From a virus (lineage: Duplodnaviria > Caudoviricetes): DNA of 57,458 nucleotides. This document shows positions 1-57,458 of this stretch, in pieces. The stretch lies in the IMG/VR virus record IMGVR_UViG_3300025418_000002, positions 1 to 57,458 of that record. One strand, written 5' to 3'. Numbering within the stretch: position 1 is the first letter of the stretch; each line of letters begins with the position of its first letter. Under the pieces are notes generated by a model, which was not told where the DNA came from, did no database searches, and saw nothing but the letters and a program-made list of their open reading frames with translations. The translations under genes and the position numbers were made by a program.

Positions 1-127
1 CAGGCATAGGACCAGGCATAGGACGGCGGCGAGGGATAACCCCAGGGGCGCCAATACCACCAGGCATCCTAGATACAGGAGGGGACCCAATAGGACCTCC
101 CATTGGCTGTCCAGTTATTGGATGAAA
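1..127. repeat. Terminal direct repeat, copy 1 (circularisation overlap)
   Basis: Bases 1-127 are identical to 57332-57458. 127 nt is a common assembler k-mer, and a reading frame runs in phase across the junction. Confidence 0.95.
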
Positions 128-1375
128 TCCTGTAGGTGTAACTCCACCACCCATTGGCGGCACTTGAGGCCCGCCCATTGGAGGACGCATTATTCCAGGG
201 CCGACACTTGGGGGTAATTGGCTAACTCCTGGAGGCATTGGCGCAGGAGCCGGACCAAAGGAGCCAGTAGGGACAGCGGAAGGAGCTGGCCCAAAAGATC
301 CAGTAGGAGTAGATCCAGGACCAGGCATAACGGCCACAGGAGGAGCCGCAACAGGCGCACCCATCATTGGGCCGCCGTTAAACTTACCTACACGGCCACC
401 ACTTTTAAACGGCATACCAGGAACACCACCTGGAGGAGGCGCACCAGGAGCCATCCCTGGGGGTGTTGGCGCAGGACCAGCAGCACCCATAGGCGGAGCC
501 GCAGGGGCGCCAACTGGTGCAGGCATGCCAGCACCCATTGGAATACCCATATCAGACAAAGGCTGATTACTTTTACTTGTTTCAATTTTTATGCTGATTT
601 CTGGGAAGTGTTTATTTTTACGGCCTTTACTTTTCTTTTCACCAGTTAATCCGCCGCCCCAAGCCTTGCCAAGGCGTCCAAGCGTCTCAGCCAACCGCGC
701 ACGTTTTCCTAACTTTCCGCCCTTTTCAGCCGCAGCATGAAGCTTCTTAGCTGGAATCTTCTCACCAGCAGGAACACCTAACTGCTTATGTAAGGCTCCC
801 TTATGCTTAATAGCTTTCTGAATCCACTTGCCGCCACCTTCAGCTTTGCCAGTAAGGGCTTCTTTCTTAACCATCTTCTTAATGAGGGATTTATCCTCAG
901 CAACATCAGGATGATCTGCCTTGCCGCCCTTCTTATAATGCTGGGCAGCGCCACGGACTGGCTTAATCTTTTCCGTTCCAATGCGGGCCTTATCCGTCTG
1001 CGTCTCTTTGTCAGATGGAACTTCGCCGCCATGCTTAAGGCCGCCAATGTGCTTCACGCCTTCGCGTGACTTATTGGCTTCCTTCATGTTCTTGTTGGCC
1101 ATGCCAACACCAATTTCTTTTTCTACAGCGCCGCCTGCCTTGCGGGCCTTTCTGTCAGCTCTGGCCTTGGAAGCTGCACCCGCAGCCTTACCAACAACCT
1201 TGCCACCCTTCTTATAATTCCGAGGGGAGATAGGACGCATGCCCGTCTTGGCTTCCGTATTCAACGGTTCAGCTGGGATCCAGTCTGAGCTATCTACCTT
1301 TTGATCCTTTTCGCCAGCAAGAGAACGGGCTTTCGCCTTCATCTTCTCGCGGGCCTCTTTGGCAATTTTATACAT
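1..1375 (-). CDS. 5' part of a 525-aa junction-spanning Lys/Gly/Pro-rich late protein with ~11 xxxGG motifs (joins 57331..57129)
   Basis: ATG at 1375 with GGAG upstream. Hand translation MYKIAKEAREKMKAKARSLAGEKDQKVDSSDWIPAEPLNTEAKTGMRPISPRNYKKGGKV... has no stop down to base 1 and is in frame with ORF 57129..57434 (1375+203=1578 nt). Confidence 0.9.
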   Translation of the reverse strand, partial: MYKIAKEAREKMKAKARSLAGEKDQKVDSSDWIPAEPLNTEAKTGMRPISPRNYKKGGKVVGKAAGAASKARADRKARKAGGAVEKEIGVGMANKNMKEANKSREGVKHIGGLKHGGEVPSDKETQTDKARIGTEKIKPVRGAAQHYKKGGKADHPDVAEDKSLIKKMVKKEALTGKAEGGGKWIQKAIKHKGALHKQLGVPAGEKIPAKKLHAAAEKGGKLGKRARLAETLGRLGKAWGGGLTGEKKSKGRKNKHFPEISIKIETSKSNQPLSDMGIPMGAGMPAPVGAPAAPPMGAAGPAPTPPGMAPGAPPPGGVPGMPFKSGGRVGKFNGGPMMGAPVAAPPVAVMPGPGSTPTGSFGPAPSAVPTGSFGPAPAPMPPGVSQLPPSVGPGIMRPPMGGPQVPPMGGGVTPTGFHPITGQPMGGPIGSPPVSRMPGGIGAPGVIPRRRPMPGPMP

Positions 1376-1485
1376 TTAAACTCTCCGGCCAGATTGTGGG
1401 GCGTCCCCCCTCCGCAAAAGCTTGCGGAAGCAAAGATAATATACTAGCGTAGATAATATTCATAGTGTTGATATGGGGGATTGAT

Positions 1486-1665
1486 ATGGAGCATTTCACT
1501 CAATATGACGCCGAGTGCCTTATAGAGTCTATCCACACAAAAATAGGCGAGCTTATTCTTGTTTTAGGGTTAGACCTAGAAAAAAATAAAGATGCAGAAA
1601 TCATTATTAACGAATTAAACATGCTTGTTGGTGACATTAAAGGTTATACCATTCCACCAACATAA
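1486..1665 (+). CDS. Small hypothetical protein, antisense to the late operon
   Basis: AT-rich ORF MEHFTQYDAE... with a G-rich RBS; overlaps the 3' end of the 675-aa gene. Confidence 0.45.
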   Translation: MEHFTQYDAECLIESIHTKIGELILVLGLDLEKNKDAEIIINELNMLVGDIKGYTIPPT

Positions 1666-3671
1666 TACCCCCATCCTTTTTTATTTTTTTCAAGATAGCT
1701 CATAATATTATCAAGCCATTCTTGGTCCGCCTTTTGAACAGGCGTCTGAGTCATTAACGCTTGCTGATACATTGTAGGCGTCATAGGGACCATTCTTCCT
1801 GATTTCTTTTCAAGATATTCTGGCTTTATGTTCTTATACCAATTTGGGAACATTAACCGAGCAGGAACTTGATGCTCAAATCCTCCAGCATATCCAATAT
1901 TTCCGGGTAACTGCCCCCCGTATGTTTCATGTATATGCTCTGGATCAACTAAAATTTTTCCCTTAGGGTCTAATCTTGATAAAGAATAACCACTTGCCAA
2001 ATGTTCCCCGCTTATAAGATTAGGGTCCATTGCAGCAACTCTAGCTGCTCCAACATCTGGGAACCCACCTTTTATCATAGTGGATCTATCTAGGGCTTTT
2101 GCAAATTCAGATGAAGCTGTTCCAGGGCGACTTGCTAGAAACTTTTCTGATTCTTTCCAATTTTCAAAACCTGGCCACTCACCAGCTTTGTCACTTACTT
2201 TTCCAGAAACAAAATCATTAAGCTTCTTTAATGCAGATGTATCAAGATTTAAGTTTGGAGCTTGCCTTAACAAACTTTGAGCAATCATATGGGAAGAATC
2301 CATACTAGGAATACCCATAAGAGTGTGGGCCATATAAACAGGAACATCTTCATCAGGTAATTGGGACTGTATTTTTTCTAACATTTGTTTGGCTGTTGCT
2401 GGGCGAGATGCCCAAGGAGAAGGAGCAAACCTAGACCTCTGATAATTACCTCCACCTTGAAGCAAAACAGGCTCCGCTAATGGAACGCCATTAATTTCAT
2501 GCAAAATCATTTCAGCTTCAGTTCTATCTCCTAAGGCAGGAGCAACATAGGCTCCCTCTTTATATAAATCCTCTGGGGTCAGAACTTTCTTAGGCCGCAA
2601 TAATCCTGTTGGAGTAGCCACATATTCAATTTCACTTAATGGTTTTCCAAAGTTCGAAACTTGCAATTCCGAAGAAAGATTCGGGTCTCGTGAAATAATA
2701 TCAGAAGCTTTGACAACTGAAGGCTTTAATCCTTTTACAATATTTAACGCCTTTGCTATTGGTCCAGCTTCAGCATCTTCTGGCATAAGAGCAGCGGCGC
2801 CAACCGCAGCCGCCTTCGCAGCCTTTCCTGGAAGACCAAGAGCTGATAACGCAGCAGTAGTTGGGTCCCCCTCACGCAATCCAACCGCAACATCTCTTGC
2901 CGCAGCAATAGGAGCAGCCGGCGTAAAGTAAGGAGCTATCTCTGAAGCAGCTTGGAGGGCTGGCTGAATAACGTCAGTAGTTCCCTTTGGATATGTGCCA
3001 AGAGGAAGACGCGAATGTGTTAAAGGTTCCTCAATTGACATAGGCGCAAATTCAACCGCGCCGCTTACACCTTTATGGTGCGTAGCGCCTTCCCGCGCAG
3101 CAACTTCATTGGCTGTTTTAATAGCAGCCTCAATGTCGTCAGGAGTCCCGCCGCCTTGCATAACCTGTCTTCCAACTTCAGGAAGGTAATGTGTCGGAAA
3201 CCCATCCTCTAATACTGGCCCACCATCCGCCCGCTTCAAAACAGGCGCAGCAGCAAAGCTCCAGGCAATCAACCGACGAAAGAAAGCGCCGGAATCATCA
3301 TCACCTAAATCATGCTGATAAGGAATGCCGCCGCCAAGAGCTCTTTCGTCTCTGCCATCATCATCAGTATGGCGAAAATCCATGACAGGAACCTCTTTAA
3401 TTCCTAGCTCTTTTGACGCCTCAGCTCTGTGTCTGCCGTCTTGGATATTGTCTTTATACAGCTTCAAAGGACCAATATGATGACCATGCTTAATATGCTT
3501 CTTGAAGCCACGGATAATGGACCTATCCCCTTCATCCATTTCCATCTCTTGAGTCTCTCCAAGAAACTCGCCCGGAGAAATATTTTTCAGCTTTGCTTTT
3601 CCAGCCTTCAACTCAAGCTTGGCTTCCTTTGGCATGGCTAATGGATATTTAAGTTTCTTCTTAGCCATCAT
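1644..3671 (-). CDS. 675-aa multidomain late protein with an N-terminal ParB/Srx-like domain and xxxGG-delimited segments
   Basis: IGPLKLYKDNIQDGRHRAEASKELGIKEVPV is ParB-like (DGxHR). Contains RALGGG, RADGGPV, MQGGG and a terminal YYVGGMV. Start overlaps the portal stop. Confidence 0.7.
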   Translation of the reverse strand: MMAKKKLKYPLAMPKEAKLELKAGKAKLKNISPGEFLGETQEMEMDEGDRSIIRGFKKHIKHGHHIGPLKLYKDNIQDGRHRAEASKELGIKEVPVMDFRHTDDDGRDERALGGGIPYQHDLGDDDSGAFFRRLIAWSFAAAPVLKRADGGPVLEDGFPTHYLPEVGRQVMQGGGTPDDIEAAIKTANEVAAREGATHHKGVSGAVEFAPMSIEEPLTHSRLPLGTYPKGTTDVIQPALQAASEIAPYFTPAAPIAAARDVAVGLREGDPTTAALSALGLPGKAAKAAAVGAAALMPEDAEAGPIAKALNIVKGLKPSVVKASDIISRDPNLSSELQVSNFGKPLSEIEYVATPTGLLRPKKVLTPEDLYKEGAYVAPALGDRTEAEMILHEINGVPLAEPVLLQGGGNYQRSRFAPSPWASRPATAKQMLEKIQSQLPDEDVPVYMAHTLMGIPSMDSSHMIAQSLLRQAPNLNLDTSALKKLNDFVSGKVSDKAGEWPGFENWKESEKFLASRPGTASSEFAKALDRSTMIKGGFPDVGAARVAAMDPNLISGEHLASGYSLSRLDPKGKILVDPEHIHETYGGQLPGNIGYAGGFEHQVPARLMFPNWYKNIKPEYLEKKSGRMVPMTPTMYQQALMTQTPVQKADQEWLDNIMSYLEKNKKGWGYYVGGMV

Positions 3672-6037
3672 TCACCTGTATTGATTATAGGTAATGGAGC
3701 CTCTTGGCTTTCCAGCCTTTGAAGCATGCCAGGCTCAATAATGCTTTGGATAATAGGAAGCGACGTAGGATTGGCCGCAATATCCTCAGCCAACTTTACA
3801 GCCGCCAGTCTTTCACGGCTTTCCCTATCCCGCTGACGGTTTATGGCGTCAAACTGACTGTCCATAACCTTATGTTGCAACTCCTCACGCTGTTGCTGCA
3901 ACTCCATTTGCTTCTCTTGCAACTCAGCCTGCTTCATTTGAACTTCCATCAACTGAGCAGGGTCAGGCTGTTGATTTGGATTGTTTTGGCTTTGAGCCTT
4001 AATCTGGACCTCAGCAGCCTTAGACTGTGCATCCATTGTCCTAGCGTCAGCCTCTTGCTTCTGAATCTTCAACTGCTCTTGAGCCAGTTGAACCTCAGGC
4101 GGCGTCTGAGGCTGACCCGCCGTAGCAGCCATAAACTGCTCAGGGTTGCTCCAGCCAATGGCTTTCATTGCAACCATGTCAATCTTAATTGGGTCATACA
4201 TACCAGGGTTGCCTTGCTGCAATTGCTTCAAAGCCATTACCTTCATTAGTCGCTGTGTTTGACTAGCTGTGTTTGGATCAGCCTGCGGAACCAACTCATA
4301 ATTGTCCAGGGCCTCAATAAACAGCTGATAGTTCCAAGGTGCAGATGGAGACTTCATACGCTTCCAAAAGCTTTCAGGATGCTCCCTAAAGCAACGCACC
4401 AACAACTGAAACTCTTCAGCCTGTGACGCATGCATGCGCTTGTGAACGGAATTAAGAATCTTTGTAGCCTGGTCAATCATTGCCAGCGTTGTGCCAACAG
4501 GCGCATCTTGGCGCCCTTCACCAACTTGCAACTCACTTGTTGAGCCAACACGCTGGCCAGTCTCAACCATGTTGCTAACCAAATTCATCATAGCCTGCCC
4601 AGGCTCTTTGTAGGGCAATGGCATAATGGCTTGGCTAATTGGCATTCCGCCAGTTTTTACTAAAGCGCCCCCACCTGGAGGAACACGGAAGATATTTGTA
4701 TTTTGGCGGGCACCAGTATCTGCCATGAGGAAGCCCGGAAAATTTGCATACATTCCGGCGTCTAACATTTCTCGCCATGCAGCCGTCACCGCATTAGTAG
4801 TGTTGCCAAGGATGTGAAGTAAACCAATGTCGTAAAAGCCCATACCGGGGACGAAAGAATATTTAACAAAGTTGTTTCGCGCTTCAGGTAATTCATCACC
4901 TTCCTCGCCCGTCGGTTCATCATAGTTTCTTACAATGGAGAGTATTTCCCTAGAGGATACATCAATAGTTACTCTGTAGGGAATCTCTAATCCTGTCTCT
5001 TTTCCTTTATATTTGTGCTCATGTCCCCTTATGTTTAATTCGCAATAAATTTCATAAATTTCTCTATCTCTGTCTTCAGGATTTCTTGTATCAATAGAAA
5101 TGCCTTGCTGATCCGCCTTTTGGCGTTGAACCGCATCCGGCTGATCCATTGACGGAACTGTTAAATCAATGTCTCGGTAAACGCCTAAAATCTGCAAACG
5201 CTTAACAGTAGACTGACGCATGAAAACACGGTGAGTAGTGCGCTTGGCGTTACTCAAATCCGTCGCAGCATTATTAACAATCAAGTCATCAGCGTCTACC
5301 GTCTCAGAAACTGGACGGCCTCGAAGTGGGCAGAAGTAAACTTTCTTAAATGATGTCCCCCCAAACCCAAGCATAAATAGCATTCTGTCTGTGTCTGGGT
5401 AATACTCACGCGCGACAGCCGTAAGATAATGGTTGAGGTCTTTTTCAAGAGCATCCGCCAATCCATCTTCCTGCATGGTGGCCATATAGTCGTCGTTACG
5501 AATTTTAACTGGACCATCCGTCGGAAGAAGCTCACTTCTTGCATTAGCTTGGAAGCGAAGAACAGATTCAAGAAGAAGCGGATGTCTTACCTTGCTCATA
5601 CCCTCAACAGGGGCACCGTCCGCTGCGCCCTGTATTCCAGGGATTTCTATCTTAAGGCCAAGAAGCTTAATGCCTTGCGCCCTGTCTTCAATCCATTCAT
5701 TGCGGCTGTCTAAGTCATCTCTAACGCCGCGAAGCAGGTCTTCGGCAATTCTGCCTAACTCCATGCTATCAATATCTTCAACAAGATTGCCAAACCACTC
5801 AGCGGATTTATCAGCCTCAGACTCTTTGCCAAGACCATTTCCGTCCAAGGATATGCTGACTGACCCGTCACCGTGTTCAATCTTTATGATGTTGCCAGAG
5901 TCGTCTACTTCTTGCCTGTCATCATTATCTTCAAGGATTTCAACTAAAATATCTTCAGCTGCGCCGAGGCCTTGGGGCTCCTGGCCCTCTACTTGCCGGA
6001 TGGCTGGATTGAGGCCGGGAGTCATACCCATAATCAA
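3668..6037 (-). CDS. Portal protein (P22-like, with Gln-rich C-terminal barrel)
   Basis: 789 aa, downstream of TerL. HPLLLESVLRFQANARSELLP, GTSFKKVY, PGMGFYDIGLLHILG and APVGTTLA motifs; coiled-coil Q-rich tail. Confidence 0.9.
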   Translation of the reverse strand: MIMGMTPGLNPAIRQVEGQEPQGLGAAEDILVEILEDNDDRQEVDDSGNIIKIEHGDGSVSISLDGNGLGKESEADKSAEWFGNLVEDIDSMELGRIAEDLLRGVRDDLDSRNEWIEDRAQGIKLLGLKIEIPGIQGAADGAPVEGMSKVRHPLLLESVLRFQANARSELLPTDGPVKIRNDDYMATMQEDGLADALEKDLNHYLTAVAREYYPDTDRMLFMLGFGGTSFKKVYFCPLRGRPVSETVDADDLIVNNAATDLSNAKRTTHRVFMRQSTVKRLQILGVYRDIDLTVPSMDQPDAVQRQKADQQGISIDTRNPEDRDREIYEIYCELNIRGHEHKYKGKETGLEIPYRVTIDVSSREILSIVRNYDEPTGEEGDELPEARNNFVKYSFVPGMGFYDIGLLHILGNTTNAVTAAWREMLDAGMYANFPGFLMADTGARQNTNIFRVPPGGGALVKTGGMPISQAIMPLPYKEPGQAMMNLVSNMVETGQRVGSTSELQVGEGRQDAPVGTTLAMIDQATKILNSVHKRMHASQAEEFQLLVRCFREHPESFWKRMKSPSAPWNYQLFIEALDNYELVPQADPNTASQTQRLMKVMALKQLQQGNPGMYDPIKIDMVAMKAIGWSNPEQFMAATAGQPQTPPEVQLAQEQLKIQKQEADARTMDAQSKAAEVQIKAQSQNNPNQQPDPAQLMEVQMKQAELQEKQMELQQQREELQHKVMDSQFDAINRQRDRESRERLAAVKLAEDIAANPTSLPIIQSIIEPGMLQRLESQEAPLPIINTGE

Positions 6038-6249
6038 CTGTCCTTACTATCAACGAGTTTACCAATTTCTTCGCAAAACCTATCAAGGCCCTCGCGGGCT
6101 GCTAGTGTATCAGTTTTGGAAGCTATTTCATAGACGCGCACATAATCATGTGGCTCTTTCCCCCACACCTCAACTTTATATTTTCCCAGACCCTTGCCAT
6201 GAGGTGGCGCAGCTTCCAGAACGTCAACAACTGCGTTGGCGTAAATCAT
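6034..6249 (-). CDS. Hypothetical protein (71 aa) between TerL and portal
   Basis: Likely start ATG 6249 (MIYANAVVD...), just after the TerL stop; stop overlaps the portal start. Confidence 0.65.
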   Translation of the reverse strand: MIYANAVVDVLEAAPPHGKGLGKYKVEVWGKEPHDYVRVYEIASKTDTLAAREGLDRFCEEIGKLVDSKDS

Positions 6250-6262
6250 TGTGTCTTCCCAT

Positions 6263-7900
6263 CTATATTGGATAGAGCGGCTCCTCCTCAGAGCCGTGAT
6301 GCACTCTACCTTGGTCGAGGTCTGCCGTCCATTCAGCGTTTCTAACAAGCAGTCCGGCGTCCCGCAGGTGCCGCAGCGCCATGCTAACCGTGTCAGCAAG
6401 GTCGTCATGTTTTGCTTTTGGAAACTGAGCAACTTGAGTAATGACCATATCCGCCCATGACCTGTCCGGCGCGTAGATAAGCCCCTCAGCAAAAAGATGC
6501 TGAACACTGTATAGGCGCGCCATCTTATCTTGAGACTTAGGGTCAATCAATTGGACCATAAACTCCTCATGGCCATAAAGGCGACGAATCTCCTGGGCTA
6601 CACTGTGGCCGCTGGCTTTATTCTCAACAAGCAGCTTATCTACCTTGTAGGCGCCCATTGTCTCTTGGACTTTCTCAACGAGCTCATGCAACTCCAGCCT
6701 TTCCGCCCAGGCATACATCAGCATGGCCCTGGGGTGCTCCTGAGTATAGGTTCTCTCAAGAACACTCAGCATTTCACCTTCTGACGTTGGCATGCGCGTG
6801 ACTTGCGCTGTCTGGTCTCCACCAGTCCATATCCCCCAAACAGTCATGGCAGACGGGTCATTCTCAGTCTTGGTGGTGTATGCCGTATCTAATGACGCAA
6901 TGATGTAGTCAAATGGCGGATAAGACTTATCCTTCCAGAGCTGCCACCATTCCCTTTTGATGATACCGCCACCCCTTGGTTCCGGCGACTGTTGAAACTG
7001 CCCGGCTGTGGCGTAGGGTCCCATAATCCGTTCATCCCTATCAACCACAGATTCGGGAAAACGAGCCGGAAAAAGAAGTTCCCCTTCTTCTGTTCTTGGG
7101 TCTTCAAGGCCAAGCAATGTGGGGAATGACCTCCCCGGCTCGTAGCGCATTGGAAGCATAATATGGTCATAACCCAAATCCTTTTCTAAAATGACGCCGG
7201 AGACATCTTCTTCATGCAGTCTTTGCATAATGACAACAATTGCCGACCTATCAGGATTATTTAAGCGGGTTGGAACTGCCTCACTGAACCACAGAATGGT
7301 TGACTGGCGTTGCTGGTCAGATGCGGCGCCCTCAACGCTGTGCGGGTCGTCTATGATAACTCTGTCACCTCTGGCGCCGGTAATAGATCCGGCTGCGACA
7401 GCCTGGCGGAATCCTGTCGAGGTGTTTTCAAACTTGGTCTTCTGGTTCTGATCTTTGGTAAGCTGAACTCTCTCACCCCATCTTTCTTGATACCATTCGC
7501 TTTCAATAAGCCGGCGCATCCGCAAGCCGTCACGGATGGCTAGGTCTTGGCTGTGGCTGGCGCAGACGTAACGCATGTGGGGGAGGTTCTGTGGACCCCA
7601 CTCCCATGCTGGCCAGAATACGTTAGTGAGTAGGGATTTCATTGTTCCTGGCGGAACATTCACCAGAAGTCTGTTGTAGACGCCGCCATCCGGCATTTCC
7701 AGCTCGTAGGTTACGGCTTCAAGGTGTTCACAGATGAAATCAATATGCCAGCCATGGATGTAGGTCTGACCAGGCTCAATGATATGCCATGCTTGCTTGA
7801 CGAATTCTGACAGGCTGTCTTCTGCCTGAACCTTGTCAATATTAAAAAGAACTTTATCCCAATTTAGGCTTAAGCCATCAATGGTTGTCACTTGAATCAA
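6263..7900 (-). CDS. terL: Terminase large subunit
   Basis: Walker A-like LLVNVPPGTMKS, Walker B GARGDRVIIDDPH, VVIMQRLHEED, nuclease motifs SLDTA and HDDLADT. Confidence 0.95.
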   Translation of the reverse strand: MIQVTTIDGLSLNWDKVLFNIDKVQAEDSLSEFVKQAWHIIEPGQTYIHGWHIDFICEHLEAVTYELEMPDGGVYNRLLVNVPPGTMKSLLTNVFWPAWEWGPQNLPHMRYVCASHSQDLAIRDGLRMRRLIESEWYQERWGERVQLTKDQNQKTKFENTSTGFRQAVAAGSITGARGDRVIIDDPHSVEGAASDQQRQSTILWFSEAVPTRLNNPDRSAIVVIMQRLHEEDVSGVILEKDLGYDHIMLPMRYEPGRSFPTLLGLEDPRTEEGELLFPARFPESVVDRDERIMGPYATAGQFQQSPEPRGGGIIKREWWQLWKDKSYPPFDYIIASLDTAYTTKTENDPSAMTVWGIWTGGDQTAQVTRMPTSEGEMLSVLERTYTQEHPRAMLMYAWAERLELHELVEKVQETMGAYKVDKLLVENKASGHSVAQEIRRLYGHEEFMVQLIDPKSQDKMARLYSVQHLFAEGLIYAPDRSWADMVITQVAQFPKAKHDDLADTVSMALRHLRDAGLLVRNAEWTADLDQGRVHHGSEEEPLYPI

Positions 7901-8387
7901 ATCTCCAAGTGGCTGTCCATTTTGGGACTCGCCTCAATAGCTCATTCATGTTCGTAAGCCTCTCCTGTGGAATTTGATGGGTCAGGATTCCATGGAAAGA
8001 CCTTTTAGGCTCTACGGATAATATATAGTCTTTAGTCGTCCAGCCTACGCATTTAGCGTCTGTCTTATCATCATTAGCGACAGCGAGAACGTAAATGTCT
8101 GCTAAGACCTTACCACTTTCAACATATAATGTTGAGGTATGATACGCGGCTGGAGCCTTGGTTGTCTTTACGTCTATAATTTTTAAGAATGGAACAACGA
8201 AGTCAACTCCTCTGTCTCCGTTTATTCTTTTTTCTACGTCTGGCATTTGGCCAACCAGACGCCCGAATGAAAACTCCCCAAGCAGACCTATTTCATGAGT
8301 GCTTCCGCTTGTAAATTGCCTGGTGGATGCGCTGCCGGCGTGAAGTTCTTCCCGTTCCTGAGCTACTCTTTTGATGATGTCATACAT
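7878..8387 (-). CDS. PD-(D/E)XK restriction-endonuclease-like protein
   Basis: GLLGE...DRGVDF...IDVKT pattern. Confidence 0.55.
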   Translation of the reverse strand: MYDIIKRVAQEREELHAGSASTRQFTSGSTHEIGLLGEFSFGRLVGQMPDVEKRINGDRGVDFVVPFLKIIDVKTTKAPAAYHTSTLYVESGKVLADIYVLAVANDDKTDAKCVGWTTKDYILSVEPKRSFHGILTHQIPQERLTNMNELLRRVPKWTATWRFDSSDNH

Positions 8388-8623
8388 AAGTCCCCCATAA
8401 TTTCCGTAATGATTGCGTCTTTCCGCTCTTTGACTTGGATTTTTGTGACCACATAATTTGCTTTGACATCAAAGTTTCTAACTATGTCAGCGGCTCTTTT
8501 TCTTTCTTCAACCCTGACTTTTTCAAATCCTGTTTGAGACTCCCAGTCGCATCCAGCCATGAAGGCGTCACGCCGGATGTCCATCAACTCTTCTTCAGTT
8601 AGTGATATAGTCCCTTGTGCCAC
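8363..8623 (-). CDS. Hypothetical protein
   Basis: 86-aa ORF tightly packed in the minus-strand operon. Confidence 0.6.
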   Translation of the reverse strand: MAQGTISLTEEELMDIRRDAFMAGCDWESQTGFEKVRVEERKRAADIVRNFDVKANYVVTKIQVKERKDAIITEIMGDLCMTSSKE

Positions 8624-8862
8624 ACTGTATCTCCAGTCTCATCAGCTGTCTTTAGCGCGTCCCCTATAATATTAACGAAAGTGTTGTAGGCTAGGTTTGC
8701 TTCTATTTGTGAACTGACGCCATTACAAAGAATATAAGCAGTTGCAGCAGAGAGAGTGTGGAGGGCTTCGTCGGCATCACTTAAGGACGTAAGAATGTTC
8801 AGAAGTTCACACGTAGCAGATTGTATCTTCTTCCTGTATTCTTCCGAAATTTCCTCATCCAC
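8599..8862 (-). CDS. Hypothetical helical protein (probable paralogue of 8866..9138)
   Basis: Operon packing; shares E..H.L and (A/S)(D/E)ETG...W with its neighbour. Confidence 0.65.
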   Translation of the reverse strand: MDEEISEEYRKKIQSATCELLNILTSLSDADEALHTLSAATAYILCNGVSSQIEANLAYNTFVNIIGDALKTADETGDTVWHKGLYH

Positions 8863-8865
8863 AAT

Positions 8866-9138
8866 CTATTCCTTAGCTGACTTCAACCAATATGCCTCAC
8901 CAGTTTCTTCGGACGCTTTTATGTAGGCTTTAATTCTAATTTCATTCAAATCCAACAAACTGGTGGCAACATCTTTTGTTGTAGAAAATGACGTTATGAA
9001 GCTTCCTAAGCAAACCGTTAAAATGTGGAAAACCTCTTCTGGCGAAGCGTCCATATCATTGAATACATCAAAGACTTTCTGTGAACCGCCATGAAGACGA
9101 GTCAGCTCCGTCTCATCAGTAATTACTTGTTCAGTCAT
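8866..9138 (-). CDS. Hypothetical helical protein
   Basis: ATGA overlap with the TerS stop. Confidence 0.7.
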   Translation of the reverse strand: MTEQVITDETELTRLHGGSQKVFDVFNDMDASPEEVFHILTVCLGSFITSFSTTKDVATSLLDLNEIRIKAYIKASEETGEAYWLKSAKE

Positions 9139-9653
9139 GACGCCTTCCCCTTCGCGGCTAATATTAATTGCTTTAGTGCTTCTCTCTGATCTGGTTCCAA
9201 ATTACGCGGGTCAAACTCTTCCTTGTGCTGCACCTGGATGGGCGCGCCTTCTGGTCCGCTTATCTCAGTAGATTTGCGCTCTGTGTAATCTTCCCTGAAA
9301 CGTGATGCCGCAGACCTATACCAAAGGTTTGCGTTGAAGTCCCTGTTTTTCATGTTATCACGCGCTTCGCGCTCGAACCAAGCTTGCTCATGCGTCTTAG
9401 CCGCGCGTAAAGCGGTGGAAAAATCTTTGTGAGCGGCGGCCCAATCATACAGAGAAGCCTTGTCAACATCCAACTCAGCAGCGAGCTCTGCGTGACTGAA
9501 TCCCAACTTTCCCAATTCAATAATAATGTCGCAAAACTCTGGCTCATAGCTAGAAGGGCGCCCAACTGGACGCTTCCCGGCTTTGATTGGTTTAGACTTA
9601 GCTGCGGCTATTCTTTCCCGCAGTTCTGTTAGTTTGTCTTTTTCTTCACTCAT
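9135..9653 (-). CDS. terS: Terminase small subunit
   Basis: GRPSSY..EFC..I...G.S...AA.L.V...LY.W...H.DF HTH pattern and EISGPEGAPI tail; upstream of TerL. Confidence 0.85.
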   Translation of the reverse strand: MSEEKDKLTELRERIAAAKSKPIKAGKRPVGRPSSYEPEFCDIIIELGKLGFSHAELAAELDVDKASLYDWAAAHKDFSTALRAAKTHEQAWFEREARDNMKNRDFNANLWYRSAASRFREDYTERKSTEISGPEGAPIQVQHKEEFDPRNLEPDQREALKQLILAAKGKAS

Positions 9654-9654
9654 A

Positions 9655-9798
9655 TCAGTTACAATTCTCTGGCTGAATTAGTGAACACTCAACGACGTAT
9701 TTCATTGGCGCGCATCCTGTTAGGGTTACTGCTGCTCCAAATAACATAAGCACGAAAGCCACAGAATACAAAAGAGCTACGACAGTTTCTCTAACCAT
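9655..9798 (-). CDS. Small putative lipoprotein
   Basis: MVRETVVALLYSVAFVLMLFGAAVTLTG-C: hydrophobic signal plus LTGC lipobox. Confidence 0.5.
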   Translation of the reverse strand: MVRETVVALLYSVAFVLMLFGAAVTLTGCAPMKYVVECSLIQPENCN

Positions 9799-9855
9799 TG
9801 CCGCACCAAGGAAAGAATTGAGGTGCAGTATATCACACCCCAATCCTGTAGTCAT

Positions 9856-10161
9856 TTACGCAAATTCTGATTCTATTTCTTTTGTTGGGTGTGTCGCTCT
9901 ATGAACTGCTGCTTTCCCCAAGGGGGTGTCCGCCAGCATCCCCAGAGCATCCATATAAGTTGCCAAAATAGCTTGTTCCTCGGCACGTTTATTTGCATCC
10001 TGTTTTCTAAGGGCTATCACTTTCTTGATGATTTTAGGGTCAAAGCCTGTTGATTTTGCTTCCGAATATATTTCTTTAATGTCTTCGGCAATGGCGGCTT
10101 TTTCTTCTTCAAGCTTTTCTATTCTCTCGACAAAGGCTTTCAATTGATTGTTCGCAGTCAT
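9856..10161 (-). CDS. gapR: GapR-family (DUF2312) nucleoid-associated protein
   Basis: [48 protein letters not shown]...[15 protein letters not shown] is the GapR signature. Confidence 0.92.
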
Positions 10162-10345
10162 TTAATTCTTCCTCTATAAGAGAAGCCAGATAGTCGGCTT
10201 TTTTCCGGCAGTAGCTACAGATTTTCTGGCATTGTGTTCCAGGTGGCTTTTTCACCACACGACCATATCCATATCCATCTCGAACTATGCCTGCACCATA
10301 GGCGCACAAACCAACCTCAATAGTGTCCCTTAAATTTTTTTTCAT
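10109..10345 (-). CDS. Hypothetical protein with a CxxxCxxC cluster
   Basis: Probable start MKKNLRDT at 10345; CQKICSYC. Confidence 0.4.
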
Positions 10346-10373
10346 GTCAAACCCACTTTTTTCACTTTTCTGA

Positions 10374-10402
10374 TTGACAGTAAGAAGAAACTTCCCTATA
10401 AC
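10374..10402 (+). promoter_or_regulatory. Sigma70-type early promoter
   Basis: TTGACA-N17-TATAAC upstream of the plus-strand early cluster. Confidence 0.8.
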
Positions 10403-10438
10403 AGTTTCATTGATTGAGATTGAAACGGAGATACGGAA

Positions 10439-10639
10439 ATGAGCATTTGGAGACAAAATACTGACCTGATGTCCCGCTTGGCAGTAGCCCAAAACCATGA
10501 AGCAAACATCAACCAGGATATTACAACATTTGTGGCTTTCTTTAATACCCGCGAAGAGTTACTGCGTCACGTTGAGAGCTATGAACAAAGAGCTGCCAAC
10601 TATATAGCTCCTCAAAAACGCCGCCGCAAAGTAGCTTAA
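10439..10639 (+). CDS. Early hypothetical protein
   Basis: GGAG RBS, follows the promoter, followed by a hairpin. Confidence 0.75.
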   Translation: MSIWRQNTDLMSRLAVAQNHEANINQDITTFVAFFNTREELLRHVESYEQRAANYIAPQKRRRKVA

Positions 10640-10643
10640 AGAT

Positions 10644-10666
10644 AGGGGCTTCGGCCCCTTCCCTTC
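10644..10666 (+). terminator. Intrinsic terminator
   Basis: AGGGGC-TTCG-GCCCCT (C(UUCG)G loop) with a pyrimidine tail. Confidence 0.7.
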
Positions 10667-10675
10667 TCTAACTTT

Positions 10676-10963
10676 ATGGATGTTGACATGTCATACCGAA
10701 CCAGAGAAACCACGGCTTATTTGTTTATGATGGACACTGACTGGGTTGTTACCATTGAATACGAGTTTATTAACTATGGCACCTCTGGCTCCTATTATTC
10801 GCCGGCAGAGGGTCCAGATTACGACATTTGCAGAATCTGGTTATCCCGTGACGAACGAGACAATGAAGGACCAAAGTGGGAAGCCACAGGTGAAATGTTC
10901 TACAATTTAGCAGGCAGGGACAATATTAATACTGCCGTGATTGATGACATTAACTCTTACTGA
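10676..10963 (+). CDS. Early hypothetical protein
   Basis: 95-aa acidic ORF with YxPAEGP. Confidence 0.7.
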   Translation: MDVDMSYRTRETTAYLFMMDTDWVVTIEYEFINYGTSGSYYSPAEGPDYDICRIWLSRDERDNEGPKWEATGEMFYNLAGRDNINTAVIDDINSY

Positions 10964-10973
10964 GGAGGCAGCC

Positions 10974-11129
10974 ATGAAAATCATTACTTACTTTGAAGAT
11001 TGGACAAACGAGTGGTTTGCTTACTACGACGACGACGAACCAGATGATGATGGAAGAATGGATAGATCCTGGGGAGATACAGCAGAAGAAGCAATCCAAA
11101 ACCTTCTAGAAGATTTTCCAAGAAAGTAA
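10974..11129 (+). CDS. Small acidic early protein
   Basis: GAGGAGG RBS before ATG 10974 (MKIITYFEDW...WGDTAEEAIQNL). Confidence 0.7.
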   Translation: MKIITYFEDWTNEWFAYYDDDEPDDDGRMDRSWGDTAEEAIQNLLEDFPRK

Positions 11130-11149
11130 GAAAAAACTTCTAGACACGC

Positions 11150-11177
11150 TTGACATGGGAAAAAACTTCTTTATAGT
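11150..11177 (+). promoter_or_regulatory. Second sigma70-type early promoter
   Basis: TTGACA-N16-TATAGT. Confidence 0.7.
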
Positions 11178-11213
11178 AACAAACATTGGAACACACCAAT
11201 AACCCTTATTGAG

Positions 11214-11513
11214 ATGGAGACTGACATGACAAACAACATTGACACCCTTGCCGACCTCTACGCTGTAGCTAAAGCTGAGATGGATGCTTGCGCCAAGCGT
11301 GTTGAGGAGCTCCGCAAGGAAATCCTTAACACTGGCCACGAAAAGATTAACGGCGCCAACTTCGCTGTTGAGGTTGGTCTTTCTGAGAGAACAACCATTG
11401 ACACCAAACTGGTCCGTCAATTCCTAACAAACGAGGAATTGGCTTCGTGCAGCAAAACAGCTGTAGTCACCACTTTGCGGATCAAAGTCTCTGAGAAAGT
11501 TGCTGCTGCTTAA
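11214..11513 (+). CDS. Early hypothetical protein (N-terminal coiled coil)
   Basis: GGAG RBS before MTNNIDTLAD; lies between a promoter and a terminator. Confidence 0.8.
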   Translation: METDMTNNIDTLADLYAVAKAEMDACAKRVEELRKEILNTGHEKINGANFAVEVGLSERTTIDTKLVRQFLTNEELASCSKTAVVTTLRIKVSEKVAAA

Positions 11514-11517
11514 TAAT

Positions 11518-11540
11518 AGGGAGCTAACGCTCCCTTTTTT
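11518..11540 (+). terminator. Intrinsic terminator
   Basis: AGGGAGC-TAAC-GCTCCCT-TTTTT. Confidence 0.85.
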
Positions 11541-11542
11541 CT

Positions 11543-11776
11543 ATGGAGATGGATATGAAGATTATAACAAACCACAAACCCCTAGATAATTACAAAGACA
11601 ATTCAATGGATTGGTATGTTTACGACGAAGAAGAAATAATAGCCAATCCAATTAATTTTACCATGGGCTATGGCGCTACTGAAAAAGATGCCGTTGCAAA
11701 CTTTATGCATAAAAAAATAAACAAGCTTCTAGACACTATTCCATACTTTAACAAATCAGAGGAACCACCAAAATGA
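11543..11776 (+). CDS. Early hypothetical protein (probable paralogue of 10974..11129)
   Basis: MKIIT...DWYVYD...GYGATEKDAV. Confidence 0.7.
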   Translation: MEMDMKIITNHKPLDNYKDNSMDWYVYDEEEIIANPINFTMGYGATEKDAVANFMHKKINKLLDTIPYFNKSEEPPK

Positions 11777-11895
11777 ACATGCTGATTAACACAGTATTTA
11801 TTGTGGTGTTTACCATTTTTGTTTGCTTGACCTTGGCTGTTGGAACAGTTGCTGGTCTTTGGGTTATTGGAAAGGTTTTATTATGGAATGCATGA
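11773..11895 (+). CDS. 40-aa single-pass membrane protein (not in ORF track)
   Basis: MNMLINTVFIVVFTIFVCLTLAVGTVAGLWVIGKVLLWNA; ATGA overlaps at both ends. Confidence 0.6.
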   Translation: MNMLINTVFIVVFTIFVCLTLAVGTVAGLWVIGKVLLWNA

Positions 11896-12128
11896 AACGC
11901 TTTGTTTTAGGCAAGCTTGATCCTTGCTACGACGTAAACCCTGTGTTGTGGAGAATGTTCTGCGCAATCACTGACAGGCCACTACACACAGTCAGTTTTA
12001 ATTGGACGGAACAAGATGTGATTAACTTTATTATGAGAAGGGCAATGGGCTCCCATGACACAGGAAGAAATGAAAAACATTCTGATACGGACAGAAATAT
12101 CCAAACAGGACCTGGCAACAATTGCTGA
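11892..12128 (+). CDS. Hypothetical protein
   Basis: ATGA-coupled start MKRFVLGKLD. Confidence 0.5.
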   Translation: MKRFVLGKLDPCYDVNPVLWRMFCAITDRPLHTVSFNWTEQDVINFIMRRAMGSHDTGRNEKHSDTDRNIQTGPGNNC

Positions 12129-12282
12129 TGTTACAGTAAGGCAAGTAAACTCGTGGTTTTCTGGAGCCTATAATATCCCTCAGCCAATTGCTTTATTACT
12201 TTGGGGGATTGACCAGCAACAAATATCCAAAGAGTGGCTGGTTAATACTGTAGAATATGAAATCAATCAAAAAATAACATAA
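12055..12282 (+). CDS. XRE/Cro-like helix-turn-helix protein
   Basis: ISKQDLATIADVTVRQVNSWFSGAYNIPQPIALLL. Confidence 0.75.
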   Translation: MTQEEMKNILIRTEISKQDLATIADVTVRQVNSWFSGAYNIPQPIALLLWGIDQQQISKEWLVNTVEYEINQKIT

Positions 12283-12288
12283 AGAAAT

Positions 12289-12314
12289 GGGCCGGGTGAT
12301 GAATCCGGCCCTTT
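12289..12314. terminator. Terminator between converging operons
   Basis: GGGCCGG-N9-CCGGCCC-TTT. Confidence 0.6.
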
Positions 12315-12414
12315 GTCACGCTATGTGTGCTTTCTGTATTCTATGGCAACTCCTGAGTTTTTTTACGACAATAAACACAGGGAGGTTGGCGTTATCCCTG
12401 TGAATATCTTTCAA

Positions 12415-13092
12415 TCAAAACGGAATATCTTCACCCTTTTCCCAATCAAATCCTTCTGGCGGCCCATCTATAGGCGCAGAGCTATCAAAGATTCCTTCAC
12501 CATTTCCTACTGGTGTCTCTAATGGATCTGAGACTTTTAACTTGGTCTTTACTACTTTTGCTCCTGGGAATTCTTTTTTTGCTGTTACAATTTCAGGGAA
12601 AGCAGAAATCATATTGGCTATTTCTTCTAACGTATAAACATTTATTCTGCGTCCTTCAGCCAGGACCCTGTTGGCCATTTGTGGCTCCCTAACAATTGTA
12701 GCCACCGTGCCATCTTCAAGCGCCACTTCCCATATGGCTGGGTCCAGCACCTGTGCGCCTGAGCTGGTTGCCGCTTTGTCGAGCGCCTTCCATGCTTTGG
12801 CCATCCTGGCTGCTTCTCGTTTAACATCCTCTAATTCACCATGCCAACGGGCTTGTGAGGTCAAATATCTCTGCCTGTCGAACTTCTCCCGTAACGAAGC
12901 GTCAACCAGCAGCCTCAGCCTATCACGCCCCCACTTCAGTTCAAGCTCAACTTCTATGGCGTCTGACTCATCCAGGGCTGCCCTGCCAGCAATATAAGTT
13001 CCAGGCGTAACCATCCAAGGAACAGAGGTATAAGAGGACACAACAATCCCCTTATCCACGTTTGATTTCTTTATTTTAGGTTTGTAGGCCAT
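12415..13092 (-). CDS. Hypothetical phage protein with an acidic C-terminal DIPF tail
   Basis: 225 aa; ELKWGRDRLRLLV; ends GEDIPF. Confidence 0.75.
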   Translation of the reverse strand: MAYKPKIKKSNVDKGIVVSSYTSVPWMVTPGTYIAGRAALDESDAIEVELELKWGRDRLRLLVDASLREKFDRQRYLTSQARWHGELEDVKREAARMAKAWKALDKAATSSGAQVLDPAIWEVALEDGTVATIVREPQMANRVLAEGRRINVYTLEEIANMISAFPEIVTAKKEFPGAKVVKTKLKVSDPLETPVGNGEGIFDSSAPIDGPPEGFDWEKGEDIPF

Positions 13093-13141
13093 GTTTTATA
13101 TCCACATCAATTATATTTTTAATTCCATTGTTTCATACAGT

Positions 13142-13411
13142 CTATTTATCCCACGAGAACTTGGGCAGCGTTATATTGGCTTTATTCTTTTTTGCATAGG
13201 ATGTTTTTGTGCTGCTGGTAGCCCGCAACTGCATTTTTAATTTTGTTTTTTCGGCATATTCTGGGTCTTCTTTCATTCTTTTGGAATGGGCTCTAATTGC
13301 GAGAAAAACCTTTTTTTCAGAAAATGAAAGCTTACCCAAACCTAAATTAGGCGCACTGATGGAAATCATATTTGTTGACGCACCAGTTCTTCCAATCCCC
13401 TTTCTTGCCAT
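13142..13411 (-). CDS. Basic hypothetical protein
   Basis: GGAG RBS; ends ITLPKFSWDK. Confidence 0.65.
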   Translation of the reverse strand: MARKGIGRTGASTNMISISAPNLGLGKLSFSEKKVFLAIRAHSKRMKEDPEYAEKTKLKMQLRATSSTKTSYAKKNKANITLPKFSWDK

Positions 13412-13612
13412 ATCAATATCTCCACATTTGTTTACGGATCTATTTAAATTTGCTGCCTTTGTGCGACATACTTACCCAATTTTGTAGCCTTTAGGATACA
13501 TTTTCAATTGTTGTTGTTTAGCGTCATTTGCGGAGAATAGCCATTTTATCCTCCGCACAAACTACGGTCTGATTTATAGAATTTAGTTTCATAGCTCACT
13601 ACGTTTTTATGC

Positions 13613-13806
13613 CAAATGCCACCCCATATTTAGATCATTTGTCAGCTTCGTGGGTCATATTTGATACTTTTGTATTACCAAGACGGCATTTTGCCGTATG
13701 TCAAATATGACATAATCTTTCTTTATGTGGCATTTGTAATATTTCCCGCTCAGTAAAAATATTACATTTTCTTATGCTGAAATTGTTATCTTTACCGTTC
13801 GGTAAA
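13613..13806. repeat. Non-coding array of nested and paired palindromes
   Basis: CAAATGCCAC/GTGGCATTTG, GTCATATTTGA/TCAAATATGAC, ACGGCA-TTT-TGCCGT, TATGTCA-AATA-TGACATA, TGTAATATTT/AAATATTACA, TTTACCG-TT-CGGTAAA. Confidence 0.75.
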
Positions 13807-14049
13807 ATTGTCTTCCTTCTCTCCCAATACTTTACGGGCTTGCCGTAGGTCGCCAATTGTCAATCTGCATGTAGGCGTTTCATCATCTTCCAACTCTGAG
13901 CCAGTGACATACTCGTCGTCTATTCTTTGCGCCTCATCAGCAAACGGCTTTAACGCTGCCTCTAGTTCAGCGATGCGGGTTAATAAGTTAGCTACTTCTT
14001 CTTCTAAGGCGTCAATTTGTTCGTCAGTTGCATAGTTTCCAGCCATCAC
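13792..14049 (-). CDS. Small coiled-coil (RIAELEAAL) accessory protein
   Basis: Start at about 14046-14049, coupled to the upstream stop; RIAELEAALKPFAD...LRQARKVLGEK. Confidence 0.65.
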   Translation of the reverse strand: MMAGNYATDEQIDALEEEVANLLTRIAELEAALKPFADEAQRIDDEYVTGSELEDDETPTCRLTIGDLRQARKVLGEKEDNFTER

Positions 14050-14384
14050 TTCTCTCCCAAAGCGCGGTCTTGCGCCTCCCAATCTGCTGCAGCGTTTCCT
14101 AATACCTTACGGGCTTGGCGCAACCACCCAACAGGAAGACCTGTCTGCAAGCTACTATTATGGTATGGAAAACACGGATTATCATATTCGTTTGCTTTAT
14201 CAGCGAATGGCTCTAACGCTGCCTCTAGTTCAGCGATGCGCATATTCAACATTGTAATTTCAGCTTCCAGATACCATTCTCTGGTTTGTGCATCCATCTT
14301 TTCCACTAGTTCTCTTTGTGCGTCAGTTACTGGTGGCCCATCAAATAATCCCATCAACTTTCTCCAACTCTGATCTTTCCTCAA
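14046..14384 (-). CDS. Small coiled-coil (RIAELEAAL) accessory protein
   Basis: RIAELEAALEPFAD...LRQARKVLG; shares DNA repeats with its neighbour. Confidence 0.65.
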   Translation of the reverse strand: MRKDQSWRKLMGLFDGPPVTDAQRELVEKMDAQTREWYLEAEITMLNMRIAELEAALEPFADKANEYDNPCFPYHNSSLQTGLPVGWLRQARKVLGNAAADWEAQDRALGEK

Positions 14385-14787
14385 GATGATGCAAAATACC
14401 TTCGCCCTCTAACATCAAATAGTCAGGTATCTCTGTCGTCATTGTCAGTTCATTGCGTTTTGCTTCCGGCGAACTGCCGTATTTAAACAACTTTTCCATC
14501 CAATATTCTAACAGCGCAATACGCCTAGACATTTGTTTACGCTTCCAGAGATAAGTGTCACACTCGAATTTCAGTTGATGTTCTAAATCCGCAATCCGCT
14601 CATTAGCCTTTTCTATGTCAGCCAAATATTCCAAAGCCAGTTCCTTTTGCTGCTCCCATAATTCATTCGCACACTTTAGTTCGCGCTGTAAAAGCTCAAT
14701 AGCGTCGGCGGCTTCATTGAGGAAATCTACATACATATTTTCGGCATGTTCCTGCAATCGCTCCACAAGGTCTGTATAGTCAGTCAT
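14341..14787 (-). CDS. Coiled-coil accessory protein
   Basis: DLVERL...EAADAIE.L; ATGA-coupled. Confidence 0.7.
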   Translation of the reverse strand: MTDYTDLVERLQEHAENMYVDFLNEAADAIELLQRELKCANELWEQQKELALEYLADIEKANERIADLEHQLKFECDTYLWKRKQMSRRIALLEYWMEKLFKYGSSPEAKRNELTMTTEIPDYLMLEGEGILHHLEERSELEKVDGII

Positions 14788-14984
14788 TTCGCTACCTCAC
14801 CAATATTAAATTCTGGTTTTTCAAAATAATGTATGCAGTTTTCCTTGCCCAATGATTCATCCCAAAACCATTTAAAGTTTAGATAAGAATTACTATTAGA
14901 GGGCTTTGTTCCACTTTTTTCATGACGGCGGCATAGTGGCGCCATAGGGCAGTCAGGATTTGCGCATAAAGAAAAATCAATCAT
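14784..14984 (-). CDS. Small Cys-rich hypothetical protein
   Basis: MIDFSLC..PDCP....CRR...C..Y; ATGA-coupled. Confidence 0.7.
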   Translation of the reverse strand: MIDFSLCANPDCPMAPLCRRHEKSGTKPSNSNSYLNFKWFWDESLGKENCIHYFEKPEFNIGEVAK

Positions 14985-15163
14985 TTCTTTCCCTCCAACG
15001 CCTTAAATGTATTTAATTCCTCTTCCAATTCAGCAATTCTTTTATCCCGTCTATTTAAGTCATATAGGACCTTGACGCAGATGGATGCGTCACTTGCAAG
15101 GCCGTCTTCTTGAAGGCGTGATATTAAATCAACCAATGCAGGGTAAGTTGGCAGTTTTGTCAT
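14981..15163 (-). CDS. Small hypothetical protein
   Basis: ATGA-coupled; RIAELEE. Confidence 0.6.
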   Translation of the reverse strand: MTKLPTYPALVDLISRLQEDGLASDASICVKVLYDLNRRDKRIAELEEELNTFKALEGKK

Positions 15164-15267
15164 TTCTTAGCCCTTACGGCATGTTTTAGTTTTTTTATTT
15201 TCTTTTTGAGGCGTTTAAGTTCCTCAAAAATCTGTAAAAGGGTAATTTCTTTTTCTTTTTCACTCAT
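15160..15267 (-). CDS. Small basic coiled-coil peptide
   Basis: MSEKEKEITLLQIFEELKRLKKKIKKLKHAVRAKK. Confidence 0.45.
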   Translation of the reverse strand: MSEKEKEITLLQIFEELKRLKKKIKKLKHAVRAKK

Positions 15268-15397
15268 GGCTATCATCCAGCCAATGCCTGAATTGTCTTT
15301 CCTTTGTGGTATGCCGCTTAAACATTTTGGCGACAGAAACCCAAAAGACGCAGACAAGAAATACGACACCCAGGAACCTTAAGACCTGATCCCCCAT
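15260..15397 (-). CDS. 45-aa membrane protein (not in ORF track)
   Basis: GGAGG RBS; MGDQVLRFLGVVFLVCVFWVSVAKMFKR... Confidence 0.5.
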   Translation of the reverse strand: MGDQVLRFLGVVFLVCVFWVSVAKMFKRHTTKERQFRHWLDDSHE

Positions 15398-15427
15398 TTC
15401 AACCTCCATACCAATATCAATATTTAT

Positions 15428-16159
15428 CTATACCTTCACATCATATGGAAGGTAAACATGCTGGCCTTTTATTGCGGCCATCTTGATCCTTCTATGCCTT
15501 ATGGCTTTTGTCAAGAATGATTTGACGTAAGGCCTATTAACCTTGAACTGACTTCTAAAAACAGGAAAGATATTTTCAAAGCTGATAGGTTCCCCGACCT
15601 CCCAACTGACAGCTATTTCTTCAACCAGTTTTCTATCTATTTCTACGTCCGTTTTGTATGTCCGCAGTTTAGCTTTTAAGCTATTTCCCAACTCAGACTT
15701 AAGAAACTTAGTCATCCGTAAACCTACCTCATCCTGTCCCTCCTTAACCGCCTTTTTCCTACCCTTCTTTGGGCAGTCAAATCCATCAGGATAAGGCGCC
15801 GGATTCAGAGTTAGGCCAGTGATAACATCCCCCACCCATTTCAGCATGTCAGGCGCGTATTTGCACAGGTGCCGAAAGTCAGCAGACTTAGAGAAAACGC
15901 CATCCTTAAATCCAAGGTGCCAGGCGCCCTTGCCAGTCCTGCGCCAATTCTCGAAATACAAAACGTAGTTACCCCAGCCAGAGGATTTTCCCCTCGGCTT
16001 GACATGCAAGATCCACTTTCCGTCCCTGTGAATTTCTTTCTGACTGGCGGTTGCGACATATTCCCTGCCGCCAAAAAATACCACCCGCTGATACAATCCA
16101 TTTACCATAAACATATCAAATTCTCCCAAACCATTACACTCAAACAACCCAAAACGCAA
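15428..16159 (-). CDS. Hypothetical protein
   Basis: Long ORF downstream of the primase-helicase; true start uncertain. Confidence 0.65.
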   Translation of the reverse strand: MRFGLFECNGLGEFDMFMVNGLYQRVVFFGGREYVATASQKEIHRDGKWILHVKPRGKSSGWGNYVLYFENWRRTGKGAWHLGFKDGVFSKSADFRHLCKYAPDMLKWVGDVITGLTLNPAPYPDGFDCPKKGRKKAVKEGQDEVGLRMTKFLKSELGNSLKAKLRTYKTDVEIDRKLVEEIAVSWEVGEPISFENIFPVFRSQFKVNRPYVKSFLTKAIRHRRIKMAAIKGQHVYLPYDVKV

Positions 16160-16340
16160 GCCCCCGTGAGCGTAGCGGAGGGGCGCCTTAGCGCCCCCGC
16201 AGCGGAGCGAACTATGCTAAGGTTAGTAACATTGTTTTTTGAGCTTTTCATGTATTTTCCATTTACTTTCAAATATTTAGTTCTCGCTTTTGTTTTACAT
16301 ATATATCCGCGAATACTTTACTTTCAAATACTTATTAATT
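16160..16340. other. Candidate replication origin
   Basis: GC-rich GGGGCGC/GCGCCCC hairpin, AT-rich tract and a 14-bp direct repeat TTTACTTTCAAATA (16262-16275, 16317-16330) directly after the primase-helicase. Confidence 0.4.
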
Positions 16341-16343
16341 TTT

Positions 16344-18533
16344 TCACAACCCCTTTGCAACCTTCAATCCCGTGGATGTCGTCTTCGTATTTACTCGGTA
16401 GCCTTCCACAACAATCACATCATTCCACAGCCACTGGCGAATCAGTTTCTCAGCCTGATCCACAGACACGCCAAACTTTGCCGACAGCTTGTCAGCAGCA
16501 TACCGTTCCGTCTTCCTGGAGTTCTTATTAGACGACCAAGGGTAGCCCCCGTCCCACGCCTCACCAATAGACGCAACCATTCTACGGCACTGATCCATGT
16601 CAGGTTCAGCCTTGGTTTGTTGCTTACCACCAAACCCCTGATCCTTAGATGGCGTTTCCTGAGCCTGGGGAGCCTCCAGATTGAGTTTCTCAACAAAGAG
16701 GGAGGTATGGTGGTCTATTGTGTTTAGCTCAACCAGTGAGACGCTAAACTCATCCTGCCAGCCATCAATTGCCGCCTTAATCTTCCTGGCTGTGATTGTC
16801 CCAGCCATGGCCCCATTCTCTCTCTCGACATGCAGAAGGAAGTCTGCGGCGCCGTCGAAGACTGTGGACCCACGTAGGGTTGTGCCGCCATTTCTGTTCA
16901 TGTGGTGGACGCCAATTGTAGCAACGCCAAAGGTTTGCTTGAGGGCATCACAGGCATTGATGAACAGCGTCATGTCCTTTTGTAGATTCTCATCTGCCCC
17001 CGGTAGGACTCGGCTTACCGTGTCAACAAAGATAGCAGCCGGCGTAGCCCCCAACCTCTCAGACTGAACCCTGATAGTCTTAATCAGCTTGGAGACACAG
17101 TTCACATCCATGAAGTTCATGGACTGCTGAATCAGAATGAAGGGGATGTCACTGGCATCAATTCCCTTCTTTTCAGCCCAGGCGCGAATACGGAACTTCA
17201 TGTCACTCACACCCTCAGAGCTGATGTAAATAACAGGGCCAGACTTGTGTATCTTCCTACCCCACCATTCGGGTAGTTTAGATGCTATACTCAATCCCAT
17301 CCCTATTGTGATAAAAGACTTGAGGCATCCAGGCACCCCATAGACGAAGCCAAGACCACTCTCAATGACCAATCCATCAATCAGAAATTTTGGGTCGGGA
17401 AGATTGTAAATATCCAAAACGCTTAAGCATTCAAAAATATCAGCGTCTTTCTGGACATGAGAATTATTAATATCCAGATCCGCAACCTTAATTATTTCAT
17501 CTATCCGACTTGCTGCTGTAAAATCACTCACTGGCGCCGGATAAGAATTAACGGGCTTCGGGGTCTTGGCATATTCACTAACTTTCCCATCCCACTGACG
17601 CTTTGCCTTTTCCCACTTAATATTAAAGGCGCTTCTCCCCCTGCCCTCCTGCTCAAGCAACTCCTCTTTTGAAAGGTTAGGGTTGCTCAGTCTTGGGTGT
17701 GTCTTACGCAGATAAGTGGAAAAAAGTTCGTCCCGCTGAATTATCTCAGTATTTCTATCAAGACCCATAGGTCCTTCACGGTAGAGGTCAACCATGCGGG
17801 CCCAGACAAGCCGCATCATGTAATCTTCACGACCATCCAGCAATTCGCCGTAAGGGGTCTCTTGGTGTAACGGGGTGGGGGTTCTTAAACCAAACTGATT
17901 TACATGCCCACTTCCGCCACCATATCTGGCAACCGTCTCATCAATGAAGTTACAGAGCCAAATAGGGGCGACAGCAACCTCAATGGTCCAAGGTTCACAG
18001 CCCTCATCCCAGGAATAACCATTCCCACTGGAATGTTCTGAGGGGGGAAGCATAGCAAAGCCGCCAACACCCCTAATGTCCACTCCTATAGAAGTCTTAT
18101 TGGTTGGTGGGCGCCATCCCTCCGGCGCTAAATAAAGTCTTTGCTTCCCACCACCACCTGTTGTTTGCACAACAGTATCCAACTCCCCGGCGTGTTCTTG
18201 CATATCTTCACAAGACGCCCACCAGATAGCTGCGTCTGAGTGGGAATAAAAATCCAGATCAACGCTAAACAAACAAGGAGAGCCAACACCAGTGATAACT
18301 CCCAGGTTCTTAACCTTAGAGTATTGGCCATTATCACCAAACCACTTCTCAAACGTCCCGTCATCAACTAGCTCTTTAGTATATTCCCGCCACTCATTGA
18401 GGGCTGGACGCTTGAAATTCTTTTGCTGCTTTGGATGATACGCTGGAACAACCTGCCAGCCAAGAGCTCTATAATATTTTGCATGGTCAATTGGGCCCGC
18501 AAAGCTGTCATCAAAATCAGGAAGGTCTGTCAT
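16344..18533 (-). CDS. Bifunctional primase-polymerase fused to a RepA/AAA_25-type helicase
   Basis: NLGVITG...VDLD, TGGGGKQ, GVDIRGVGGFAMLPPS.H.SG..Y.W (Prim-Pol); YGVPGCLKS, FVDTVSR, VHH, LRGS (helicase). Confidence 0.9.
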   Translation of the reverse strand: MTDLPDFDDSFAGPIDHAKYYRALGWQVVPAYHPKQQKNFKRPALNEWREYTKELVDDGTFEKWFGDNGQYSKVKNLGVITGVGSPCLFSVDLDFYSHSDAAIWWASCEDMQEHAGELDTVVQTTGGGGKQRLYLAPEGWRPPTNKTSIGVDIRGVGGFAMLPPSEHSSGNGYSWDEGCEPWTIEVAVAPIWLCNFIDETVARYGGGSGHVNQFGLRTPTPLHQETPYGELLDGREDYMMRLVWARMVDLYREGPMGLDRNTEIIQRDELFSTYLRKTHPRLSNPNLSKEELLEQEGRGRSAFNIKWEKAKRQWDGKVSEYAKTPKPVNSYPAPVSDFTAASRIDEIIKVADLDINNSHVQKDADIFECLSVLDIYNLPDPKFLIDGLVIESGLGFVYGVPGCLKSFITIGMGLSIASKLPEWWGRKIHKSGPVIYISSEGVSDMKFRIRAWAEKKGIDASDIPFILIQQSMNFMDVNCVSKLIKTIRVQSERLGATPAAIFVDTVSRVLPGADENLQKDMTLFINACDALKQTFGVATIGVHHMNRNGGTTLRGSTVFDGAADFLLHVERENGAMAGTITARKIKAAIDGWQDEFSVSLVELNTIDHHTSLFVEKLNLEAPQAQETPSKDQGFGGKQQTKAEPDMDQCRRMVASIGEAWDGGYPWSSNKNSRKTERYAADKLSAKFGVSVDQAEKLIRQWLWNDVIVVEGYRVNTKTTSTGLKVAKGL

Positions 18534-18632
18534 ATCTATATCTTGCGTTGCAGGCGCAAACAGACACACTATATTGCAATATCTATTTTGACATGCTACT
18601 TATGTGTTGTTTGGGACCTTGGTGAATAACTT

Positions 18633-18666
18633 AACGGCGTAGTCTTGCAGGACAGCGCCGTTTTTT
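18633..18666. promoter_or_regulatory. Extended hairpin between the resolvase and primase genes
   Basis: AACGGCG..GTCTTGCAGGAC..CGCCGTT-TTTT. Confidence 0.45.
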
Positions 18667-19129
18667 ATATTTTTATACTTACTTGAGAACCATAAAGGGC
18701 AAGCAATGCGGCCTCAGCCCGACCATCATCTTTCTTCCTATTGAAATGCTCGGACTCAGGCCACAGCATAATTGCTAATCTGCGAGATAAATCCTTATCT
18801 TTTGTAAGATTAAAATGCTTTTTCCATTTTGTCGGCGCAACAAGGTGAGTTGGGACGCCGCATGCCGCTATAACACCACGAACCATGCCAAAACTACACC
18901 CAAAATTAAATGAACTACTAACGCCTTGGCCTGGGAAAGAATGAACCGCCTCAACAATTGCAACGTCAGGCTGATATTGCTTAATAAGAGCAGTCAATTC
19001 CGGGCAATTAATTTCCTTGCCAATTGACGGCGCATCATAAACAGAAACAACTTTAGGATGATTTGGCCAGAAAAAAGCAATTGCCCCGGAAACTCCGGGG
19101 TCAACTCCCATTATACATTTGTCAGGCAT
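18665..19129 (-). CDS. RuvC-like Holliday junction resolvase
   Basis: GVDPGVSGAIA, IVEAV, QGVSSSFNFG, V.PTKWKK, DGRAEAALLA. Confidence 0.88.
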   Translation of the reverse strand: MPDKCIMGVDPGVSGAIAFFWPNHPKVVSVYDAPSIGKEINCPELTALIKQYQPDVAIVEAVHSFPGQGVSSSFNFGCSFGMVRGVIAACGVPTHLVAPTKWKKHFNLTKDKDLSRRLAIMLWPESEHFNRKKDDGRAEAALLALYGSQVSIKI

Positions 19130-19592
19130 TGTATTTTTCTTCTTCCCTGTCTTCTATTTGTATAAGAGAGGATTCAATTTCAGCCGAAATTCTATAAATT
19201 GACTTTCTTAAGGAAAGAAGGTTCTGCTTTCCTTCCGAGTTAAGTCTACGAGTCTGAAAGAAAATGTAATTCATCAACTCTGGTTCAATTTCAACCCGCC
19301 ACTGGGCTGCATCAGCATCATCAGGGCCAAACGGTAGACAAAATGCAGCCTCAATATTTTTGCTAGGCTTTTTGGAAAAAGTCATAAACGCAAAATTTTC
19401 CAATGCATATGTTATAGCTTCAGCCGCAGCTACTTTTATAAGATGCTCAAAATCATCATCTCTAAATCTTAGTTCATCAATTATTTTCTCTATCTTATCA
19501 GATACTTTTTCAACTTTCTTTTCAATTATATCTGATGATTTTGGTAGGCTCCAACCCCGTAAGTCAGCTGGTTTGATAACTTTCTTTGCCAT
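19122..19592 (-). CDS. Hypothetical protein
   Basis: GGAG RBS before MAKKVIK; first gene of the leftward replication operon. Confidence 0.7.
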   Translation of the reverse strand: MAKKVIKPADLRGWSLPKSSDIIEKKVEKVSDKIEKIIDELRFRDDDFEHLIKVAAAEAITYALENFAFMTFSKKPSKNIEAAFCLPFGPDDADAAQWRVEIEPELMNYIFFQTRRLNSEGKQNLLSLRKSIYRISAEIESSLIQIEDREEEKYNA

Positions 19593-19661
19593 GTCAAACT
19601 CCATATAAATTAGACGCAAACCTTCCCCCTAAATTAAAAAAAATTCAAGTTAAATTTTTGC

Positions 19662-19690
19662 TTGACGCTAAAATTACATTCCAATAGGTT
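19662..19690 (+). promoter_or_regulatory. Sigma70-type promoter for the recombination operon
   Basis: TTGACG-N17-TAGGTT in a divergent AT-rich gap. Confidence 0.55.
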
Positions 19691-19717
19691 GTGATTCTCT
19701 ATTGATATTGAGGTTAA

Positions 19718-20470
19718 ATGACAAACCCATTTGAAGTTCACGGAATTAAACACCTGTCGCCATCAAGCTGTAATTTGTTTGCCGGCAGCCCCGCCATGTT
19801 TGTTCTTGAAAAGTGTTTGAAACGCAAGGGACAAGTTGGCGCCGCAGCTTTCCGTGGAAATGCTGTTGAGAGTGGTATTGTCTTAGGCCTAACAACAGGA
19901 GCAAATGAGAGTGCTTGCGTTGAAATGGCAAAAGAAGAATTTTGGCGCCTCTCGGCGCTATCATCTGACCCAAGACGGGAAAAGGAAGAAGCCGCAGTTG
20001 CGGATATGGTCAAAATTGGCCTTAAGGAACTTATGCCTTATGGCCCACCTTCCTCTGTTCAAGGAAAAATTGACTATAAGGTGGAAGGTCTCCAAGTCCC
20101 GCTCGTCGGTTATTATGATATTGAATGGCAAAATCACAAAATTTTGTTAGACATTAAAACAACTCACGCACTTCCATCAGCAATTAAATTAAATCATGCC
20201 CGCCAAGTTGCGCTTTACATTAAAGCAACAGGTGGTGATATGGAGCCCCGTCTTACTTACATAACCAGCAAGAAATGTTCGACATATAAGTTAGAGAATG
20301 TTGATGAACATATTAAAGCTGTTGAGAAGATTGCACTTACAATTCAGCGGTTTTTATCAATAAGCACAGATCCAATGGAATTGGCTATGATGACAATTCC
20401 AGACATTGATACGTTTTATTTTAGTGACCCTGGAACTCGCCAAGCTGCGTTTGAGATTTGGGGACTATAA
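19718..20470 (+). CDS. PD-(D/E)XK (RecB/Cas4-like) exonuclease
   Basis: HLSPSS, RGNAVE, GYYD...LDIKTT, RQVALY. Confidence 0.85.
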   Translation: MTNPFEVHGIKHLSPSSCNLFAGSPAMFVLEKCLKRKGQVGAAAFRGNAVESGIVLGLTTGANESACVEMAKEEFWRLSALSSDPRREKEEAAVADMVKIGLKELMPYGPPSSVQGKIDYKVEGLQVPLVGYYDIEWQNHKILLDIKTTHALPSAIKLNHARQVALYIKATGGDMEPRLTYITSKKCSTYKLENVDEHIKAVEKIALTIQRFLSISTDPMELAMMTIPDIDTFYFSDPGTRQAAFEIWGL

Positions 20471-20535
20471 CAAGGGCTTCGCCCATGTGGGCAAGAGCAA
20501 GCGGTTGGCTAGATAGCCGCATTAGGAGAACTGTG

Positions 20536-21186
20536 ATGGCTTTTGGTGGATTTTTTGACAATGTAGGTGGCGGCGTAGACTTCCTCCCTATTGTTAAGTA
20601 TGACGCACGTTCAGGACGTATCTCACGCCGTGACCGGGAAAATGGTGAAACCAACGAAGTTGATGTAACCAAAAGTTTCAAGGCAATCTTTGACTTTGAG
20701 AATGTTGAGATTGGTTGGATTAATTTTGCCACAGGATCTGCTCCTGACTTCAAGATGTCTCGCTACTACGGCGGAAAGCTTATTGAAAAGCCAGGTGATG
20801 ACTATAAGCGAGGTGTGCGCCTTGTTGTAAAGTTGGCAAAGGAATGTGGTGGTGATGTCCGCGAGATGGCGTCAAATGCTGCGGCTTTCCTTGAAGGTAT
20901 TAAAAAGCTGCACGACCTATACGAGTCAACTAAAGATAGTAATGCTGGAAAGTTGCCAGTTGTTGTTTTCAAAGACTCGTATGCTAAGACTTCTGGAGAA
21001 GGGGCCAGGAAGTCCACGAATTACGTGCCGGAATTCGAGATAACTGGTTGGGTAAAGCGTCCAGATGATCTTGTTTATAAGGCACGTAATTCGGAGGATT
21101 CTTCTGCTCCTAATAACGCATCTCCACCTGCTACTGGCTCAACAAAGGTTGCTGCTCCAGCCGTTGATGAAGATGATTTTGGATGA
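20536..21186 (+). CDS. Probable single-stranded DNA-binding protein
   Basis: AGGAG RBS; IVKYDARSGR, GWINF, YVPEFEITGWVKRP, acidic tail DEDDFG; follows the exonuclease. Confidence 0.65.
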   Translation: MAFGGFFDNVGGGVDFLPIVKYDARSGRISRRDRENGETNEVDVTKSFKAIFDFENVEIGWINFATGSAPDFKMSRYYGGKLIEKPGDDYKRGVRLVVKLAKECGGDVREMASNAAAFLEGIKKLHDLYESTKDSNAGKLPVVVFKDSYAKTSGEGARKSTNYVPEFEITGWVKRPDDLVYKARNSEDSSAPNNASPPATGSTKVAAPAVDEDDFG

Positions 21187-21291
21187 TTATACATTAGGAA
21201 TTAGTCTACGAGTATTACCGTAGATTAATACGGGGTGTGGCGCTTACAATGCAAAGCCGGCGTCACACCTCTAAATACACAAGGATAAGCA

Positions 21292-21540
21292 ATGAGGTTT
21301 CTTGTTACACTCAATATGCCAAGTTATTCAGGCCACCAAGTTCATCAAATGAATGTTGAACATGATTCAAACAGCCTGGATGAATTTATAGATACTTTAA
21401 TGAAGGAAGACTTCGTTATTGTTGAAGAGTTCTACAAGAGCCAGCACTCGGATGAATATTATAGCAGAGGTTTCGTAGCCCTTAATCACAGATACCTTGG
21501 AAAGATTAAGGTCTTTGGAGATAAGGTTAAGTCAGAATGA
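21292..21540 (+). CDS. Hypothetical protein
   Basis: AAGGA RBS; MRFLVTLNMPS. Confidence 0.7.
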   Translation: MRFLVTLNMPSYSGHQVHQMNVEHDSNSLDEFIDTLMKEDFVIVEEFYKSQHSDEYYSRGFVALNHRYLGKIKVFGDKVKSE

Positions 21541-21806
21541 ACCACATGGATGTTCTAGAGGCTGCAAAAAGCCTTCTCGGTCCGAGGGGTGAAGTCTACG
21601 GATCACCAAAAGATAACTTCAAACGTATTGCCGACATTGCAGCGGTAATACTTGGAAGGGAAGTGTCTGAGTATGAAGTTGCTGTTTTTCTTCTCAGCAC
21701 TAAATTGGGGCGGATTCCAAATGACCCGTCCTATAGAGACAGCTATGTAGATGGTATTAACTATTTGGCCTTTATGGCTGAATTTTCTGATGGAGTATTG
21801 AAATGA
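21537..21806 (+). CDS. DUF6378-like protein
   Basis: RGEVYGSP..NFKRIA...KLGR...DSYVDGINYLA. Confidence 0.8.
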   Translation: MNHMDVLEAAKSLLGPRGEVYGSPKDNFKRIADIAAVILGREVSEYEVAVFLLSTKLGRIPNDPSYRDSYVDGINYLAFMAEFSDGVLK

Positions 21807-22150
21807 CAATGACGGAATTAATTTCTTCTCAACAAGGGTTAACGGCAGAATATTTGACACACAGGCTGCGGGCTATTGCAACAAATGCAGTCCGGGAGTC
21901 CAGACTTGCCCATGGCCGTGACGGAAATCCTTGGATTGATGATGATGCACGTAGGCTAGAACTTATTTTTGAGATTTTACATATTGCAAAAACTCAGGAA
22001 ATAGACAGCGAGTCGGAAAGCTATCCACTTGTGGCGCCACAACAGGCGCAGCCTGATAAAGTATTAGATGAAGTTGAGCATGCTATTTATAAAGCGAAAG
22101 CTCCACGTATTAAAAATTCCGTAGAAGCAAAGATTGAAAACCTTGACTGA
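21803..22150 (+). CDS. Hypothetical protein
   Basis: ATGA-coupled; followed by a terminator. Confidence 0.65.
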   Translation: MTMTELISSQQGLTAEYLTHRLRAIATNAVRESRLAHGRDGNPWIDDDARRLELIFEILHIAKTQEIDSESESYPLVAPQQAQPDKVLDEVEHAIYKAKAPRIKNSVEAKIENLD

Positions 22151-22157
22151 TAGGAGG

Positions 22158-22184
22158 TGGGAGGGTTAAAGCCCTCCCATTTTT
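22158..22184 (+). terminator. Intrinsic terminator
   Basis: TGGGAGGG-N6-CCCTCCCA-TTTTT. Confidence 0.8.
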
Positions 22185-22187
22185 AAT

Positions 22188-22511
22188 ATGCGGGAACAAA
22201 GATTTTGCGTCCAAAACAGAGACAAAACAATTAAACAGATAATTGAAGAAGAGGCGTCTGCTGGTGATGTTTTTTACACAGAAATTACTGGTAATTGCAG
22301 AAATATAAAAGTCACGAAAGCACGTTGGCGCGCAATGTATAGGGCTAGAAAAGAACTTGGAGCTCCTTACACAATGATTGGTAAAATATTCAACAAAGAC
22401 CACACCACAGTTATCAATGCAGTAAAAAAGATTCAAATGCATAACCCTGATGGCAATTTAAAAGTTATACCCTGTTATTCAGTATCAACGAAAAACGAAA
22501 ATTATGTCTGA
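22188..22511 (+). CDS. Stand-alone DnaA C-terminal (domain IV) DNA-binding protein
   Basis: ARWRAMYRAR...YTMIGKIFNKDHTTVINAVKKI matches the DnaA signature IG..F.RDHTTV..A..KI. Confidence 0.85.
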   Translation: MREQRFCVQNRDKTIKQIIEEEASAGDVFYTEITGNCRNIKVTKARWRAMYRARKELGAPYTMIGKIFNKDHTTVINAVKKIQMHNPDGNLKVIPCYSVSTKNENYV

Positions 22512-22716
22512 AGAAAAGATAGAACATTTTGCCTATGTCCCCCATTCAAGGCAACGCCAGTTTGAGTCTTTGGGGTGGGAGTATCACAATGACCTTGGCC
22601 CTCCTCATAGTTCATACGCCAGTTTGTTTATATGGATGGGAGAAGGTGAGCCGGTATATCCAACGGCTGACATACATATTTTGAAGCCAGTAAAACCAAG
22701 ATCAGAAGGGGAATAA
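22504..22716 (+). CDS. Hypothetical protein
   Basis: FAYVPH...GW...PHS.YA; operon packing. Confidence 0.7.
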   Translation: MSEEKIEHFAYVPHSRQRQFESLGWEYHNDLGPPHSSYASLFIWMGEGEPVYPTADIHILKPVKPRSEGE

Positions 22717-22717
22717 C

Positions 22718-23194
22718 GTGAGTCAATTATCAGCTCAATCCATACGCCGACTTTGCATGCGTTCGGAGCCAATGATTGACCCTTTTGAATCAGAAAGGAA
22801 AATTATTAATGGAAAGTCTTATGGCCTTTCGGCATCTAGTTATGATGTGCGTATTGCTCATAATCTTATGCTTAACTCTGGACAGAGTTCTTTGGCTCAC
22901 ACCGTCGAAAATTTCCGTATCCCGACAAATGTTGTCGGATATGTCGTTGACAAGTCAACATACGCGCGCCGTTTCATTACGGCCTTCAATACACTTCTGG
23001 ACCCAGGATGGGAAGGAAACCTTACCCTCGAACTTGTTAATCTTGGCGACAGATCAATCAATATTCATGCGGGGGACCCAATTGTCCAAATAGTATTTCA
23101 TTGGCTTGATGAACATACAGATAGACCATATGACGGAAAATATATGTATCAAACACCAGCAGCACATGGACCAAGATATGAGGGCTTGGAATGA
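22718..23194 (+). CDS. dcd: dCTP deaminase (trimeric dUTPase superfamily)
   Basis: SYGLSASSYDVR, KSTYAR, LDPGWEGNLTLEL, PYDGKYMYQ. Confidence 0.88.
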   Translation: MSQLSAQSIRRLCMRSEPMIDPFESERKIINGKSYGLSASSYDVRIAHNLMLNSGQSSLAHTVENFRIPTNVVGYVVDKSTYARRFITAFNTLLDPGWEGNLTLELVNLGDRSINIHAGDPIVQIVFHWLDEHTDRPYDGKYMYQTPAAHGPRYEGLE

Positions 23195-23389
23195 TAAAAA
23201 AATATGCTAAACTGTTTGATGGAGAAACGCCATGCAGAAACTATTCTCATGGGGAAGGTTAGAAGAAATTGCTAGCTTAATTTGCGGGGGCATCCTGCAA
23301 ATATCAATGGCTTTCACTTGTATGTTTCTGATAAAATTAGACCAAATAGAAGCCAAACGTATTGAAGTAAAAACCCGCCGCCATTTCTT

Positions 23390-23589
23390 CTAATATCTTT
23401 TTGGCTGGCACTTTACCTTAACATACTCACCTCAGTAGGTGCGACAACCGAGGAGGCTATAGTCATATGAGATGGCAAGCCACATACAATGCCCTGCTCT
23501 ATTTTAGCCTGATAGGCACGGGCTGTTTTCTCATTACAGTCATGTATAGATAGGTGTGAGGCGCAAACATAAACAACAATATAAAGCAT
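23390..23589 (-). pseudogene. Possibly frameshifted small secreted Cys protein
   Basis: MLYIVVYVCASHLSIHDC...CG...APTE ends after 59 aa. One extra G near 23430 would continue it as GEYVKVKCQPKRY. Confidence 0.35.
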
Positions 23590-23843
23590 TAGTTGTCGCT
23601 ATTGTTGGACGCCTTGCCACCTTGTATGGACGCTAACTCGCCTATTGGATTGGTTTTAAACGACCTTCTAACGGCTCCCAGCATCATTAATGCCTCTTTC
23701 TTTAGCTCCTCATCCTTTATGTGGCAACAAAGGGAAAGGAGCTTGGTAAAAGCAGAACACCTGGCAGCCACTGGGTCTAATTCGGCCTCTTCAATAATGT
23801 CTGGGCCGTCGTATAGTGCGTCCTCATCATCATCCCCAATCAT
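23589..23843 (-). CDS. Hypothetical protein with an acidic N-terminus
   Basis: GGAGG RBS. Confidence 0.65.
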   Translation of the reverse strand: MIGDDDEDALYDGPDIIEEAELDPVAARCSAFTKLLSLCCHIKDEELKKEALMMLGAVRRSFKTNPIGELASIQGGKASNNSDN

Positions 23844-23863
23844 GACAGCCTCCTTGGTTTGAT

Positions 23864-24517
23864 CTATAGTAACATACCCCTAGACCTCATAAAGTCCATT
23901 TGGTCATGGGATGCTTTTGATTTATTACAGGGTTCACATAAAAGTTGCAGGTTGCTAGGCCAGTTTGACCCCCCCTTGCTGAGGGCGACAATATGGTCAA
24001 GATGGTAGGGTGATTTTTTCAAACTAACCTTGCAGATGGCGCATTTCTTTTTTTGCATAGTATATATTCTATCAACATCTTCTTGGGTAAATGATCCTTC
24101 CGCCTCAGAAAGCCTAGCTCTCCTGGTTTGTTTGTAAATCTTCCTTTTTGATTTATTGCCGGATTCCCATAATTTTTGATATTCCTTTGCCGCTTCCTTA
24201 TTTTTATTTCTCCATTCACGGGACTTGCTTTTCTCTTTTTCATGATTGTTGTAATAATATTTTTTATAATTTTCTCTGTTTTTCTCTGGATTTGCACTTA
24301 CCCGTTTGAAATCAGATATTTTTTTACATTCAAGGCATTCCCTGTTTTTGGTTCTTCTTTGAGATATATGACCTTTTATGCATTCCCTAGCCTCAAAGAA
24401 TTTACTAAGACCATTTTTCTTTGCTTCCTCCCTGGTGACAATTTCCCCATCATAGGGCTTATACCTACTCTCAATATCTTTTAATTTTAGTGGGAGTTTT
24501 TTTCTTACGCCAACCAA
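23864..24517 (-). CDS. HNH homing endonuclease
   Basis: N-terminal C.KGH...R......C.EC zinc motif, basic linker, CAIC...YHLDHIVALSKGGSNWPSNLQLLCEPCNKSK. Start uncertain (TTG). Confidence 0.9.
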   Translation of the reverse strand: MVGVRKKLPLKLKDIESRYKPYDGEIVTREEAKKNGLSKFFEARECIKGHISQRRTKNRECLECKKISDFKRVSANPEKNRENYKKYYYNNHEKEKSKSREWRNKNKEAAKEYQKLWESGNKSKRKIYKQTRRARLSEAEGSFTQEDVDRIYTMQKKKCAICKVSLKKSPYHLDHIVALSKGGSNWPSNLQLLCEPCNKSKASHDQMDFMRSRGMLL

Positions 24518-24527
24518 AATCTTTCTC

Positions 24528-24555
24528 TTGACGGACAATTTCAGTTGTGTAGGGT
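24528..24555 (+). promoter_or_regulatory. Putative promoter for gcrA
   Basis: TTGACG-N16-TAGGGT, similar to the 19662 promoter. Confidence 0.4.
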
Positions 24556-24604
24556 TGCTATTGTATATGATGTATATATCAACTTCAATAAAGAACGGTG
24601 ACAA

Positions 24605-25024
24605 ATGATTGATATTGAAACAAAAAACAAAATAACAAAAATGTGGGAAGAAGGATTTACAGGAGGGGAGATTGCTTCACTTTTGAAAATAACAAGGAAT
24701 ACTGTGATGGGATTCCTTTACAGGGTGAAGAAAGGTGGAAGGGTATTTGAAAGAACACAAATTGAAAAGCCACCAGCTGAAAAAACAAAAAAAGTTGCAC
24801 TAAAAAAATATACAAACAAAGAAATAACATTTAGTTCAGAAGATGAAACAATGGAATTTAAGAATATAAGGCTGTTTGATTTAAGCCTTAACACTTGCCG
24901 TTACATTGTTTCAGAAATTGATGGAATTGATACTTTGTATTGCGGGAATGAAACAACAAAAAGACCTTATTGCCAGCACCACCACAGAATTTGCTACAAA
25001 AGAACGCCGTTAATAAAAGTATGA
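24605..25024 (+). CDS. gcrA: GcrA-family cell-cycle transcription regulator
   Basis: N-terminal W.EG.TG.EIA..L.ITRNTVMG.LYR HTH; C-terminal L.DL...TCRY.V......YCG.....PYC..H...Y zinc domain. Confidence 0.88.
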   Translation: MIDIETKNKITKMWEEGFTGGEIASLLKITRNTVMGFLYRVKKGGRVFERTQIEKPPAEKTKKVALKKYTNKEITFSSEDETMEFKNIRLFDLSLNTCRYIVSEIDGIDTLYCGNETTKRPYCQHHHRICYKRTPLIKV

Positions 25025-25209
25025 TGAATTAATATACTCATAAGCCAAGCGGCCAAGGCGGAAACTGTATAAAGTAATACCGCCTGCCGCGAAGCACTTG
25101 CAAATCATGATTAGTTTTTCCCTATCAAACGGATGCATCATTATAATTTCCTAATTTGAATAAGGACTCTAATTATAAATAGAAAAAAACATGCAGCAAA
25201 CAAAAAAGT

Positions 25210-25240
25210 GAAGTGGGAAACATTCCCCACTTCTTTATTT
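25210..25240. terminator. Terminator at the convergence of the early/middle and late arms
   Basis: GAAGTGGG-N8-CCCACTTC with T-rich and A-rich flanks. Confidence 0.65.
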
Positions 25241-25243
25241 TTA

Positions 25244-26551
25244 TTACGACTGTTTAGATTCAAGAGCCGCAATGCGCGCCTCTAGTTCTTTGTTTGATTC
25301 TATAAGCAATGCAACAATATTTTGATATGATACAGCATATTTATCACCAAATGGCTGAGACACAACTTCTGGCAAAATTCCAATTACCTCTTGTGCAATT
25401 AAACCAATGCTTTTTTCCGTAAAACCAATTATATTGTAATAAACACCCCTAAGTTTTTTTACCTTATCTGTTGCATTAGATATTGTTTCTACGTTTTCCT
25501 TAATTCTTGCATCAGAAACAGAATACCACATACCAGTTGAGATATTCATAGCTGAATAATAGGTATAAGTTGGATTGCTAAATCCAATATAACCGTTCCC
25601 AGCACTAAAATCAGAAAATATTTTCCCCCCATAAGTCCCTAAAGAAATTGTTGGATAAGTATTCCCAGTCCCCACAGCGTTTGGGACATTTATAGTTCCG
25701 AATGTCCCTGTTCCGGCCAAAGCAGTAACGCTGCCAGCTATTAGGGTAACACTCCCTGCTGATGATTGATAACCGCTAGTTCCGGCATTGTAGCCATTAG
25801 CAGTAATGCTGCTAGACGCTCCAGATAAACTAATAGTTGCAGACGCTCCTGATAACGTCATGTTCCCATTGCTGACTAAAAGATTGCCGTTTGTTAAAGT
25901 TAATGTGTTTCCATAAGGAGCAGACCCTCCAGATAATGTAGCTGTAGTTAGCGTTAATCCCGGTATAGAAACAGTTCCATTTAATGTTGTTGTTTGCCCA
26001 GTTGGTGTATTTACAGTTAAGGGCCCGTTAACAGTAAGGGACCCATATGTGGAAGGAGCAAGAGGGCCAACAGTAAGATTTCCTGAAAATGTTTGATTGC
26101 CAGTTGCAAGCAAATAACCCGAAGCCGTAGCTGGAAGTGCAAGTATGGCGGATGTGCCATCAGAATAAATGATAGTTGATCCGGCTGTTGAAAGCGTAAC
26201 GCCAACGTCTGATGCGGAACCCTTAATTGTTATAGTGTATGAACCAAGGACGCCAGTATCAATTGTTACAACCCACATTCCTTGAATGTTGTTTTGAATG
26301 ATAAGAGAGGTGTTTTGGCTAATAGAACCAGATATTCTAATACGAACACCTGCAAGTCCAGCTCCAGTTGGATTTGACCCGGAATTACTAAGATTAATAG
26401 CGTTGCCAGAAGAACTACTAAGTGTAACCTGACCAGTCCCGCCAAATGCCTGGTCAATGTCCTGTATACTTAAATTTAATGTCTGGCCCCAATTAATATC
26501 ATTAATTGCTGGATAGGGTAAATTTTTATTTGCAGTATATGAAGTAGTCAT
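25244..26551 (-). CDS. Tail fibre/spike with a C-terminal peptidase S74 intramolecular chaperone
   Basis: SDARIKENV...KLRGVYY...GLIAQEV..ILPEVV...V.Y...VALLIE..KEL..RI. Confidence 0.88.
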   Translation of the reverse strand: MTTSYTANKNLPYPAINDINWGQTLNLSIQDIDQAFGGTGQVTLSSSSGNAINLSNSGSNPTGAGLAGVRIRISGSISQNTSLIIQNNIQGMWVVTIDTGVLGSYTITIKGSASDVGVTLSTAGSTIIYSDGTSAILALPATASGYLLATGNQTFSGNLTVGPLAPSTYGSLTVNGPLTVNTPTGQTTTLNGTVSIPGLTLTTATLSGGSAPYGNTLTLTNGNLLVSNGNMTLSGASATISLSGASSSITANGYNAGTSGYQSSAGSVTLIAGSVTALAGTGTFGTINVPNAVGTGNTYPTISLGTYGGKIFSDFSAGNGYIGFSNPTYTYYSAMNISTGMWYSVSDARIKENVETISNATDKVKKLRGVYYNIIGFTEKSIGLIAQEVIGILPEVVSQPFGDKYAVSYQNIVALLIESNKELEARIAALESKQS

Positions 26552-26559
26552 GTTGCCCC

Positions 26560-29262
26560 TCAGATATGGTTGTTTGCTACTTTAAGTGCGCTGACAACAT
26601 TTTCATCAGGCTCCTCAAGCAAAGACTTTGTTTCTGACTGTATTTGCTTCTTAGCATTTTCAGCCATTTTAATAAGTTTTTCAGCCGTCATTGCGGCGCC
26701 AGTTCTTCCGCCTGTTGCTCTTTTTGTTCTGTCTTTAGAAAAAGCAGTTTGCTCTAAAAATGCAGGATAAGCAATTTTAGGAATAGTCCTACCTAAAGAA
26801 TTAGCAGTGCCCTCAATGGCTCCACTTAAAGAAGAAAATGCCTCAGGAGATGGCTTTCTTAACAATTTAGCCATTAATGCTGGATCACGCATGGCTTGCT
26901 GTAAAAGCTGCATAGCGGCATCTTGAGTTGTGCCATACAGGAAAGTATTGAAACTCGAAACAACAGGGGCCGTTAATTTACTGCCAACACCTAGCACTCT
27001 TGCAGCAGCAGCCCCAAAAGGAGCTCCCGAAGCAGCCGCAGAAACATTCTCAGCAATATGGCCAAGGACAGCCGCCGCCGCCACATCAGAAATGGCGCCA
27101 GTGGCCCTGCCGTAAATAATTGACATGATATTATTGTTAGCCAGCTTATCTAGCGTCTTTGTTCCAGCTACTTTTCCAGCAGGAAGTTTTGAGACGACTT
27201 TTGCCGAACGGTGCAACGCATCAAGATAGGCCTGAAGGTTTGTATTATTTCCAGCAATTCTACTCAATTCATGACTGTGTTGATCCATGAATTGAGCTAA
27301 AGCCTTAGGATTATTTCTATTGGCTATTGATTGGAAGTTTTCAGTTAGCTGCCGCATCCTTGCGGCCTCAGCTGATTCACCCGCTCTTTGAGCAATATTA
27401 GAAATTCTCTCCCGTAAACCAGGAACCTCATTAACAAGGGCTGCGGTTTTAGGGTCAGACAAAAACTTAGTTACATCTTTAGGCGTAACATTAATGTTGG
27501 TGCCGTTTTTAGTTAATTTGCCAATAAGCCAGTTTGAGGCCGCTTCATCAACATTAACGCCTGGAAGGTCCCTAATTTGCCGTAAATTTTGAACAGCGTT
27601 AGGACCAGAAAACATCCTGTCAAATGTTGCTTCGCCAGCAATTTTAGCCCCGCCACCTTGAAGGTCAGAAACCAAATCACTGACAAATTTAGGGCCAAAA
27701 GTTGAATGGTAGTCAGCAGTTGCAGCTCTAGCGTTATTCCAAGCAGACCTTTGGCCAATATTCCTAAAATCAAAAATAACATTATCTTCATTATTTATAA
27801 TTTCTGCTAATTTTGCCCCTAACTCATTATTTACAAACTGTCCAAAATTATCTCCCTTTCTACCAGCTTCCCTTCCGGCAGATAAAACCTGGGACCGTAA
27901 ATCTTGAACATGGGAGAGTGGTATATTCCCCGTTTCCATTCCCCTAATCTGGTCCATAACATCAATAACATTTTTTGGTATCATCTGCATACGTGAAGGG
28001 GAAAGTTCATCTAAGTAACTGTCAATAGTATTTATTACCTTGTTTCTTTCCAGGGCGGCCCCCTTTAAGCTTGGATTATCCCACGCATTTTTTACAGCCC
28101 TGTCTTTTTCTTCTTCAAGAGCCTCAACAACACTTTTAACATGTCTTGCCGCTTCGCCTTGAGGATTAAAGCCTGTTGGAAGCCCAACAGCGGCCTCCAT
28201 ATCAACAGAAGGTATTTCACCAGCAACTCTTTGGGGAGCCCTAGCAGCGGCGGCGGATGTAGATTGCTCAGAAAGAGCTTCTTGAGCCTTTCTTAACGCA
28301 AGCTCAGTGTCAGACTCTTTTTGTCCTGCTCTTTCAAAAATATTCTCAAGACCTTTAGCCTCACCACCACCAAGAACCTGCGCAGTTGTTGGCTCAACGC
28401 CTGGAATATATCTGTCTGTTGGCGCAAGCTCCCTTGCCGCAACTTCACCCTCTAACCTTGTCGCCGCCTTTTCTGGTTCAGCAAAAGCCTCTCTTGCAAC
28501 TTGGCCAGCAATCTTTTCAGCTCTTGCTTGAACAGCCGGGGCACTTCGTGCTTCCATAGCCGCCGCACCAGCTGTTCCAGCTAAGGCACCAGGAAGGGCG
28601 CCAATTAATCTTGCCGCTGTCTCGTAGTCAGTGCCTTTTGTAGCCTGGCCAGCAGCCTCTGATGTTAACCCAGATAAGGCTCCAGTTGTCATGCGCTGAC
28701 CAAGAGTTCCCGGTCCAGCTAAAGATGCTCCCGCAAACTCACCCGCAGTCTGTCCAAACTTGCCAGGAATTGTTTTTGCTTCATAAGAGGGCATGCCAGC
28801 ACGTTTTGCTGTTTCTACTACGCCTCTTCCCGTTATTACGGGGACGCCCAAAATACTGGTCACTTCGCCGCGTTTTTCAGCTTCCGACCTTGGCGCAACT
28901 TCCTCACCAAGTTTTTTGCCAGCTTCAATAAATTGTTCAGCCGTTTTACCTTGCGGAAGAAGACCAGCCTTTTCCGCAAGTTTAACTGCCCCGTAAGTGG
29001 CCTTTTCAGCCCCAAGATCATAGAGCTGGCCAAGAGAGCCAATAATACCAGGGGTTGAAACAACGCCAGTTGCTAATCCTGAAGCGGTTCCTTTAGCAAC
29101 ATCCTCAGCAATACCAGGCTTGCCTTCATGAACCACAGGAGGAGGCGCATATTCTTTTGGCATTGGCGCAAAGGTCATTGCCGGCGCGCGTTCTTCCTTC
29201 TTCTCTTCTTTGCGAAGATGTGGAGGTGCGTAGTCTTCTGGCATTGACTCAAAGTCATCCAT
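26560..29262 (-). CDS. Large internal (ejection) virion protein
   Basis: 900 aa, Ala/Gly-rich helical, in the typical podovirus ejection-gene position; RATGGR near the C-terminus. Confidence 0.7.
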   Translation of the reverse strand: MDDFESMPEDYAPPHLRKEEKKEERAPAMTFAPMPKEYAPPPVVHEGKPGIAEDVAKGTASGLATGVVSTPGIIGSLGQLYDLGAEKATYGAVKLAEKAGLLPQGKTAEQFIEAGKKLGEEVAPRSEAEKRGEVTSILGVPVITGRGVVETAKRAGMPSYEAKTIPGKFGQTAGEFAGASLAGPGTLGQRMTTGALSGLTSEAAGQATKGTDYETAARLIGALPGALAGTAGAAAMEARSAPAVQARAEKIAGQVAREAFAEPEKAATRLEGEVAARELAPTDRYIPGVEPTTAQVLGGGEAKGLENIFERAGQKESDTELALRKAQEALSEQSTSAAAARAPQRVAGEIPSVDMEAAVGLPTGFNPQGEAARHVKSVVEALEEEKDRAVKNAWDNPSLKGAALERNKVINTIDSYLDELSPSRMQMIPKNVIDVMDQIRGMETGNIPLSHVQDLRSQVLSAGREAGRKGDNFGQFVNNELGAKLAEIINNEDNVIFDFRNIGQRSAWNNARAATADYHSTFGPKFVSDLVSDLQGGGAKIAGEATFDRMFSGPNAVQNLRQIRDLPGVNVDEAASNWLIGKLTKNGTNINVTPKDVTKFLSDPKTAALVNEVPGLRERISNIAQRAGESAEAARMRQLTENFQSIANRNNPKALAQFMDQHSHELSRIAGNNTNLQAYLDALHRSAKVVSKLPAGKVAGTKTLDKLANNNIMSIIYGRATGAISDVAAAAVLGHIAENVSAAASGAPFGAAAARVLGVGSKLTAPVVSSFNTFLYGTTQDAAMQLLQQAMRDPALMAKLLRKPSPEAFSSLSGAIEGTANSLGRTIPKIAYPAFLEQTAFSKDRTKRATGGRTGAAMTAEKLIKMAENAKKQIQSETKSLLEEPDENVVSALKVANNHI

Positions 29263-29266
29263 GTCC

Positions 29267-32200
29267 TTAGCGCCCCATTAACTTGTCAGTTATGCCATTA
29301 CCAAAGTTCTTATCAATATATTCTCTTACAGTTTGACCATTTGAATATTTCCCATTTGGACCAAACTTCCTAAGGTCTTCAATTGCTCTTGGATTAACTG
29401 TCGAGAGAATAGCCCTATCAGCATATTTTTGCGGCGGGTTTAACTCTCTAAACGCATTTTCTGCGCCTTTAATTGTTTGGTATTTTGCCGCATATTTTTC
29501 CATGAAAGTAAGTTTGTCTTGCTCATATTTTGCAGCTTCTTTTAATCCAGCCGTAATACGCTGGAATCCAAGTTGGGTATTTTCCATGCCTGGATTTGCC
29601 GCAATAGAACGCTCAACAATAAATCCTGGCTCATGTCCAAGACCTTGCGCAGTAGCAAATCCTAGTCGCGTTGTATCTTTTGCTAACGTCTCTGCCGCAG
29701 CTACGTTGCTTGGGTCAAAGAGAGGCTTGCCGCCAATCATGGCGACAATGCCATTGATGTCTTTTGCAATTTGAGTCCGTTGCGCAGCATAAGGACCCCA
29801 CTCCAACCATCCCTCACTAGGAATGTTTTTGGATTGGTTTTCCATTTCATCAATGCGGTAAAGTTGATTGTAAGAAGCGTTTGCAAGCGCCCTTTGCTTA
29901 TCAACCTCTGTCTTTGATGACTCTATTTCCTTTTCCAATGCCCCAGGCGTCATTGCAATATTGTAAGCGCCTGTAGGGGGTTGCATTGTGGATGGGATGT
30001 CTGTTGTTGCTTTCCAATTAGCTGCGGAGCCAATTTGATCTTTGCCAATTGGCTTCACCTCTGTTGGTGGAGCCTCTATTGGTTTTTCTCCACCAACTGC
30101 TGTTGGAACTTCATTTGGGTGAGGAGCATTAGAAAGCGGCCTACCTTCAACATCAGAAATTGGCGTTGGGATTTGATTTGGATCATCCTTACGGTTGATG
30201 GTCCAACCAACATTTGGAATCCATTTTTTCTCATAGAGCTCACTAAGAGCTTTTTTAGTTTCAGCTTCCACAAACTTTTGTTCAGCGCCAAGCTTGCCAG
30301 TTCGGGCTCCAACCTCACCTGTTTCAGCACGAGTTTTAGCGGCTTCTTCAGCAGTTTTAAGAGCCTCTTGTCCAATTTTCTTAGTTTCAGCAGAAATTTT
30401 TGGAACTTCCATATAAGAAGCTGCGCCTGCTCCAAGTCCTTTTAATAAAGCGGGAGCAAAGAAGCGGCTTTTAGACTCAGACATTGCACCTAAGCCAGAA
30501 AGCAATGGAACAATAAACCGTTCACTGGTTAAAAAGTCTAATGCCTTCTCCCCTACACCTTCAGGGGCTGTTCCTCTAAGGAATCCAGAAATGCCTTCAC
30601 CTTGTTGCGGTGCTTCAGTTGCAGAAGATGGTGGGGAAATACCAGCCCCCTTGACTGTTGTAGCCATCATGCTGAGCTGTTCCGGCGTCATTTCGCTTAA
30701 ATCAGGCATACCTGCGCCAGCAAGGCCTAAGGCCTTAGGAACATAATCACGGGTCTCTTGCGGAAGAAGAGACATTACATCTCCACCTGGGCCAGCCTTA
30801 TCCAAGGCTTTCTGAACACGCCCAGGGCCAGCATTGTAAGCGGCTAAAGCTAATTCAGGAGTTCCAAATCTTTTTAACTGAGCATCATAGTAAGCTTTAC
30901 CGAGGGCCTTGTTATAGCCTTCATCACTACGAACCCGCTCTGGGTCATATTCTAAGCCAGCAAGTTTAGCAGCCTCCGGGGCGGTTGAAGGCATAATTTG
31001 AGCAATGCCTTCCGCACCTTTAGGAGACGTTAGAACACGACCCTTCTTATCAAATTGGCTACGGCCTGACTCGGCTCCTAACAAACCTTTTTCAAATATA
31101 TCATCATCTGAAACATCATCATCAGGGCCACCATCTTTATATGCGGCGCGAGGAACTGAACCGCCGTCTTTTAGAAGCAATAATGGACCAAGAGCAGCAA
31201 GACCCTCACCAATGCTACTTAACAGTCCACTTCCGGCAGAAGCAGCAGACCCAAGGCCAGCCATCAAGGAATCACCAAGACCGGCACTTGTGGCGCCAGC
31301 CGCCCCACTATCCCCTATAACGCCGGGAATGCTAAACATTCCCTGTCCAAGATTTGCGCTTTTAGCGGCGTCTGAAGCAAGGCCAGAAAGCTTGCCACCA
31401 GTAAGTGAGTCAAGTCCCTTTAATTCACCAAGCGCAGACTTGCCCTGACCATATAAATCAGAAAGAGCACTTAGGCCGGACTTCCCTGAGCTTGTTGGTG
31501 ATGAAAATGGCAGTGGAGACATAGCAGCCATAGTAGGAACATTAGAAGCCTTTGTTGGCTTGATATTCAAATAACCAATGCCGCCATAAAGACCTTCTGA
31601 TGGATCATATTGACTTGATTGACCAGTCCCACCATCAGCAAAGCCACCTCGTGCATAATCACCTGATCCCGTTACACCACCACCAAGTCTTTCTTCAGAA
31701 CCATTAATTGCGCCACCTGATGCAGCCAACGTAGTCCCAAAAAATGAAAGTGGAACTTGTTGGGTTTGTGACCCATATTGATTTGTGCTTTGAGTTTGCC
31801 CGTATAATGGTCCAAGCTGAGAAGCAATATTTGCAGCATATTGGCCAACCTGAAATGGGAAAGCCTGAGACATAAGATATTGGTTGTAAAGTGCTTGCAA
31901 CCCTGCTTGAGCCGTCTGCTGTTCAGTCCCACCTGCACCCATAAGAGCCTGGGCAGCTTGAATTTGAGCTGTTTGTGCGCCAGCACCCAACCCACCCATA
32001 AGTTGTGCGGCTTGAAGCTTTCTAGTTAAATCAGCTTGCTGTTGCGTCTGTTGCTGCTCATAAGCTTGGCGACCTAATGTTCCAATATTGGCATATTGAT
32101 CACCAGCCTGAAGAAGACGCGAAAGGTCTGCCTGCTGAAGCTGACCAGCCGTAGAACCAAATTGACCCATAGCCTGGCTGGCAGCCAATTGACGCGCACG

Positions 32201-32950
32201 GTCTGCTTGGCTGGCTTGCTGAGACTGAAATGCAGCGTTAAGGGCCTGCCCATAGCCTTGCTGCATAATGTCGCCGTAAGTCTTGCCGCTAGACATTTCT
32301 TGCTGCGCAGCCAACGTAGCAGCGGCAATACCTGCCCTATCTCCACCAAAAGCCCCTTGCTGAATAGCCTGACCAGTTTGGCCAGCCATTGCCTGCTCTT
32401 GCTGTTGCTTTAAGAAGGCCATTGTCGGGTCAGCGACATCCTTCAAATATGGAGACATAAAACTCTGGATCTGCTGCTGACCAACAGGAGTGGTTAATTG
32501 AGATGCTTGTTGAGCAAGACCAAAACCAGAAGTTAGATACGGATTGGCAGCTTGATACCCCCCAGGGGCTGTGGCGGCCTGTTGTGTATATTGTGCCGCT
32601 GTGTTGTAATATGGCTGAGACTTTTCAGCTATATTAAAATCAGATACATTTTGACCACCAGCTCCTGCCGCCATCCCTAGCGCCGCTTGGTAGGCCGGCT
32701 GTGCTGTGTTTTGCGCCTGTCTAAGGTCCCATATTGACTGTAATTGATCTTGATTAAGCTGCGCCACAAAAGACGAAGGGTCTGAACTATATGGCTGAAA
32801 CTGCCTGTAGGCAGCCGACATAGCTATAGATCCAGCAGGATTGTAATAACCCTCTGCGACACCAGGAAGTGCAGTAACAGTCTGGTTTCCACCTTGAGTA
32901 GTATTTTGAATAGTTGGAGCAGAATTGGACGAAGAACCAAAATTACACAT
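29267..32950 (-). CDS. Large ejection protein with an SLT lytic transglycosylase domain
   Basis: Q/A/G-rich N-terminus; AESG...SPKGAEGIAQIMPSTA...ALAAYNAGPGRV...ETRDYV; several xxxGG motifs precede the enzyme domain. Confidence 0.85.
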   Translation of the reverse strand: MCNFGSSSNSAPTIQNTTQGGNQTVTALPGVAEGYYNPAGSIAMSAAYRQFQPYSSDPSSFVAQLNQDQLQSIWDLRQAQNTAQPAYQAALGMAAGAGGQNVSDFNIAEKSQPYYNTAAQYTQQAATAPGGYQAANPYLTSGFGLAQQASQLTTPVGQQQIQSFMSPYLKDVADPTMAFLKQQQEQAMAGQTGQAIQQGAFGGDRAGIAAATLAAQQEMSSGKTYGDIMQQGYGQALNAAFQSQQASQADRARQLAASQAMGQFGSTAGQLQQADLSRLLQAGDQYANIGTLGRQAYEQQQTQQQADLTRKLQAAQLMGGLGAGAQTAQIQAAQALMGAGGTEQQTAQAGLQALYNQYLMSQAFPFQVGQYAANIASQLGPLYGQTQSTNQYGSQTQQVPLSFFGTTLAASGGAINGSEERLGGGVTGSGDYARGGFADGGTGQSSQYDPSEGLYGGIGYLNIKPTKASNVPTMAAMSPLPFSSPTSSGKSGLSALSDLYGQGKSALGELKGLDSLTGGKLSGLASDAAKSANLGQGMFSIPGVIGDSGAAGATSAGLGDSLMAGLGSAASAGSGLLSSIGEGLAALGPLLLLKDGGSVPRAAYKDGGPDDDVSDDDIFEKGLLGAESGRSQFDKKGRVLTSPKGAEGIAQIMPSTAPEAAKLAGLEYDPERVRSDEGYNKALGKAYYDAQLKRFGTPELALAAYNAGPGRVQKALDKAGPGGDVMSLLPQETRDYVPKALGLAGAGMPDLSEMTPEQLSMMATTVKGAGISPPSSATEAPQQGEGISGFLRGTAPEGVGEKALDFLTSERFIVPLLSGLGAMSESKSRFFAPALLKGLGAGAASYMEVPKISAETKKIGQEALKTAEEAAKTRAETGEVGARTGKLGAEQKFVEAETKKALSELYEKKWIPNVGWTINRKDDPNQIPTPISDVEGRPLSNAPHPNEVPTAVGGEKPIEAPPTEVKPIGKDQIGSAANWKATTDIPSTMQPPTGAYNIAMTPGALEKEIESSKTEVDKQRALANASYNQLYRIDEMENQSKNIPSEGWLEWGPYAAQRTQIAKDINGIVAMIGGKPLFDPSNVAAAETLAKDTTRLGFATAQGLGHEPGFIVERSIAANPGMENTQLGFQRITAGLKEAAKYEQDKLTFMEKYAAKYQTIKGAENAFRELNPPQKYADRAILSTVNPRAIEDLRKFGPNGKYSNGQTVREYIDKNFGNGITDKLMGR

Positions 32951-32973
32951 ACCGTCTCTCCAAGCCCCTTAGG

Positions 32974-33474
32974 CTATATGCTGTTTGCAGCATTTTCTTT
33001 CCACTCGCCAGTTTTGGCTCCATATGTATACGTCACACCTGATGGTTTACCAAATAATCTGTTGTAAAGCTTTATTTTGCTTTCGGTTCTTTGATTAGAA
33101 AGAATGCCTATCATAAGCGTCATTTTGAGCTCATCAGCTGTCTTTTTACTGAACTCACACAACTTACGAGCCCTCCCGCCTTTTGCGCTTCTGAAATCAG
33201 GATGCACAAAGACGGTTTTTTCTTCTATTATAGACGTATCAGAATACCATAAATTTCCTATCCTTAACAATACAAAGCCCTCTAAAGGCCCGCCAACTGG
33301 ACCAATCACGCCAATAATTCCCCTATCCTGATGAAGAGAAGGGACAACATCATATAGAATTTTATCAATATTAGGCTCAGACAGTCCGTTTTCATCACAA
33401 ACCATTAAAGCCATTTTCATTATTTCATGCAGGTCTTCTGGACCTCCAACTCTTACTTTTACTTCCTCAGCCAT
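32974..33474 (-). CDS. GNAT-fold acetyltransferase-like protein
   Basis: VRVG..EDL..I, EGFVLL, E...FVHPDFRS...ARKL, LY.R. Confidence 0.7.
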   Translation of the reverse strand: MAEEVKVRVGGPEDLHEIMKMALMVCDENGLSEPNIDKILYDVVPSLHQDRGIIGVIGPVGGPLEGFVLLRIGNLWYSDTSIIEEKTVFVHPDFRSAKGGRARKLCEFSKKTADELKMTLMIGILSNQRTESKIKLYNRLFGKPSGVTYTYGAKTGEWKENAANSI

Positions 33475-33487
33475 AACATTCCCTTCC

Positions 33488-33994
33488 TTAGTCCCGTTTA
33501 GGCCCCGGCAAATTTTTTAATGTCTCAACAGTTTTCGCCCTATATTTTTTTATCAAATCATCAAAAATACGGTGCCCTTGTTCTAGGATACCTTGACCTA
33601 CTCTTTTTACAGTGGAAGGGGACAAGACATATTCACCACCAGCCGCAATGATCTCAGTTGCTGGTTCAGGACCTAAAATTTGGCGCCCAAACATTTTGTT
33701 CAAAATCCTAAACCCAGCCATTGTATTACCTTCCCCCAAAGCAGAAACAATGTCTGCGGGAATGACATAAGCACCAGAAGGAACATGCATAGGAAGATGG
33801 TCAGTGCGGCCAGCAACAGGGCTATGAATAGGACCAACAAATGTTTTTGCTTCTGAAGCGCCACCTTCGGCATAAGATTGAAATGCCTCCTTTAATGAAG
33901 CGGCAACTGCCTGTTTATGCGGATGACCCGAACTAATCATCTCAGATATATTATATGAAATTGTTTTTGGGGATTTTCCCTTTTTAAGAGGCAT
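33488..33994 (-). CDS. Basic N-terminal module, YAEGG, then a tandem 'GEYV' domain (candidate processing factor)
   Basis: MPLKKGKSPKTISYNISEM..SG.P.KQAVA; GPIHSPVAGRTDHLP; repeats SGAYVIPADIVSALGEG....G.RI and GGEYVLSPSTVKRVGQG....G.RI. Confidence 0.75.
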   Translation of the reverse strand: MPLKKGKSPKTISYNISEMISSGHPHKQAVAASLKEAFQSYAEGGASEAKTFVGPIHSPVAGRTDHLPMHVPSGAYVIPADIVSALGEGNTMAGFRILNKMFGRQILGPEPATEIIAAGGEYVLSPSTVKRVGQGILEQGHRIFDDLIKKYRAKTVETLKNLPGPKRD

Positions 33995-34004
33995 AGTTAA
34001 ATCC

Positions 34005-34370
34005 TTAGTTTGTCGTATAACAGACAACTACTGTCTGGCCTGAACCTGGGCTGATAACGAGCCCACTAGAAAAATTAAATCCTATTTCAAAAATTCCAAC
34101 CGTAGCTGGTATTATAACAATTTGGTTGTCTGATATGGCTCCGCTCGGAGAAATGGCATTATATATTGTTCCAGCCGACCCAGAAACTAAAACAGATATT
34201 CTGACAATATAACCACTTCCTGTATAAAGAAGTGTTGTTGATCCTGATATTGGAGCAGATGTAACTTGTCCGCGTGTTTTATTGACGTAATCTTGCCAAG
34301 ACTTATTAAGGTTATTAAGGGCAATAACGCCATTTTTTTGTGTTGTAAGAATGTCGTCTAGAGTAGCCAC
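34005..34370 (-). CDS. Hypothetical structural protein
   Basis: Small beta-rich ORF coupled to the upstream stop. Confidence 0.7.
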   Translation of the reverse strand: MATLDDILTTQKNGVIALNNLNKSWQDYVNKTRGQVTSAPISGSTTLLYTGSGYIVRISVLVSGSAGTIYNAISPSGAISDNQIVIIPATVGIFEIGFNFSSGLVISPGSGQTVVVCYTTN

Positions 34371-36964
34371 TAAAACTTCCCGTCTGGTTGAAGTCTGTAT
34401 CTAATAGCGCCGAGACGCCAAAATGACCCAACATCTCCCGGCGCCGTTTCAAGCTTAATAGACATAAGCCTTCCACGGAACCTTGGTGTGACAAAGGTTG
34501 TATTTACGTTAATGTTAAATGGATATTCTTTAGGGGTCTGCTCTGGATAGTCGGTGACATAAAATGTCATGACAAGATCAGCAGCATTTGACCCACCATA
34601 ATACCCATACTTCATATCAGGCCAAACTTGGTCAACAAAGACTTTGTATTCAGCGTCAGAAATTTGGAAATATCCAGTTTGGAAGCTGGCATAAAGTGGC
34701 TGACCATCTGCATCAGGAGAAGTTTCATGCTGGTAAATATAATTTGTCCCACTGGCCCCAATTGGAGGCCCAAGAACAGACTGATTTATCCAAGCAGTTC
34801 TGGATAAAGTCCCAAAGTCCCACTGGTCAAGAACGGCATTATATTTAACGTAATTGCTAATTTCTCCGTTTGACCCTTTGGTGGCATAATACCAAGATAT
34901 TTCGCCAAATTGAGAATTAACAGCAATTCTAATTTTATTTAATGCCGTTTCACTTGTATCAAAGTCTTGGAATATAACGTCCCAAACTGGACACCGAATA
35001 ACTTCAACGCCAGTCCCGGATAACCTGTAAAACTGGCTTTGGCTCATCCAATACACAACACCATTCATAGACGCTGCGGCCTTGCGGGAAATAAGTCCGC
35101 AGCCATTGCCTATTTCATTAAATTGGTAAACATACGGAGGGCCAACATACTGCATAGCCCAAATACCTAAATCAGTCCAAATCAGACCCTGTTGCGGCCC
35201 CTGAATACAACCAACAACTTTAGAGCCTTTAGGAAGTCTGTAAGACCCTGCCTGATTTGTTACTGTAGCAACCCAACTTCCATAATTATTAACATCACAC
35301 CAGCGGATAAGTAGAGGGTCTTGAATCCCATTAAAAGTTGACCCCCATGCAACAATTTGACGTTGAGGCATAGCCACAAACATCCCATCATTTACCATAG
35401 GGCCATTAGACATAACTGAGGCTACTGAATTCCCGCCAGTTGGAGACCAATTATAAATTGGACCGCCAATAGGGCAGGCAACAAGAATTTCACCCCAATT
35501 ATCAAGCGTCCAGTCTACCGCAGCAATTGGAGATCCCGTTACAGCAACAGTTGCTTGTCCAGGAGTTCCCGTTCCATATAAACCATCCCCATAATATCCA
35601 TTACCGTATCCACCCCCAGAAGGGGTTGGGCCTGGAGTTTTTAAGTATTCGTAATAAGCATTCCCATTATTTAAATAAGATTGATTTATAAAAGCAGAAC
35701 CCTGTTGAACAGATTCTGTCATTGACATAAATATGGAGCCATTGGAATTTTGAAAAGTAACTGTTTTATACACATTATCAATTGTTAATATTTTAGCATA
35801 TTGACCTGATGGAGTATTAAATTGAGATGCAGGACCTGTATAATTTGAAATTAATATATGGTCATTTACGTTAAAATTATATACGCCAGAATAGGTAAAT
35901 GTTCCTGTTGTTGTCCCATTTCCAGATATAGAAATAATAACAGAAGAATTAGGAATTGATTTTAATGATATTTTAAAGTTATTTGTATCAATAATAGAAG
36001 ATACAATGTAGTTTCCGTAAAGGGTTGTTGTGCCAAAATTTAACGGAACAATAATTGGGAATGTGTCCCCTACAGAATAACCATTATTAGGTAGCGTTAC
36101 TGTTGCAGTTTGGTCTCCTATTGCAAATGTAAAAATAGGAACACTTGCCGCCGTCCCAGGCGGAACTGTTGTAGTTGCGGCAACGGGACTCCCAATTATG
36201 TTTTTTGCATTTATAAAATAGCTATTAGCGCCATCAATGTATGTGCAAGGATAGCTGCCAAATAATATTAGGCCGCCAACACTAATTTGTGTTTTTATGT
36301 AAACGGAGTCAAAATTAGATACATTAGATCCAGCGTTATTTATCCGAACCTGTGAACTTCCGGCTGTTGTAACAGCGTCTGGAGGTGAATTTGTGCTGAA
36401 TGTAACGCGGGGAGTTATAATATTAAATGAGGTGTTTGCATTTGCAGCAATGTAACCAAGTCCATCACCAGAACTTAAGGCTCCAATTGGAGATCCGTCT
36501 GGATTAGACACAGACGCATGAGAACCGCTTAATGTGTATTGAATATAATTAGGACCAGAGGCAGCTACTACCGTAGAAGTTCCTACCGGCGTATTATAGG
36601 CATTAACACTAATTCCAGAAATAATAACATTTGATCCAACTTGAAATAATGAACTTCCACTGTAGGTTATGGTCGCCAATGTTCCATTACATGAAGCCGT
36701 TAAAATAGAAGCAATAGTTGTCTGTGATCCAACGCCAAGATAAGCCAAGGCATTTGTATCTTCCCAGGCCCATAAAGCCCTAACGGTAGAATACAACTGA
36801 CCCCTAAACCACTGGGTCCACCCACCAAGCTTTTGAACAAGCCCTAATCCCTGTTTGTCAGGGACAAATCTAACAAGGTTTGTGTAGGAAATGGCGGCTT
36901 CGTTTAAAGCCAGCGTCCTATTCTGGTCAACTCCAGGGATTAACTTTAATGTAGTGTGCGACAT
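34370..36964 (-). CDS. Tail nozzle / head-closure beta-propeller protein with an inserted beta-rich region
   Basis: 864 aa; QKLGGW, WTLDNWGE.LVA, DPLLIRWCD, LIWTD..IWAMQYVGPPYV, GTLSRTAW, RFRGR, WRLG..RY...PDG. Confidence 0.8.
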   Translation of the reverse strand: MSHTTLKLIPGVDQNRTLALNEAAISYTNLVRFVPDKQGLGLVQKLGGWTQWFRGQLYSTVRALWAWEDTNALAYLGVGSQTTIASILTASCNGTLATITYSGSSLFQVGSNVIISGISVNAYNTPVGTSTVVAASGPNYIQYTLSGSHASVSNPDGSPIGALSSGDGLGYIAANANTSFNIITPRVTFSTNSPPDAVTTAGSSQVRINNAGSNVSNFDSVYIKTQISVGGLILFGSYPCTYIDGANSYFINAKNIIGSPVAATTTVPPGTAASVPIFTFAIGDQTATVTLPNNGYSVGDTFPIIVPLNFGTTTLYGNYIVSSIIDTNNFKISLKSIPNSSVIISISGNGTTTGTFTYSGVYNFNVNDHILISNYTGPASQFNTPSGQYAKILTIDNVYKTVTFQNSNGSIFMSMTESVQQGSAFINQSYLNNGNAYYEYLKTPGPTPSGGGYGNGYYGDGLYGTGTPGQATVAVTGSPIAAVDWTLDNWGEILVACPIGGPIYNWSPTGGNSVASVMSNGPMVNDGMFVAMPQRQIVAWGSTFNGIQDPLLIRWCDVNNYGSWVATVTNQAGSYRLPKGSKVVGCIQGPQQGLIWTDLGIWAMQYVGPPYVYQFNEIGNGCGLISRKAAASMNGVVYWMSQSQFYRLSGTGVEVIRCPVWDVIFQDFDTSETALNKIRIAVNSQFGEISWYYATKGSNGEISNYVKYNAVLDQWDFGTLSRTAWINQSVLGPPIGASGTNYIYQHETSPDADGQPLYASFQTGYFQISDAEYKVFVDQVWPDMKYGYYGGSNAADLVMTFYVTDYPEQTPKEYPFNINVNTTFVTPRFRGRLMSIKLETAPGDVGSFWRLGAIRYRLQPDGKF

Positions 36965-36967
36965 TCG

Positions 36968-37708
36968 TTAACCGCGAGTCGGAGTAGCAGTTGTAGAAGC
37001 AGATTGAGAAGACCAAGCCGCAGCCTCAAACTTCTTTCTATTTTCTTCAGATACGGCGCCCTTAAGAAGTGTTTGATATTGAGTCTCATACGTTACAGGC
37101 ATTTGAGGATCATTACCCATTGCACTACTAAAGTTGCGTTGATAAGCAGCAATGTAAATCATGCTGGCCATGATTAATAAATCAGGAAGATAAAGGCTGA
37201 TAAACGTCGTAAGGTTTGATGCTGACATACTGTCTGGACGGTAAGTTCCAATTATCTCGCAGGTGTAATTGCTGTCAGGATATGGACCAACAAGAAAAGT
37301 GTAATCATCAAATGGAACAAAATATTTAGGCAAGCCAGTATTAGACGCCACGTTATAAACAGCGTCTAAAAATTCCTTGGTTGTTGGCAGTAAAGGGTTT
37401 CTTGTCCCCAAATCTGGATTGGTTACAGTGTAAGGCGTAATCACATTAATCTGTTCAGGAACAACAAGAGTGCCAGCCGGAACAGAAATAATACGGCTTC
37501 CAACAGTCAATCCATAGGCAGTCGTAGCAATAGATGTGAAAAGGAAGTCAACATCTCTATATATGCGGTTTTCCGCATAGGTAATCATTTGGGGTAAAAT
37601 AGCCAAAAAAGCGGTGTCCGTTGGGTCAACAACGGCCATGGTAGAAATTTGACCAATATAACTTGTGGTTCCGGGGACAGTCCCGTCGTAGCTTAAGCCA
37701 GTCGTCAT
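36968..37708 (-). CDS. Head-tail adaptor / tail tubular protein
   Basis: I.YAENRIYR, G.PKYF, VGPYPD..Y, T.IS...PDLL..AS; directly upstream of the nozzle gene. Confidence 0.75.
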   Translation of the reverse strand: MTTGLSYDGTVPGTTSYIGQISTMAVVDPTDTAFLAILPQMITYAENRIYRDVDFLFTSIATTAYGLTVGSRIISVPAGTLVVPEQINVITPYTVTNPDLGTRNPLLPTTKEFLDAVYNVASNTGLPKYFVPFDDYTFLVGPYPDSNYTCEIIGTYRPDSMSASNLTTFISLYLPDLLIMASMIYIAAYQRNFSSAMGNDPQMPVTYETQYQTLLKGAVSEENRKKFEAAAWSSQSASTTATPTRG

Positions 37709-37750
37709 TATATGCCTCTTTGCCCTCTACAATCTTACCACAAAAATAAA

Positions 37751-38044
37751 TTATTGAATAATCTCACCAAATTGACGCAAAACATCATTATAAAAATCCC
37801 CATCAGCCTCCAACCTCTTATTTGCTGTAATGGCCGCCGCCCTATTCTCAAGGGCAAAAGTCTTTATGCTTTTCCCTTTAGTGGCCACAGGAAGTGGAAC
37901 AGGCTTGCCAAAATCAGCGGGTGCGTCTGGAAGCCTTGCCCTTTCCAGCTGATGCGTCGAGGTTGCGCACGACGCCAGCAAAGTCGTCGTCAACACGGCA
38001 ATTATACCTAACTTTGGGGCATGATATTTTGATGGATTGCTCAC
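37751..38044 (-). CDS. o-spanin (Rz1-like lipoprotein)
   Basis: IIAVLTTTLLAS-C lipobox, Pro-rich; overlaps the 3' part of the i-spanin in another frame. Confidence 0.65.
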   Translation of the reverse strand: MSNPSKYHAPKLGIIAVLTTTLLASCATSTHQLERARLPDAPADFGKPVPLPVATKGKSIKTFALENRAAAITANKRLEADGDFYNDVLRQFGEIIQ

Positions 38045-38363
38045 TTTTCGTCTCCTGAGCATTAAATTCATCTATCTGATTTTTTAGCTTATAAGCTAAT
38101 AAGGCGTTTTCGTCAGCCCTGGCCGTAGCTGCGGCAGTTATTTCCCTCGCAGCCTCTTGTTGGCGTATAACTTCAGCATGATAAGCCGCCTCTCTGGCGG
38201 CATTTTCAGCTGCAACCCTGGTTTCCCACTGAAAGTTTGTGTGATGGGCTGACCAAAACCATGCAACAGCAAAAACAATAGCAAATTGGCCCAATGTGGA
38301 ACTGGTAAAGGACCATATTGAGCCACCAAGCCACTGTAAGGCGGGTAAAATTGCAAACGGCAT
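37914..38363 (-). CDS. i-spanin (Rz-like)
   Basis: N-terminal TM segment, Ala/Glu coiled coil and C-terminal Cys; follows the endolysin. Confidence 0.7.
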   Translation of the reverse strand: MPFAILPALQWLGGSIWSFTSSTLGQFAIVFAVAWFWSAHHTNFQWETRVAAENAAREAAYHAEVIRQQEAAREITAAATARADENALLAYKLKNQIDEFNAQETKSEQSIKISCPKVRYNCRVDDDFAGVVRNLDASAGKGKASRRTR

Positions 38364-38364
38364 A

Positions 38365-39441
38365 TTACCTCGCTACATTTATACCAACAGCGGCGTCCCT
38401 AACCCGGCTTTGCTCTGCCAGCTTGGCGCCTTTATAGCATTTCCAGGCAAAGTAACATGCTACAATTGTAGCAATAATTCCAAAAAGAGCAGGCCAGTAA
38501 AATTTTATAAATGACCAAAAGTCTATTCCAGATTGGGCGCTTGCAGCTATATCTTGAACATTAGAAATAATAGTACTCGCCTGCGTTGTAATACCCGCAG
38601 CTGTGGCTAGTCCGCCTCCAATGGCGCCTATCCTAGCCTCATCTGTCCCTTTTATTGTATTGGAACCAGAATCCCTAAGCTCAGAAGCAGTTATATTTGC
38701 CCTCTCATCCGACACAGGCCGAATAGGTGCATCATTTGAGTGCAAAACCCTAATTGTTTCCGGGTCCAATGAACCTGTTATGGGAAGATTTGCAGCATCT
38801 TGAAAGTCCCTTATCCCACTTCTGGTTAAGGGGCCATGAATTCCGTCAATCCCCCCAACAGGATAATTAAGCTGGGTAAGACGGCTTTGAGCAAGCCTAA
38901 CGTCATTTAATTGGTAGTTTGCTAATTTCAAATAACGGCGCCGACTTTCAAGGCCATTATACCCACCATTTACTTTACGGGTTATCCCATCAATGTCATT
39001 TATATCAGCAAGTTTGTTTAAATTGTTATCACGCCAAAATAGGGCCGCCGTCAAAGCAGCATAAGGGAATTGAGATGCTAGTTCTGGATTTCTGATGAAA
39101 TCAACATTTAATTCATTGCCGTATTTTCTATAATTGTTTTTACCAGTTATTTGTATAAGTCCCCGCCCCTTATAAATAGGTCCGTCATTTGGCCCATTCC
39201 CTAAGTCGGACCTGTTGTCGTATTCCCGCCCACTGGCATATTCAACAGTAGTCCTAAAGCCATCACTCTCATGAGCAATTTGAGCAAGGAACTGGGCCTG
39301 TCGGCCCTTAGTAGAAAGATTGGCAATTTCTATGACTTCCGGCATTGCCGCAGCAAGGCCATTAATAATACTTTGCCTTGCGGTTGGAGCTATTTTGCGA
39401 ATAATTGATTCCCATTGGGCAGTATTATTCGCCATAACCAT
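38365..39441 (-). CDS. GH19 endolysin with a peptidoglycan-binding domain and C-terminal membrane segments
   Basis: AQFLAQIAHES, YKGRGLIQITGKNNY, ITRKVNGGYNGL.SR; Q.RL..L.Y..G.IDG..GP.TR..IR.FQ....L..TG (PG_binding_1). Confidence 0.92.
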   Translation of the reverse strand: MVMANNTAQWESIIRKIAPTARQSIINGLAAAMPEVIEIANLSTKGRQAQFLAQIAHESDGFRTTVEYASGREYDNRSDLGNGPNDGPIYKGRGLIQITGKNNYRKYGNELNVDFIRNPELASQFPYAALTAALFWRDNNLNKLADINDIDGITRKVNGGYNGLESRRRYLKLANYQLNDVRLAQSRLTQLNYPVGGIDGIHGPLTRSGIRDFQDAANLPITGSLDPETIRVLHSNDAPIRPVSDERANITASELRDSGSNTIKGTDEARIGAIGGGLATAAGITTQASTIISNVQDIAASAQSGIDFWSFIKFYWPALFGIIATIVACYFAWKCYKGAKLAEQSRVRDAAVGINVAR

Positions 39442-39446
39442 CCCGC

Positions 39447-39680
39447 CTATTTGTCAGCCTTACCATCCAACTTATCAGATATTTTTGTCAACATTTCTTT
39501 AATTTCTCGCATACCATCAGAAAACTCATCCCGTCTAATATAATTCGTTGGCATTTCTATCTCAATTCTATGGAGGTCGGCCCTTAATTCTTTCACAGCA
39601 ACCCAAAGCTCCCTAGCTAACCATCCAACAACCATTAATACTGAACCCGCTACAAGGTTAATGATTGTTTGAGGTTCCAT
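39447..39680 (-). CDS. Holin/antiholin-like small membrane protein
   Basis: One N-terminal TM segment plus a coiled coil, upstream of the endolysin. Confidence 0.55.
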   Translation of the reverse strand: MEPQTIINLVAGSVLMVVGWLARELWVAVKELRADLHRIEIEMPTNYIRRDEFSDGMREIKEMLTKISDKLDGKADK

Positions 39681-39684
39681 GCTA

Positions 39685-41547
39685 TTAACTTTCTACGTGT
39701 TTTTTAAAGAGACGGGTGAAAGCATTATCCACAGTCAGCATATAACCTTTGTTAATATGCCGCAGTGTATCTTGCCATATAGTGTCCCACATGTGAACAG
39801 CATAGCTGCCATTTAGTGTCGGCAAATATGCGTCGGCGCATTCCTCTCTCAATATTGATTCATCATAAAAATCAAATGGAAGGAACTTTTCAGTCTCTAT
39901 TAAAGTAAGCAAATCTTTGTTTTCTTTGTATATTTCCACAGGAAGACCAACAATATGCCAAGCCCACTCCCCACTCTTTAGGGCCTCAGGAAGTCTTTCA
40001 ATCCAAATCCTAATAAATTCAGATTTTGGAGCAGCCAAAATTGTTGCCGCCGGCATAGATTCATCTTTAAACTTTGTGCCAGTAACGTCTCCAACAAACC
40101 CAGCCAACACACAGTCATTGTCCATGAAGTCATTAAGAGGCTTTGTCAGGAAACAATCTGTATCCAAATAGATACCGCCCATTTCATAAAGCTTCTGAAG
40201 CCTAACAACATCAGACTGATATTGGGCCCACCCGTCTAATGAAACGCCCTCAAGCTCCGTTGGTGGTTCAATATGAACCATCTCAACATACTGCTTCATA
40301 TTGTCCCAGTTTTCGTTACTCTCCGGCTCTTTATTGTAATAAAAATAAATCTTATCCGGCTTTTGAACATCAAACGCAGTTTTTACAGCCAAATAGTTAA
40401 GGTAGCTGAAGTCACGGGATTTCTCTCCGTAGAAATACATAAAATGGATTATGTTAGGGATTTTGGGCTTCGGCTTAAAGCTTTCCAATATAAACTTTAA
40501 GTTATCCCTAAGCCTGTCAATTCTAGGGGACTTCTCAACAGAAATCTTTGCTTGCTCTAAAGCCTCATCCCTCAACCCTAAATGCCAAGCGGATATGCTA
40601 GCCAAGTCATGAGGCCAATGCTCCCAAACCGCCGGATCACATGTGTAAACTAATTCCCTCTCCTTAATTTGAAGAGCTCTCATGCAACTTGCATAACATT
40701 CCGCCCATCTGGACTGGCGGTAATACAGCATAGCCAATTCACACCATGGCTCCCTTGTATTAGGAGCTTCAGCCGCAGCCCGCTGGAACCATCTTTCACA
40801 TTCATAAGCATTACCCATTTCCGCGTAACACCTAGCCATAACCCGCATGGCGTAGCAGCGTTCATTCTCCCAAGCAGAATTCGGCATTTCCAAATACTTC
40901 TTGCAGGCGTCAATTGACTCCTGCCACCGAGCATTAAAAGAAAGCTCTCTGGCATAGTAAAAAGCGTTTCTGGAGCATAAAGGATCTTCCTTAACCGACA
41001 GCTCCAGCAAGTCCATATACTGGCCACGGCTCTTAGTTGGATCAGGATGATGGGTTGCAATCAGCCTATCAGTATAGGCGTAAACCTCATTAATCCGCTT
41101 ATCAAAAACAGGATATTCATGGCAGGGATGGTGCCAAAAGTAGCCGTGACGGGCATGAATTTTCTCATACCGAAACTTAATGCCACAGCCCCAGTCAAAG
41201 AAATAACTAAGGCGGGTTGTAACACCATTAATCCAAACCCTCTCAATTTCCTCACGCCACCCAGGCTCCAACATCTCATCAATATCTAAACTAATACAAA
41301 CGTCCATTTCTTTAGGAATAAGGGCAATGGCTGCATTTCTGGCATGGTCAAACCGCCAAGGCGTGATGCAGATTTGATGGACTGTAACGCCGTTAGCCTT
41401 ACACTCCTCAATTGTGCTATCAGTGCTGCCAGTGTCAGCAACCATAACAAGGTCAGCCTCACGGCAGGAATCAGCAAACCTTTTAATAAAATGCGCCTCA
41501 TTCTTGCTGATGGCATAGACGCAGATTTTTAGCTTTCTATCTTCCAT
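39685..41547 (-). CDS. GT2 glycosyltransferase, TPR repeats and a GT32-like (DxD) glycosyltransferase in one fusion
   Basis: ICVYAISKNE, VADTGSTD, FDHARNAA, SLDIDE; TPR helices (FYYARE, AMRVMARCY); KIPNIIHF, SDVVRL..LY..GGIYLDTD, YAVHMW. Confidence 0.9.
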   Translation of the reverse strand: MEDRKLKICVYAISKNEAHFIKRFADSCREADLVMVADTGSTDSTIEECKANGVTVHQICITPWRFDHARNAAIALIPKEMDVCISLDIDEMLEPGWREEIERVWINGVTTRLSYFFDWGCGIKFRYEKIHARHGYFWHHPCHEYPVFDKRINEVYAYTDRLIATHHPDPTKSRGQYMDLLELSVKEDPLCSRNAFYYARELSFNARWQESIDACKKYLEMPNSAWENERCYAMRVMARCYAEMGNAYECERWFQRAAAEAPNTREPWCELAMLYYRQSRWAECYASCMRALQIKERELVYTCDPAVWEHWPHDLASISAWHLGLRDEALEQAKISVEKSPRIDRLRDNLKFILESFKPKPKIPNIIHFMYFYGEKSRDFSYLNYLAVKTAFDVQKPDKIYFYYNKEPESNENWDNMKQYVEMVHIEPPTELEGVSLDGWAQYQSDVVRLQKLYEMGGIYLDTDCFLTKPLNDFMDNDCVLAGFVGDVTGTKFKDESMPAATILAAPKSEFIRIWIERLPEALKSGEWAWHIVGLPVEIYKENKDLLTLIETEKFLPFDFYDESILREECADAYLPTLNGSYAVHMWDTIWQDTLRHINKGYMLTVDNAFTRLFKKHVES

Positions 41548-41597
41548 AGCCCTTCCCCCTTAGGCATTTTAATTACATTTTCCTATCCCGTATTTAC

Positions 41598-42131
41598 TTA
41601 TTGACTCCATTGCTCCGTAGGAACAACAGGCCAATTTGTTACAGGAGTTGTTGGAGGATTTAAAGCTATTGCCCTAACTTGATTTCTATATGTAAAAAAA
41701 TCATTTTGATTCATTAAATAAGGATTTGACTGAGCCGGATCAGCAACTGAAGGAATAGATGTCCAATCAGTATTGGTTAAAAGCTGAGTAGCTTGATTTT
41801 TATTTTGAGCTTGAACTTGAGCATCATGAGAAGCTTTTTGTTCTGGCGTCATCTCAGAAACTGTCCAGCCTAGAGTCCAAGTTTCACCAATCATTTTTGG
41901 GTCGGCGTCTTGAACACATATTTCTGTATTTGTGTCATATGTAGGTTCTGGTAAAATTGTAACAGGCTCAAGGGTATAACCATTATCTATAGCCAATTGA
42001 GTCTGAGGAAACCAATAAGCAACATCATAATTGTCGCCATAGTTTGTATAAGGATTTTGAGACTGTAACGTAGAAAAAAGATACGGATAAAGAATTAAGG
42101 TTGTCCCCTGGACCTCTGCATAAGTCGTCAT
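41598..42131 (-). CDS. Tail fibre assembly / chaperone-like protein
   Basis: A..LL..TDWT...YR..VR.I.....WP..P pattern. Confidence 0.7.
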   Translation of the reverse strand: MTTYAEVQGTTLILYPYLFSTLQSQNPYTNYGDNYDVAYWFPQTQLAIDNGYTLEPVTILPEPTYDTNTEICVQDADPKMIGETWTLGWTVSEMTPEQKASHDAQVQAQNKNQATQLLTNTDWTSIPSVADPAQSNPYLMNQNDFFTYRNQVRAIALNPPTTPVTNWPVVPTEQWSQ

Positions 42132-42364
42132 TGATTTTCTCCGTTAATAATAGCCGTAGAGGTTTCCCTGTCTATTTGCAAAAAACCATCACAGGCAATG
42201 TTATAATCATCACCAGTTTGCTCATCCCAAGAAGGAACATTTATCTTAACGTGTTTTGCAAGATATTCTTTTAACCCATTCTCGAAGACGCGCCAAACAT
42301 GATCTTTAGTCCCGCGCCCTGGCTGTCCCTTTGTCTTATTATAGCGTATTTGGTAGTGGTTCAT
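42128..42364 (-). CDS. Hypothetical protein
   Basis: IRYNKTKGQPGRGT.DHVWRVFENG; ATGA-coupled. Confidence 0.75.
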   Translation of the reverse strand: MNHYQIRYNKTKGQPGRGTKDHVWRVFENGLKEYLAKHVKINVPSWDEQTGDDYNIACDGFLQIDRETSTAIINGENQ

Positions 42365-42996
42365 ATAACCTCTACCTCTATGCCACTATGAGGATTATCA
42401 ATTAAAGAAATGTTAAAATGGACAAAACGAAAAGGATCACTACTGCCATTTTTAGTAAAACTGTGCGGTAGCCAAGCATTGGTCAAAACAAGCATTCCAG
42501 GCTCCGGCCTAAAATGAAAAGCATTTGATGCATACGTCACATTAGATATGTCATCCTCAGAAATTCCAAGCTGAGTTTTGCCTGGTCTAGGGTCATGAAA
42601 TGTGGCTGCGCATGACCCTTCCGGCGTGTCTAAAAAATAAAATCCAACAATTTGAACGCCATTAGGATGAATGTGTTGATCCATTTGGCTGAATTTATAA
42701 TGCTCCTGGCACCACATTTCCGTAAAAAATGCAGCTTTTCCTTTTACGTTATAACCCTGCTCTATTAAAATATTAAGGGCCGTAACAGCAGTATAAGAAC
42801 AAAAATCCTGTATGGATGGGTCTTGTGAAATATCCCCTGTCATTTTTACAGGGTAAATATCATTTAACTCATGATCTACAGATAATAATGCGGCATTAGA
42901 AGATTTGCGAACAGAATCAAGAAACTCTGGCTTACTAATTGAATAAACTGTGGTTGGGAAACAATGTATATTGTTTAAAATATCTTCAGACATCAC
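42361..42996 (-). CDS. 2OG-Fe(II) oxygenase (TIGR02466-like)
   Basis: FPT.V, MW, HIHP, GFYFL..P, F.DPRP, P.PG.LV...WLPH, R..HFN. Confidence 0.85.
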   Translation of the reverse strand: MMSEDILNNIHCFPTTVYSISKPEFLDSVRKSSNAALLSVDHELNDIYPVKMTGDISQDPSIQDFCSYTAVTALNILIEQGYNVKGKAAFFTEMWCQEHYKFSQMDQHIHPNGVQIVGFYFLDTPEGSCAATFHDPRPGKTQLGISEDDISNVTYASNAFHFRPEPGMLVLTNAWLPHSFTKNGSSDPFRFVHFNISLIDNPHSGIEVEVI

Positions 42997-43606
42997 GCTT
43001 ATCTTCTAAAAAATATTCAGAATGATTTGTTAAGCATTCAATAGCGTTCTTTGCTCCTGACAGTTTGGTCATAACGCCTTGGATATGCGGCAAAAGCTCA
43101 GTCTGAAAGTCAGGATGATTTCTCATAGCCCTAAGCTGGTCTTCTGGAATAGTGCCAATTGAGAAAAGAAAGTTTTCAACTCTATTTTTAAACTCACCAA
43201 GCCATTCTTCTCTTTGCGCAGCTTCGTTTGCTTCCAATAATGGAAGATGCGCATATTTACGGTGTGGCTCTAATTCCATCATAATTTCATTGATGGTGTT
43301 TAATTCCATTTTTGCAGCTTCTAGATTCTTTTCCCACACATAGTAATTGGCGTTAGCCTCCATAATATCTGCCTGAGCTCTCATTTTATCTGTTTTAGAG
43401 CTATTTAAGTCATCAATAATAGATTGCGCATCTAGTATAGTGGCTTCTCTACGAATACGTTGCGCTTCACAACTTTTAATAACAGCCTCTCTATCTACCT
43501 TCTGGCTATACATTAGCATCCAAGCGCCATCAGGAGTAAAACATGAACCAGCCATGAAATGGCGTAACTGAAAGTCACAGTTATTTCTATGTGGATTGGA
43601 GTTCAT
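42986..43606 (-). CDS. Helical hypothetical protein (possible fibre partner)
   Basis: 206-aa coiled-coil ORF abutting the repeat protein. Confidence 0.7.
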   Translation of the reverse strand: MNSNPHRNNCDFQLRHFMAGSCFTPDGAWMLMYSQKVDREAVIKSCEAQRIRREATILDAQSIIDDLNSSKTDKMRAQADIMEANANYYVWEKNLEAAKMELNTINEIMMELEPHRKYAHLPLLEANEAAQREEWLGEFKNRVENFLFSIGTIPEDQLRAMRNHPDFQTELLPHIQGVMTKLSGAKNAIECLTNHSEYFLEDKRDV

Positions 43607-44530
43607 TTATAAATTAACCCCTGATATTCCATTTGATGCAGCAGCGCCACCGGTTGAAACCGCGCTTGAAACAGCAACGCCTGAAGCTGTGCTTGTGTCA
43701 CAGGCATAAGTGTATTTATTTCTGGCTGTTGACGGAGCGGCACACGGCGACCCAGTTGCTCCTAAAGCAAAAATACCTCTAGTGCTATTTCCAGTAGCCG
43801 CACCTCTAAATGATACAGCACTTGCAGCCCCAACACCTGTTGCTGTGCTTGTATCACATGCATAAGTGTATTTATTGCGGGTTGTTGTTTGGCTTCCAAT
43901 TGCAAATATTCCCCGTGTGCAATTACCCGTAGCAGAACCTCCAGTAGATGTGGCGCTTGCTGCGGTAGCAACTGCATTTGCATCACAAGCATAAGTATAT
44001 TTATTTCGTGTCGTTGTAGAGTTTGCTAACTGAAATATTCCTCTAGTGCTATTCCCAGTAGCAGCACCTAAGTTTGATGCTACACTAGAGGCTGTAGCTG
44101 ATCCATTTGTGTCACAAGCGTAGGTATATTTATCTCTAGTAGTGCTTGCTACTGTAGTAAACCCAAGAGCAAAAATACCTCTTGTGCTATTTCCAGTAGC
44201 TTCTCCTTGCGCAGAATTGGCGGATGACGCCGTCGCTGTCCCATTTGTGTTACATGCGTATGTATATTTATTACGGGTTGCTACTCTTACGGAACCACAC
44301 GTTTGCCCTATAGCGAAAATACCGCGTGTGCTGTTTCCAGCAGCAGATCCAAATGCTGAATTAGCAGATGAACTTGTTGCAGCACAACTTAAGCAAGAAG
44401 CAAAAGTATATTTATTTCTAGTAGCAGTGACGTTTCCTAAAGCAAAAATACCGAATGTGGCGTCTAATGCAGGGCTTGCAAATCCATATCCCTGAGCAGA
44501 AATAGCGCCTTTTGTGGATAATATTGGCAT
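43607..44530 (-). CDS. Cys-containing repeat (beta-propeller-like) virion protein
   Basis: About six ~43-aa repeats G.ATGNSTRGIFALG....TRNKYTYACDT. Confidence 0.75.
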   Translation of the reverse strand: MPILSTKGAISAQGYGFASPALDATFGIFALGNVTATRNKYTFASCLSCAATSSSANSAFGSAAGNSTRGIFAIGQTCGSVRVATRNKYTYACNTNGTATASSANSAQGEATGNSTRGIFALGFTTVASTTRDKYTYACDTNGSATASSVASNLGAATGNSTRGIFQLANSTTTRNKYTYACDANAVATAASATSTGGSATGNCTRGIFAIGSQTTTRNKYTYACDTSTATGVGAASAVSFRGAATGNSTRGIFALGATGSPCAAPSTARNKYTYACDTSTASGVAVSSAVSTGGAAASNGISGVNL

Positions 44531-44531
44531 T

Positions 44532-45023
44532 TTACTTAAACTGCGTCACGCCAGCAATAACCGTATATGTGGCATTTGCTGTCTTAGTAATTGTGTAAGT
44601 GTAAATATCCAAACCAGAAGCGTTCCCGCTTGCAGGTGCAACTCCCCCTTGCCATTTTGGAACAACTGTAGCGCCATCAATTTGATAAGCATTATTATAA
44701 TACGCCGTTCCACCCTGTGTCGTCATTGCCACAACTGTAATGGTTTCATTAAGTCCAATATATGAATTTAAAGGAGTTCCAGCTGTTCCCCTAAAATTTA
44801 TTGTCCAGTTACCACCAGCATTTTGCGTAAAATATAAAACAGACTGCTTATCAACGTCAAAGTTAATTGTTGTATTAGGCGCTGTCCCAATAACTGTAAC
44901 AGCATCTACGGTAGGATATTCAGTTGCTGATACAAACGAGCCGCCATAACTTTTTAGGCTGGATGTCGTTGCCGTATCAAATGACGCAACCCTTTTACCA
45001 AATGCAGATGATGTTTTTGGCAT
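44532..45023 (-). CDS. Fibre-associated beta-sandwich protein
   Basis: SVLYFT.NA..NWTINFRG...PKWQGG.AP..G.ASG.D.YTYTI.KTA. Confidence 0.7.
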   Translation of the reverse strand: MPKTSSAFGKRVASFDTATTSSLKSYGGSFVSATEYPTVDAVTVIGTAPNTTINFDVDKQSVLYFTQNAGGNWTINFRGTAGTPLNSYIGLNETITVVAMTTQGGTAYYNNAYQIDGATVVPKWQGGVAPASGNASGLDIYTYTITKTANATYTVIAGVTQFK

Positions 45024-45024
45024 A

Positions 45025-45470
45025 TCAGAGAAGCGCCCCAAACGCAGTAGCACTAAGTGCAGTTGTATTAGCAACTGTTGTTACTGTCACGCTGACATAC
45101 AAACGGTTTGCAGCAGGAAGATACAAACCATTAGCAAAAGCATATGTCGTTGTAAATCCGGCAGCCGTCGCACTTGGTGTTACAGCCGACACAGGTATTT
45201 CATCCGTCAAATAAGCGTTTGTTGCATCCCAGTTCCAAATCTGAACAAGGTTAGCTACCGTGGCAGACGTAATACTGCTAGAAGCCGCAACTACTTTAAT
45301 ATAATCAATTCTTGTCCCATTTGTTGATGTAGGAACAAACTGAATTATATTAGCCGCCGCCAAGCTGGCGGTAGCAGTTGGTGCGCGTGTCGTGCAAGCA
45401 GTCTGGGCTGCCAAACTTACAGACACAGAATAAGGTGTCTGTGCAAATACTGGAGTAGCTGTTACGGCCA

Positions 45471-45471
<1 letters not shown>
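45025..45471 (-). CDS. Ala/Thr-rich structural protein
   Basis: Start coupled to the collagen gene stop. Confidence 0.7.
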
Positions 45472-48367
<2,896 letters not shown>

Positions 48368-48368
<1 letters not shown>

Positions 48369-48970
48369 CAGTCAAGCGGCCCTGTCTTTGGAACTTCGTC
48401 ATAATTATACGGAAGTCCTGGGTCATTGTCACCCGGAGCATTCGGATTAGTTCCGGGTTGCTGGTTAAGACCACCAGGAGGTTCGCCTGTTTGTTGCGTA
48501 ACTCTCGTCGGGCCTTGAACGTATGTTTCCACTGGTTCCTGCGTAAGATAGTATACATTACCTTCAAGCATAAGATAACCAGTAAGATTCTCTAAAAGTA
48601 TGTCGCCACCAGTTAAGAACCCATCACTGGTAACGCGCGTATCACCATTAATAATTGGTATATTGGTAACTGGATCAATAGTATTCTGACCAGATGTAGC
48701 GCGCGTATTTGTTTCAGCTGTAGGATAATCTTGAACACGCGGATTGAGAATTGGCACAGGATCAGCCGGAACAATAATAGCCCTCAACTGCTGCTGTGGA
48801 ACATCATTACAAGTATCACAAACAAGAATTCGTTTATTAATAAGTGAGGCGCCAGCCCAATCAAATTGCCATTTGAGCCTATCATGATTGTATAGAAATC
48901 CACATCTGTCGCATATGCCAAATGCGCGAGGATTCCTTGAACTTACCTGAGCTCTACCGTGTGGCCTCAT
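48368..48970 (-). CDS. Neck-region protein with CxxC zinc motifs
   Basis: [11 protein letters not shown]...L..Q...VCDTC.D.PQ.QL...DP.P..NPR. Confidence 0.7.
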
Positions 48971-49647
48971 CTAAAGTAGCCGCTTATTTGAGGCGAGATA
49001 TATTGCTGTGCAGTTTCTATGTTCTGATCCGCAGCAACTTGGTAAGACTCATCAGCTAAAGCCTTTAATGGAATGGCTTTTTCTGGAGCCCAAATAGTAG
49101 CTAACCTAAAAGCCAATCCATGCGCCACAGCCTCAAGCCATAAATAAGGGACATCTAAAGTCTCAGCATTAAAGATATTAGCGTCTTGGCTTTGCTTTAA
49201 ACGGTAATACTTTAAGCTTGTTTGGCTTCCATCTGGAACAGGCCAAAGTGTAAATGCAGGGTTTATAAGTCTGTCAAACCAAAAAGTTGTAGGAAATCCT
49301 TGCTGTTCCTTATTAGGATAAGAAGCATATTCAGTTCTACTGACAGGAAGAATTATTCTATCAATTGGTGGATTACCATACTCAATATAAGCGTCCAACA
49401 TAACAACTGTGGTTCCATCCACTTGATATGTGGCCTGCCCTTGGACAAGAGGGACAGTAATTAATTCAACAGACCAAAGATTTACACCCTCATTACTCCA
49501 CCTAGAAAGCATCATGTTTGTCGCCATTCTGGCGGCTTCAAGATGCTCTTGTAATAATGCAGACGGCCTTATGCCAATTAAGTTATAGGCGTAGAGTGTT
49601 ATTTCACCCAGAGACGGATTAAAATTATATGTCCCCGAAGTGGTCAT
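48967..49647 (-). CDS. Head-tail adaptor/gatekeeper-like protein
   Basis: MTTSGTY.FN, WSNEGVNLW, SR.EY...PNK..QG.P..FW.DR, LWPVPD. Confidence 0.75.
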   Translation of the reverse strand: MTTSGTYNFNPSLGEITLYAYNLIGIRPSALLQEHLEAARMATNMMLSRWSNEGVNLWSVELITVPLVQGQATYQVDGTTVVMLDAYIEYGNPPIDRIILPVSRTEYASYPNKEQQGFPTTFWFDRLINPAFTLWPVPDGSQTSLKYYRLKQSQDANIFNAETLDVPYLWLEAVAHGLAFRLATIWAPEKAIPLKALADESYQVAADQNIETAQQYISPQISGYFR

Positions 49648-49650
49648 TTG

Positions 49651-51144
49651 TTAGCTCCAGTTGCCAACCGTGATGTTTGTGGCGGCAGCGTTAACACTCG
49701 TTACAGGACTGCACTTAAAGTATGATTGCGCGCCAACAATAGCGGCGTTTGCAACACCAAGAGAAACTTGAGGAATTACAGACCCAGTTGTTGTTACTCT
49801 AAATATACCCTTAATAAATGCATAACCCACAGTATTAGTGGACACCGCCGTCAAAGCCGCATTGGCAATAATATTGTAAGTCATTTGCTCTGCGGTAGCT
49901 GATGCAAGGATTGTTGTTCCCTTTTGAGCCCAAGCCCACCATCCCTGTGACCCAATAACAGCGCCGCTAACACCAAGGGCAAAACCAAATGAGCCAGATG
50001 TCGCAGACATATTGGAAAGGGAAAAGAAGCACTCAAATTGATAGGTGCCAACAGGAAGCGTAAGCGCGCCATTTGTTGTGGCATTAAATAATTTTTGAAC
50101 AGCCGTTTGCGCCGTAAGTGTATAAGGCGTCCCAAGAACAACAATCTGCTCTGAAGGAAGTGCGCCCCTTGTGCTTGCCGCAATAGAGAAATAAGGAACA
50201 GTTCCATCATACTCTATAGCACCAGCGGCAGCTGTCGTAAGATTTGTTCCAGATGCCAGCTTAATTGGCGCAAGAGTATTTGTTCCAGCCGCAACATTAA
50301 TATTAGTTAGCGTCGGAGATGTCGCAAAAACAAGAGAACCAGAACCAGTTTCATCCGTAATAGCAGAAGCTAAATTTGCTGATGTCGGTGTTGATAAAAA
50401 TGTTGAGACATTAGTTCCAAGACCACTGACACCAGTAGAAATTGGCAGACCTGTGCAGTTTGTAAGTGTCCCGCTGGACGGAGTTCCGAGAATTGGCGTA
50501 ACAAGAGTGGGGGAATTTGCAAAAACCAGAGAACCAGAACCAGTTTCATCTGTAACCGCAGCAGCTAAATTAGAAGAATTTGGGGTTGCTAAAAATGTTG
50601 CAACATTAGCTCCAAGCCCAGAAAGAGACGCAACTGGAAAACCTGTGCAGTTGGTCAATGTCCCACTTGCAGGGGTGCCAAGGTTTGGCGTTACCAATGA
50701 GGCACTCGTGGTAAGAACAAGGGCGCCAGTCCCTGATGGCGTAGATCCAAGAGCGGAAACAACTCCAGTACCTAACCCAGTCACGTTTGTAATTGGAAGG
50801 CCGCCGCAATTAGTCAAAGTCCCCGACAATGGCGTCCCAAGAACCCCACCATTAATAACAAAAGAGCCCGCTGTCCCCTCATTAACAGCAAGAGCAGTCG
50901 CCACCCCTGTGCCAAGACCAGAAACACCAGTTGAAATAGGTAAGTTTGTGCAGTTTGTCAGAACACCAGCAGAAGGCGTCCCAAGATTAGGCGTGACAAG
51001 AACAGGAGAGGCGCTTGTATATGTCTTAATTTGAGCAGCAGATGTCTTTACTGGCCCAACACCCGTAACTTGGACGTTAGGTAAAACGTCAGTACCAGAA
51101 ACTGCTGCACCAGGCGCAAGGCCAGATATTGGTAAATTTGCCAT
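49651..51144 (-). CDS. Fibre-like protein with TPxLGTPxSGxLTNCTGLP repeats
   Basis: Four LGTP.SG.LTNC.GLP repeats and two NLA.A.TDETGSGSLVFA repeats. Confidence 0.8.
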   Translation of the reverse strand: MANLPISGLAPGAAVSGTDVLPNVQVTGVGPVKTSAAQIKTYTSASPVLVTPNLGTPSAGVLTNCTNLPISTGVSGLGTGVATALAVNEGTAGSFVINGGVLGTPLSGTLTNCGGLPITNVTGLGTGVVSALGSTPSGTGALVLTTSASLVTPNLGTPASGTLTNCTGFPVASLSGLGANVATFLATPNSSNLAAAVTDETGSGSLVFANSPTLVTPILGTPSSGTLTNCTGLPISTGVSGLGTNVSTFLSTPTSANLASAITDETGSGSLVFATSPTLTNINVAAGTNTLAPIKLASGTNLTTAAAGAIEYDGTVPYFSIAASTRGALPSEQIVVLGTPYTLTAQTAVQKLFNATTNGALTLPVGTYQFECFFSLSNMSATSGSFGFALGVSGAVIGSQGWWAWAQKGTTILASATAEQMTYNIIANAALTAVSTNTVGYAFIKGIFRVTTTGSVIPQVSLGVANAAIVGAQSYFKCSPVTSVNAAATNITVGNWS

Positions 51145-51169
51145 ACTACCCCGACCTTAAATATTATAT

Positions 51170-51808
51170 TTACAGACCAACGCCGCCAGACTGTAAGAAT
51201 GTCCCAGAAACAGTCCCGCTACCGCTGTTTAAGAGTATGCGAATAAATGTTGGCGCATAAGTAATGCCAGACTGTTTTCCAGCAGAAGCCCCAACAAGAG
51301 CAGAATCCGTAGAATTAAACCAACTAACATTTGTAATAGATACTGGATCAGTTGCAGAATTTGGATCATCCAATGTTGTTTGAACTGTATAATTTACAGT
51401 CCCACTAACGTCCGTTTGGATGGAAACAAAGTTTGGAGCCCAGTCATCCAATCTAGCCCAATCACTTCCAGCTACAGTGCTTGTGCCAGCAGAAACATTA
51501 CCAGCTGTTGTGTCGCTGGTTAAAATGCTTGTAACAGTGGCAAAATCAACAGTAGTTGATGCCGTGCTTGCATTAGAACCGGCAATTGTTTGAAAAACAC
51601 TTGTTCCGCCAAAAGTTGTCCCAGAAATAGTAAATGTTATTCCCGTATCATCACCAACTGACGTAATTATAACTCTACGCGGAACATCCAAAGTAACAAC
51701 AGAAGACGTAAGGGTTAAATATCCAGAACCAGTAATTGTTTGAGCAGCCGCAATACTTGTTGCTGATGCTGCCGCAAGTGGTCCAACACTAACTGTAATT
51801 GGGCGCAT
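51170..51808 (-). CDS. Structural (head decoration-like) protein
   Basis: S/T-rich beta protein; NYTVQTTLDDP. Confidence 0.7.
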   Translation of the reverse strand: MRPITVSVGPLAAASATSIAAAQTITGSGYLTLTSSVVTLDVPRRVIITSVGDDTGITFTISGTTFGGTSVFQTIAGSNASTASTTVDFATVTSILTSDTTAGNVSAGTSTVAGSDWARLDDWAPNFVSIQTDVSGTVNYTVQTTLDDPNSATDPVSITNVSWFNSTDSALVGASAGKQSGITYAPTFIRILLNSGSGTVSGTFLQSGGVGL

Positions 51809-51809
51809 T

Positions 51810-51980
51810 TTATTTTCCCTTTGTGTGTCCGGCTCTAGCCGCAGCTACATTATCAACAAGGTTTGGATATGGACGGCCAGCGGCTCTGGCCTTCGCCTTG
51901 GCTAGCTTAACACCTTTCACACTCAAAGCCTTGTGCTTGGCGTCTTTAGGTGCGTCTTTTTCCCAAAAGGGCTTGCCCAT
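51810..51980 (-). CDS. 56-aa basic protein (not in ORF track)
   Basis: MGKPFWEKDAPKDAKHKALSVKGVKLAKAKARAAGRPYPNLVDNVAAARAGHTKGK fills the gap exactly. Confidence 0.8.
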   Translation of the reverse strand: MGKPFWEKDAPKDAKHKALSVKGVKLAKAKARAAGRPYPNLVDNVAAARAGHTKGK

Positions 51981-51981
51981 A

Positions 51982-52251
51982 TTAACAATCCCATTTTCTC
52001 AAAGATTTATTTATCCGACTATTTGGGTCTGCGGCTGCCGCTGAACCCGTAAGCTTTTTCTTCATACCTGTCATTCTAGCACAGAATGAACTTCTCCGCG
52101 CAGCAGATGCTTCACTTTTTGCAGCCTGTTTCTTAGAAACTGGCGGCTTAAGATTGTGGCCCTCAGCCTTAGCAGAAGCCCTCCCCTTGGCGTTTAATCC
52201 ACCCTCAGGGTTTTTACCTTCTTTTCTTTGCCATGCAGGAGATTTTGCCAT
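51982..52251 (-). CDS. Basic head-module protein (DUF6321-like)
   Basis: AWQRKEGKNPEGGLNAKGRAS...RRSSFCARM.G...DPNSRINKSLRKWDC; GAGG RBS. Confidence 0.75.
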   Translation of the reverse strand: MAKSPAWQRKEGKNPEGGLNAKGRASAKAEGHNLKPPVSKKQAAKSEASAARRSSFCARMTGMKKKLTGSAAAADPNSRINKSLRKWDC

Positions 52252-52316
52252 TTTATCCTCGCAATATATAGGCGGCGGGGCTTTGGACACCCCGCCGAAG
52301 CACCTACTAATTTAAA

Positions 52317-52526
52317 TTAGTAATGTGAAGCCTTGCCGCGAGGTGTTCCAGCTTTAGCTGAAGAGAAAACACCACCACCCGTTGCACGGGCTGGCTTTTT
52401 ACCTTTATGAGCAGCAGACATTACTTTGCCACCCTTCTTAGCGCATCCACCCTTTTTAAAGGTTTCAGTCTTGTTTGCAGCTTCACTAGCAACATTAGAG
52501 TCACCACCTGCGTAATATTTACCCAT
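52317..52526 (-). CDS. 69-aa basic protein made largely of xxxGG motifs
   Basis: YYAGG, FKKGG, AKKGGKV, RATGGGV; GGAG RBS. Confidence 0.8.
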   Translation of the reverse strand: MGKYYAGGDSNVASEAANKTETFKKGGCAKKGGKVMSAAHKGKKPARATGGGVFSSAKAGTPRGKASHY

Positions 52527-52546
52527 AGTCTTTCTCCGTTACTCTG

Positions 52547-53020
52547 TTAGAGGCCAAGAGCCTGAACGTAGTCTACCGTAAGAACACCAACACCTGCACC
52601 AGTATTTGTTGAAAGCATGAAAATTTGAACGTCAGAAGTCCCAACGTCAATCCAGTTTCCAACTCTCGTAGCATCAGTGCCTGGCGACACGCTTACAATA
52701 CCAACAGCAACGCCGGTATTTGCGGCAGTCGCAGCAACAGCCAATTCAGTAGCAGTTGCACTTGTGCCAATATTAAACGTGCTTGCAACGCCGTCCCAAG
52801 CTGTCGTTACATAAAGCTTGATGGACGTAATTTGGCTTCCGGCTGGAACCACAATTGTAGTCGTGTAAAGACCAGCAACAGTTCCGTTAGTAGCCTGAGT
52901 AACAGGAACAGACTGCGACATAAGAACATAGCCAACATTGGCCAGTGTCCCAACAGTTGATCCAGTAGTATATAAAACATCCCCAGCCGTAATTGGGCCG
53001 GTAAAAGTAGTGGTGCCCAT
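52547..53020 (-). CDS. Capsid decoration / minor head protein
   Basis: MGTTTFTGP, VPAGSQI..I...VTTAW, V.YVQ; directly after the MCP. Confidence 0.75.
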   Translation of the reverse strand: MGTTTFTGPITAGDVLYTTGSTVGTLANVGYVLMSQSVPVTQATNGTVAGLYTTTIVVPAGSQITSIKLYVTTAWDGVASTFNIGTSATATELAVAATAANTGVAVGIVSVSPGTDATRVGNWIDVGTSDVQIFMLSTNTGAGVGVLTVDYVQALGL

Positions 53021-53025
53021 AAGAG

Positions 53026-53083
53026 CCTCCTGCACGAGTCGCTGTATAGTCTGTGCAGCGTCCGCTGGGCCGGTCTATACAGC
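53026..53083 (-). promoter_or_regulatory. Structured RNA leader with alternative pairing next to the RBS
   Basis: GCTGTATAG/CTATACAGC 9-bp stem, inner CAGC/GCTG stem, and CTGCAC/GTGCAG pairing that abuts GGAGG. Confidence 0.55.
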
Positions 53084-53095
53084 TTGAAAACCCAG

Positions 53096-53128
53096 AAAGA
53101 AGACGGGGGCTTAAATCAGAGGCCCCCG
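53096..53128 (-). terminator. Terminator after the major capsid gene
   Basis: CGGGGGC-N11-GCCCCCG followed by TCTTCTTTCT on the minus strand. Confidence 0.7.
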
Positions 53129-53139
53129 CCATGTTTTAC

Positions 53140-54054
53140 TTACGACGTTGGGAATGAACCCCAAATTGAACGCCAGTTGTAATAGCCGAAGCTATAACGC
53201 TCGTAGCCTTTAACCAAAAGGTTGTCGGTTACGAAATCTACCTGCATGTCCGTCTCGAACTTAACGCGCTCCATGTAGGAAAGGCCGTCAATGTTAGTGA
53301 GAAGGAACCAAGCATAAGCAGAGGTCAAGAAGTCATTGACCATGTAACCTTCGGGAAGGCCCCCGGCAGTCATCATGATTGCGTTGACATCATTGTCTGC
53401 TGTGCCTGGGCGCAGTTCCGTCTTTGTAAGACGAATTGCAACAGGCTCAAGCTGTGGCGGAACAACAAGACGACGGCCACGGGCAAATACCTTCAGGCCA
53501 GCTTGGTCTTTGAAGTTCGTGCGGATGCTAATCATAGCATTCAGCAACGTAGCTTCATTGAGGTCAACTGGAACTGTCGGCAGATTTGAAACCGTGCCAC
53601 CATCAATAGGATGGTCAGACGCACAAAGCGCCTTACCGTCACCACCAACGGAAGCATTATACGTCGTCGCCGTGTTCAACACGTTGGCGCCGTAAATTTC
53701 CTTCGTCTGCTGGAACGACTCAATCAGGCCAAGGTTTGACGGCATGAACTGTGTTTTATACAGATTGTCGTCAACTGCTTTGCGCGTAATGGCGTAACCC
53801 AGAGCAATTTCAGTGTGCTCTTGGTTGTAGACATAACGCTCACCAGCTGAGTTGTCGAAAGCAGTCTGGCCGCCTTCAGTTTTCAGCTGCGCAAGACCCA
53901 AGAAACGCATTTCTGCGGTGCGCTCAAGCGCCATCTTGGAATCATGCTTGGTGAAGATTTTGTCGTATTGAGATGGGATCATCTCATACTTGCCTTCAAC
54001 TCCGCGCAAGCCGGGGAGCAGAAGGTCTTTTATGGCAGAGAGATTAACAGCCAT
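53140..54054 (-). CDS. Major capsid protein
   Basis: 304 aa; LLPGL, K.EG....D, YNQEH.EIALGYAITR.AV.DNLY, ANVLN, GDGKAL...HP, LVVP..L, TADNDVN, YERYSFG..NWR...GS. Confidence 0.92.
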   Translation of the reverse strand: MAVNLSAIKDLLLPGLRGVEGKYEMIPSQYDKIFTKHDSKMALERTAEMRFLGLAQLKTEGGQTAFDNSAGERYVYNQEHTEIALGYAITRKAVDDNLYKTQFMPSNLGLIESFQQTKEIYGANVLNTATTYNASVGGDGKALCASDHPIDGGTVSNLPTVPVDLNEATLLNAMISIRTNFKDQAGLKVFARGRRLVVPPQLEPVAIRLTKTELRPGTADNDVNAIMMTAGGLPEGYMVNDFLTSAYAWFLLTNIDGLSYMERVKFETDMQVDFVTDNLLVKGYERYSFGYYNWRSIWGSFPTS

Positions 54055-54068
54055 GGTCCTTTACTCCC

Positions 54069-54668
54069 TTAGCTGATGCCCGTCTGAGCGCCGTTTGCAC
54101 GGGTCAGCGAGTTGTTGAACTGCACAATAACGAGATTGTAAGCAGCCGTAGCGTCTGTGCCATTCGCGCCAGGAGGCTGAGTGACAACATCAACTACGCG
54201 GAAAGGAAGCGTTGCAGTCGTGGCAGGAGACTCAACATAAGCGCCAGAAATGCCAGAGTTAGCATTGCCAGTGCCGAGGTTGACCTGAATGTTCTGGCCA
54301 ATCTTTGAGAAGCCAACATTCGTTCCACCAGCTTGCACAAGGAACTTCGCGTTAGGGTCATTGATGACGTATGCCGTCACATCACCATTCGCGTCTGAAC
54401 CTGGCCAGTAATTTGACCAGACTGTGCGCTTTTGGGAAACTGACAGATACTTACAACCAGCGAAAATACCAGCGCAGGCAGCCGTGCCAGCGGTGTTATA
54501 AACGCGGATATAACCAGTTGCCGTGCCAACCACTGGCTGCACGGGGTCGCCAAAGTAAATTGCCGTGGCGTAATTACTAGCAATGGTCATTGCGACCTGC
54601 TCATAGGTGGGAGCAGACCCAGTGCCCTGATACTGTTTGAAACCAAACGGCGCATTTGTATTCGCCAT
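54069..54668 (-). CDS. Minor capsid / cementing protein
   Basis: MANTNAPFGF, I..GD.V, GIFAGC.Y, A.V..DP.A.F.VQ; directly upstream of the MCP. Confidence 0.8.
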   Translation of the reverse strand: MANTNAPFGFKQYQGTGSAPTYEQVAMTIASNYATAIYFGDPVQPVVGTATGYIRVYNTAGTAACAGIFAGCKYLSVSQKRTVWSNYWPGSDANGDVTAYVINDPNAKFLVQAGGTNVGFSKIGQNIQVNLGTGNANSGISGAYVESPATTATLPFRVVDVVTQPPGANGTDATAAYNLVIVQFNNSLTRANGAQTGIS

Positions 54669-54675
54669 GACGGTT

Positions 54676-54755
54676 CCTCCTTTTCAGGAGTTCCTTCATT
54701 GCGCGCCGGGGCAACTATGGAACAGGGATAAGTTAATGCTCCGCGCCGGGGGAGC
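54676..54755 (-). promoter_or_regulatory. 5' leader with twin CCCGGCGC-loop hairpins and an RBS-sequestering GAAA hairpin
   Basis: mRNA: GCUCC-CCCGGCGC-GGAGC; GUUCC..UUGC-CCCGGCGC-GCAA..GGAAC; CUCCU-GAAA-AGGAG. Confidence 0.7.
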
Positions 54756-54778
54756 CTAAGCCTTTAAGACTTAATAAC

Positions 54779-54808
54779 ATTATACTATTGACAACTAATA
54801 AAAGTAAA
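54779..54808 (-). promoter_or_regulatory. Putative promoter for the capsid genes
   Basis: TTTACT-N18-TATAAT on the minus strand, just after a terminator. Confidence 0.5.
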
Positions 54809-54830
54809 GGGGCGGTTAATTGCCGCCCCT
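54801..54830 (-). terminator. Intrinsic terminator
   Basis: AGGGGCGG-N7-CCGCCCCT followed by TTACTTTT on the minus strand. Confidence 0.75.
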
Positions 54831-54836
54831 ATTATC

Positions 54837-55460
54837 TCATTCCTCAGGAACAGGAATTGGCTCATATCCCTTTTTAATACTCGGCCTCACTCGCGCATGG
54901 TCACGAGTCATTGTGCCCTCAGGAGTTCCAGCAAGTTGTGCTTCCTTATGTCGGACTTGCTCACGGGCCTTGCGCTGTTCATACCGCTTACGCTCATCCG
55001 TAATTTCTTTTGGACATTCCATTAAAACCATCCCCTTACGCAAGATAGTTTCACTGGCGGTATTATGCGGCATCATTTCAGGATGGCGCGAAGCAGGAAC
55101 AGGCGTCCAACCAGAACGGGCCAAAGCTACCTGATAAGCAGGATCTTCGGCGCCGTAAGTTGTATGCCGCTTCCACTCATATTGCCAGCCGTCGGGAATG
55201 GTGTCTTCACTGATGTAAAAGTCATCAGTGCCATCAACAACATCCCCTAAATGACCACGCAACTCAGCAGCACGTTTAGCTGCGCGAGTTCTAGGGTCTT
55301 CTTCCCGTAGTGAAGGGCGTATTGGCTGAACATCAGCAGGGGCACCAGACTGGATGCCTTCAAGTTCTGAGTCAATTTCATCAATTGATTCAACTGGGTT
55401 CTTTTTACCAAAAAGACTTGGCTTGCGGCCTCTTTTTGTAACTATTGGCGTATCACTCAT
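54837..55460 (-). CDS. Conserved head-module protein
   Basis: IPDGWQYEWKR, GWTPVPA.RHPE, GMVLME.P. Confidence 0.75.
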   Translation of the reverse strand: MSDTPIVTKRGRKPSLFGKKNPVESIDEIDSELEGIQSGAPADVQPIRPSLREEDPRTRAAKRAAELRGHLGDVVDGTDDFYISEDTIPDGWQYEWKRHTTYGAEDPAYQVALARSGWTPVPASRHPEMMPHNTASETILRKGMVLMECPKEITDERKRYEQRKAREQVRHKEAQLAGTPEGTMTRDHARVRPSIKKGYEPIPVPEE

Positions 55461-55471
55461 GATTTTAATCC

Positions 55472-56416
55472 TTAATGTCCAAGCTTGCCTTCTTTTTGAA
55501 GCGCAACCATCTGTTTAGCGTAATCAGATTCAGTCATTCCCATCATTTTTGCCATGTCGGCTTGCTCACGCGAAAGACGCACGACATTCGGCCTCTGGCC
55601 CCCACGAGAAACAGGAGCCGGAGGTGGTTGTGGGGTTCTTTTAGGCGCAGCTGCACTAGAAAGAGGGCTTTCTGGTGTGGCTTCATTTTGTGGAGACTCA
55701 TAACGACGACTGGGAGTCAGACGACTTTCAATGAACTTAAAATATTCATCTGAGTCTGGCCTAATACCATCATCTATTGCGTCCTCATGCGCCCTGAACA
55801 TCTTTCTTACGTCTGTTTCAGAACGAATAAGACTTCTGTTTTGATGTAGCCACATGGCAGACTTAGGAGAAGAAGGCGCAACAGAAGAAATAAGCTGATC
55901 TACAACGTCCCCATGCTGAACAGGCTGTTGTTGCTGTTGAGAAGATGCGTCTTCCGCATCTTTCAACTGCTTTTTCATAGCTTTTTTGCCTTCTTTCAGC
56001 TTTTCAAGCTGATTTTCATTCGTAACCATGGCGTTATTGATTTCAGCGGCCTTTGCATGGTCGCCAACATTTAACGCCTCAGCATAAGCATTCTGCAAAG
56101 CTTGAGAACGCCCCTTTAATGTATCAATGGCGTTAGAAACCATTTGATATTGGGCTTCAATTGTCTCATCTTTGGCCTTTTGAGCATTAAGTTGAGCCTC
56201 TCTTGCGCGTCTTTCAGCCTCAACTCGCGCTAATTGCTCAATTTCAAGCTTGCGCTTGAGCTCATTAATGCCTTCTTCTGGTGCAATTTCAGAAGATTTC
56301 TCTACCTTTTCAGGTTTTGCCGAAGCTTCGTCTACAATTTCAACTTCTGGCTCATTTTCAGGCATTTTTTTATCATCTTCCAGCGTCACTTCGACGACTT
56401 CAGGATCATCACTCAT
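55472..56416 (-). CDS. Capsid scaffolding protein
   Basis: Acidic N-terminus, long coiled coil, W...N, SDEYF, C-terminal V.LS.EQ..MAK.MG....YAK. Confidence 0.75.
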   Translation of the reverse strand: MSDDPEVVEVTLEDDKKMPENEPEVEIVDEASAKPEKVEKSSEIAPEEGINELKRKLEIEQLARVEAERRAREAQLNAQKAKDETIEAQYQMVSNAIDTLKGRSQALQNAYAEALNVGDHAKAAEINNAMVTNENQLEKLKEGKKAMKKQLKDAEDASSQQQQQPVQHGDVVDQLISSVAPSSPKSAMWLHQNRSLIRSETDVRKMFRAHEDAIDDGIRPDSDEYFKFIESRLTPSRRYESPQNEATPESPLSSAAAPKRTPQPPPAPVSRGGQRPNVVRLSREQADMAKMMGMTESDYAKQMVALQKEGKLGH

Positions 56417-56427
56417 TTAAATACTCC

Positions 56428-56820
56428 TTACCAAGCTACGTCTGGAGACGGCACACGCATTTTTATTTGCGTGTCCGACAACATTCGGCACAAAACACCA
56501 TTTATAGTGACGCCCCAGCCGTCAGATGGCCGAAATACAACCCAATCATGAAGATTGAGGGTGGCATTATCAAACCATTCACCCGTATCATCTTGGAAGG
56601 CAGACGGACCCATACCGACAATCAGGCCAATTTTGCCCTGATACCTGTCTTCGTCCGTATACTTGTCTGTTAAATACAGACCGCTCTTAGTTTTATTGGG
56701 CCTGATATAAACACAGCAGAGCACTTGGTTGTTAAAAATCTCAATATTGGATAAATCACCTAATTCACCTAGTAACTTCTGCTTAGGGTCAACGTCGTGA
56801 TCCATAAGCATATTAACCAT
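56428..56820 (-). CDS. groES: Phage-encoded GroES/Cpn10 co-chaperonin
   Basis: VLC....NKTKSGLYL.D, G.IV.MGP.AF.D..G.W, DWVVF, ING...R...D..I. Confidence 0.85.
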   Translation of the reverse strand: MVNMLMDHDVDPKQKLLGELGDLSNIEIFNNQVLCCVYIRPNKTKSGLYLTDKYTDEDRYQGKIGLIVGMGPSAFQDDTGEWFDNATLNLHDWVVFRPSDGWGVTINGVLCRMLSDTQIKMRVPSPDVAW

Positions 56821-56837
56821 TATTTTCCCCTTCTTCG

Positions 56838-57044
56838 TTAGAGAACCTTCTCTCTGTATACCCGGTCTGCTTCAGCCAGATATTCCTTCGTCTGGGCAAG
56901 ACCAGCAATCTTGCCCGCTGCATATTTGTATTCAGGATAGTCGTGACGGCCTAAAGCCATATTTTCCATAAGACGTTCAATCTCAGTATCAATAAGGTCT
57001 TCTAGTAAATGCACGTAAACGTGCAACGGCGTAAGTGTTCCCAT
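56838..57044 (-). CDS. Small helical head-module protein
   Basis: G..DY.EYK...G.I.GL, upstream of groES. Confidence 0.75.
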   Translation of the reverse strand: MGTLTPLHVYVHLLEDLIDTEIERLMENMALGRHDYPEYKYAAGKIAGLAQTKEYLAEADRVYREKVL

Positions 57045-57128
57045 ATCCAGCTTCCTCTCTGGCCTTCCTCTATGTAAGTGGGGCTGGCTTCTTGAGGAAG
57101 GGGGAAGTAGCCAGCCCCGTCGCAGTAA

Positions 57129-57458
57129 TTACTTACCGCGAACCTTTCCTCCAGACTTGCGCGCAGGAGCATCCTTGCGCAGCTTGGCAATATCAGTTTT
57201 CTGCAAACGGCCTTCACCACTTGCTGCGCCGGCTTCCATGTCTTTGTATGACTTGGCTACCTTCGTAATTCTACCACCTGATTTACGCATTAAAGGAACT
57301 CCAGTTATAGGTCCGCCAACAGGTCCAGGAGCAGGCATAGGACCAGGCATAGGACGGCGGCGAGGGATAACCCCAGGGGCGCCAATACCACCAGGCATCC
57401 TAGATACAGGAGGGGACCCAATAGGACCTCCCATTGGCTGTCCAGTTATTGGATGAAA
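57129..57458 (-). CDS. 3' part of the 525-aa junction-spanning xxxGG protein
   Basis: In frame with 1375..1; ends MRKSGGRI...GAASGEGRLQK...ARKSGGKVRGK*. Confidence 0.9.
   Translation of the reverse strand, partial: FHPITGQPMGGPIGSPPVSRMPGGIGAPGVIPRRRPMPGPMPAPGPVGGPITGVPLMRKSGGRITKVAKSYKDMEAGAASGEGRLQKTDIAKLRKDAPARKSGGKVRGK
57332..57458. repeat. Terminal direct repeat, copy 2
   Basis: Identical to 1-127. Confidence 0.95.

Follow-up and report, generated by a model that had tools for sequence, protein, structure and literature searches.

A conserved Gly-Gly motif of presumed internal and ejected proteins in a freshwater podophage resembles a docking tag more than a cutting site

The window analysed here is the whole 57,458-nt record IMGVR_UViG_3300025418_000002 (Duplodnaviria; Caudoviricetes). 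Its two ends share a 127-bp overlap, bases 57332-57458 being a repeat of bases 1-127, so that the genome is a circle of 57,331 bp; it is that of an uncultured freshwater podophage. A near-identical capsid gene occurs on about 600 IMG/VR contigs. A megablast search of 20 kb for cultured relatives matched no phage record, and tblastn searches gave no match with the 900-aa protein, chance-level matches alone with a 45-aa cargo tail (E >= 0.1) and a sole match, MW202675, with the junction protein. The genes and sites considered below are the following:

1..1375, minus strand: N-terminal 458 aa of the 525-aa junction protein, basic and mostly disordered, with motifs at aa 54, 78, 113, 147, 177, 237 and 323
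1196..1216, minus strand: first junction motif copy, YKKGGKV (aa 54-60), with G57 near-invariant and G58 invariant in 45 homologues
1644..3671, minus strand: 675-aa cargo protein with a ParB-like N-terminus, after the portal, with motifs at aa 110 and 147 and the ending YYVGGMV
3668..6037, minus strand: portal protein, with the cargo genes directly downstream; alternative candidate receptor
25244-26551, strand not given: tail fibre with a self-cleaving Peptidase_S74 module
26560..29262, minus strand: internal or ejection protein of 900 aa, whose conserved C-terminal tail consists of RATGGRT (aa 848), a helix and, at the very end, ...VVSALKVANNHI
29267..32950, minus strand: internal or ejection protein of 1227 aa; SLT transglycosylase domain at aa 641-720, motifs YARGG and FADGG (aa 432 and 437), and LKDGG and YKDGG (aa 593 and 604)
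33488..34027, minus strand: 179-aa protein (the "33488" protein), probably 168 aa from its second Met, with YAEGG in a variable linker
52317..52526, minus strand: 69-aa very basic protein downstream of the capsid gene, with YYAGG, FKKGG, AKKGGKV and RATGGGV
53140..54054, minus strand: major capsid protein, HK97-type (PHROG match); candidate receptor
55472..56416, minus strand: 314-aa coiled-coil, scaffold-like protein; alternative candidate receptor
57129..57458, minus strand: C-terminal part of the junction protein, with a conserved terminal unit and the last motif
57267..57287, minus strand: junction motif copy RKSGGRI (aa 474-480), which opens the conserved C-terminal unit, with G477 and G478 invariant

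A GroES-like gene is also present in the head module.

The junction ORF recognised in the initial annotation is genuine: it is encoded on the minus strand by 1375..1 followed by 57331..57129, across the closure of the circle, and yields 525 aa with a net charge of +55. Its AF2 model has a mean pLDDT of 52.4, with 285 of the 525 residues below 50, and all nine motif copies are located within, or touch, segments of pLDDT below 50. The family comprises 1,617 database relatives. In an alignment of 45 homologues (mean column identity 18%), the invariant columns are mostly motif glycines (G58, 116/117, 240/241, 477/478), and G57, 81/82, 150/151 and 180/181 are near-invariant. At least six motif copies are found in every one of the best 120 homologues (median 10, maximum 17), versus 1.04 after shuffling; in their flanks, R/K predominates at -3, K at -2 and K/R at +1. 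Since the codons differ among the copies, the conservation is at the protein level, and a DNA-level recombination box at module junctions was ruled out on the same ground. The C-terminal unit reads R-K-x-G-G-R-[IT]...S-Y-K-D-M-[DE]-A-G-A-x-S-G-E-G-R-L-[QE]-K, and the last motif lies 6 residues, and the last GG 5 residues, from the C-terminus. A Pfam search with the first 458 aa (E up to 5) revealed no family beyond a chance-level match to Fusello_VP2 (E 0.045), the 69-aa protein matched no Pfam family, and neither sequence matched curated Gly-rich repeat models of the Pfam KGG type, KGG being the name of a stress-protein repeat family. Matches in the ESM Atlas were limited to viral clusters without names, plus weak leads (scores 0.75-0.77) to DUF6321/DUF6496 and crassvirus cargo protein 1. 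Literature searches revealed no account of the motif or of the junction family.

All motif strings quoted in the initial annotation were found in the translated ORFs. Its regular expression, [FYRKAL][AK].GG.[VI], was counted in 44 late and 37 early proteins and compared with 2000 within-protein shuffles. The late proteins contain 12 matches versus 0.71 +/- 0.84 in the shuffles, none of which reaches 12, and the early proteins contain none (0.14 expected); the motif is thus enriched over a composition-matched null in the late proteins and in these alone. As GG is overall depleted in the late proteins (113 versus 168 expected), this enrichment is not an effect of Gly-richness. Six of the 12 strict matches are located in the junction ORF and two each in the 675-aa, 1227-aa and 69-aa proteins. 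Such a pattern could be a chance by-product of Gly/Lys-rich low complexity and of repeats in one protein: half of the strict matches come from that repetitive protein, the motif and tail expressions were shaped post hoc on these same data, a look-alike in a 166-aa protein sits in a GNAT-like region (weak match), and among the instances listed initially, KFNGGPM, KAEGGG and AASGGAI are without clear conservation. This explanation is largely refuted, and we regard it as extremely improbable. Indeed (i) the enrichment survives removal of the junction ORF (6 matches versus 0.56 expected; 0 of 1000 shuffles reach 6), (ii) it is unchanged when residues are shuffled inside 40-residue windows, (iii) GG columns are invariant across hundreds of divergent homologues, and (iv) the motif recurs at the ends of cargo proteins that are unrelated to one another.

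A less fitted test scored the residues flanking every GG by protein class. F, Y, R or L at -3, A or K at -2 and V or I at +2 are enriched in the junction ORF plus eight cargo, ejection and small basic proteins, where 10 of 38 GG sites have both the -3 and the -2 flank. The 35 remaining late proteins (portal, terminase, capsid, fibres) have no such site among 43, and the early proteins none among 17. The earlier impression that replication proteins, portal and major capsid protein are free of motif clusters is thus borne out, but the description of the motif as genome-wide was overstated, for it is found in some six to eight internal or ejected proteins alone. Its placement at domain junctions was correctly seen: the copies at aa 593 and 604 of the 1227-aa protein precede the SLT domain (641-720) and those at aa 110 and 147 of the 675-aa protein follow the ParB-like match (50-102). 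The consensus, [R/Y/K/L/F/H]-[K/A]-x-G-G-[K/R/x]-[V/I/A/T], describes a real short linear motif located in disordered stretches.

Judged from sequence, conservation in relatives is the strongest support for this motif, above the statistics. The motif keeps its position not only in the junction family but also in the 900-aa, 179-aa and 69-aa proteins, so the positional conservation asked of homologues at the outset is present. In the 900-aa protein, R-[AK]-x-G-G-R lies about 50 aa from the end in 4 of 4 relatives, which also have a conserved terminal ...A-L-x-[IV]-A... helix. The 179-aa protein (2,545 database relatives) consists of an N-terminal helical hairpin, the YAEGG linker of variable length and a conserved core without known fold match, and its GG is invariant in 34 of 34 aligned homologues. 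The first motif of the 69-aa protein is at residue 4; an FK[KR]GG copy is present in 23 of 23 homologues and a second copy, R-x-x-GG-x-V, in 17 of 23. Capsid protein identity in relatives is 92-94% and that of their other virion proteins 29-76%, a comparison biased by the ranking of the related contigs by capsid similarity; motif-rich small proteins also adjoin capsid proteins whose cluster representatives share no more than 48-59% identity with the one described here. Relatives without the motif exist as well, Caulobacter phage RW being an example.

The four most basic late proteins, with pI values of 10.2-10.5, are a 56-aa protein, the junction protein, a DUF6321 protein and the 69-aa protein, and the two motif-richest proteins are among them. 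Together with the R/K, K and K/R flanks of the junction homologues and the predicted disorder of the motif-bearing proteins, this could mean that the motif is a polycationic DNA-binding hinge, a flexible basic turn comparable to histone-tail or AT-hook elements that would let internal proteins run along packaged DNA and neutralise it, with no need of a protein receptor. We consider this distinctly unlikely. The copies in cargo and ejection proteins are often acidic or neutral (K-D-G-G-S-V, Y-A-E-G-G), with an aromatic residue at -3, which argues for specific recognition rather than charge; moreover, both glycines and the V/I/A/T at +2 are stricter than a charge patch requires, and a hinge leaves the terminal position on enzymatic cargo unexplained.

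This terminal position is seen in the genes directly following the portal. The 675-aa ORF encoded there has a ParB-like match (phrog_1033, E 5e-4) and terminates 2 residues past its GG, and the 739-aa cargo of MW202675 terminates 3 residues past; the 675-aa protein aligns to homologues that extend into a terminal helix, which is absent here. From the portal-to-junction interval of related contigs, 39 distinct cargo ORFs (130-1729 aa) were collected and compared with 332 control ORFs. A GG is present in the last 45 residues of 35 of the 39 cargo ORFs versus 60 of the 332 controls, the 5-mer of the initial annotation in 20 of 39 versus 5 of 332, and a GG followed by an [AS][LFM]xx[VILMA] helix start in 21 of 39 versus 12 of 332; about half of the cargo proteins thus have a terminal amphipathic helix after the GG motif. 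The domains upstream differ from one cargo protein to another: ART-PolyVal (E 2e-25) plus PBECR5, LPD23, DUF7178 or ParB-like. Passages of Iyer et al. 2017 (PMC5512222) describe polyvalent proteins as virion-delivered multidomain effectors encoded beside portal or MuF genes, and name autoprocessing by a peptidase domain and fusion to MuF or portal as their routes of delivery. The cargo following the portal here is of the same kind as in those passages, including a ParB-like domain; it is multidomain, contains the polyvalent domains ART-PolyVal, PBECR5 and LPD23 in relatives, and is encoded among virion genes beside the portal. No shared C-terminal tag is mentioned in these passages, and 'glycine' and 'linker' have 0 occurrences each in that paper.

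From gene position and from family names (SLT-bearing internal proteins, polyvalent proteins), we infer that the motif-bearing proteins are located inside the capsid. The motif itself resembles a docking tag more than a cutting site, and our main reading, drawn from sequence comparisons and given a probability of roughly 0.45, is that it is a docking, or address, motif of internal and ejected proteins, with a putative receptor. According to this reading, the phage lineage would pack the motif-bearing proteins inside its capsid, each copy would bind a common procapsid receptor (the capsid inner face, the scaffold or the portal), and the motif, alone or with the terminal amphipathic helix, would cause the protein to be taken into the head; as to the receptor, the conserved capsid protein, the scaffold or the portal is our guess. 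The initial annotation had offered address or cut as two options. The first fits the cargo C-termini, the conserved islands within disorder and the restriction to one set of proteins, whereas the second is left without a protease and with several sites too close to the protein ends. A more elaborate proposal, which we find doubtful, makes the motif a multivalent tag for packaging that can be moved from protein to protein: all bearers would be captured by a single pocket of the highly conserved HK97-fold capsid protein, or of the scaffold, interchangeable anti-host effectors would require no more than a tail of roughly 20-45 residues for loading, and the disordered polybasic protein with 6-17 tags would tether shell, cargo and DNA inside the head. 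Some features of the junction family count against an address, namely that up to 17 tags are odd for simple cargo loading, that a modular build suits a polyprotein and that basic flanks also suit DNA binding.

To our knowledge, the selection of head proteins in podophages without a T4-like core is poorly understood. Encapsulin cargo consists of unrelated enzymes with a short, Gly-containing, disordered C-terminal tag, in a shell of HK97 fold, and the tag seen here is alike in all these respects; indeed, a short C-terminal tag is common to unrelated cargo proteins. Unlike in encapsulins, the tag is also present in many internal copies within one polybasic protein, is often followed by a terminal helix and differs in sequence, and its carrier is a phage head that is filled with DNA and has a portal and a scaffold, for which shell binding is putative. 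In T4, the capsid targeting sequence is N-terminal, about 10 residues long and removed by the gp21 prohead protease, and the N-terminal signals of T4 and of the giant phages SPN3US and phiKZ, propeptides in the latter two, steer internal or ejected proteins into the prohead and are cut at Glu-containing sites. The motif described here would likewise be a short signal directing internal, ejected proteins into the prohead, but it is mostly C-terminal or internal and Gly-Gly based, and no protease gene was detected beside it; an N-terminal removable signal of the T4 type was not found. The Gly-Gly motif would add a variant to the known capsid-targeting signals.

Cutting at Gly-Gly has precedents in other systems. 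Adenovirus protease and ASFV S273R cut next to Gly-Gly in virion precursors, by which adenovirus makes small basic DNA-bound peptides, and the C39 double-glycine peptidases of bacteriocin systems are likewise Gly-Gly specific. A comparable maturation cleavage, at or next to the GG, by an unrecognised phage protease, a host protease or self-cleavage could release cargo proteins from an anchoring helix at their end and cut the junction protein up into small, basic, DNA-retained peptides. The architecture of the junction protein is compatible with this idea: it is a string of short conserved modules, each closing with x-K-x-G-G, and one of them (KWIQKAIK...) stands alone as an 88-aa gene in Pelagibacter phage HTVC027P, where some ten small genes occupy the position matching the junction gene. 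Furthermore, the GG just upstream of the terminal helix in the cargo and 900-aa tails corresponds to an "anchor plus release site" layout. Precedents exist in tail proteins, as the glycine-rich C-terminal region of lambda gpH is shortened by about 14 kDa, in a cut whose site and catalyst are described as unknown in PMC12617516, and T5 pb2 is reported to be cut as well.

Nevertheless, we consider cleavage unlikely. No adenovirus-protease, ASFV S273R or C39 family peptidase was detected in the window; the motif flanks differ from those of Gly-Gly peptidase systems, the Pfam scans are without C39, and the motifs are internal or C-terminal and do not end an N-terminal leader as in C39 export. The earlier remark that no prohead protease is recognisable proved accurate within Pfam, PHROGs and NCBIfam: no peptidase family was found in 51 + 26 ORFs (Pfam) or 51 ORFs (PHROGs), with the exception of the Peptidase_S74 module of the fibre, and relaxed Pfam and NCBIfam scans of the head and ejection proteins without assignment also revealed no peptidase. 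In particular, profile scans of the head module detected no prohead protease gene of the HK97 U35/S78, lambda C/S49 or T4 gp21/S80 type, and the match of phrog_4523 ('major head and protease protein') to the capsid gene is confined to profile positions 440-639 of 644. With its separate coiled-coil scaffold and 304-aa capsid protein, the head module probably belongs with those of protease-free podophages, which it resembles. Suspicion had also fallen on the 179-aa protein, which has invariant His, Ser and Asp residues, but no protease fold was recovered for it. Its AF2 model (pLDDT 70.7) had no Foldseek match in the PDB at E <= 0.001, the best Z from VIA-align, among 48,161 chains, was 4.8 and involved the N-terminal helices alone, and a profile search of PDB sequences gave no match at E <= 1. 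Finally, residues are conserved on both sides of the GG, and some motifs lie 2-6 residues from the protein ends, where cutting would be pointless.

The comparison with lambda gpH made in the initial annotation was verified at the level of the strings: FATGG is located at about aa 733-737 and YATGG at about aa 778-782 (GG at 736 and 781), so that an [FY]-A-x-G-G string indeed occurs twice. In published work on gpH, this disordered region lies just upstream of the C-terminal segment that docks in the tail tip, and it is the region that is cut. However, gpH is a siphophage tail protein and not head cargo, and the likeness should be taken as an analogy without mechanism. It bears on a further explanation, that the tails are ejection (translocation) leaders marking proteins that thread the portal and tail channel and are pre-inserted there like the C-terminus of a tape measure protein. 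All motif bearers would be expected to exit via the tail, published accounts place docked C-terminal helices of tape measure proteins in the tail tips of T5, 80alpha and lambda, and the [FY]-A-x-G-G string of gpH is close to such a segment. This explanation appears very unlikely to us, since a single leader accounts neither for the many copies in the junction protein nor for copies in N-terminal or internal positions, although sequence alone does not separate it from the address reading.

If the docking motif functions as an address, the free exchange of effector cargo in this abundant freshwater lineage, where one short conserved motif is shared by replaceable polyvalent effectors, ejection proteins and a polybasic protein with many copies, would be explained, and the tag would be simple and testable. 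As a packaging tag in the fuller sense, it would be to phages what cargo loading is to encapsulins, and could serve directly to bring foreign proteins into phage heads. Were it a cut site, it would point to a protease not yet known, possibly the activity that cuts lambda gpH.

Mimicry of the GroES mobile loop, suggested by the GroES-like gene of the head module, appears unlikely, as the hydrophobic triplet that follows GG in that loop is replaced by K/R here. An unbiased search for exact gapped words in the late proteins, a method unsuited to degenerate motifs, picked out not the GG motif but an R-N-K-Y-T-Y-A-C-D repeat in a 307-aa protein.

The first 127 bases of the window recur at its end (1-127 identical to 57332-57458), so the assembly is circular with a true length of 57,331 bp; the window is the entire record, and one gene, that of the 525-aa junction protein, spans the contig junction. 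The gene map obtained from family scans is podophage-like and lies nearly all on the minus strand:

1375..1 joined to 57331..57129 (-): 525-aa junction ORF
1644-3671 (-): 675-aa ORF with a ParB-like N-terminus
3668-6037: portal
6263-7900: large terminase
9135-9653: small terminase
9.6-25.2 kb: early genes, including PrimPol-helicase, RuvC, GapR, GcrA and a DnaA C-terminal domain
29267-32950: 1227-aa protein with an SLT domain, in the ejection-type block with 864-aa and 900-aa proteins and the next two
32974-33474 (-): 166-aa protein
33488-34027 (-): 179-aa protein
43607-44530 (-): 307-aa repeat protein
51982-52290 (-): DUF6321 protein, among the small basic proteins, as is a 69-aa ORF
53140-54054 (-): capsid protein
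56428-56820 (-): GroES-like gene (phrog_3188, E 5e-8; Pfam Cpn10, E 0.001, just under the cut-off)
Also mapped: a 314-aa coiled-coil, scaffold-like protein with a conserved C-terminus, 207-aa and 199-aa proteins, an SU10-type adaptor, collagen-like and S74 fibres and a GH19 endolysin

By portal, the nearest named record is the uncultured spring phage MW202675 (68%), followed by Pelagibacter, Roseobacter and Caulobacter phages (29-34%). The GroES-like gene lies within the head module, and every relative examined keeps it, Caulobacter phage RW and HTVC027P among them. The phage encodes GapR at 9856-10161 (-) (E 5e-33), a DnaA C-terminal helix-turn-helix domain at 22188-22511 (+) (E 2e-14) and GcrA at 24605-25024 (+) (E 5e-15); the first and last of these suggest an alphaproteobacterial host. 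The 307-aa protein has six repeats spaced about 45 aa from one another, with T-R-N-K-Y-T-[YF]-A-[CS] at their centre, and probably belongs to the fibres or tail as a repetitive component.

The short GG motif of late proteins proposed in the initial annotation ([FYRKAL][AK].GG.[VI]) is real and conserved. All of the strings quoted there were found in translated ORFs, and the restriction to late proteins was borne out, with 12 matches in 44 late proteins and none in 37 early proteins. The number expected in the late proteins is 0.71 +/- 0.84 (2000 shuffles), and GG per se is rarer there than expected (113 vs 168); six of the 12 matches lie in the junction ORF, the remaining six exceed the expected 0.56, and the outcome was unchanged when shuffling was confined to 40-residue windows. 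Because this expression was fitted to the data on which it was scored, the residues around every GG were examined as well. F/Y/R/L at -3, A/K at -2 and V/I at +2 were enriched in the junction ORF and eight cargo, ejection and small basic proteins, a grouping chosen after inspection of the data; both upstream flanks were present there at 10 of 38 GG sites, versus 0/43 in the other 35 late proteins and 0/17 in early proteins. The string V-K-K-G-G-R-V is also present in the GcrA-like protein. A DNA-level recombination box at the motif copies was ruled out, since codons differ between copies.

Conservation in relatives is the decisive evidence that the motif is real. A search with the capsid gene recovered about 600 IMG/VR contigs, and the 80 best were retrieved. 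Syntenic junction homologues (283-1001 aa) are only about 30-48% identical, yet multi-copy for the motif: each of the best 120 of 1,617 database relatives carries at least six copies (median 10, maximum 17; shuffle expectation 1.04). In an alignment of 45 homologues the mean column identity is 18%, and most of the invariant columns are glycines of the GG pairs. The AlphaFold2 model from this alignment is mostly disordered (mean pLDDT 52.4; 285/525 residues below 50), and its low-confidence segments contain or touch all nine junction copies; short linear motifs typically show up in this way, as conserved islands within disorder. Family members share (i) a conserved N-terminus with the first copy at its end and (ii) a conserved C-terminal unit, duplicated in some members, in which an R-K-x-G-G-R-[IT] copy is followed by S-Y-K-D-M-[DE]-A-G-A-x-S-G-E-G-R-L-[EQ]-K. 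Some clades have capsid-cluster representatives with only 48-59% identity to the capsid protein of the window; there, 1-4 copies and the C-terminal unit persist in proteins of 58-269 aa, and small basic proteins encoded behind the capsid gene retain 2-5 copies.

Conservation extends to the ejection and small basic proteins. In 4/4 related contigs (lengths 47-61 kb, completeness estimated at 81-100%), R-[AK]-x-G-G-R stands about 50 residues before the end of the 900-aa protein, followed by a helix and then by a terminal ...A-L-x-[IV]-A... segment that is also conserved. Retention of the 1227-aa copies is partial: Y-A-x-G-G is found in 3/4 relatives, and the two copies upstream of the SLT domain occur in some form in 4/4, with GG itself in only 2-3. 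The 179-aa protein retains A-x-G-G in a linker of variable length (GG invariant in 34/34), and homologues of the 69-aa protein carry FK[KR]GG in 23/23 and a second copy in 17/23. That the motif is an ejection leader is improbable.

The cargo ORFs, encoded between the portal and junction genes, vary strongly among relatives (130-1729 aa) and carry domains of polyvalent-protein type, among them ART-PolyVal, PBECR5, LPD23 and DUF7178, fitting the class of Iyer et al. (PMC5512222). GG lies in the last 45 residues of 35/39 distinct cargo ORFs versus 60/332 control ORFs from the same loci, and the originally proposed 5-mer in 20/39 versus 5/332. A terminal amphipathic helix after the GG, [IV]-x-x-A-L-x-[VIL]-[VILM]-S, a pattern drawn up after inspection, is present in 21/39 cargo ORFs versus 12/332 controls. 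The window's 675-aa protein, aligned to such tails, ends two residues past its last GG, and the helix is not encoded in any frame downstream; both tail forms occur among the MW202675 cargos. At the end of this gene (1376-1700 (-)), an A-rich run stands just before the stop, the +1 frame encodes a further K-K-D-G-G string and then a stop, and about 268 nt of seemingly non-coding DNA follow. A polycationic DNA-binding hinge would suit the junction protein and the small proteins, which are very basic, but not those copies on cargo that are acidic or neutral, and this explanation is quite unlikely.

The likeliest reading, at a probability of about 45%, is that the motif is a tag by which internal and ejected proteins dock. 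This reading is favoured because unrelated cargo have the motif at their ends, because it is limited to proteins expected to be internal, because several copies lie 2-6 residues from termini, where cutting would be pointless, because both flanks are conserved, and because family scans found no protease. The last three points count against a maturation cleavage site, which is unlikely, though somewhat less so than the hinge. In favour of a cut, the junction protein consists of successive modules, each ending in GG, and the tail motif stands immediately upstream of the terminal helix, as expected of a release site. Furthermore, HTVC027P, a Pelagibacter phage, has about ten small basic genes after the portal (L081:22472-24783 (+)) in place of one long junction gene; one is a stand-alone junction module and another encodes a DUF6321 protein, like window 51982-52290 (-). 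Lambda offers a precedent: the FATGG and YATGG strings named for gpH are truly there, and about 14 kDa is removed from the glycine-rich C-terminal part of this protein, at a site and by a catalyst that are not known (PMC12617516); T5 pb2 is likewise cut.

Among the scanned ORFs, the only protease-family match was the self-cleaving S74 module of the tail fibre, and no invariant Ser or Cys was found in the 207-aa protein. The 179-aa protein, suspected earlier of being the protease, gained no support in that role: its model (pLDDT 70.7) had no Foldseek match to solved folds at E <= 0.001 and a best VIA-align Z of 4.8, confined to N-terminal helices, and PDB profile and curated-family searches were empty. 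These negative results are no proof against an enzyme of new fold. The family (2,545 database relatives) is strongly conserved in its core, where His, Ser, Asp, Glu and Asn residues are invariant, and the protein resembles an enzyme or a tight interaction module of no recognised kind. As the defining protease was sought and not found, the motif system is outside every protease-based maturation family. Working models that come closest are encapsulin cargo-loading peptides, the T4 capsid targeting sequence, the tail at the C-terminus of the HK97 protease that serves in targeting, and tape measure proteins with their docked C-termini; neither motif nor junction family was described in the literature searched.

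If the motif has a receptor, the capsid protein would be an attractive candidate for this common partner. It is 92-94% identical in relatives, versus 63-76% for the portal, 44-75% for the terminase, 36-51% for the scaffold-like protein, 33-51% for the junction protein and 29-45% for ejection proteins, an unusually large gap, though in part a selection bias, since these relatives were chosen by capsid similarity. In Caulobacter phage RW the head module follows the same gene order, GroES and scaffold included, yet both junction gene and motif are lacking, which makes the system particular to a single lineage.

Two further observations concern the ejection-type block. In two of the four relatives, homologues of the SLT-bearing protein (L099:1236-6419 (-); L104:607-4395 (+)) give a Pfam match to Peptidase_S74, a self-cleaving intramolecular chaperone, over a segment near aa 283-434 (E 1e-5 and 9e-9); a third (G003) has the same S-D-x-R-x-K insertion in alignment without a Pfam match, and the window's own protein (29267-32950) lacks the segment. 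The 166-aa protein, present in all four relatives (49-58% identity), has a weak GNAT match that does not reach the Pfam cut-off (Acetyltransf_7, E 0.005), and a putative virion-borne acetyltransferase next to Lys-x-Gly-Gly motifs is suggestive.

Follow-up and report, generated by a model that had tools for sequence, protein, structure and literature searches.

The described systems closest to the protein considered here lie partly among proteins carried within phage particles and partly among the tape measures of siphophages. The first group includes the polyvalent proteins of Iyer et al., who in 2017 predicted, in the accessible part of their paper, that polyvalent enzymes of the ART, InPase, GNAT and methyltransferase type are packaged and injected (PMC5512222). 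The terms 'tape measure', 'glycine' and 'linker' do not occur in the main text of that paper as far as it is accessible. It also includes gp45 of crAss001, a virion cargo protein which, according to the accessible sections of its description, is fixed at two separate points, the portal, on which a compact domain sits, and the tail, in which another segment lies (PMC10172136).

The second group is represented by the lambda protein gpH. Its cleavage to gpH* and gpHC was described in 1974, and the available part of PMC12617516 gives both the catalyst and the exact site of the cut as unknown. The same part of that source places the fragment gpHC at the tail tip and the conserved segment discussed below within gpHC, and reports gpH residues ~690–817, this unit included, as structurally unresolved.

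Here we describe P0001, a protein encoded in a complete virus record of 57,458 bp with terminal repeats, the whole of which was analysed and is referred to below as the window. P0001 represents the cargo-less form of a family that numbers thousands of proteins, in which an N-terminal module and a C-terminal module enclose a cargo region, and its C-terminal domain contains an internal duplication far beyond chance. No earlier description of either module, or of the link between the C-terminal domain and tape measures, was found in Pfam, NCBIfam, PHROGs or a full-text search of the literature.

The gene and its genomic setting

The P0001 gene occupies positions 33488–33994 on the minus strand (168 aa plus a stop codon at 33488–33490, from the translation) and is present as a single copy in the virus record. 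Its start is likely the ATG at 33994, because relatives begin M-P-L and carry the N-terminal module no more than 5 residues from the start (within the first 5 residues in 107/112 representatives and 105/106 long forms). An AAGGA can be read in the sequence ~8 nt 5' of this ATG. A longer alternative ORF (33488–34027) opens with TTG and is unlikely to be the true gene. The strings quoted in the first-pass annotation of this DNA are all present in the translation, namely YAEGG at residues 41–45, GPIHSPVAGRTDHLPMHVPSGAYVIPADIVSALGEG at 54–89 and IIAAGGEYVLSPSTVKRVGQG at 115–135.

The window carries the gene set of a short-tailed phage (terminase, portal, major head protein and SU10-type adaptor), and its further products include a 246-aa tail protein, a 900-aa protein and tail fibres. 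Among the 41 window ORFs compared with PHROGs and the 53 compared with Pfam, none matched a tail-tube, sheath or tape-measure family, apart from the SLT region of a 1227-aa protein, which matches one tape-measure PHROG; with that proviso, the earlier statement that this phage has no tape measure fits the gene content.

Immediately upstream of P0001 lies a 121-aa ORF (34005–34370, minus strand) with no Pfam, PHROG or NCBIfam match, preceded by the gene for an 864-aa virion structural protein of nozzle-like type (34370–36964, minus strand; phrog_3287, E 2.7e-58). Downstream come a 166-aa GNAT-like protein (32974–33474, minus strand), so called from a weak match to Acetyltransf_7 that falls below the Pfam cut-off (E 0.0054), and then the 1227-aa protein (29267–32950, minus strand), which is of internal-virion type and bears an SLT transglycosylase domain (E 3.6e-11) together with the motifs YARGGFADGG and YKDGG. 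This arrangement is conserved. From 130 related viral loci that were fetched, 124 gave an ORF with the C-terminal module, the other 6 being left out as they had no plus-strand match reaching query residue 150. A GNAT gene lies at most 200 nt downstream in all 104 loci where the flank extends for 700 nt or more, 22/22 long forms (230–729 aa) included; the nozzle-like gene is upstream in 122/123 related loci, and a match to the 121-aa gene is found within 500 nt upstream in 104/123. The order in an annotated relative reads 'phage stabilization protein', small ORF, homologue, acetyltransferase and 'internal virion protein D'. Since short and long forms share one genomic slot, cargo has been inserted into one orthologous gene of a tail/ejection cassette.

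A modular family with constant ends

This is a large family, with 2652 near-length relatives of P0001 among 2720 candidates and 2554 cluster representatives (50% identity) matching at E ≤ 0.001, 147 of which match at E ≤ 1e-30, and it has no entry in Pfam or NCBIfam. Every source name among the matches listed is 'hypothetical protein'. P0001 itself contains no Pfam or NCBIfam domain, neither the N module nor the C domain corresponds to a Pfam family, and the only PHROGs matched are phrog_2423 and phrog_11341, both of 'unknown function'.

The best 150 representatives, 112 of which exceed 220 aa, all have the C module, which forms the C-terminal end in 147, and 112 have the N module, at the protein start in 107. 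When longer forms were sought, 435 of 8000 candidates matched, and in the 106 further long forms examined (392–2000 aa) the C module is terminal in every case and the N module initial in 105. Over all 256 examined relatives, 253 finish with the C module and 212 open with the N module. The first-pass annotation had presented P0001 as a stand-alone domain protein, a description that has to give way to that of the cargo-less form of a modular family, the two ends of which are constant in relatives. Between these ends, ART-PolyVal occurs in 4/23 long representatives, the other 19 having no Pfam family, and phrog_16028 occurs in 5/23. A further 11 long forms contain ART (3), InPase, a pyrophosphatase (3), GNAT (2) and Methyltransf_23 (1, borderline at 27.1 bits where the cut-off is 27), and 3 of them match no Pfam family.

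The N module of P0001 (residues 1–40; 33875–33994, minus strand) is a predicted basic helical hairpin of pI 9.9 with helices at residues 9–21 and 26–39, delimited from the AlphaFold2 model and from phrog_2423, which matches residues 1–32 (E 1.1e-10). It also occurs free-standing as proteins of 48–58 aa in Pseudomonas phage O4 and Burkholderia phage BCSR129, and in O4 it adjoins lysis genes. The linker that follows (residues 41–49; 33848–33874, minus strand), with YAEGG at 33860–33874, is predicted to be disordered yet is conserved: residues 42–48 have pLDDT < 50 in the full-length AlphaFold2 model, in which YAEGG is undocked, and G44 and G45 are each conserved at 90% or above. Among short family members, 147/149 have an xGG in the linker and 136 have Ala at −2, RAEGG being the commonest form (61), and the distance from GG to the GRTD motif of the C domain is 15–16 residues in 118/147 members, within a full range of 6–30. 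These counts uphold the earlier observation that a basic N-terminal module is joined on through a GG site of its own.

Duplication and asymmetry in the C-terminal domain

The C domain consists of two repeats, delimited by profile alignment, conservation and the model. Repeat 1 covers residues 50–105 (33680–33847, minus strand), with an invariant GRTD at 62–65, S84 and GEGNT at 87–91; repeat 2 covers residues 106–168 (33491–33679, minus strand), with AGGEYV at 118–123, G140-H141, D145, R152 and an LPGP tail. When profiles of the two repeats from 103 non-redundant family sequences were compared by hhalign, they aligned over 41 columns with a probability of 96.9% (P 2e-10), and 0/100 column shuffles reached the observed score (48.4, against a shuffle maximum of 23.4). 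AlphaFold2 predicts a strand-strand-helix-helix order that occurs twice in the domain, with a mean pLDDT of 85.6 for the full-length model (30-sequence alignment), and with a pLDDT of 93.5 and pTM of 0.84 for the C domain folded alone (39 sequences). The proposal of a tandem of one unit is confirmed by the hhalign result, the shuffles and this twofold order.

The first-pass annotation had further noted that only one repeat retains the Glu, and this holds family-wide: E121 is Glu in 102/103 sequences, and the equivalent residue of repeat 1 is Ser (69) or Ala (34). Retention of the Glu is one half of a two-sided asymmetry, as GRTD is kept only in repeat 1, where G62, R63 and D65 are invariant (103/103) and T64 nearly so (102/103), and the equivalents in repeat 2 vary. 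Also fixed in repeat 2 are H141 (99/103), D145 (101/103) and R152 (101/103), so that R63, D65, N90, E121, H141, D145 and R152 are each kept in at least 99/103 sequences.

Judged from sequence conservation, a catalytic or motif-binding site in the C domain is possible, and the first-pass annotation had suggested a trans-acting Glu/Asp peptidase or an adaptor for the glycine motif. As a self-processing or trans-acting peptidase, the domain would form a composite site from Asp65 of repeat 1 and Glu121 and His141 of repeat 2 and would cut the [RK]AxGG joints, so that the N module and, in relatives, the cargo domains are released, and a single tape-measure unit would likewise convert gpH to gpH* and gpHC. 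We consider this unlikely. The two repeats do keep complementary invariant acidic residues, the AxGG of the disordered linker is near-invariant, and no recognisable protease was found among the 53 window ORFs compared with Pfam or the 41 compared with PHROGs. Podoviruses such as T7 and P22, however, are known to manage with no maturation protease, and the linker that would be cut is undocked in the full-length model.

The searches also count against a peptidase. P0001 matches no peptidase family in Pfam, NCBIfam or PHROGs, and 39 family members searched against Pfam at E ≤ 1 gave 8 chance-level families, none of them a peptidase. The structural comparison that the first-pass annotation had put forward likewise recovered neither a peptidase nor any other solved fold. 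With the full-length model, the best Foldseek E was 0.82 and a wide VIA search found generic helical hairpins as the only matches, all of them to the N-terminal hairpin (Z ≤ 5.5); because hairpins alone were matched, the C domain was folded on its own, and this model, compared with 48,161 chains, still matched no solved fold (best VIA Z 2.9, second-look Z 3.2; best Foldseek E 0.4). Searches of PDB sequences gave chance-level matches only, the best being a cysteine synthase with P0001 (E 0.13) and a phosphoribosyltransferase with the family profile (E 0.078), and in BFVD only uncharacterised phage proteins were matched. What stands of the earlier suggestion is the complementary residues and the GG site; no peptidase family or matching fold was found, and the linker does not dock in the model. 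The C domain is thus a confidently predicted model with no match among solved structures, and the ligand of its invariant Asp/Glu/His/Arg site would bear on both the P0001 family and tape measures even if the protease idea fails.

Two other resemblances were considered and set aside. A resemblance to the strand-helix motif of AbrB/SpoVT was not borne out, with no Pfam match of that kind at E ≤ 1 in the 39 members and no such chain in the structural matches listed. The crAss_CARG1 clusters, the nearest named ones in a language-model search (0.85), are only a lead, without sequence or structural backing: no match to Pfam crAss_CARG1 was obtained at E ≤ 1 in the 39 members, and no crAss chain stood among the best 50 structural matches.

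Glycine motifs within and beyond the family

In the regions between modules there are 297 xGGx sites, and 138 of them (46.5%) have Ala at −2, compared with an Ala frequency of 11.6%; AxGG marks module borders, a point in favour of cleavage there. Further copies of the motif in this phage lie in the SLT protein of 1227 aa, in the 900-aa protein, in a portal-adjacent 675-aa protein and in a Lys/Gly/Pro-rich, scaffold-like protein. Among 12 non-redundant homologues of the SLT protein, the first site, [YF]xxGG, is kept in 12/12 and the second in 8/12, in gappy surroundings. Together these observations show the xGG motif to be real and under constraint.

The same distribution would suit a non-catalytic reader or assembly adaptor, in which the C domain binds the aromatic-x-x-GG sites of the SLT, 900-aa, portal-adjacent 675-aa and scaffold-like proteins and chaperones or tethers these motif proteins during assembly or ejection. 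We think this improbable, more so than cleavage. That the motifs recur in exactly those proteins of the virion cassette, that the first site of the SLT protein survives in every homologue despite its gappy setting, and that gene order with the motif proteins is conserved are all consistent with a reader, and the invariant polar site could serve as a groove for peptides. Among the structural matches, however, none was recognised as a peptide-binding fold, and the AxGG linker of P0001 itself is undocked in the full-length model. Co-folding of the C domain with residues 100–180 of the 675-aa protein, which contain three xGG joints, gave a score of 0.02 against a mark of 0.32, in a run made without controls, and this result weighs on neither side of the question of binding. 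A further point against the reader is that in tape measures the motif also flanks the unit within one polypeptide, a pattern that could reflect common descent of a repeat instead of the pairing of a ligand with its receptor.

A unit in common with tape measures

The first-pass annotation had likened the C domain to the C-terminal module of tape measures such as lambda gpH. The lambda strings it gave are real when checked against the sequence of gene H: in the C-terminal part of gpH an aromatic-A-x-GG motif is followed by HRGEFVFTKEATSRIG and by a second Y-A-x-GG. When single-sequence profiles were compared, P0001 residues 116–138 aligned with gpH 750–772 in the proposed register, as a weak match (P 0.017, probability 2.7%). 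In a tblastn search, gpH 715–853 matched 1151/50,697 phage records, and many T1-like, phi80-like and Klebsiella phages conserve only gpH 745–785, at 75–90% identity; since this is the only part conserved in many phages, the segment behaves as a module.

A protein search with gpH 715–853 returned 120 near-identical tape measures of E. coli prophages, too uniform for a diverse profile, and 8 diverse tape-measure C-termini were instead taken from phage records, giving an alignment of 9. Against this alignment, hhalign gave a probability of 48% for the whole C module (P 1.8e-4) and of 62.5% for repeat 2 alone (P 7.3e-5, 22 columns), and repeat 1 aligned in the same register (P 0.019). Shuffling the columns of the tape-measure alignment gave a mean score of 10.6 (sd 2.6) and a maximum of 21.8, and 0/150 shuffles reached the observed 29.0. 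An HMM search of the lambda record with the family profile produced no candidate. We conclude that P0001 and tape measures have a short unit in common, probably by descent, which falls short of whole-domain homology. The register proposed in the first-pass annotation is thus recovered exactly, but over only ~22 columns. The unit of the C domain ties internal proteins of podophages to the stretch of tape measures that is understood least, and no description of the GEFV segment of tape measures came up in a full-text search of the literature.

The tape measures also bear on the question of cleavage. In 9/9 of them the distance from an upstream aromatic-x-x-GG to G-E-[FV]-V is exactly 16 residues, and an [FY][AE]xGG lies 20–31 residues beyond the latter; the fixed spacing suggests that the GG motifs belong to the tape-measure unit, and it gives the first of them an integral, structural appearance rather than that of a substrate. 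GRTD, H141, D145 and R152 are absent from the tape-measure unit. The lambda unit does come just after the glycine-rich region in which, according to the accessible part of PMC12617516, gpH is cut, whereas pb2 of T5 is cut after an Arg and not at GG, as stated in the available portion of PMC10038345.

A bolder form of the peptidase idea would make the GE[FY]V unit itself a self-processing element, in which two units, either fused or contributed by two tape-measure chains, form one Asp/Glu site that cuts the neighbouring aromatic/Ala-x-GG joints. We regard this as a long shot, and nothing relevant to autoproteolysis of tape measures appeared among the literature matches listed. If true, such a unit would explain the cleavage of gpH to gpH* and gpHC, its pairing could explain how six gpH chains come to have a three-fold C-terminal end, and the same reaction would release injected enzymes from the polyproteins of podophages that have no recognisable protease.

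Yet another alternative is that after ejection the GE[FY]V domain binds peptidoglycan, a membrane or a conserved envelope protein in the periplasm, acting together with the SLT transglycosylase from the second gene downstream, in the way that a tape measure meets the envelope with its tip end first. The unit common to the C-terminal fragment bound at the tail tip, the linkage of the P0001 gene to that of the SLT-bearing internal protein and the basic character of P0001 (pI 9.6) agree with such a role. No LysM, SH3, PG_binding or other wall-binding family was matched, though, and P0001 has no hydrophobic segment, its longest apolar run being 6 residues; the cargo of relatives (ART, methyltransferase) is in addition directed to the cytoplasm, which implies passage beyond the periplasm. 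Among the roles weighed here we find this the hardest to credit.

A proposed carrier role

The explanation that we prefer, and to which we would give about an even chance, is that P0001 is a carrier delivered with the virion, its two ends acting as handles for incorporation or ejection. The ends in question are the basic helical hairpin at the N-terminus and the pseudo-dimeric domain of two ~45-residue GE[FY]V units at the C-terminus, and in relatives the enzymes sit between them, separated by [RK]AxGG joints. What the data show directly is the family architecture, the conserved gene order, the duplication and the motif-level tie to tape measures. We infer that the protein is present in the virion from the position of its gene and from the fusions only; its ejection and docking are likewise proposed rather than observed. 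Loading into the virion would depend on the two ends, which would also place the protein so that it leaves before the DNA or together with it. On the model of crAss001 gp45, they may anchor it at two places in the particle, the variable middle riding as cargo. The C domain would play the role of the homologous unit in the C-terminal, tail-tip fragment of siphophage tape measures, and the occurrence of this unit in the tip-end fragment points to the C domain as the end facing the exit.

Several features sit uneasily with the carrier. P0001 itself has no cargo, and as it keeps the handles alone, these probably serve a purpose of their own in structure or ejection. P0001 matches no known ejection-protein family in Pfam or PHROGs and no solved fold, and its similarity to tape measures covers only 22 columns. 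A passive handle would not obviously need asymmetric, near-invariant polar residues or a near-invariant AxGG in a disordered linker, which point to a specific site. A role as packaging signal does not predict the stand-alone N module beside the lysis genes of phage O4, which also counts against the carrier. Should the carrier be right, the rule of constant N module, cargo and constant C module is a simple grammar for how these podophages may load enzymes into their particles, and it suggests that the N and C modules could suffice as tags for loading foreign proteins.

Comparison with known systems

The likeness to lambda gpHC lies in a unit of ~22–40 residues, h-h-x-x-G-E-[FY]-V-h-x(4)-h-x-x-h-G, which in both proteins has aromatic-x-x-GG flanks and stands at the C-terminal end; P0001 thus has the C-terminal, GG-flanked GE[FY]V unit of tape measures, at motif level only. 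Tape measures have one such unit each, whereas P0001 has two, fused and diverged. P0001 also lacks a coiled-coil ruler and a tape-measure Pfam domain, there is no tail tube whose length it could set, and at 168 aa it does not form a ruler of the kind seen in lambda gpH, which hits TMP_2 and Tape_meas_lam_C.

Like gp13 and gp14 of T7-type phages, P0001 is small and encoded between the tail-tubular or nozzle genes and a large SLT-bearing internal protein. No match to their families appeared, phrog_2423 and phrog_11341 being its only PHROG matches, and whereas T7 gp14 is helical, the predicted fold of P0001 includes a mixed alpha/beta pseudo-dimer.

With the polyvalent proteins, as described in the accessible part of PMC5512222, the relatives of P0001 have in common ART-PolyVal, InPase, GNAT and methyltransferase domains encoded among virion genes. 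P0001 is similarly encoded among virion and packaging genes (104/104 loci with GNAT and 122/123 with the nozzle-like gene), but unlike its relatives, which have the characteristic set of at least two effector or enzymatic domains, it has no effector domain. The P0001 family is further set apart by its fixed N and C modules, which have no Pfam family, and by the place of its gene, which is in the tail/ejection cassette, whereas polyvalent proteins sit by the portal or MuF. The cargo protein C1 (gp45) of crAss001, finally, serves here as a working model for P0001 and not as its kin.

GG motifs in other proteins of the phage

An apparent second protein of polyvalent type, 675 aa long and lacking the GE[FY]V module, is encoded at 1644-3671 (minus strand), immediately after the portal gene. 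Its opening segment contains a DGRHR motif and, by eye, resembles ParB-like nuclease domains, a resemblance for which Pfam gave no supporting match. This segment is followed by three xGG joints (RALGGG, KRADGG and VMQGGG), and the protein ends at its C-terminus in YYVGGMV. GG motifs are also present in a Lys/Gly/Pro-rich low-complexity protein (2-1375, minus strand, continuing across the record end), namely YKKGG (twice), FKSGG, RKAGG and KAEGGG. This protein had no family match. Its gene is flanked by the gene for the portal-adjacent protein and by the head genes, and from this position a role as scaffold or internal protein is possible.

Related modules in other phages

The basic helical hairpin that forms the N module of the 168-aa target protein is also found as a free, very basic protein of 48-58 aa, whose C-terminus is not GG, in Pseudomonas phage O4 (L147, 3001-3147) and Burkholderia phage BCSR129 (L148, 3001-3177); in phage O4 its gene comes directly after the endolysin gene. 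Distant relatives are encoded by Synechococcus phage MinM2 (294 aa; L001, 5416-6300) and Pseudomonas phage vB_PaeM_USP_25 (278 aa; L003, 6908-7741), and these carry variants of the repeated unit in which S-D-D-I and G-E-Y motifs both fall within one unit. Giant ORFs lie downstream of these two genes; the one in MinM2 is annotated as spanning ~8.4 kb, and that in USP_25 ~14.7 kb.

Other genes and possible host

The late-gene block also includes genes for a 620-aa TPR and glycosyltransferase protein (39685-41547, minus strand; phrog_13126, E 3.4e-99) and a 2OG-Fe(II) oxygenase (42361-42996, minus strand), and a small basic DUF6321 protein (51982-52290, minus strand; E 3.4e-20) is encoded close to the head genes. 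GapR and GcrA are regulators of alphaproteobacteria. The phage has genes for a DNA-binding protein similar to GapR (9856-10161, minus strand; E 4.8e-33) and for a cell-cycle regulator similar to GcrA (24605-25024, plus strand; E 5.3e-15), so its host may be an alphaproteobacterium.

Downstream neighbours of the target gene

The next gene downstream of the target gene is GNAT-like (32974-33474, minus strand), an arrangement found in all 104 informative related loci, and in some relatives, the long proteins P0452 and P0407, a GNAT domain is located between the N and C modules of the protein itself. The SLT-bearing protein of 1227 aa (29267-32950, minus strand) has a conserved double-GG site, 'GDY-x-R-GG-Y-x-x-GG', which is kept across 12 non-redundant homologues with gappy flanks, and which resembles the double GG motif that precedes the GEFV unit in tape measures.
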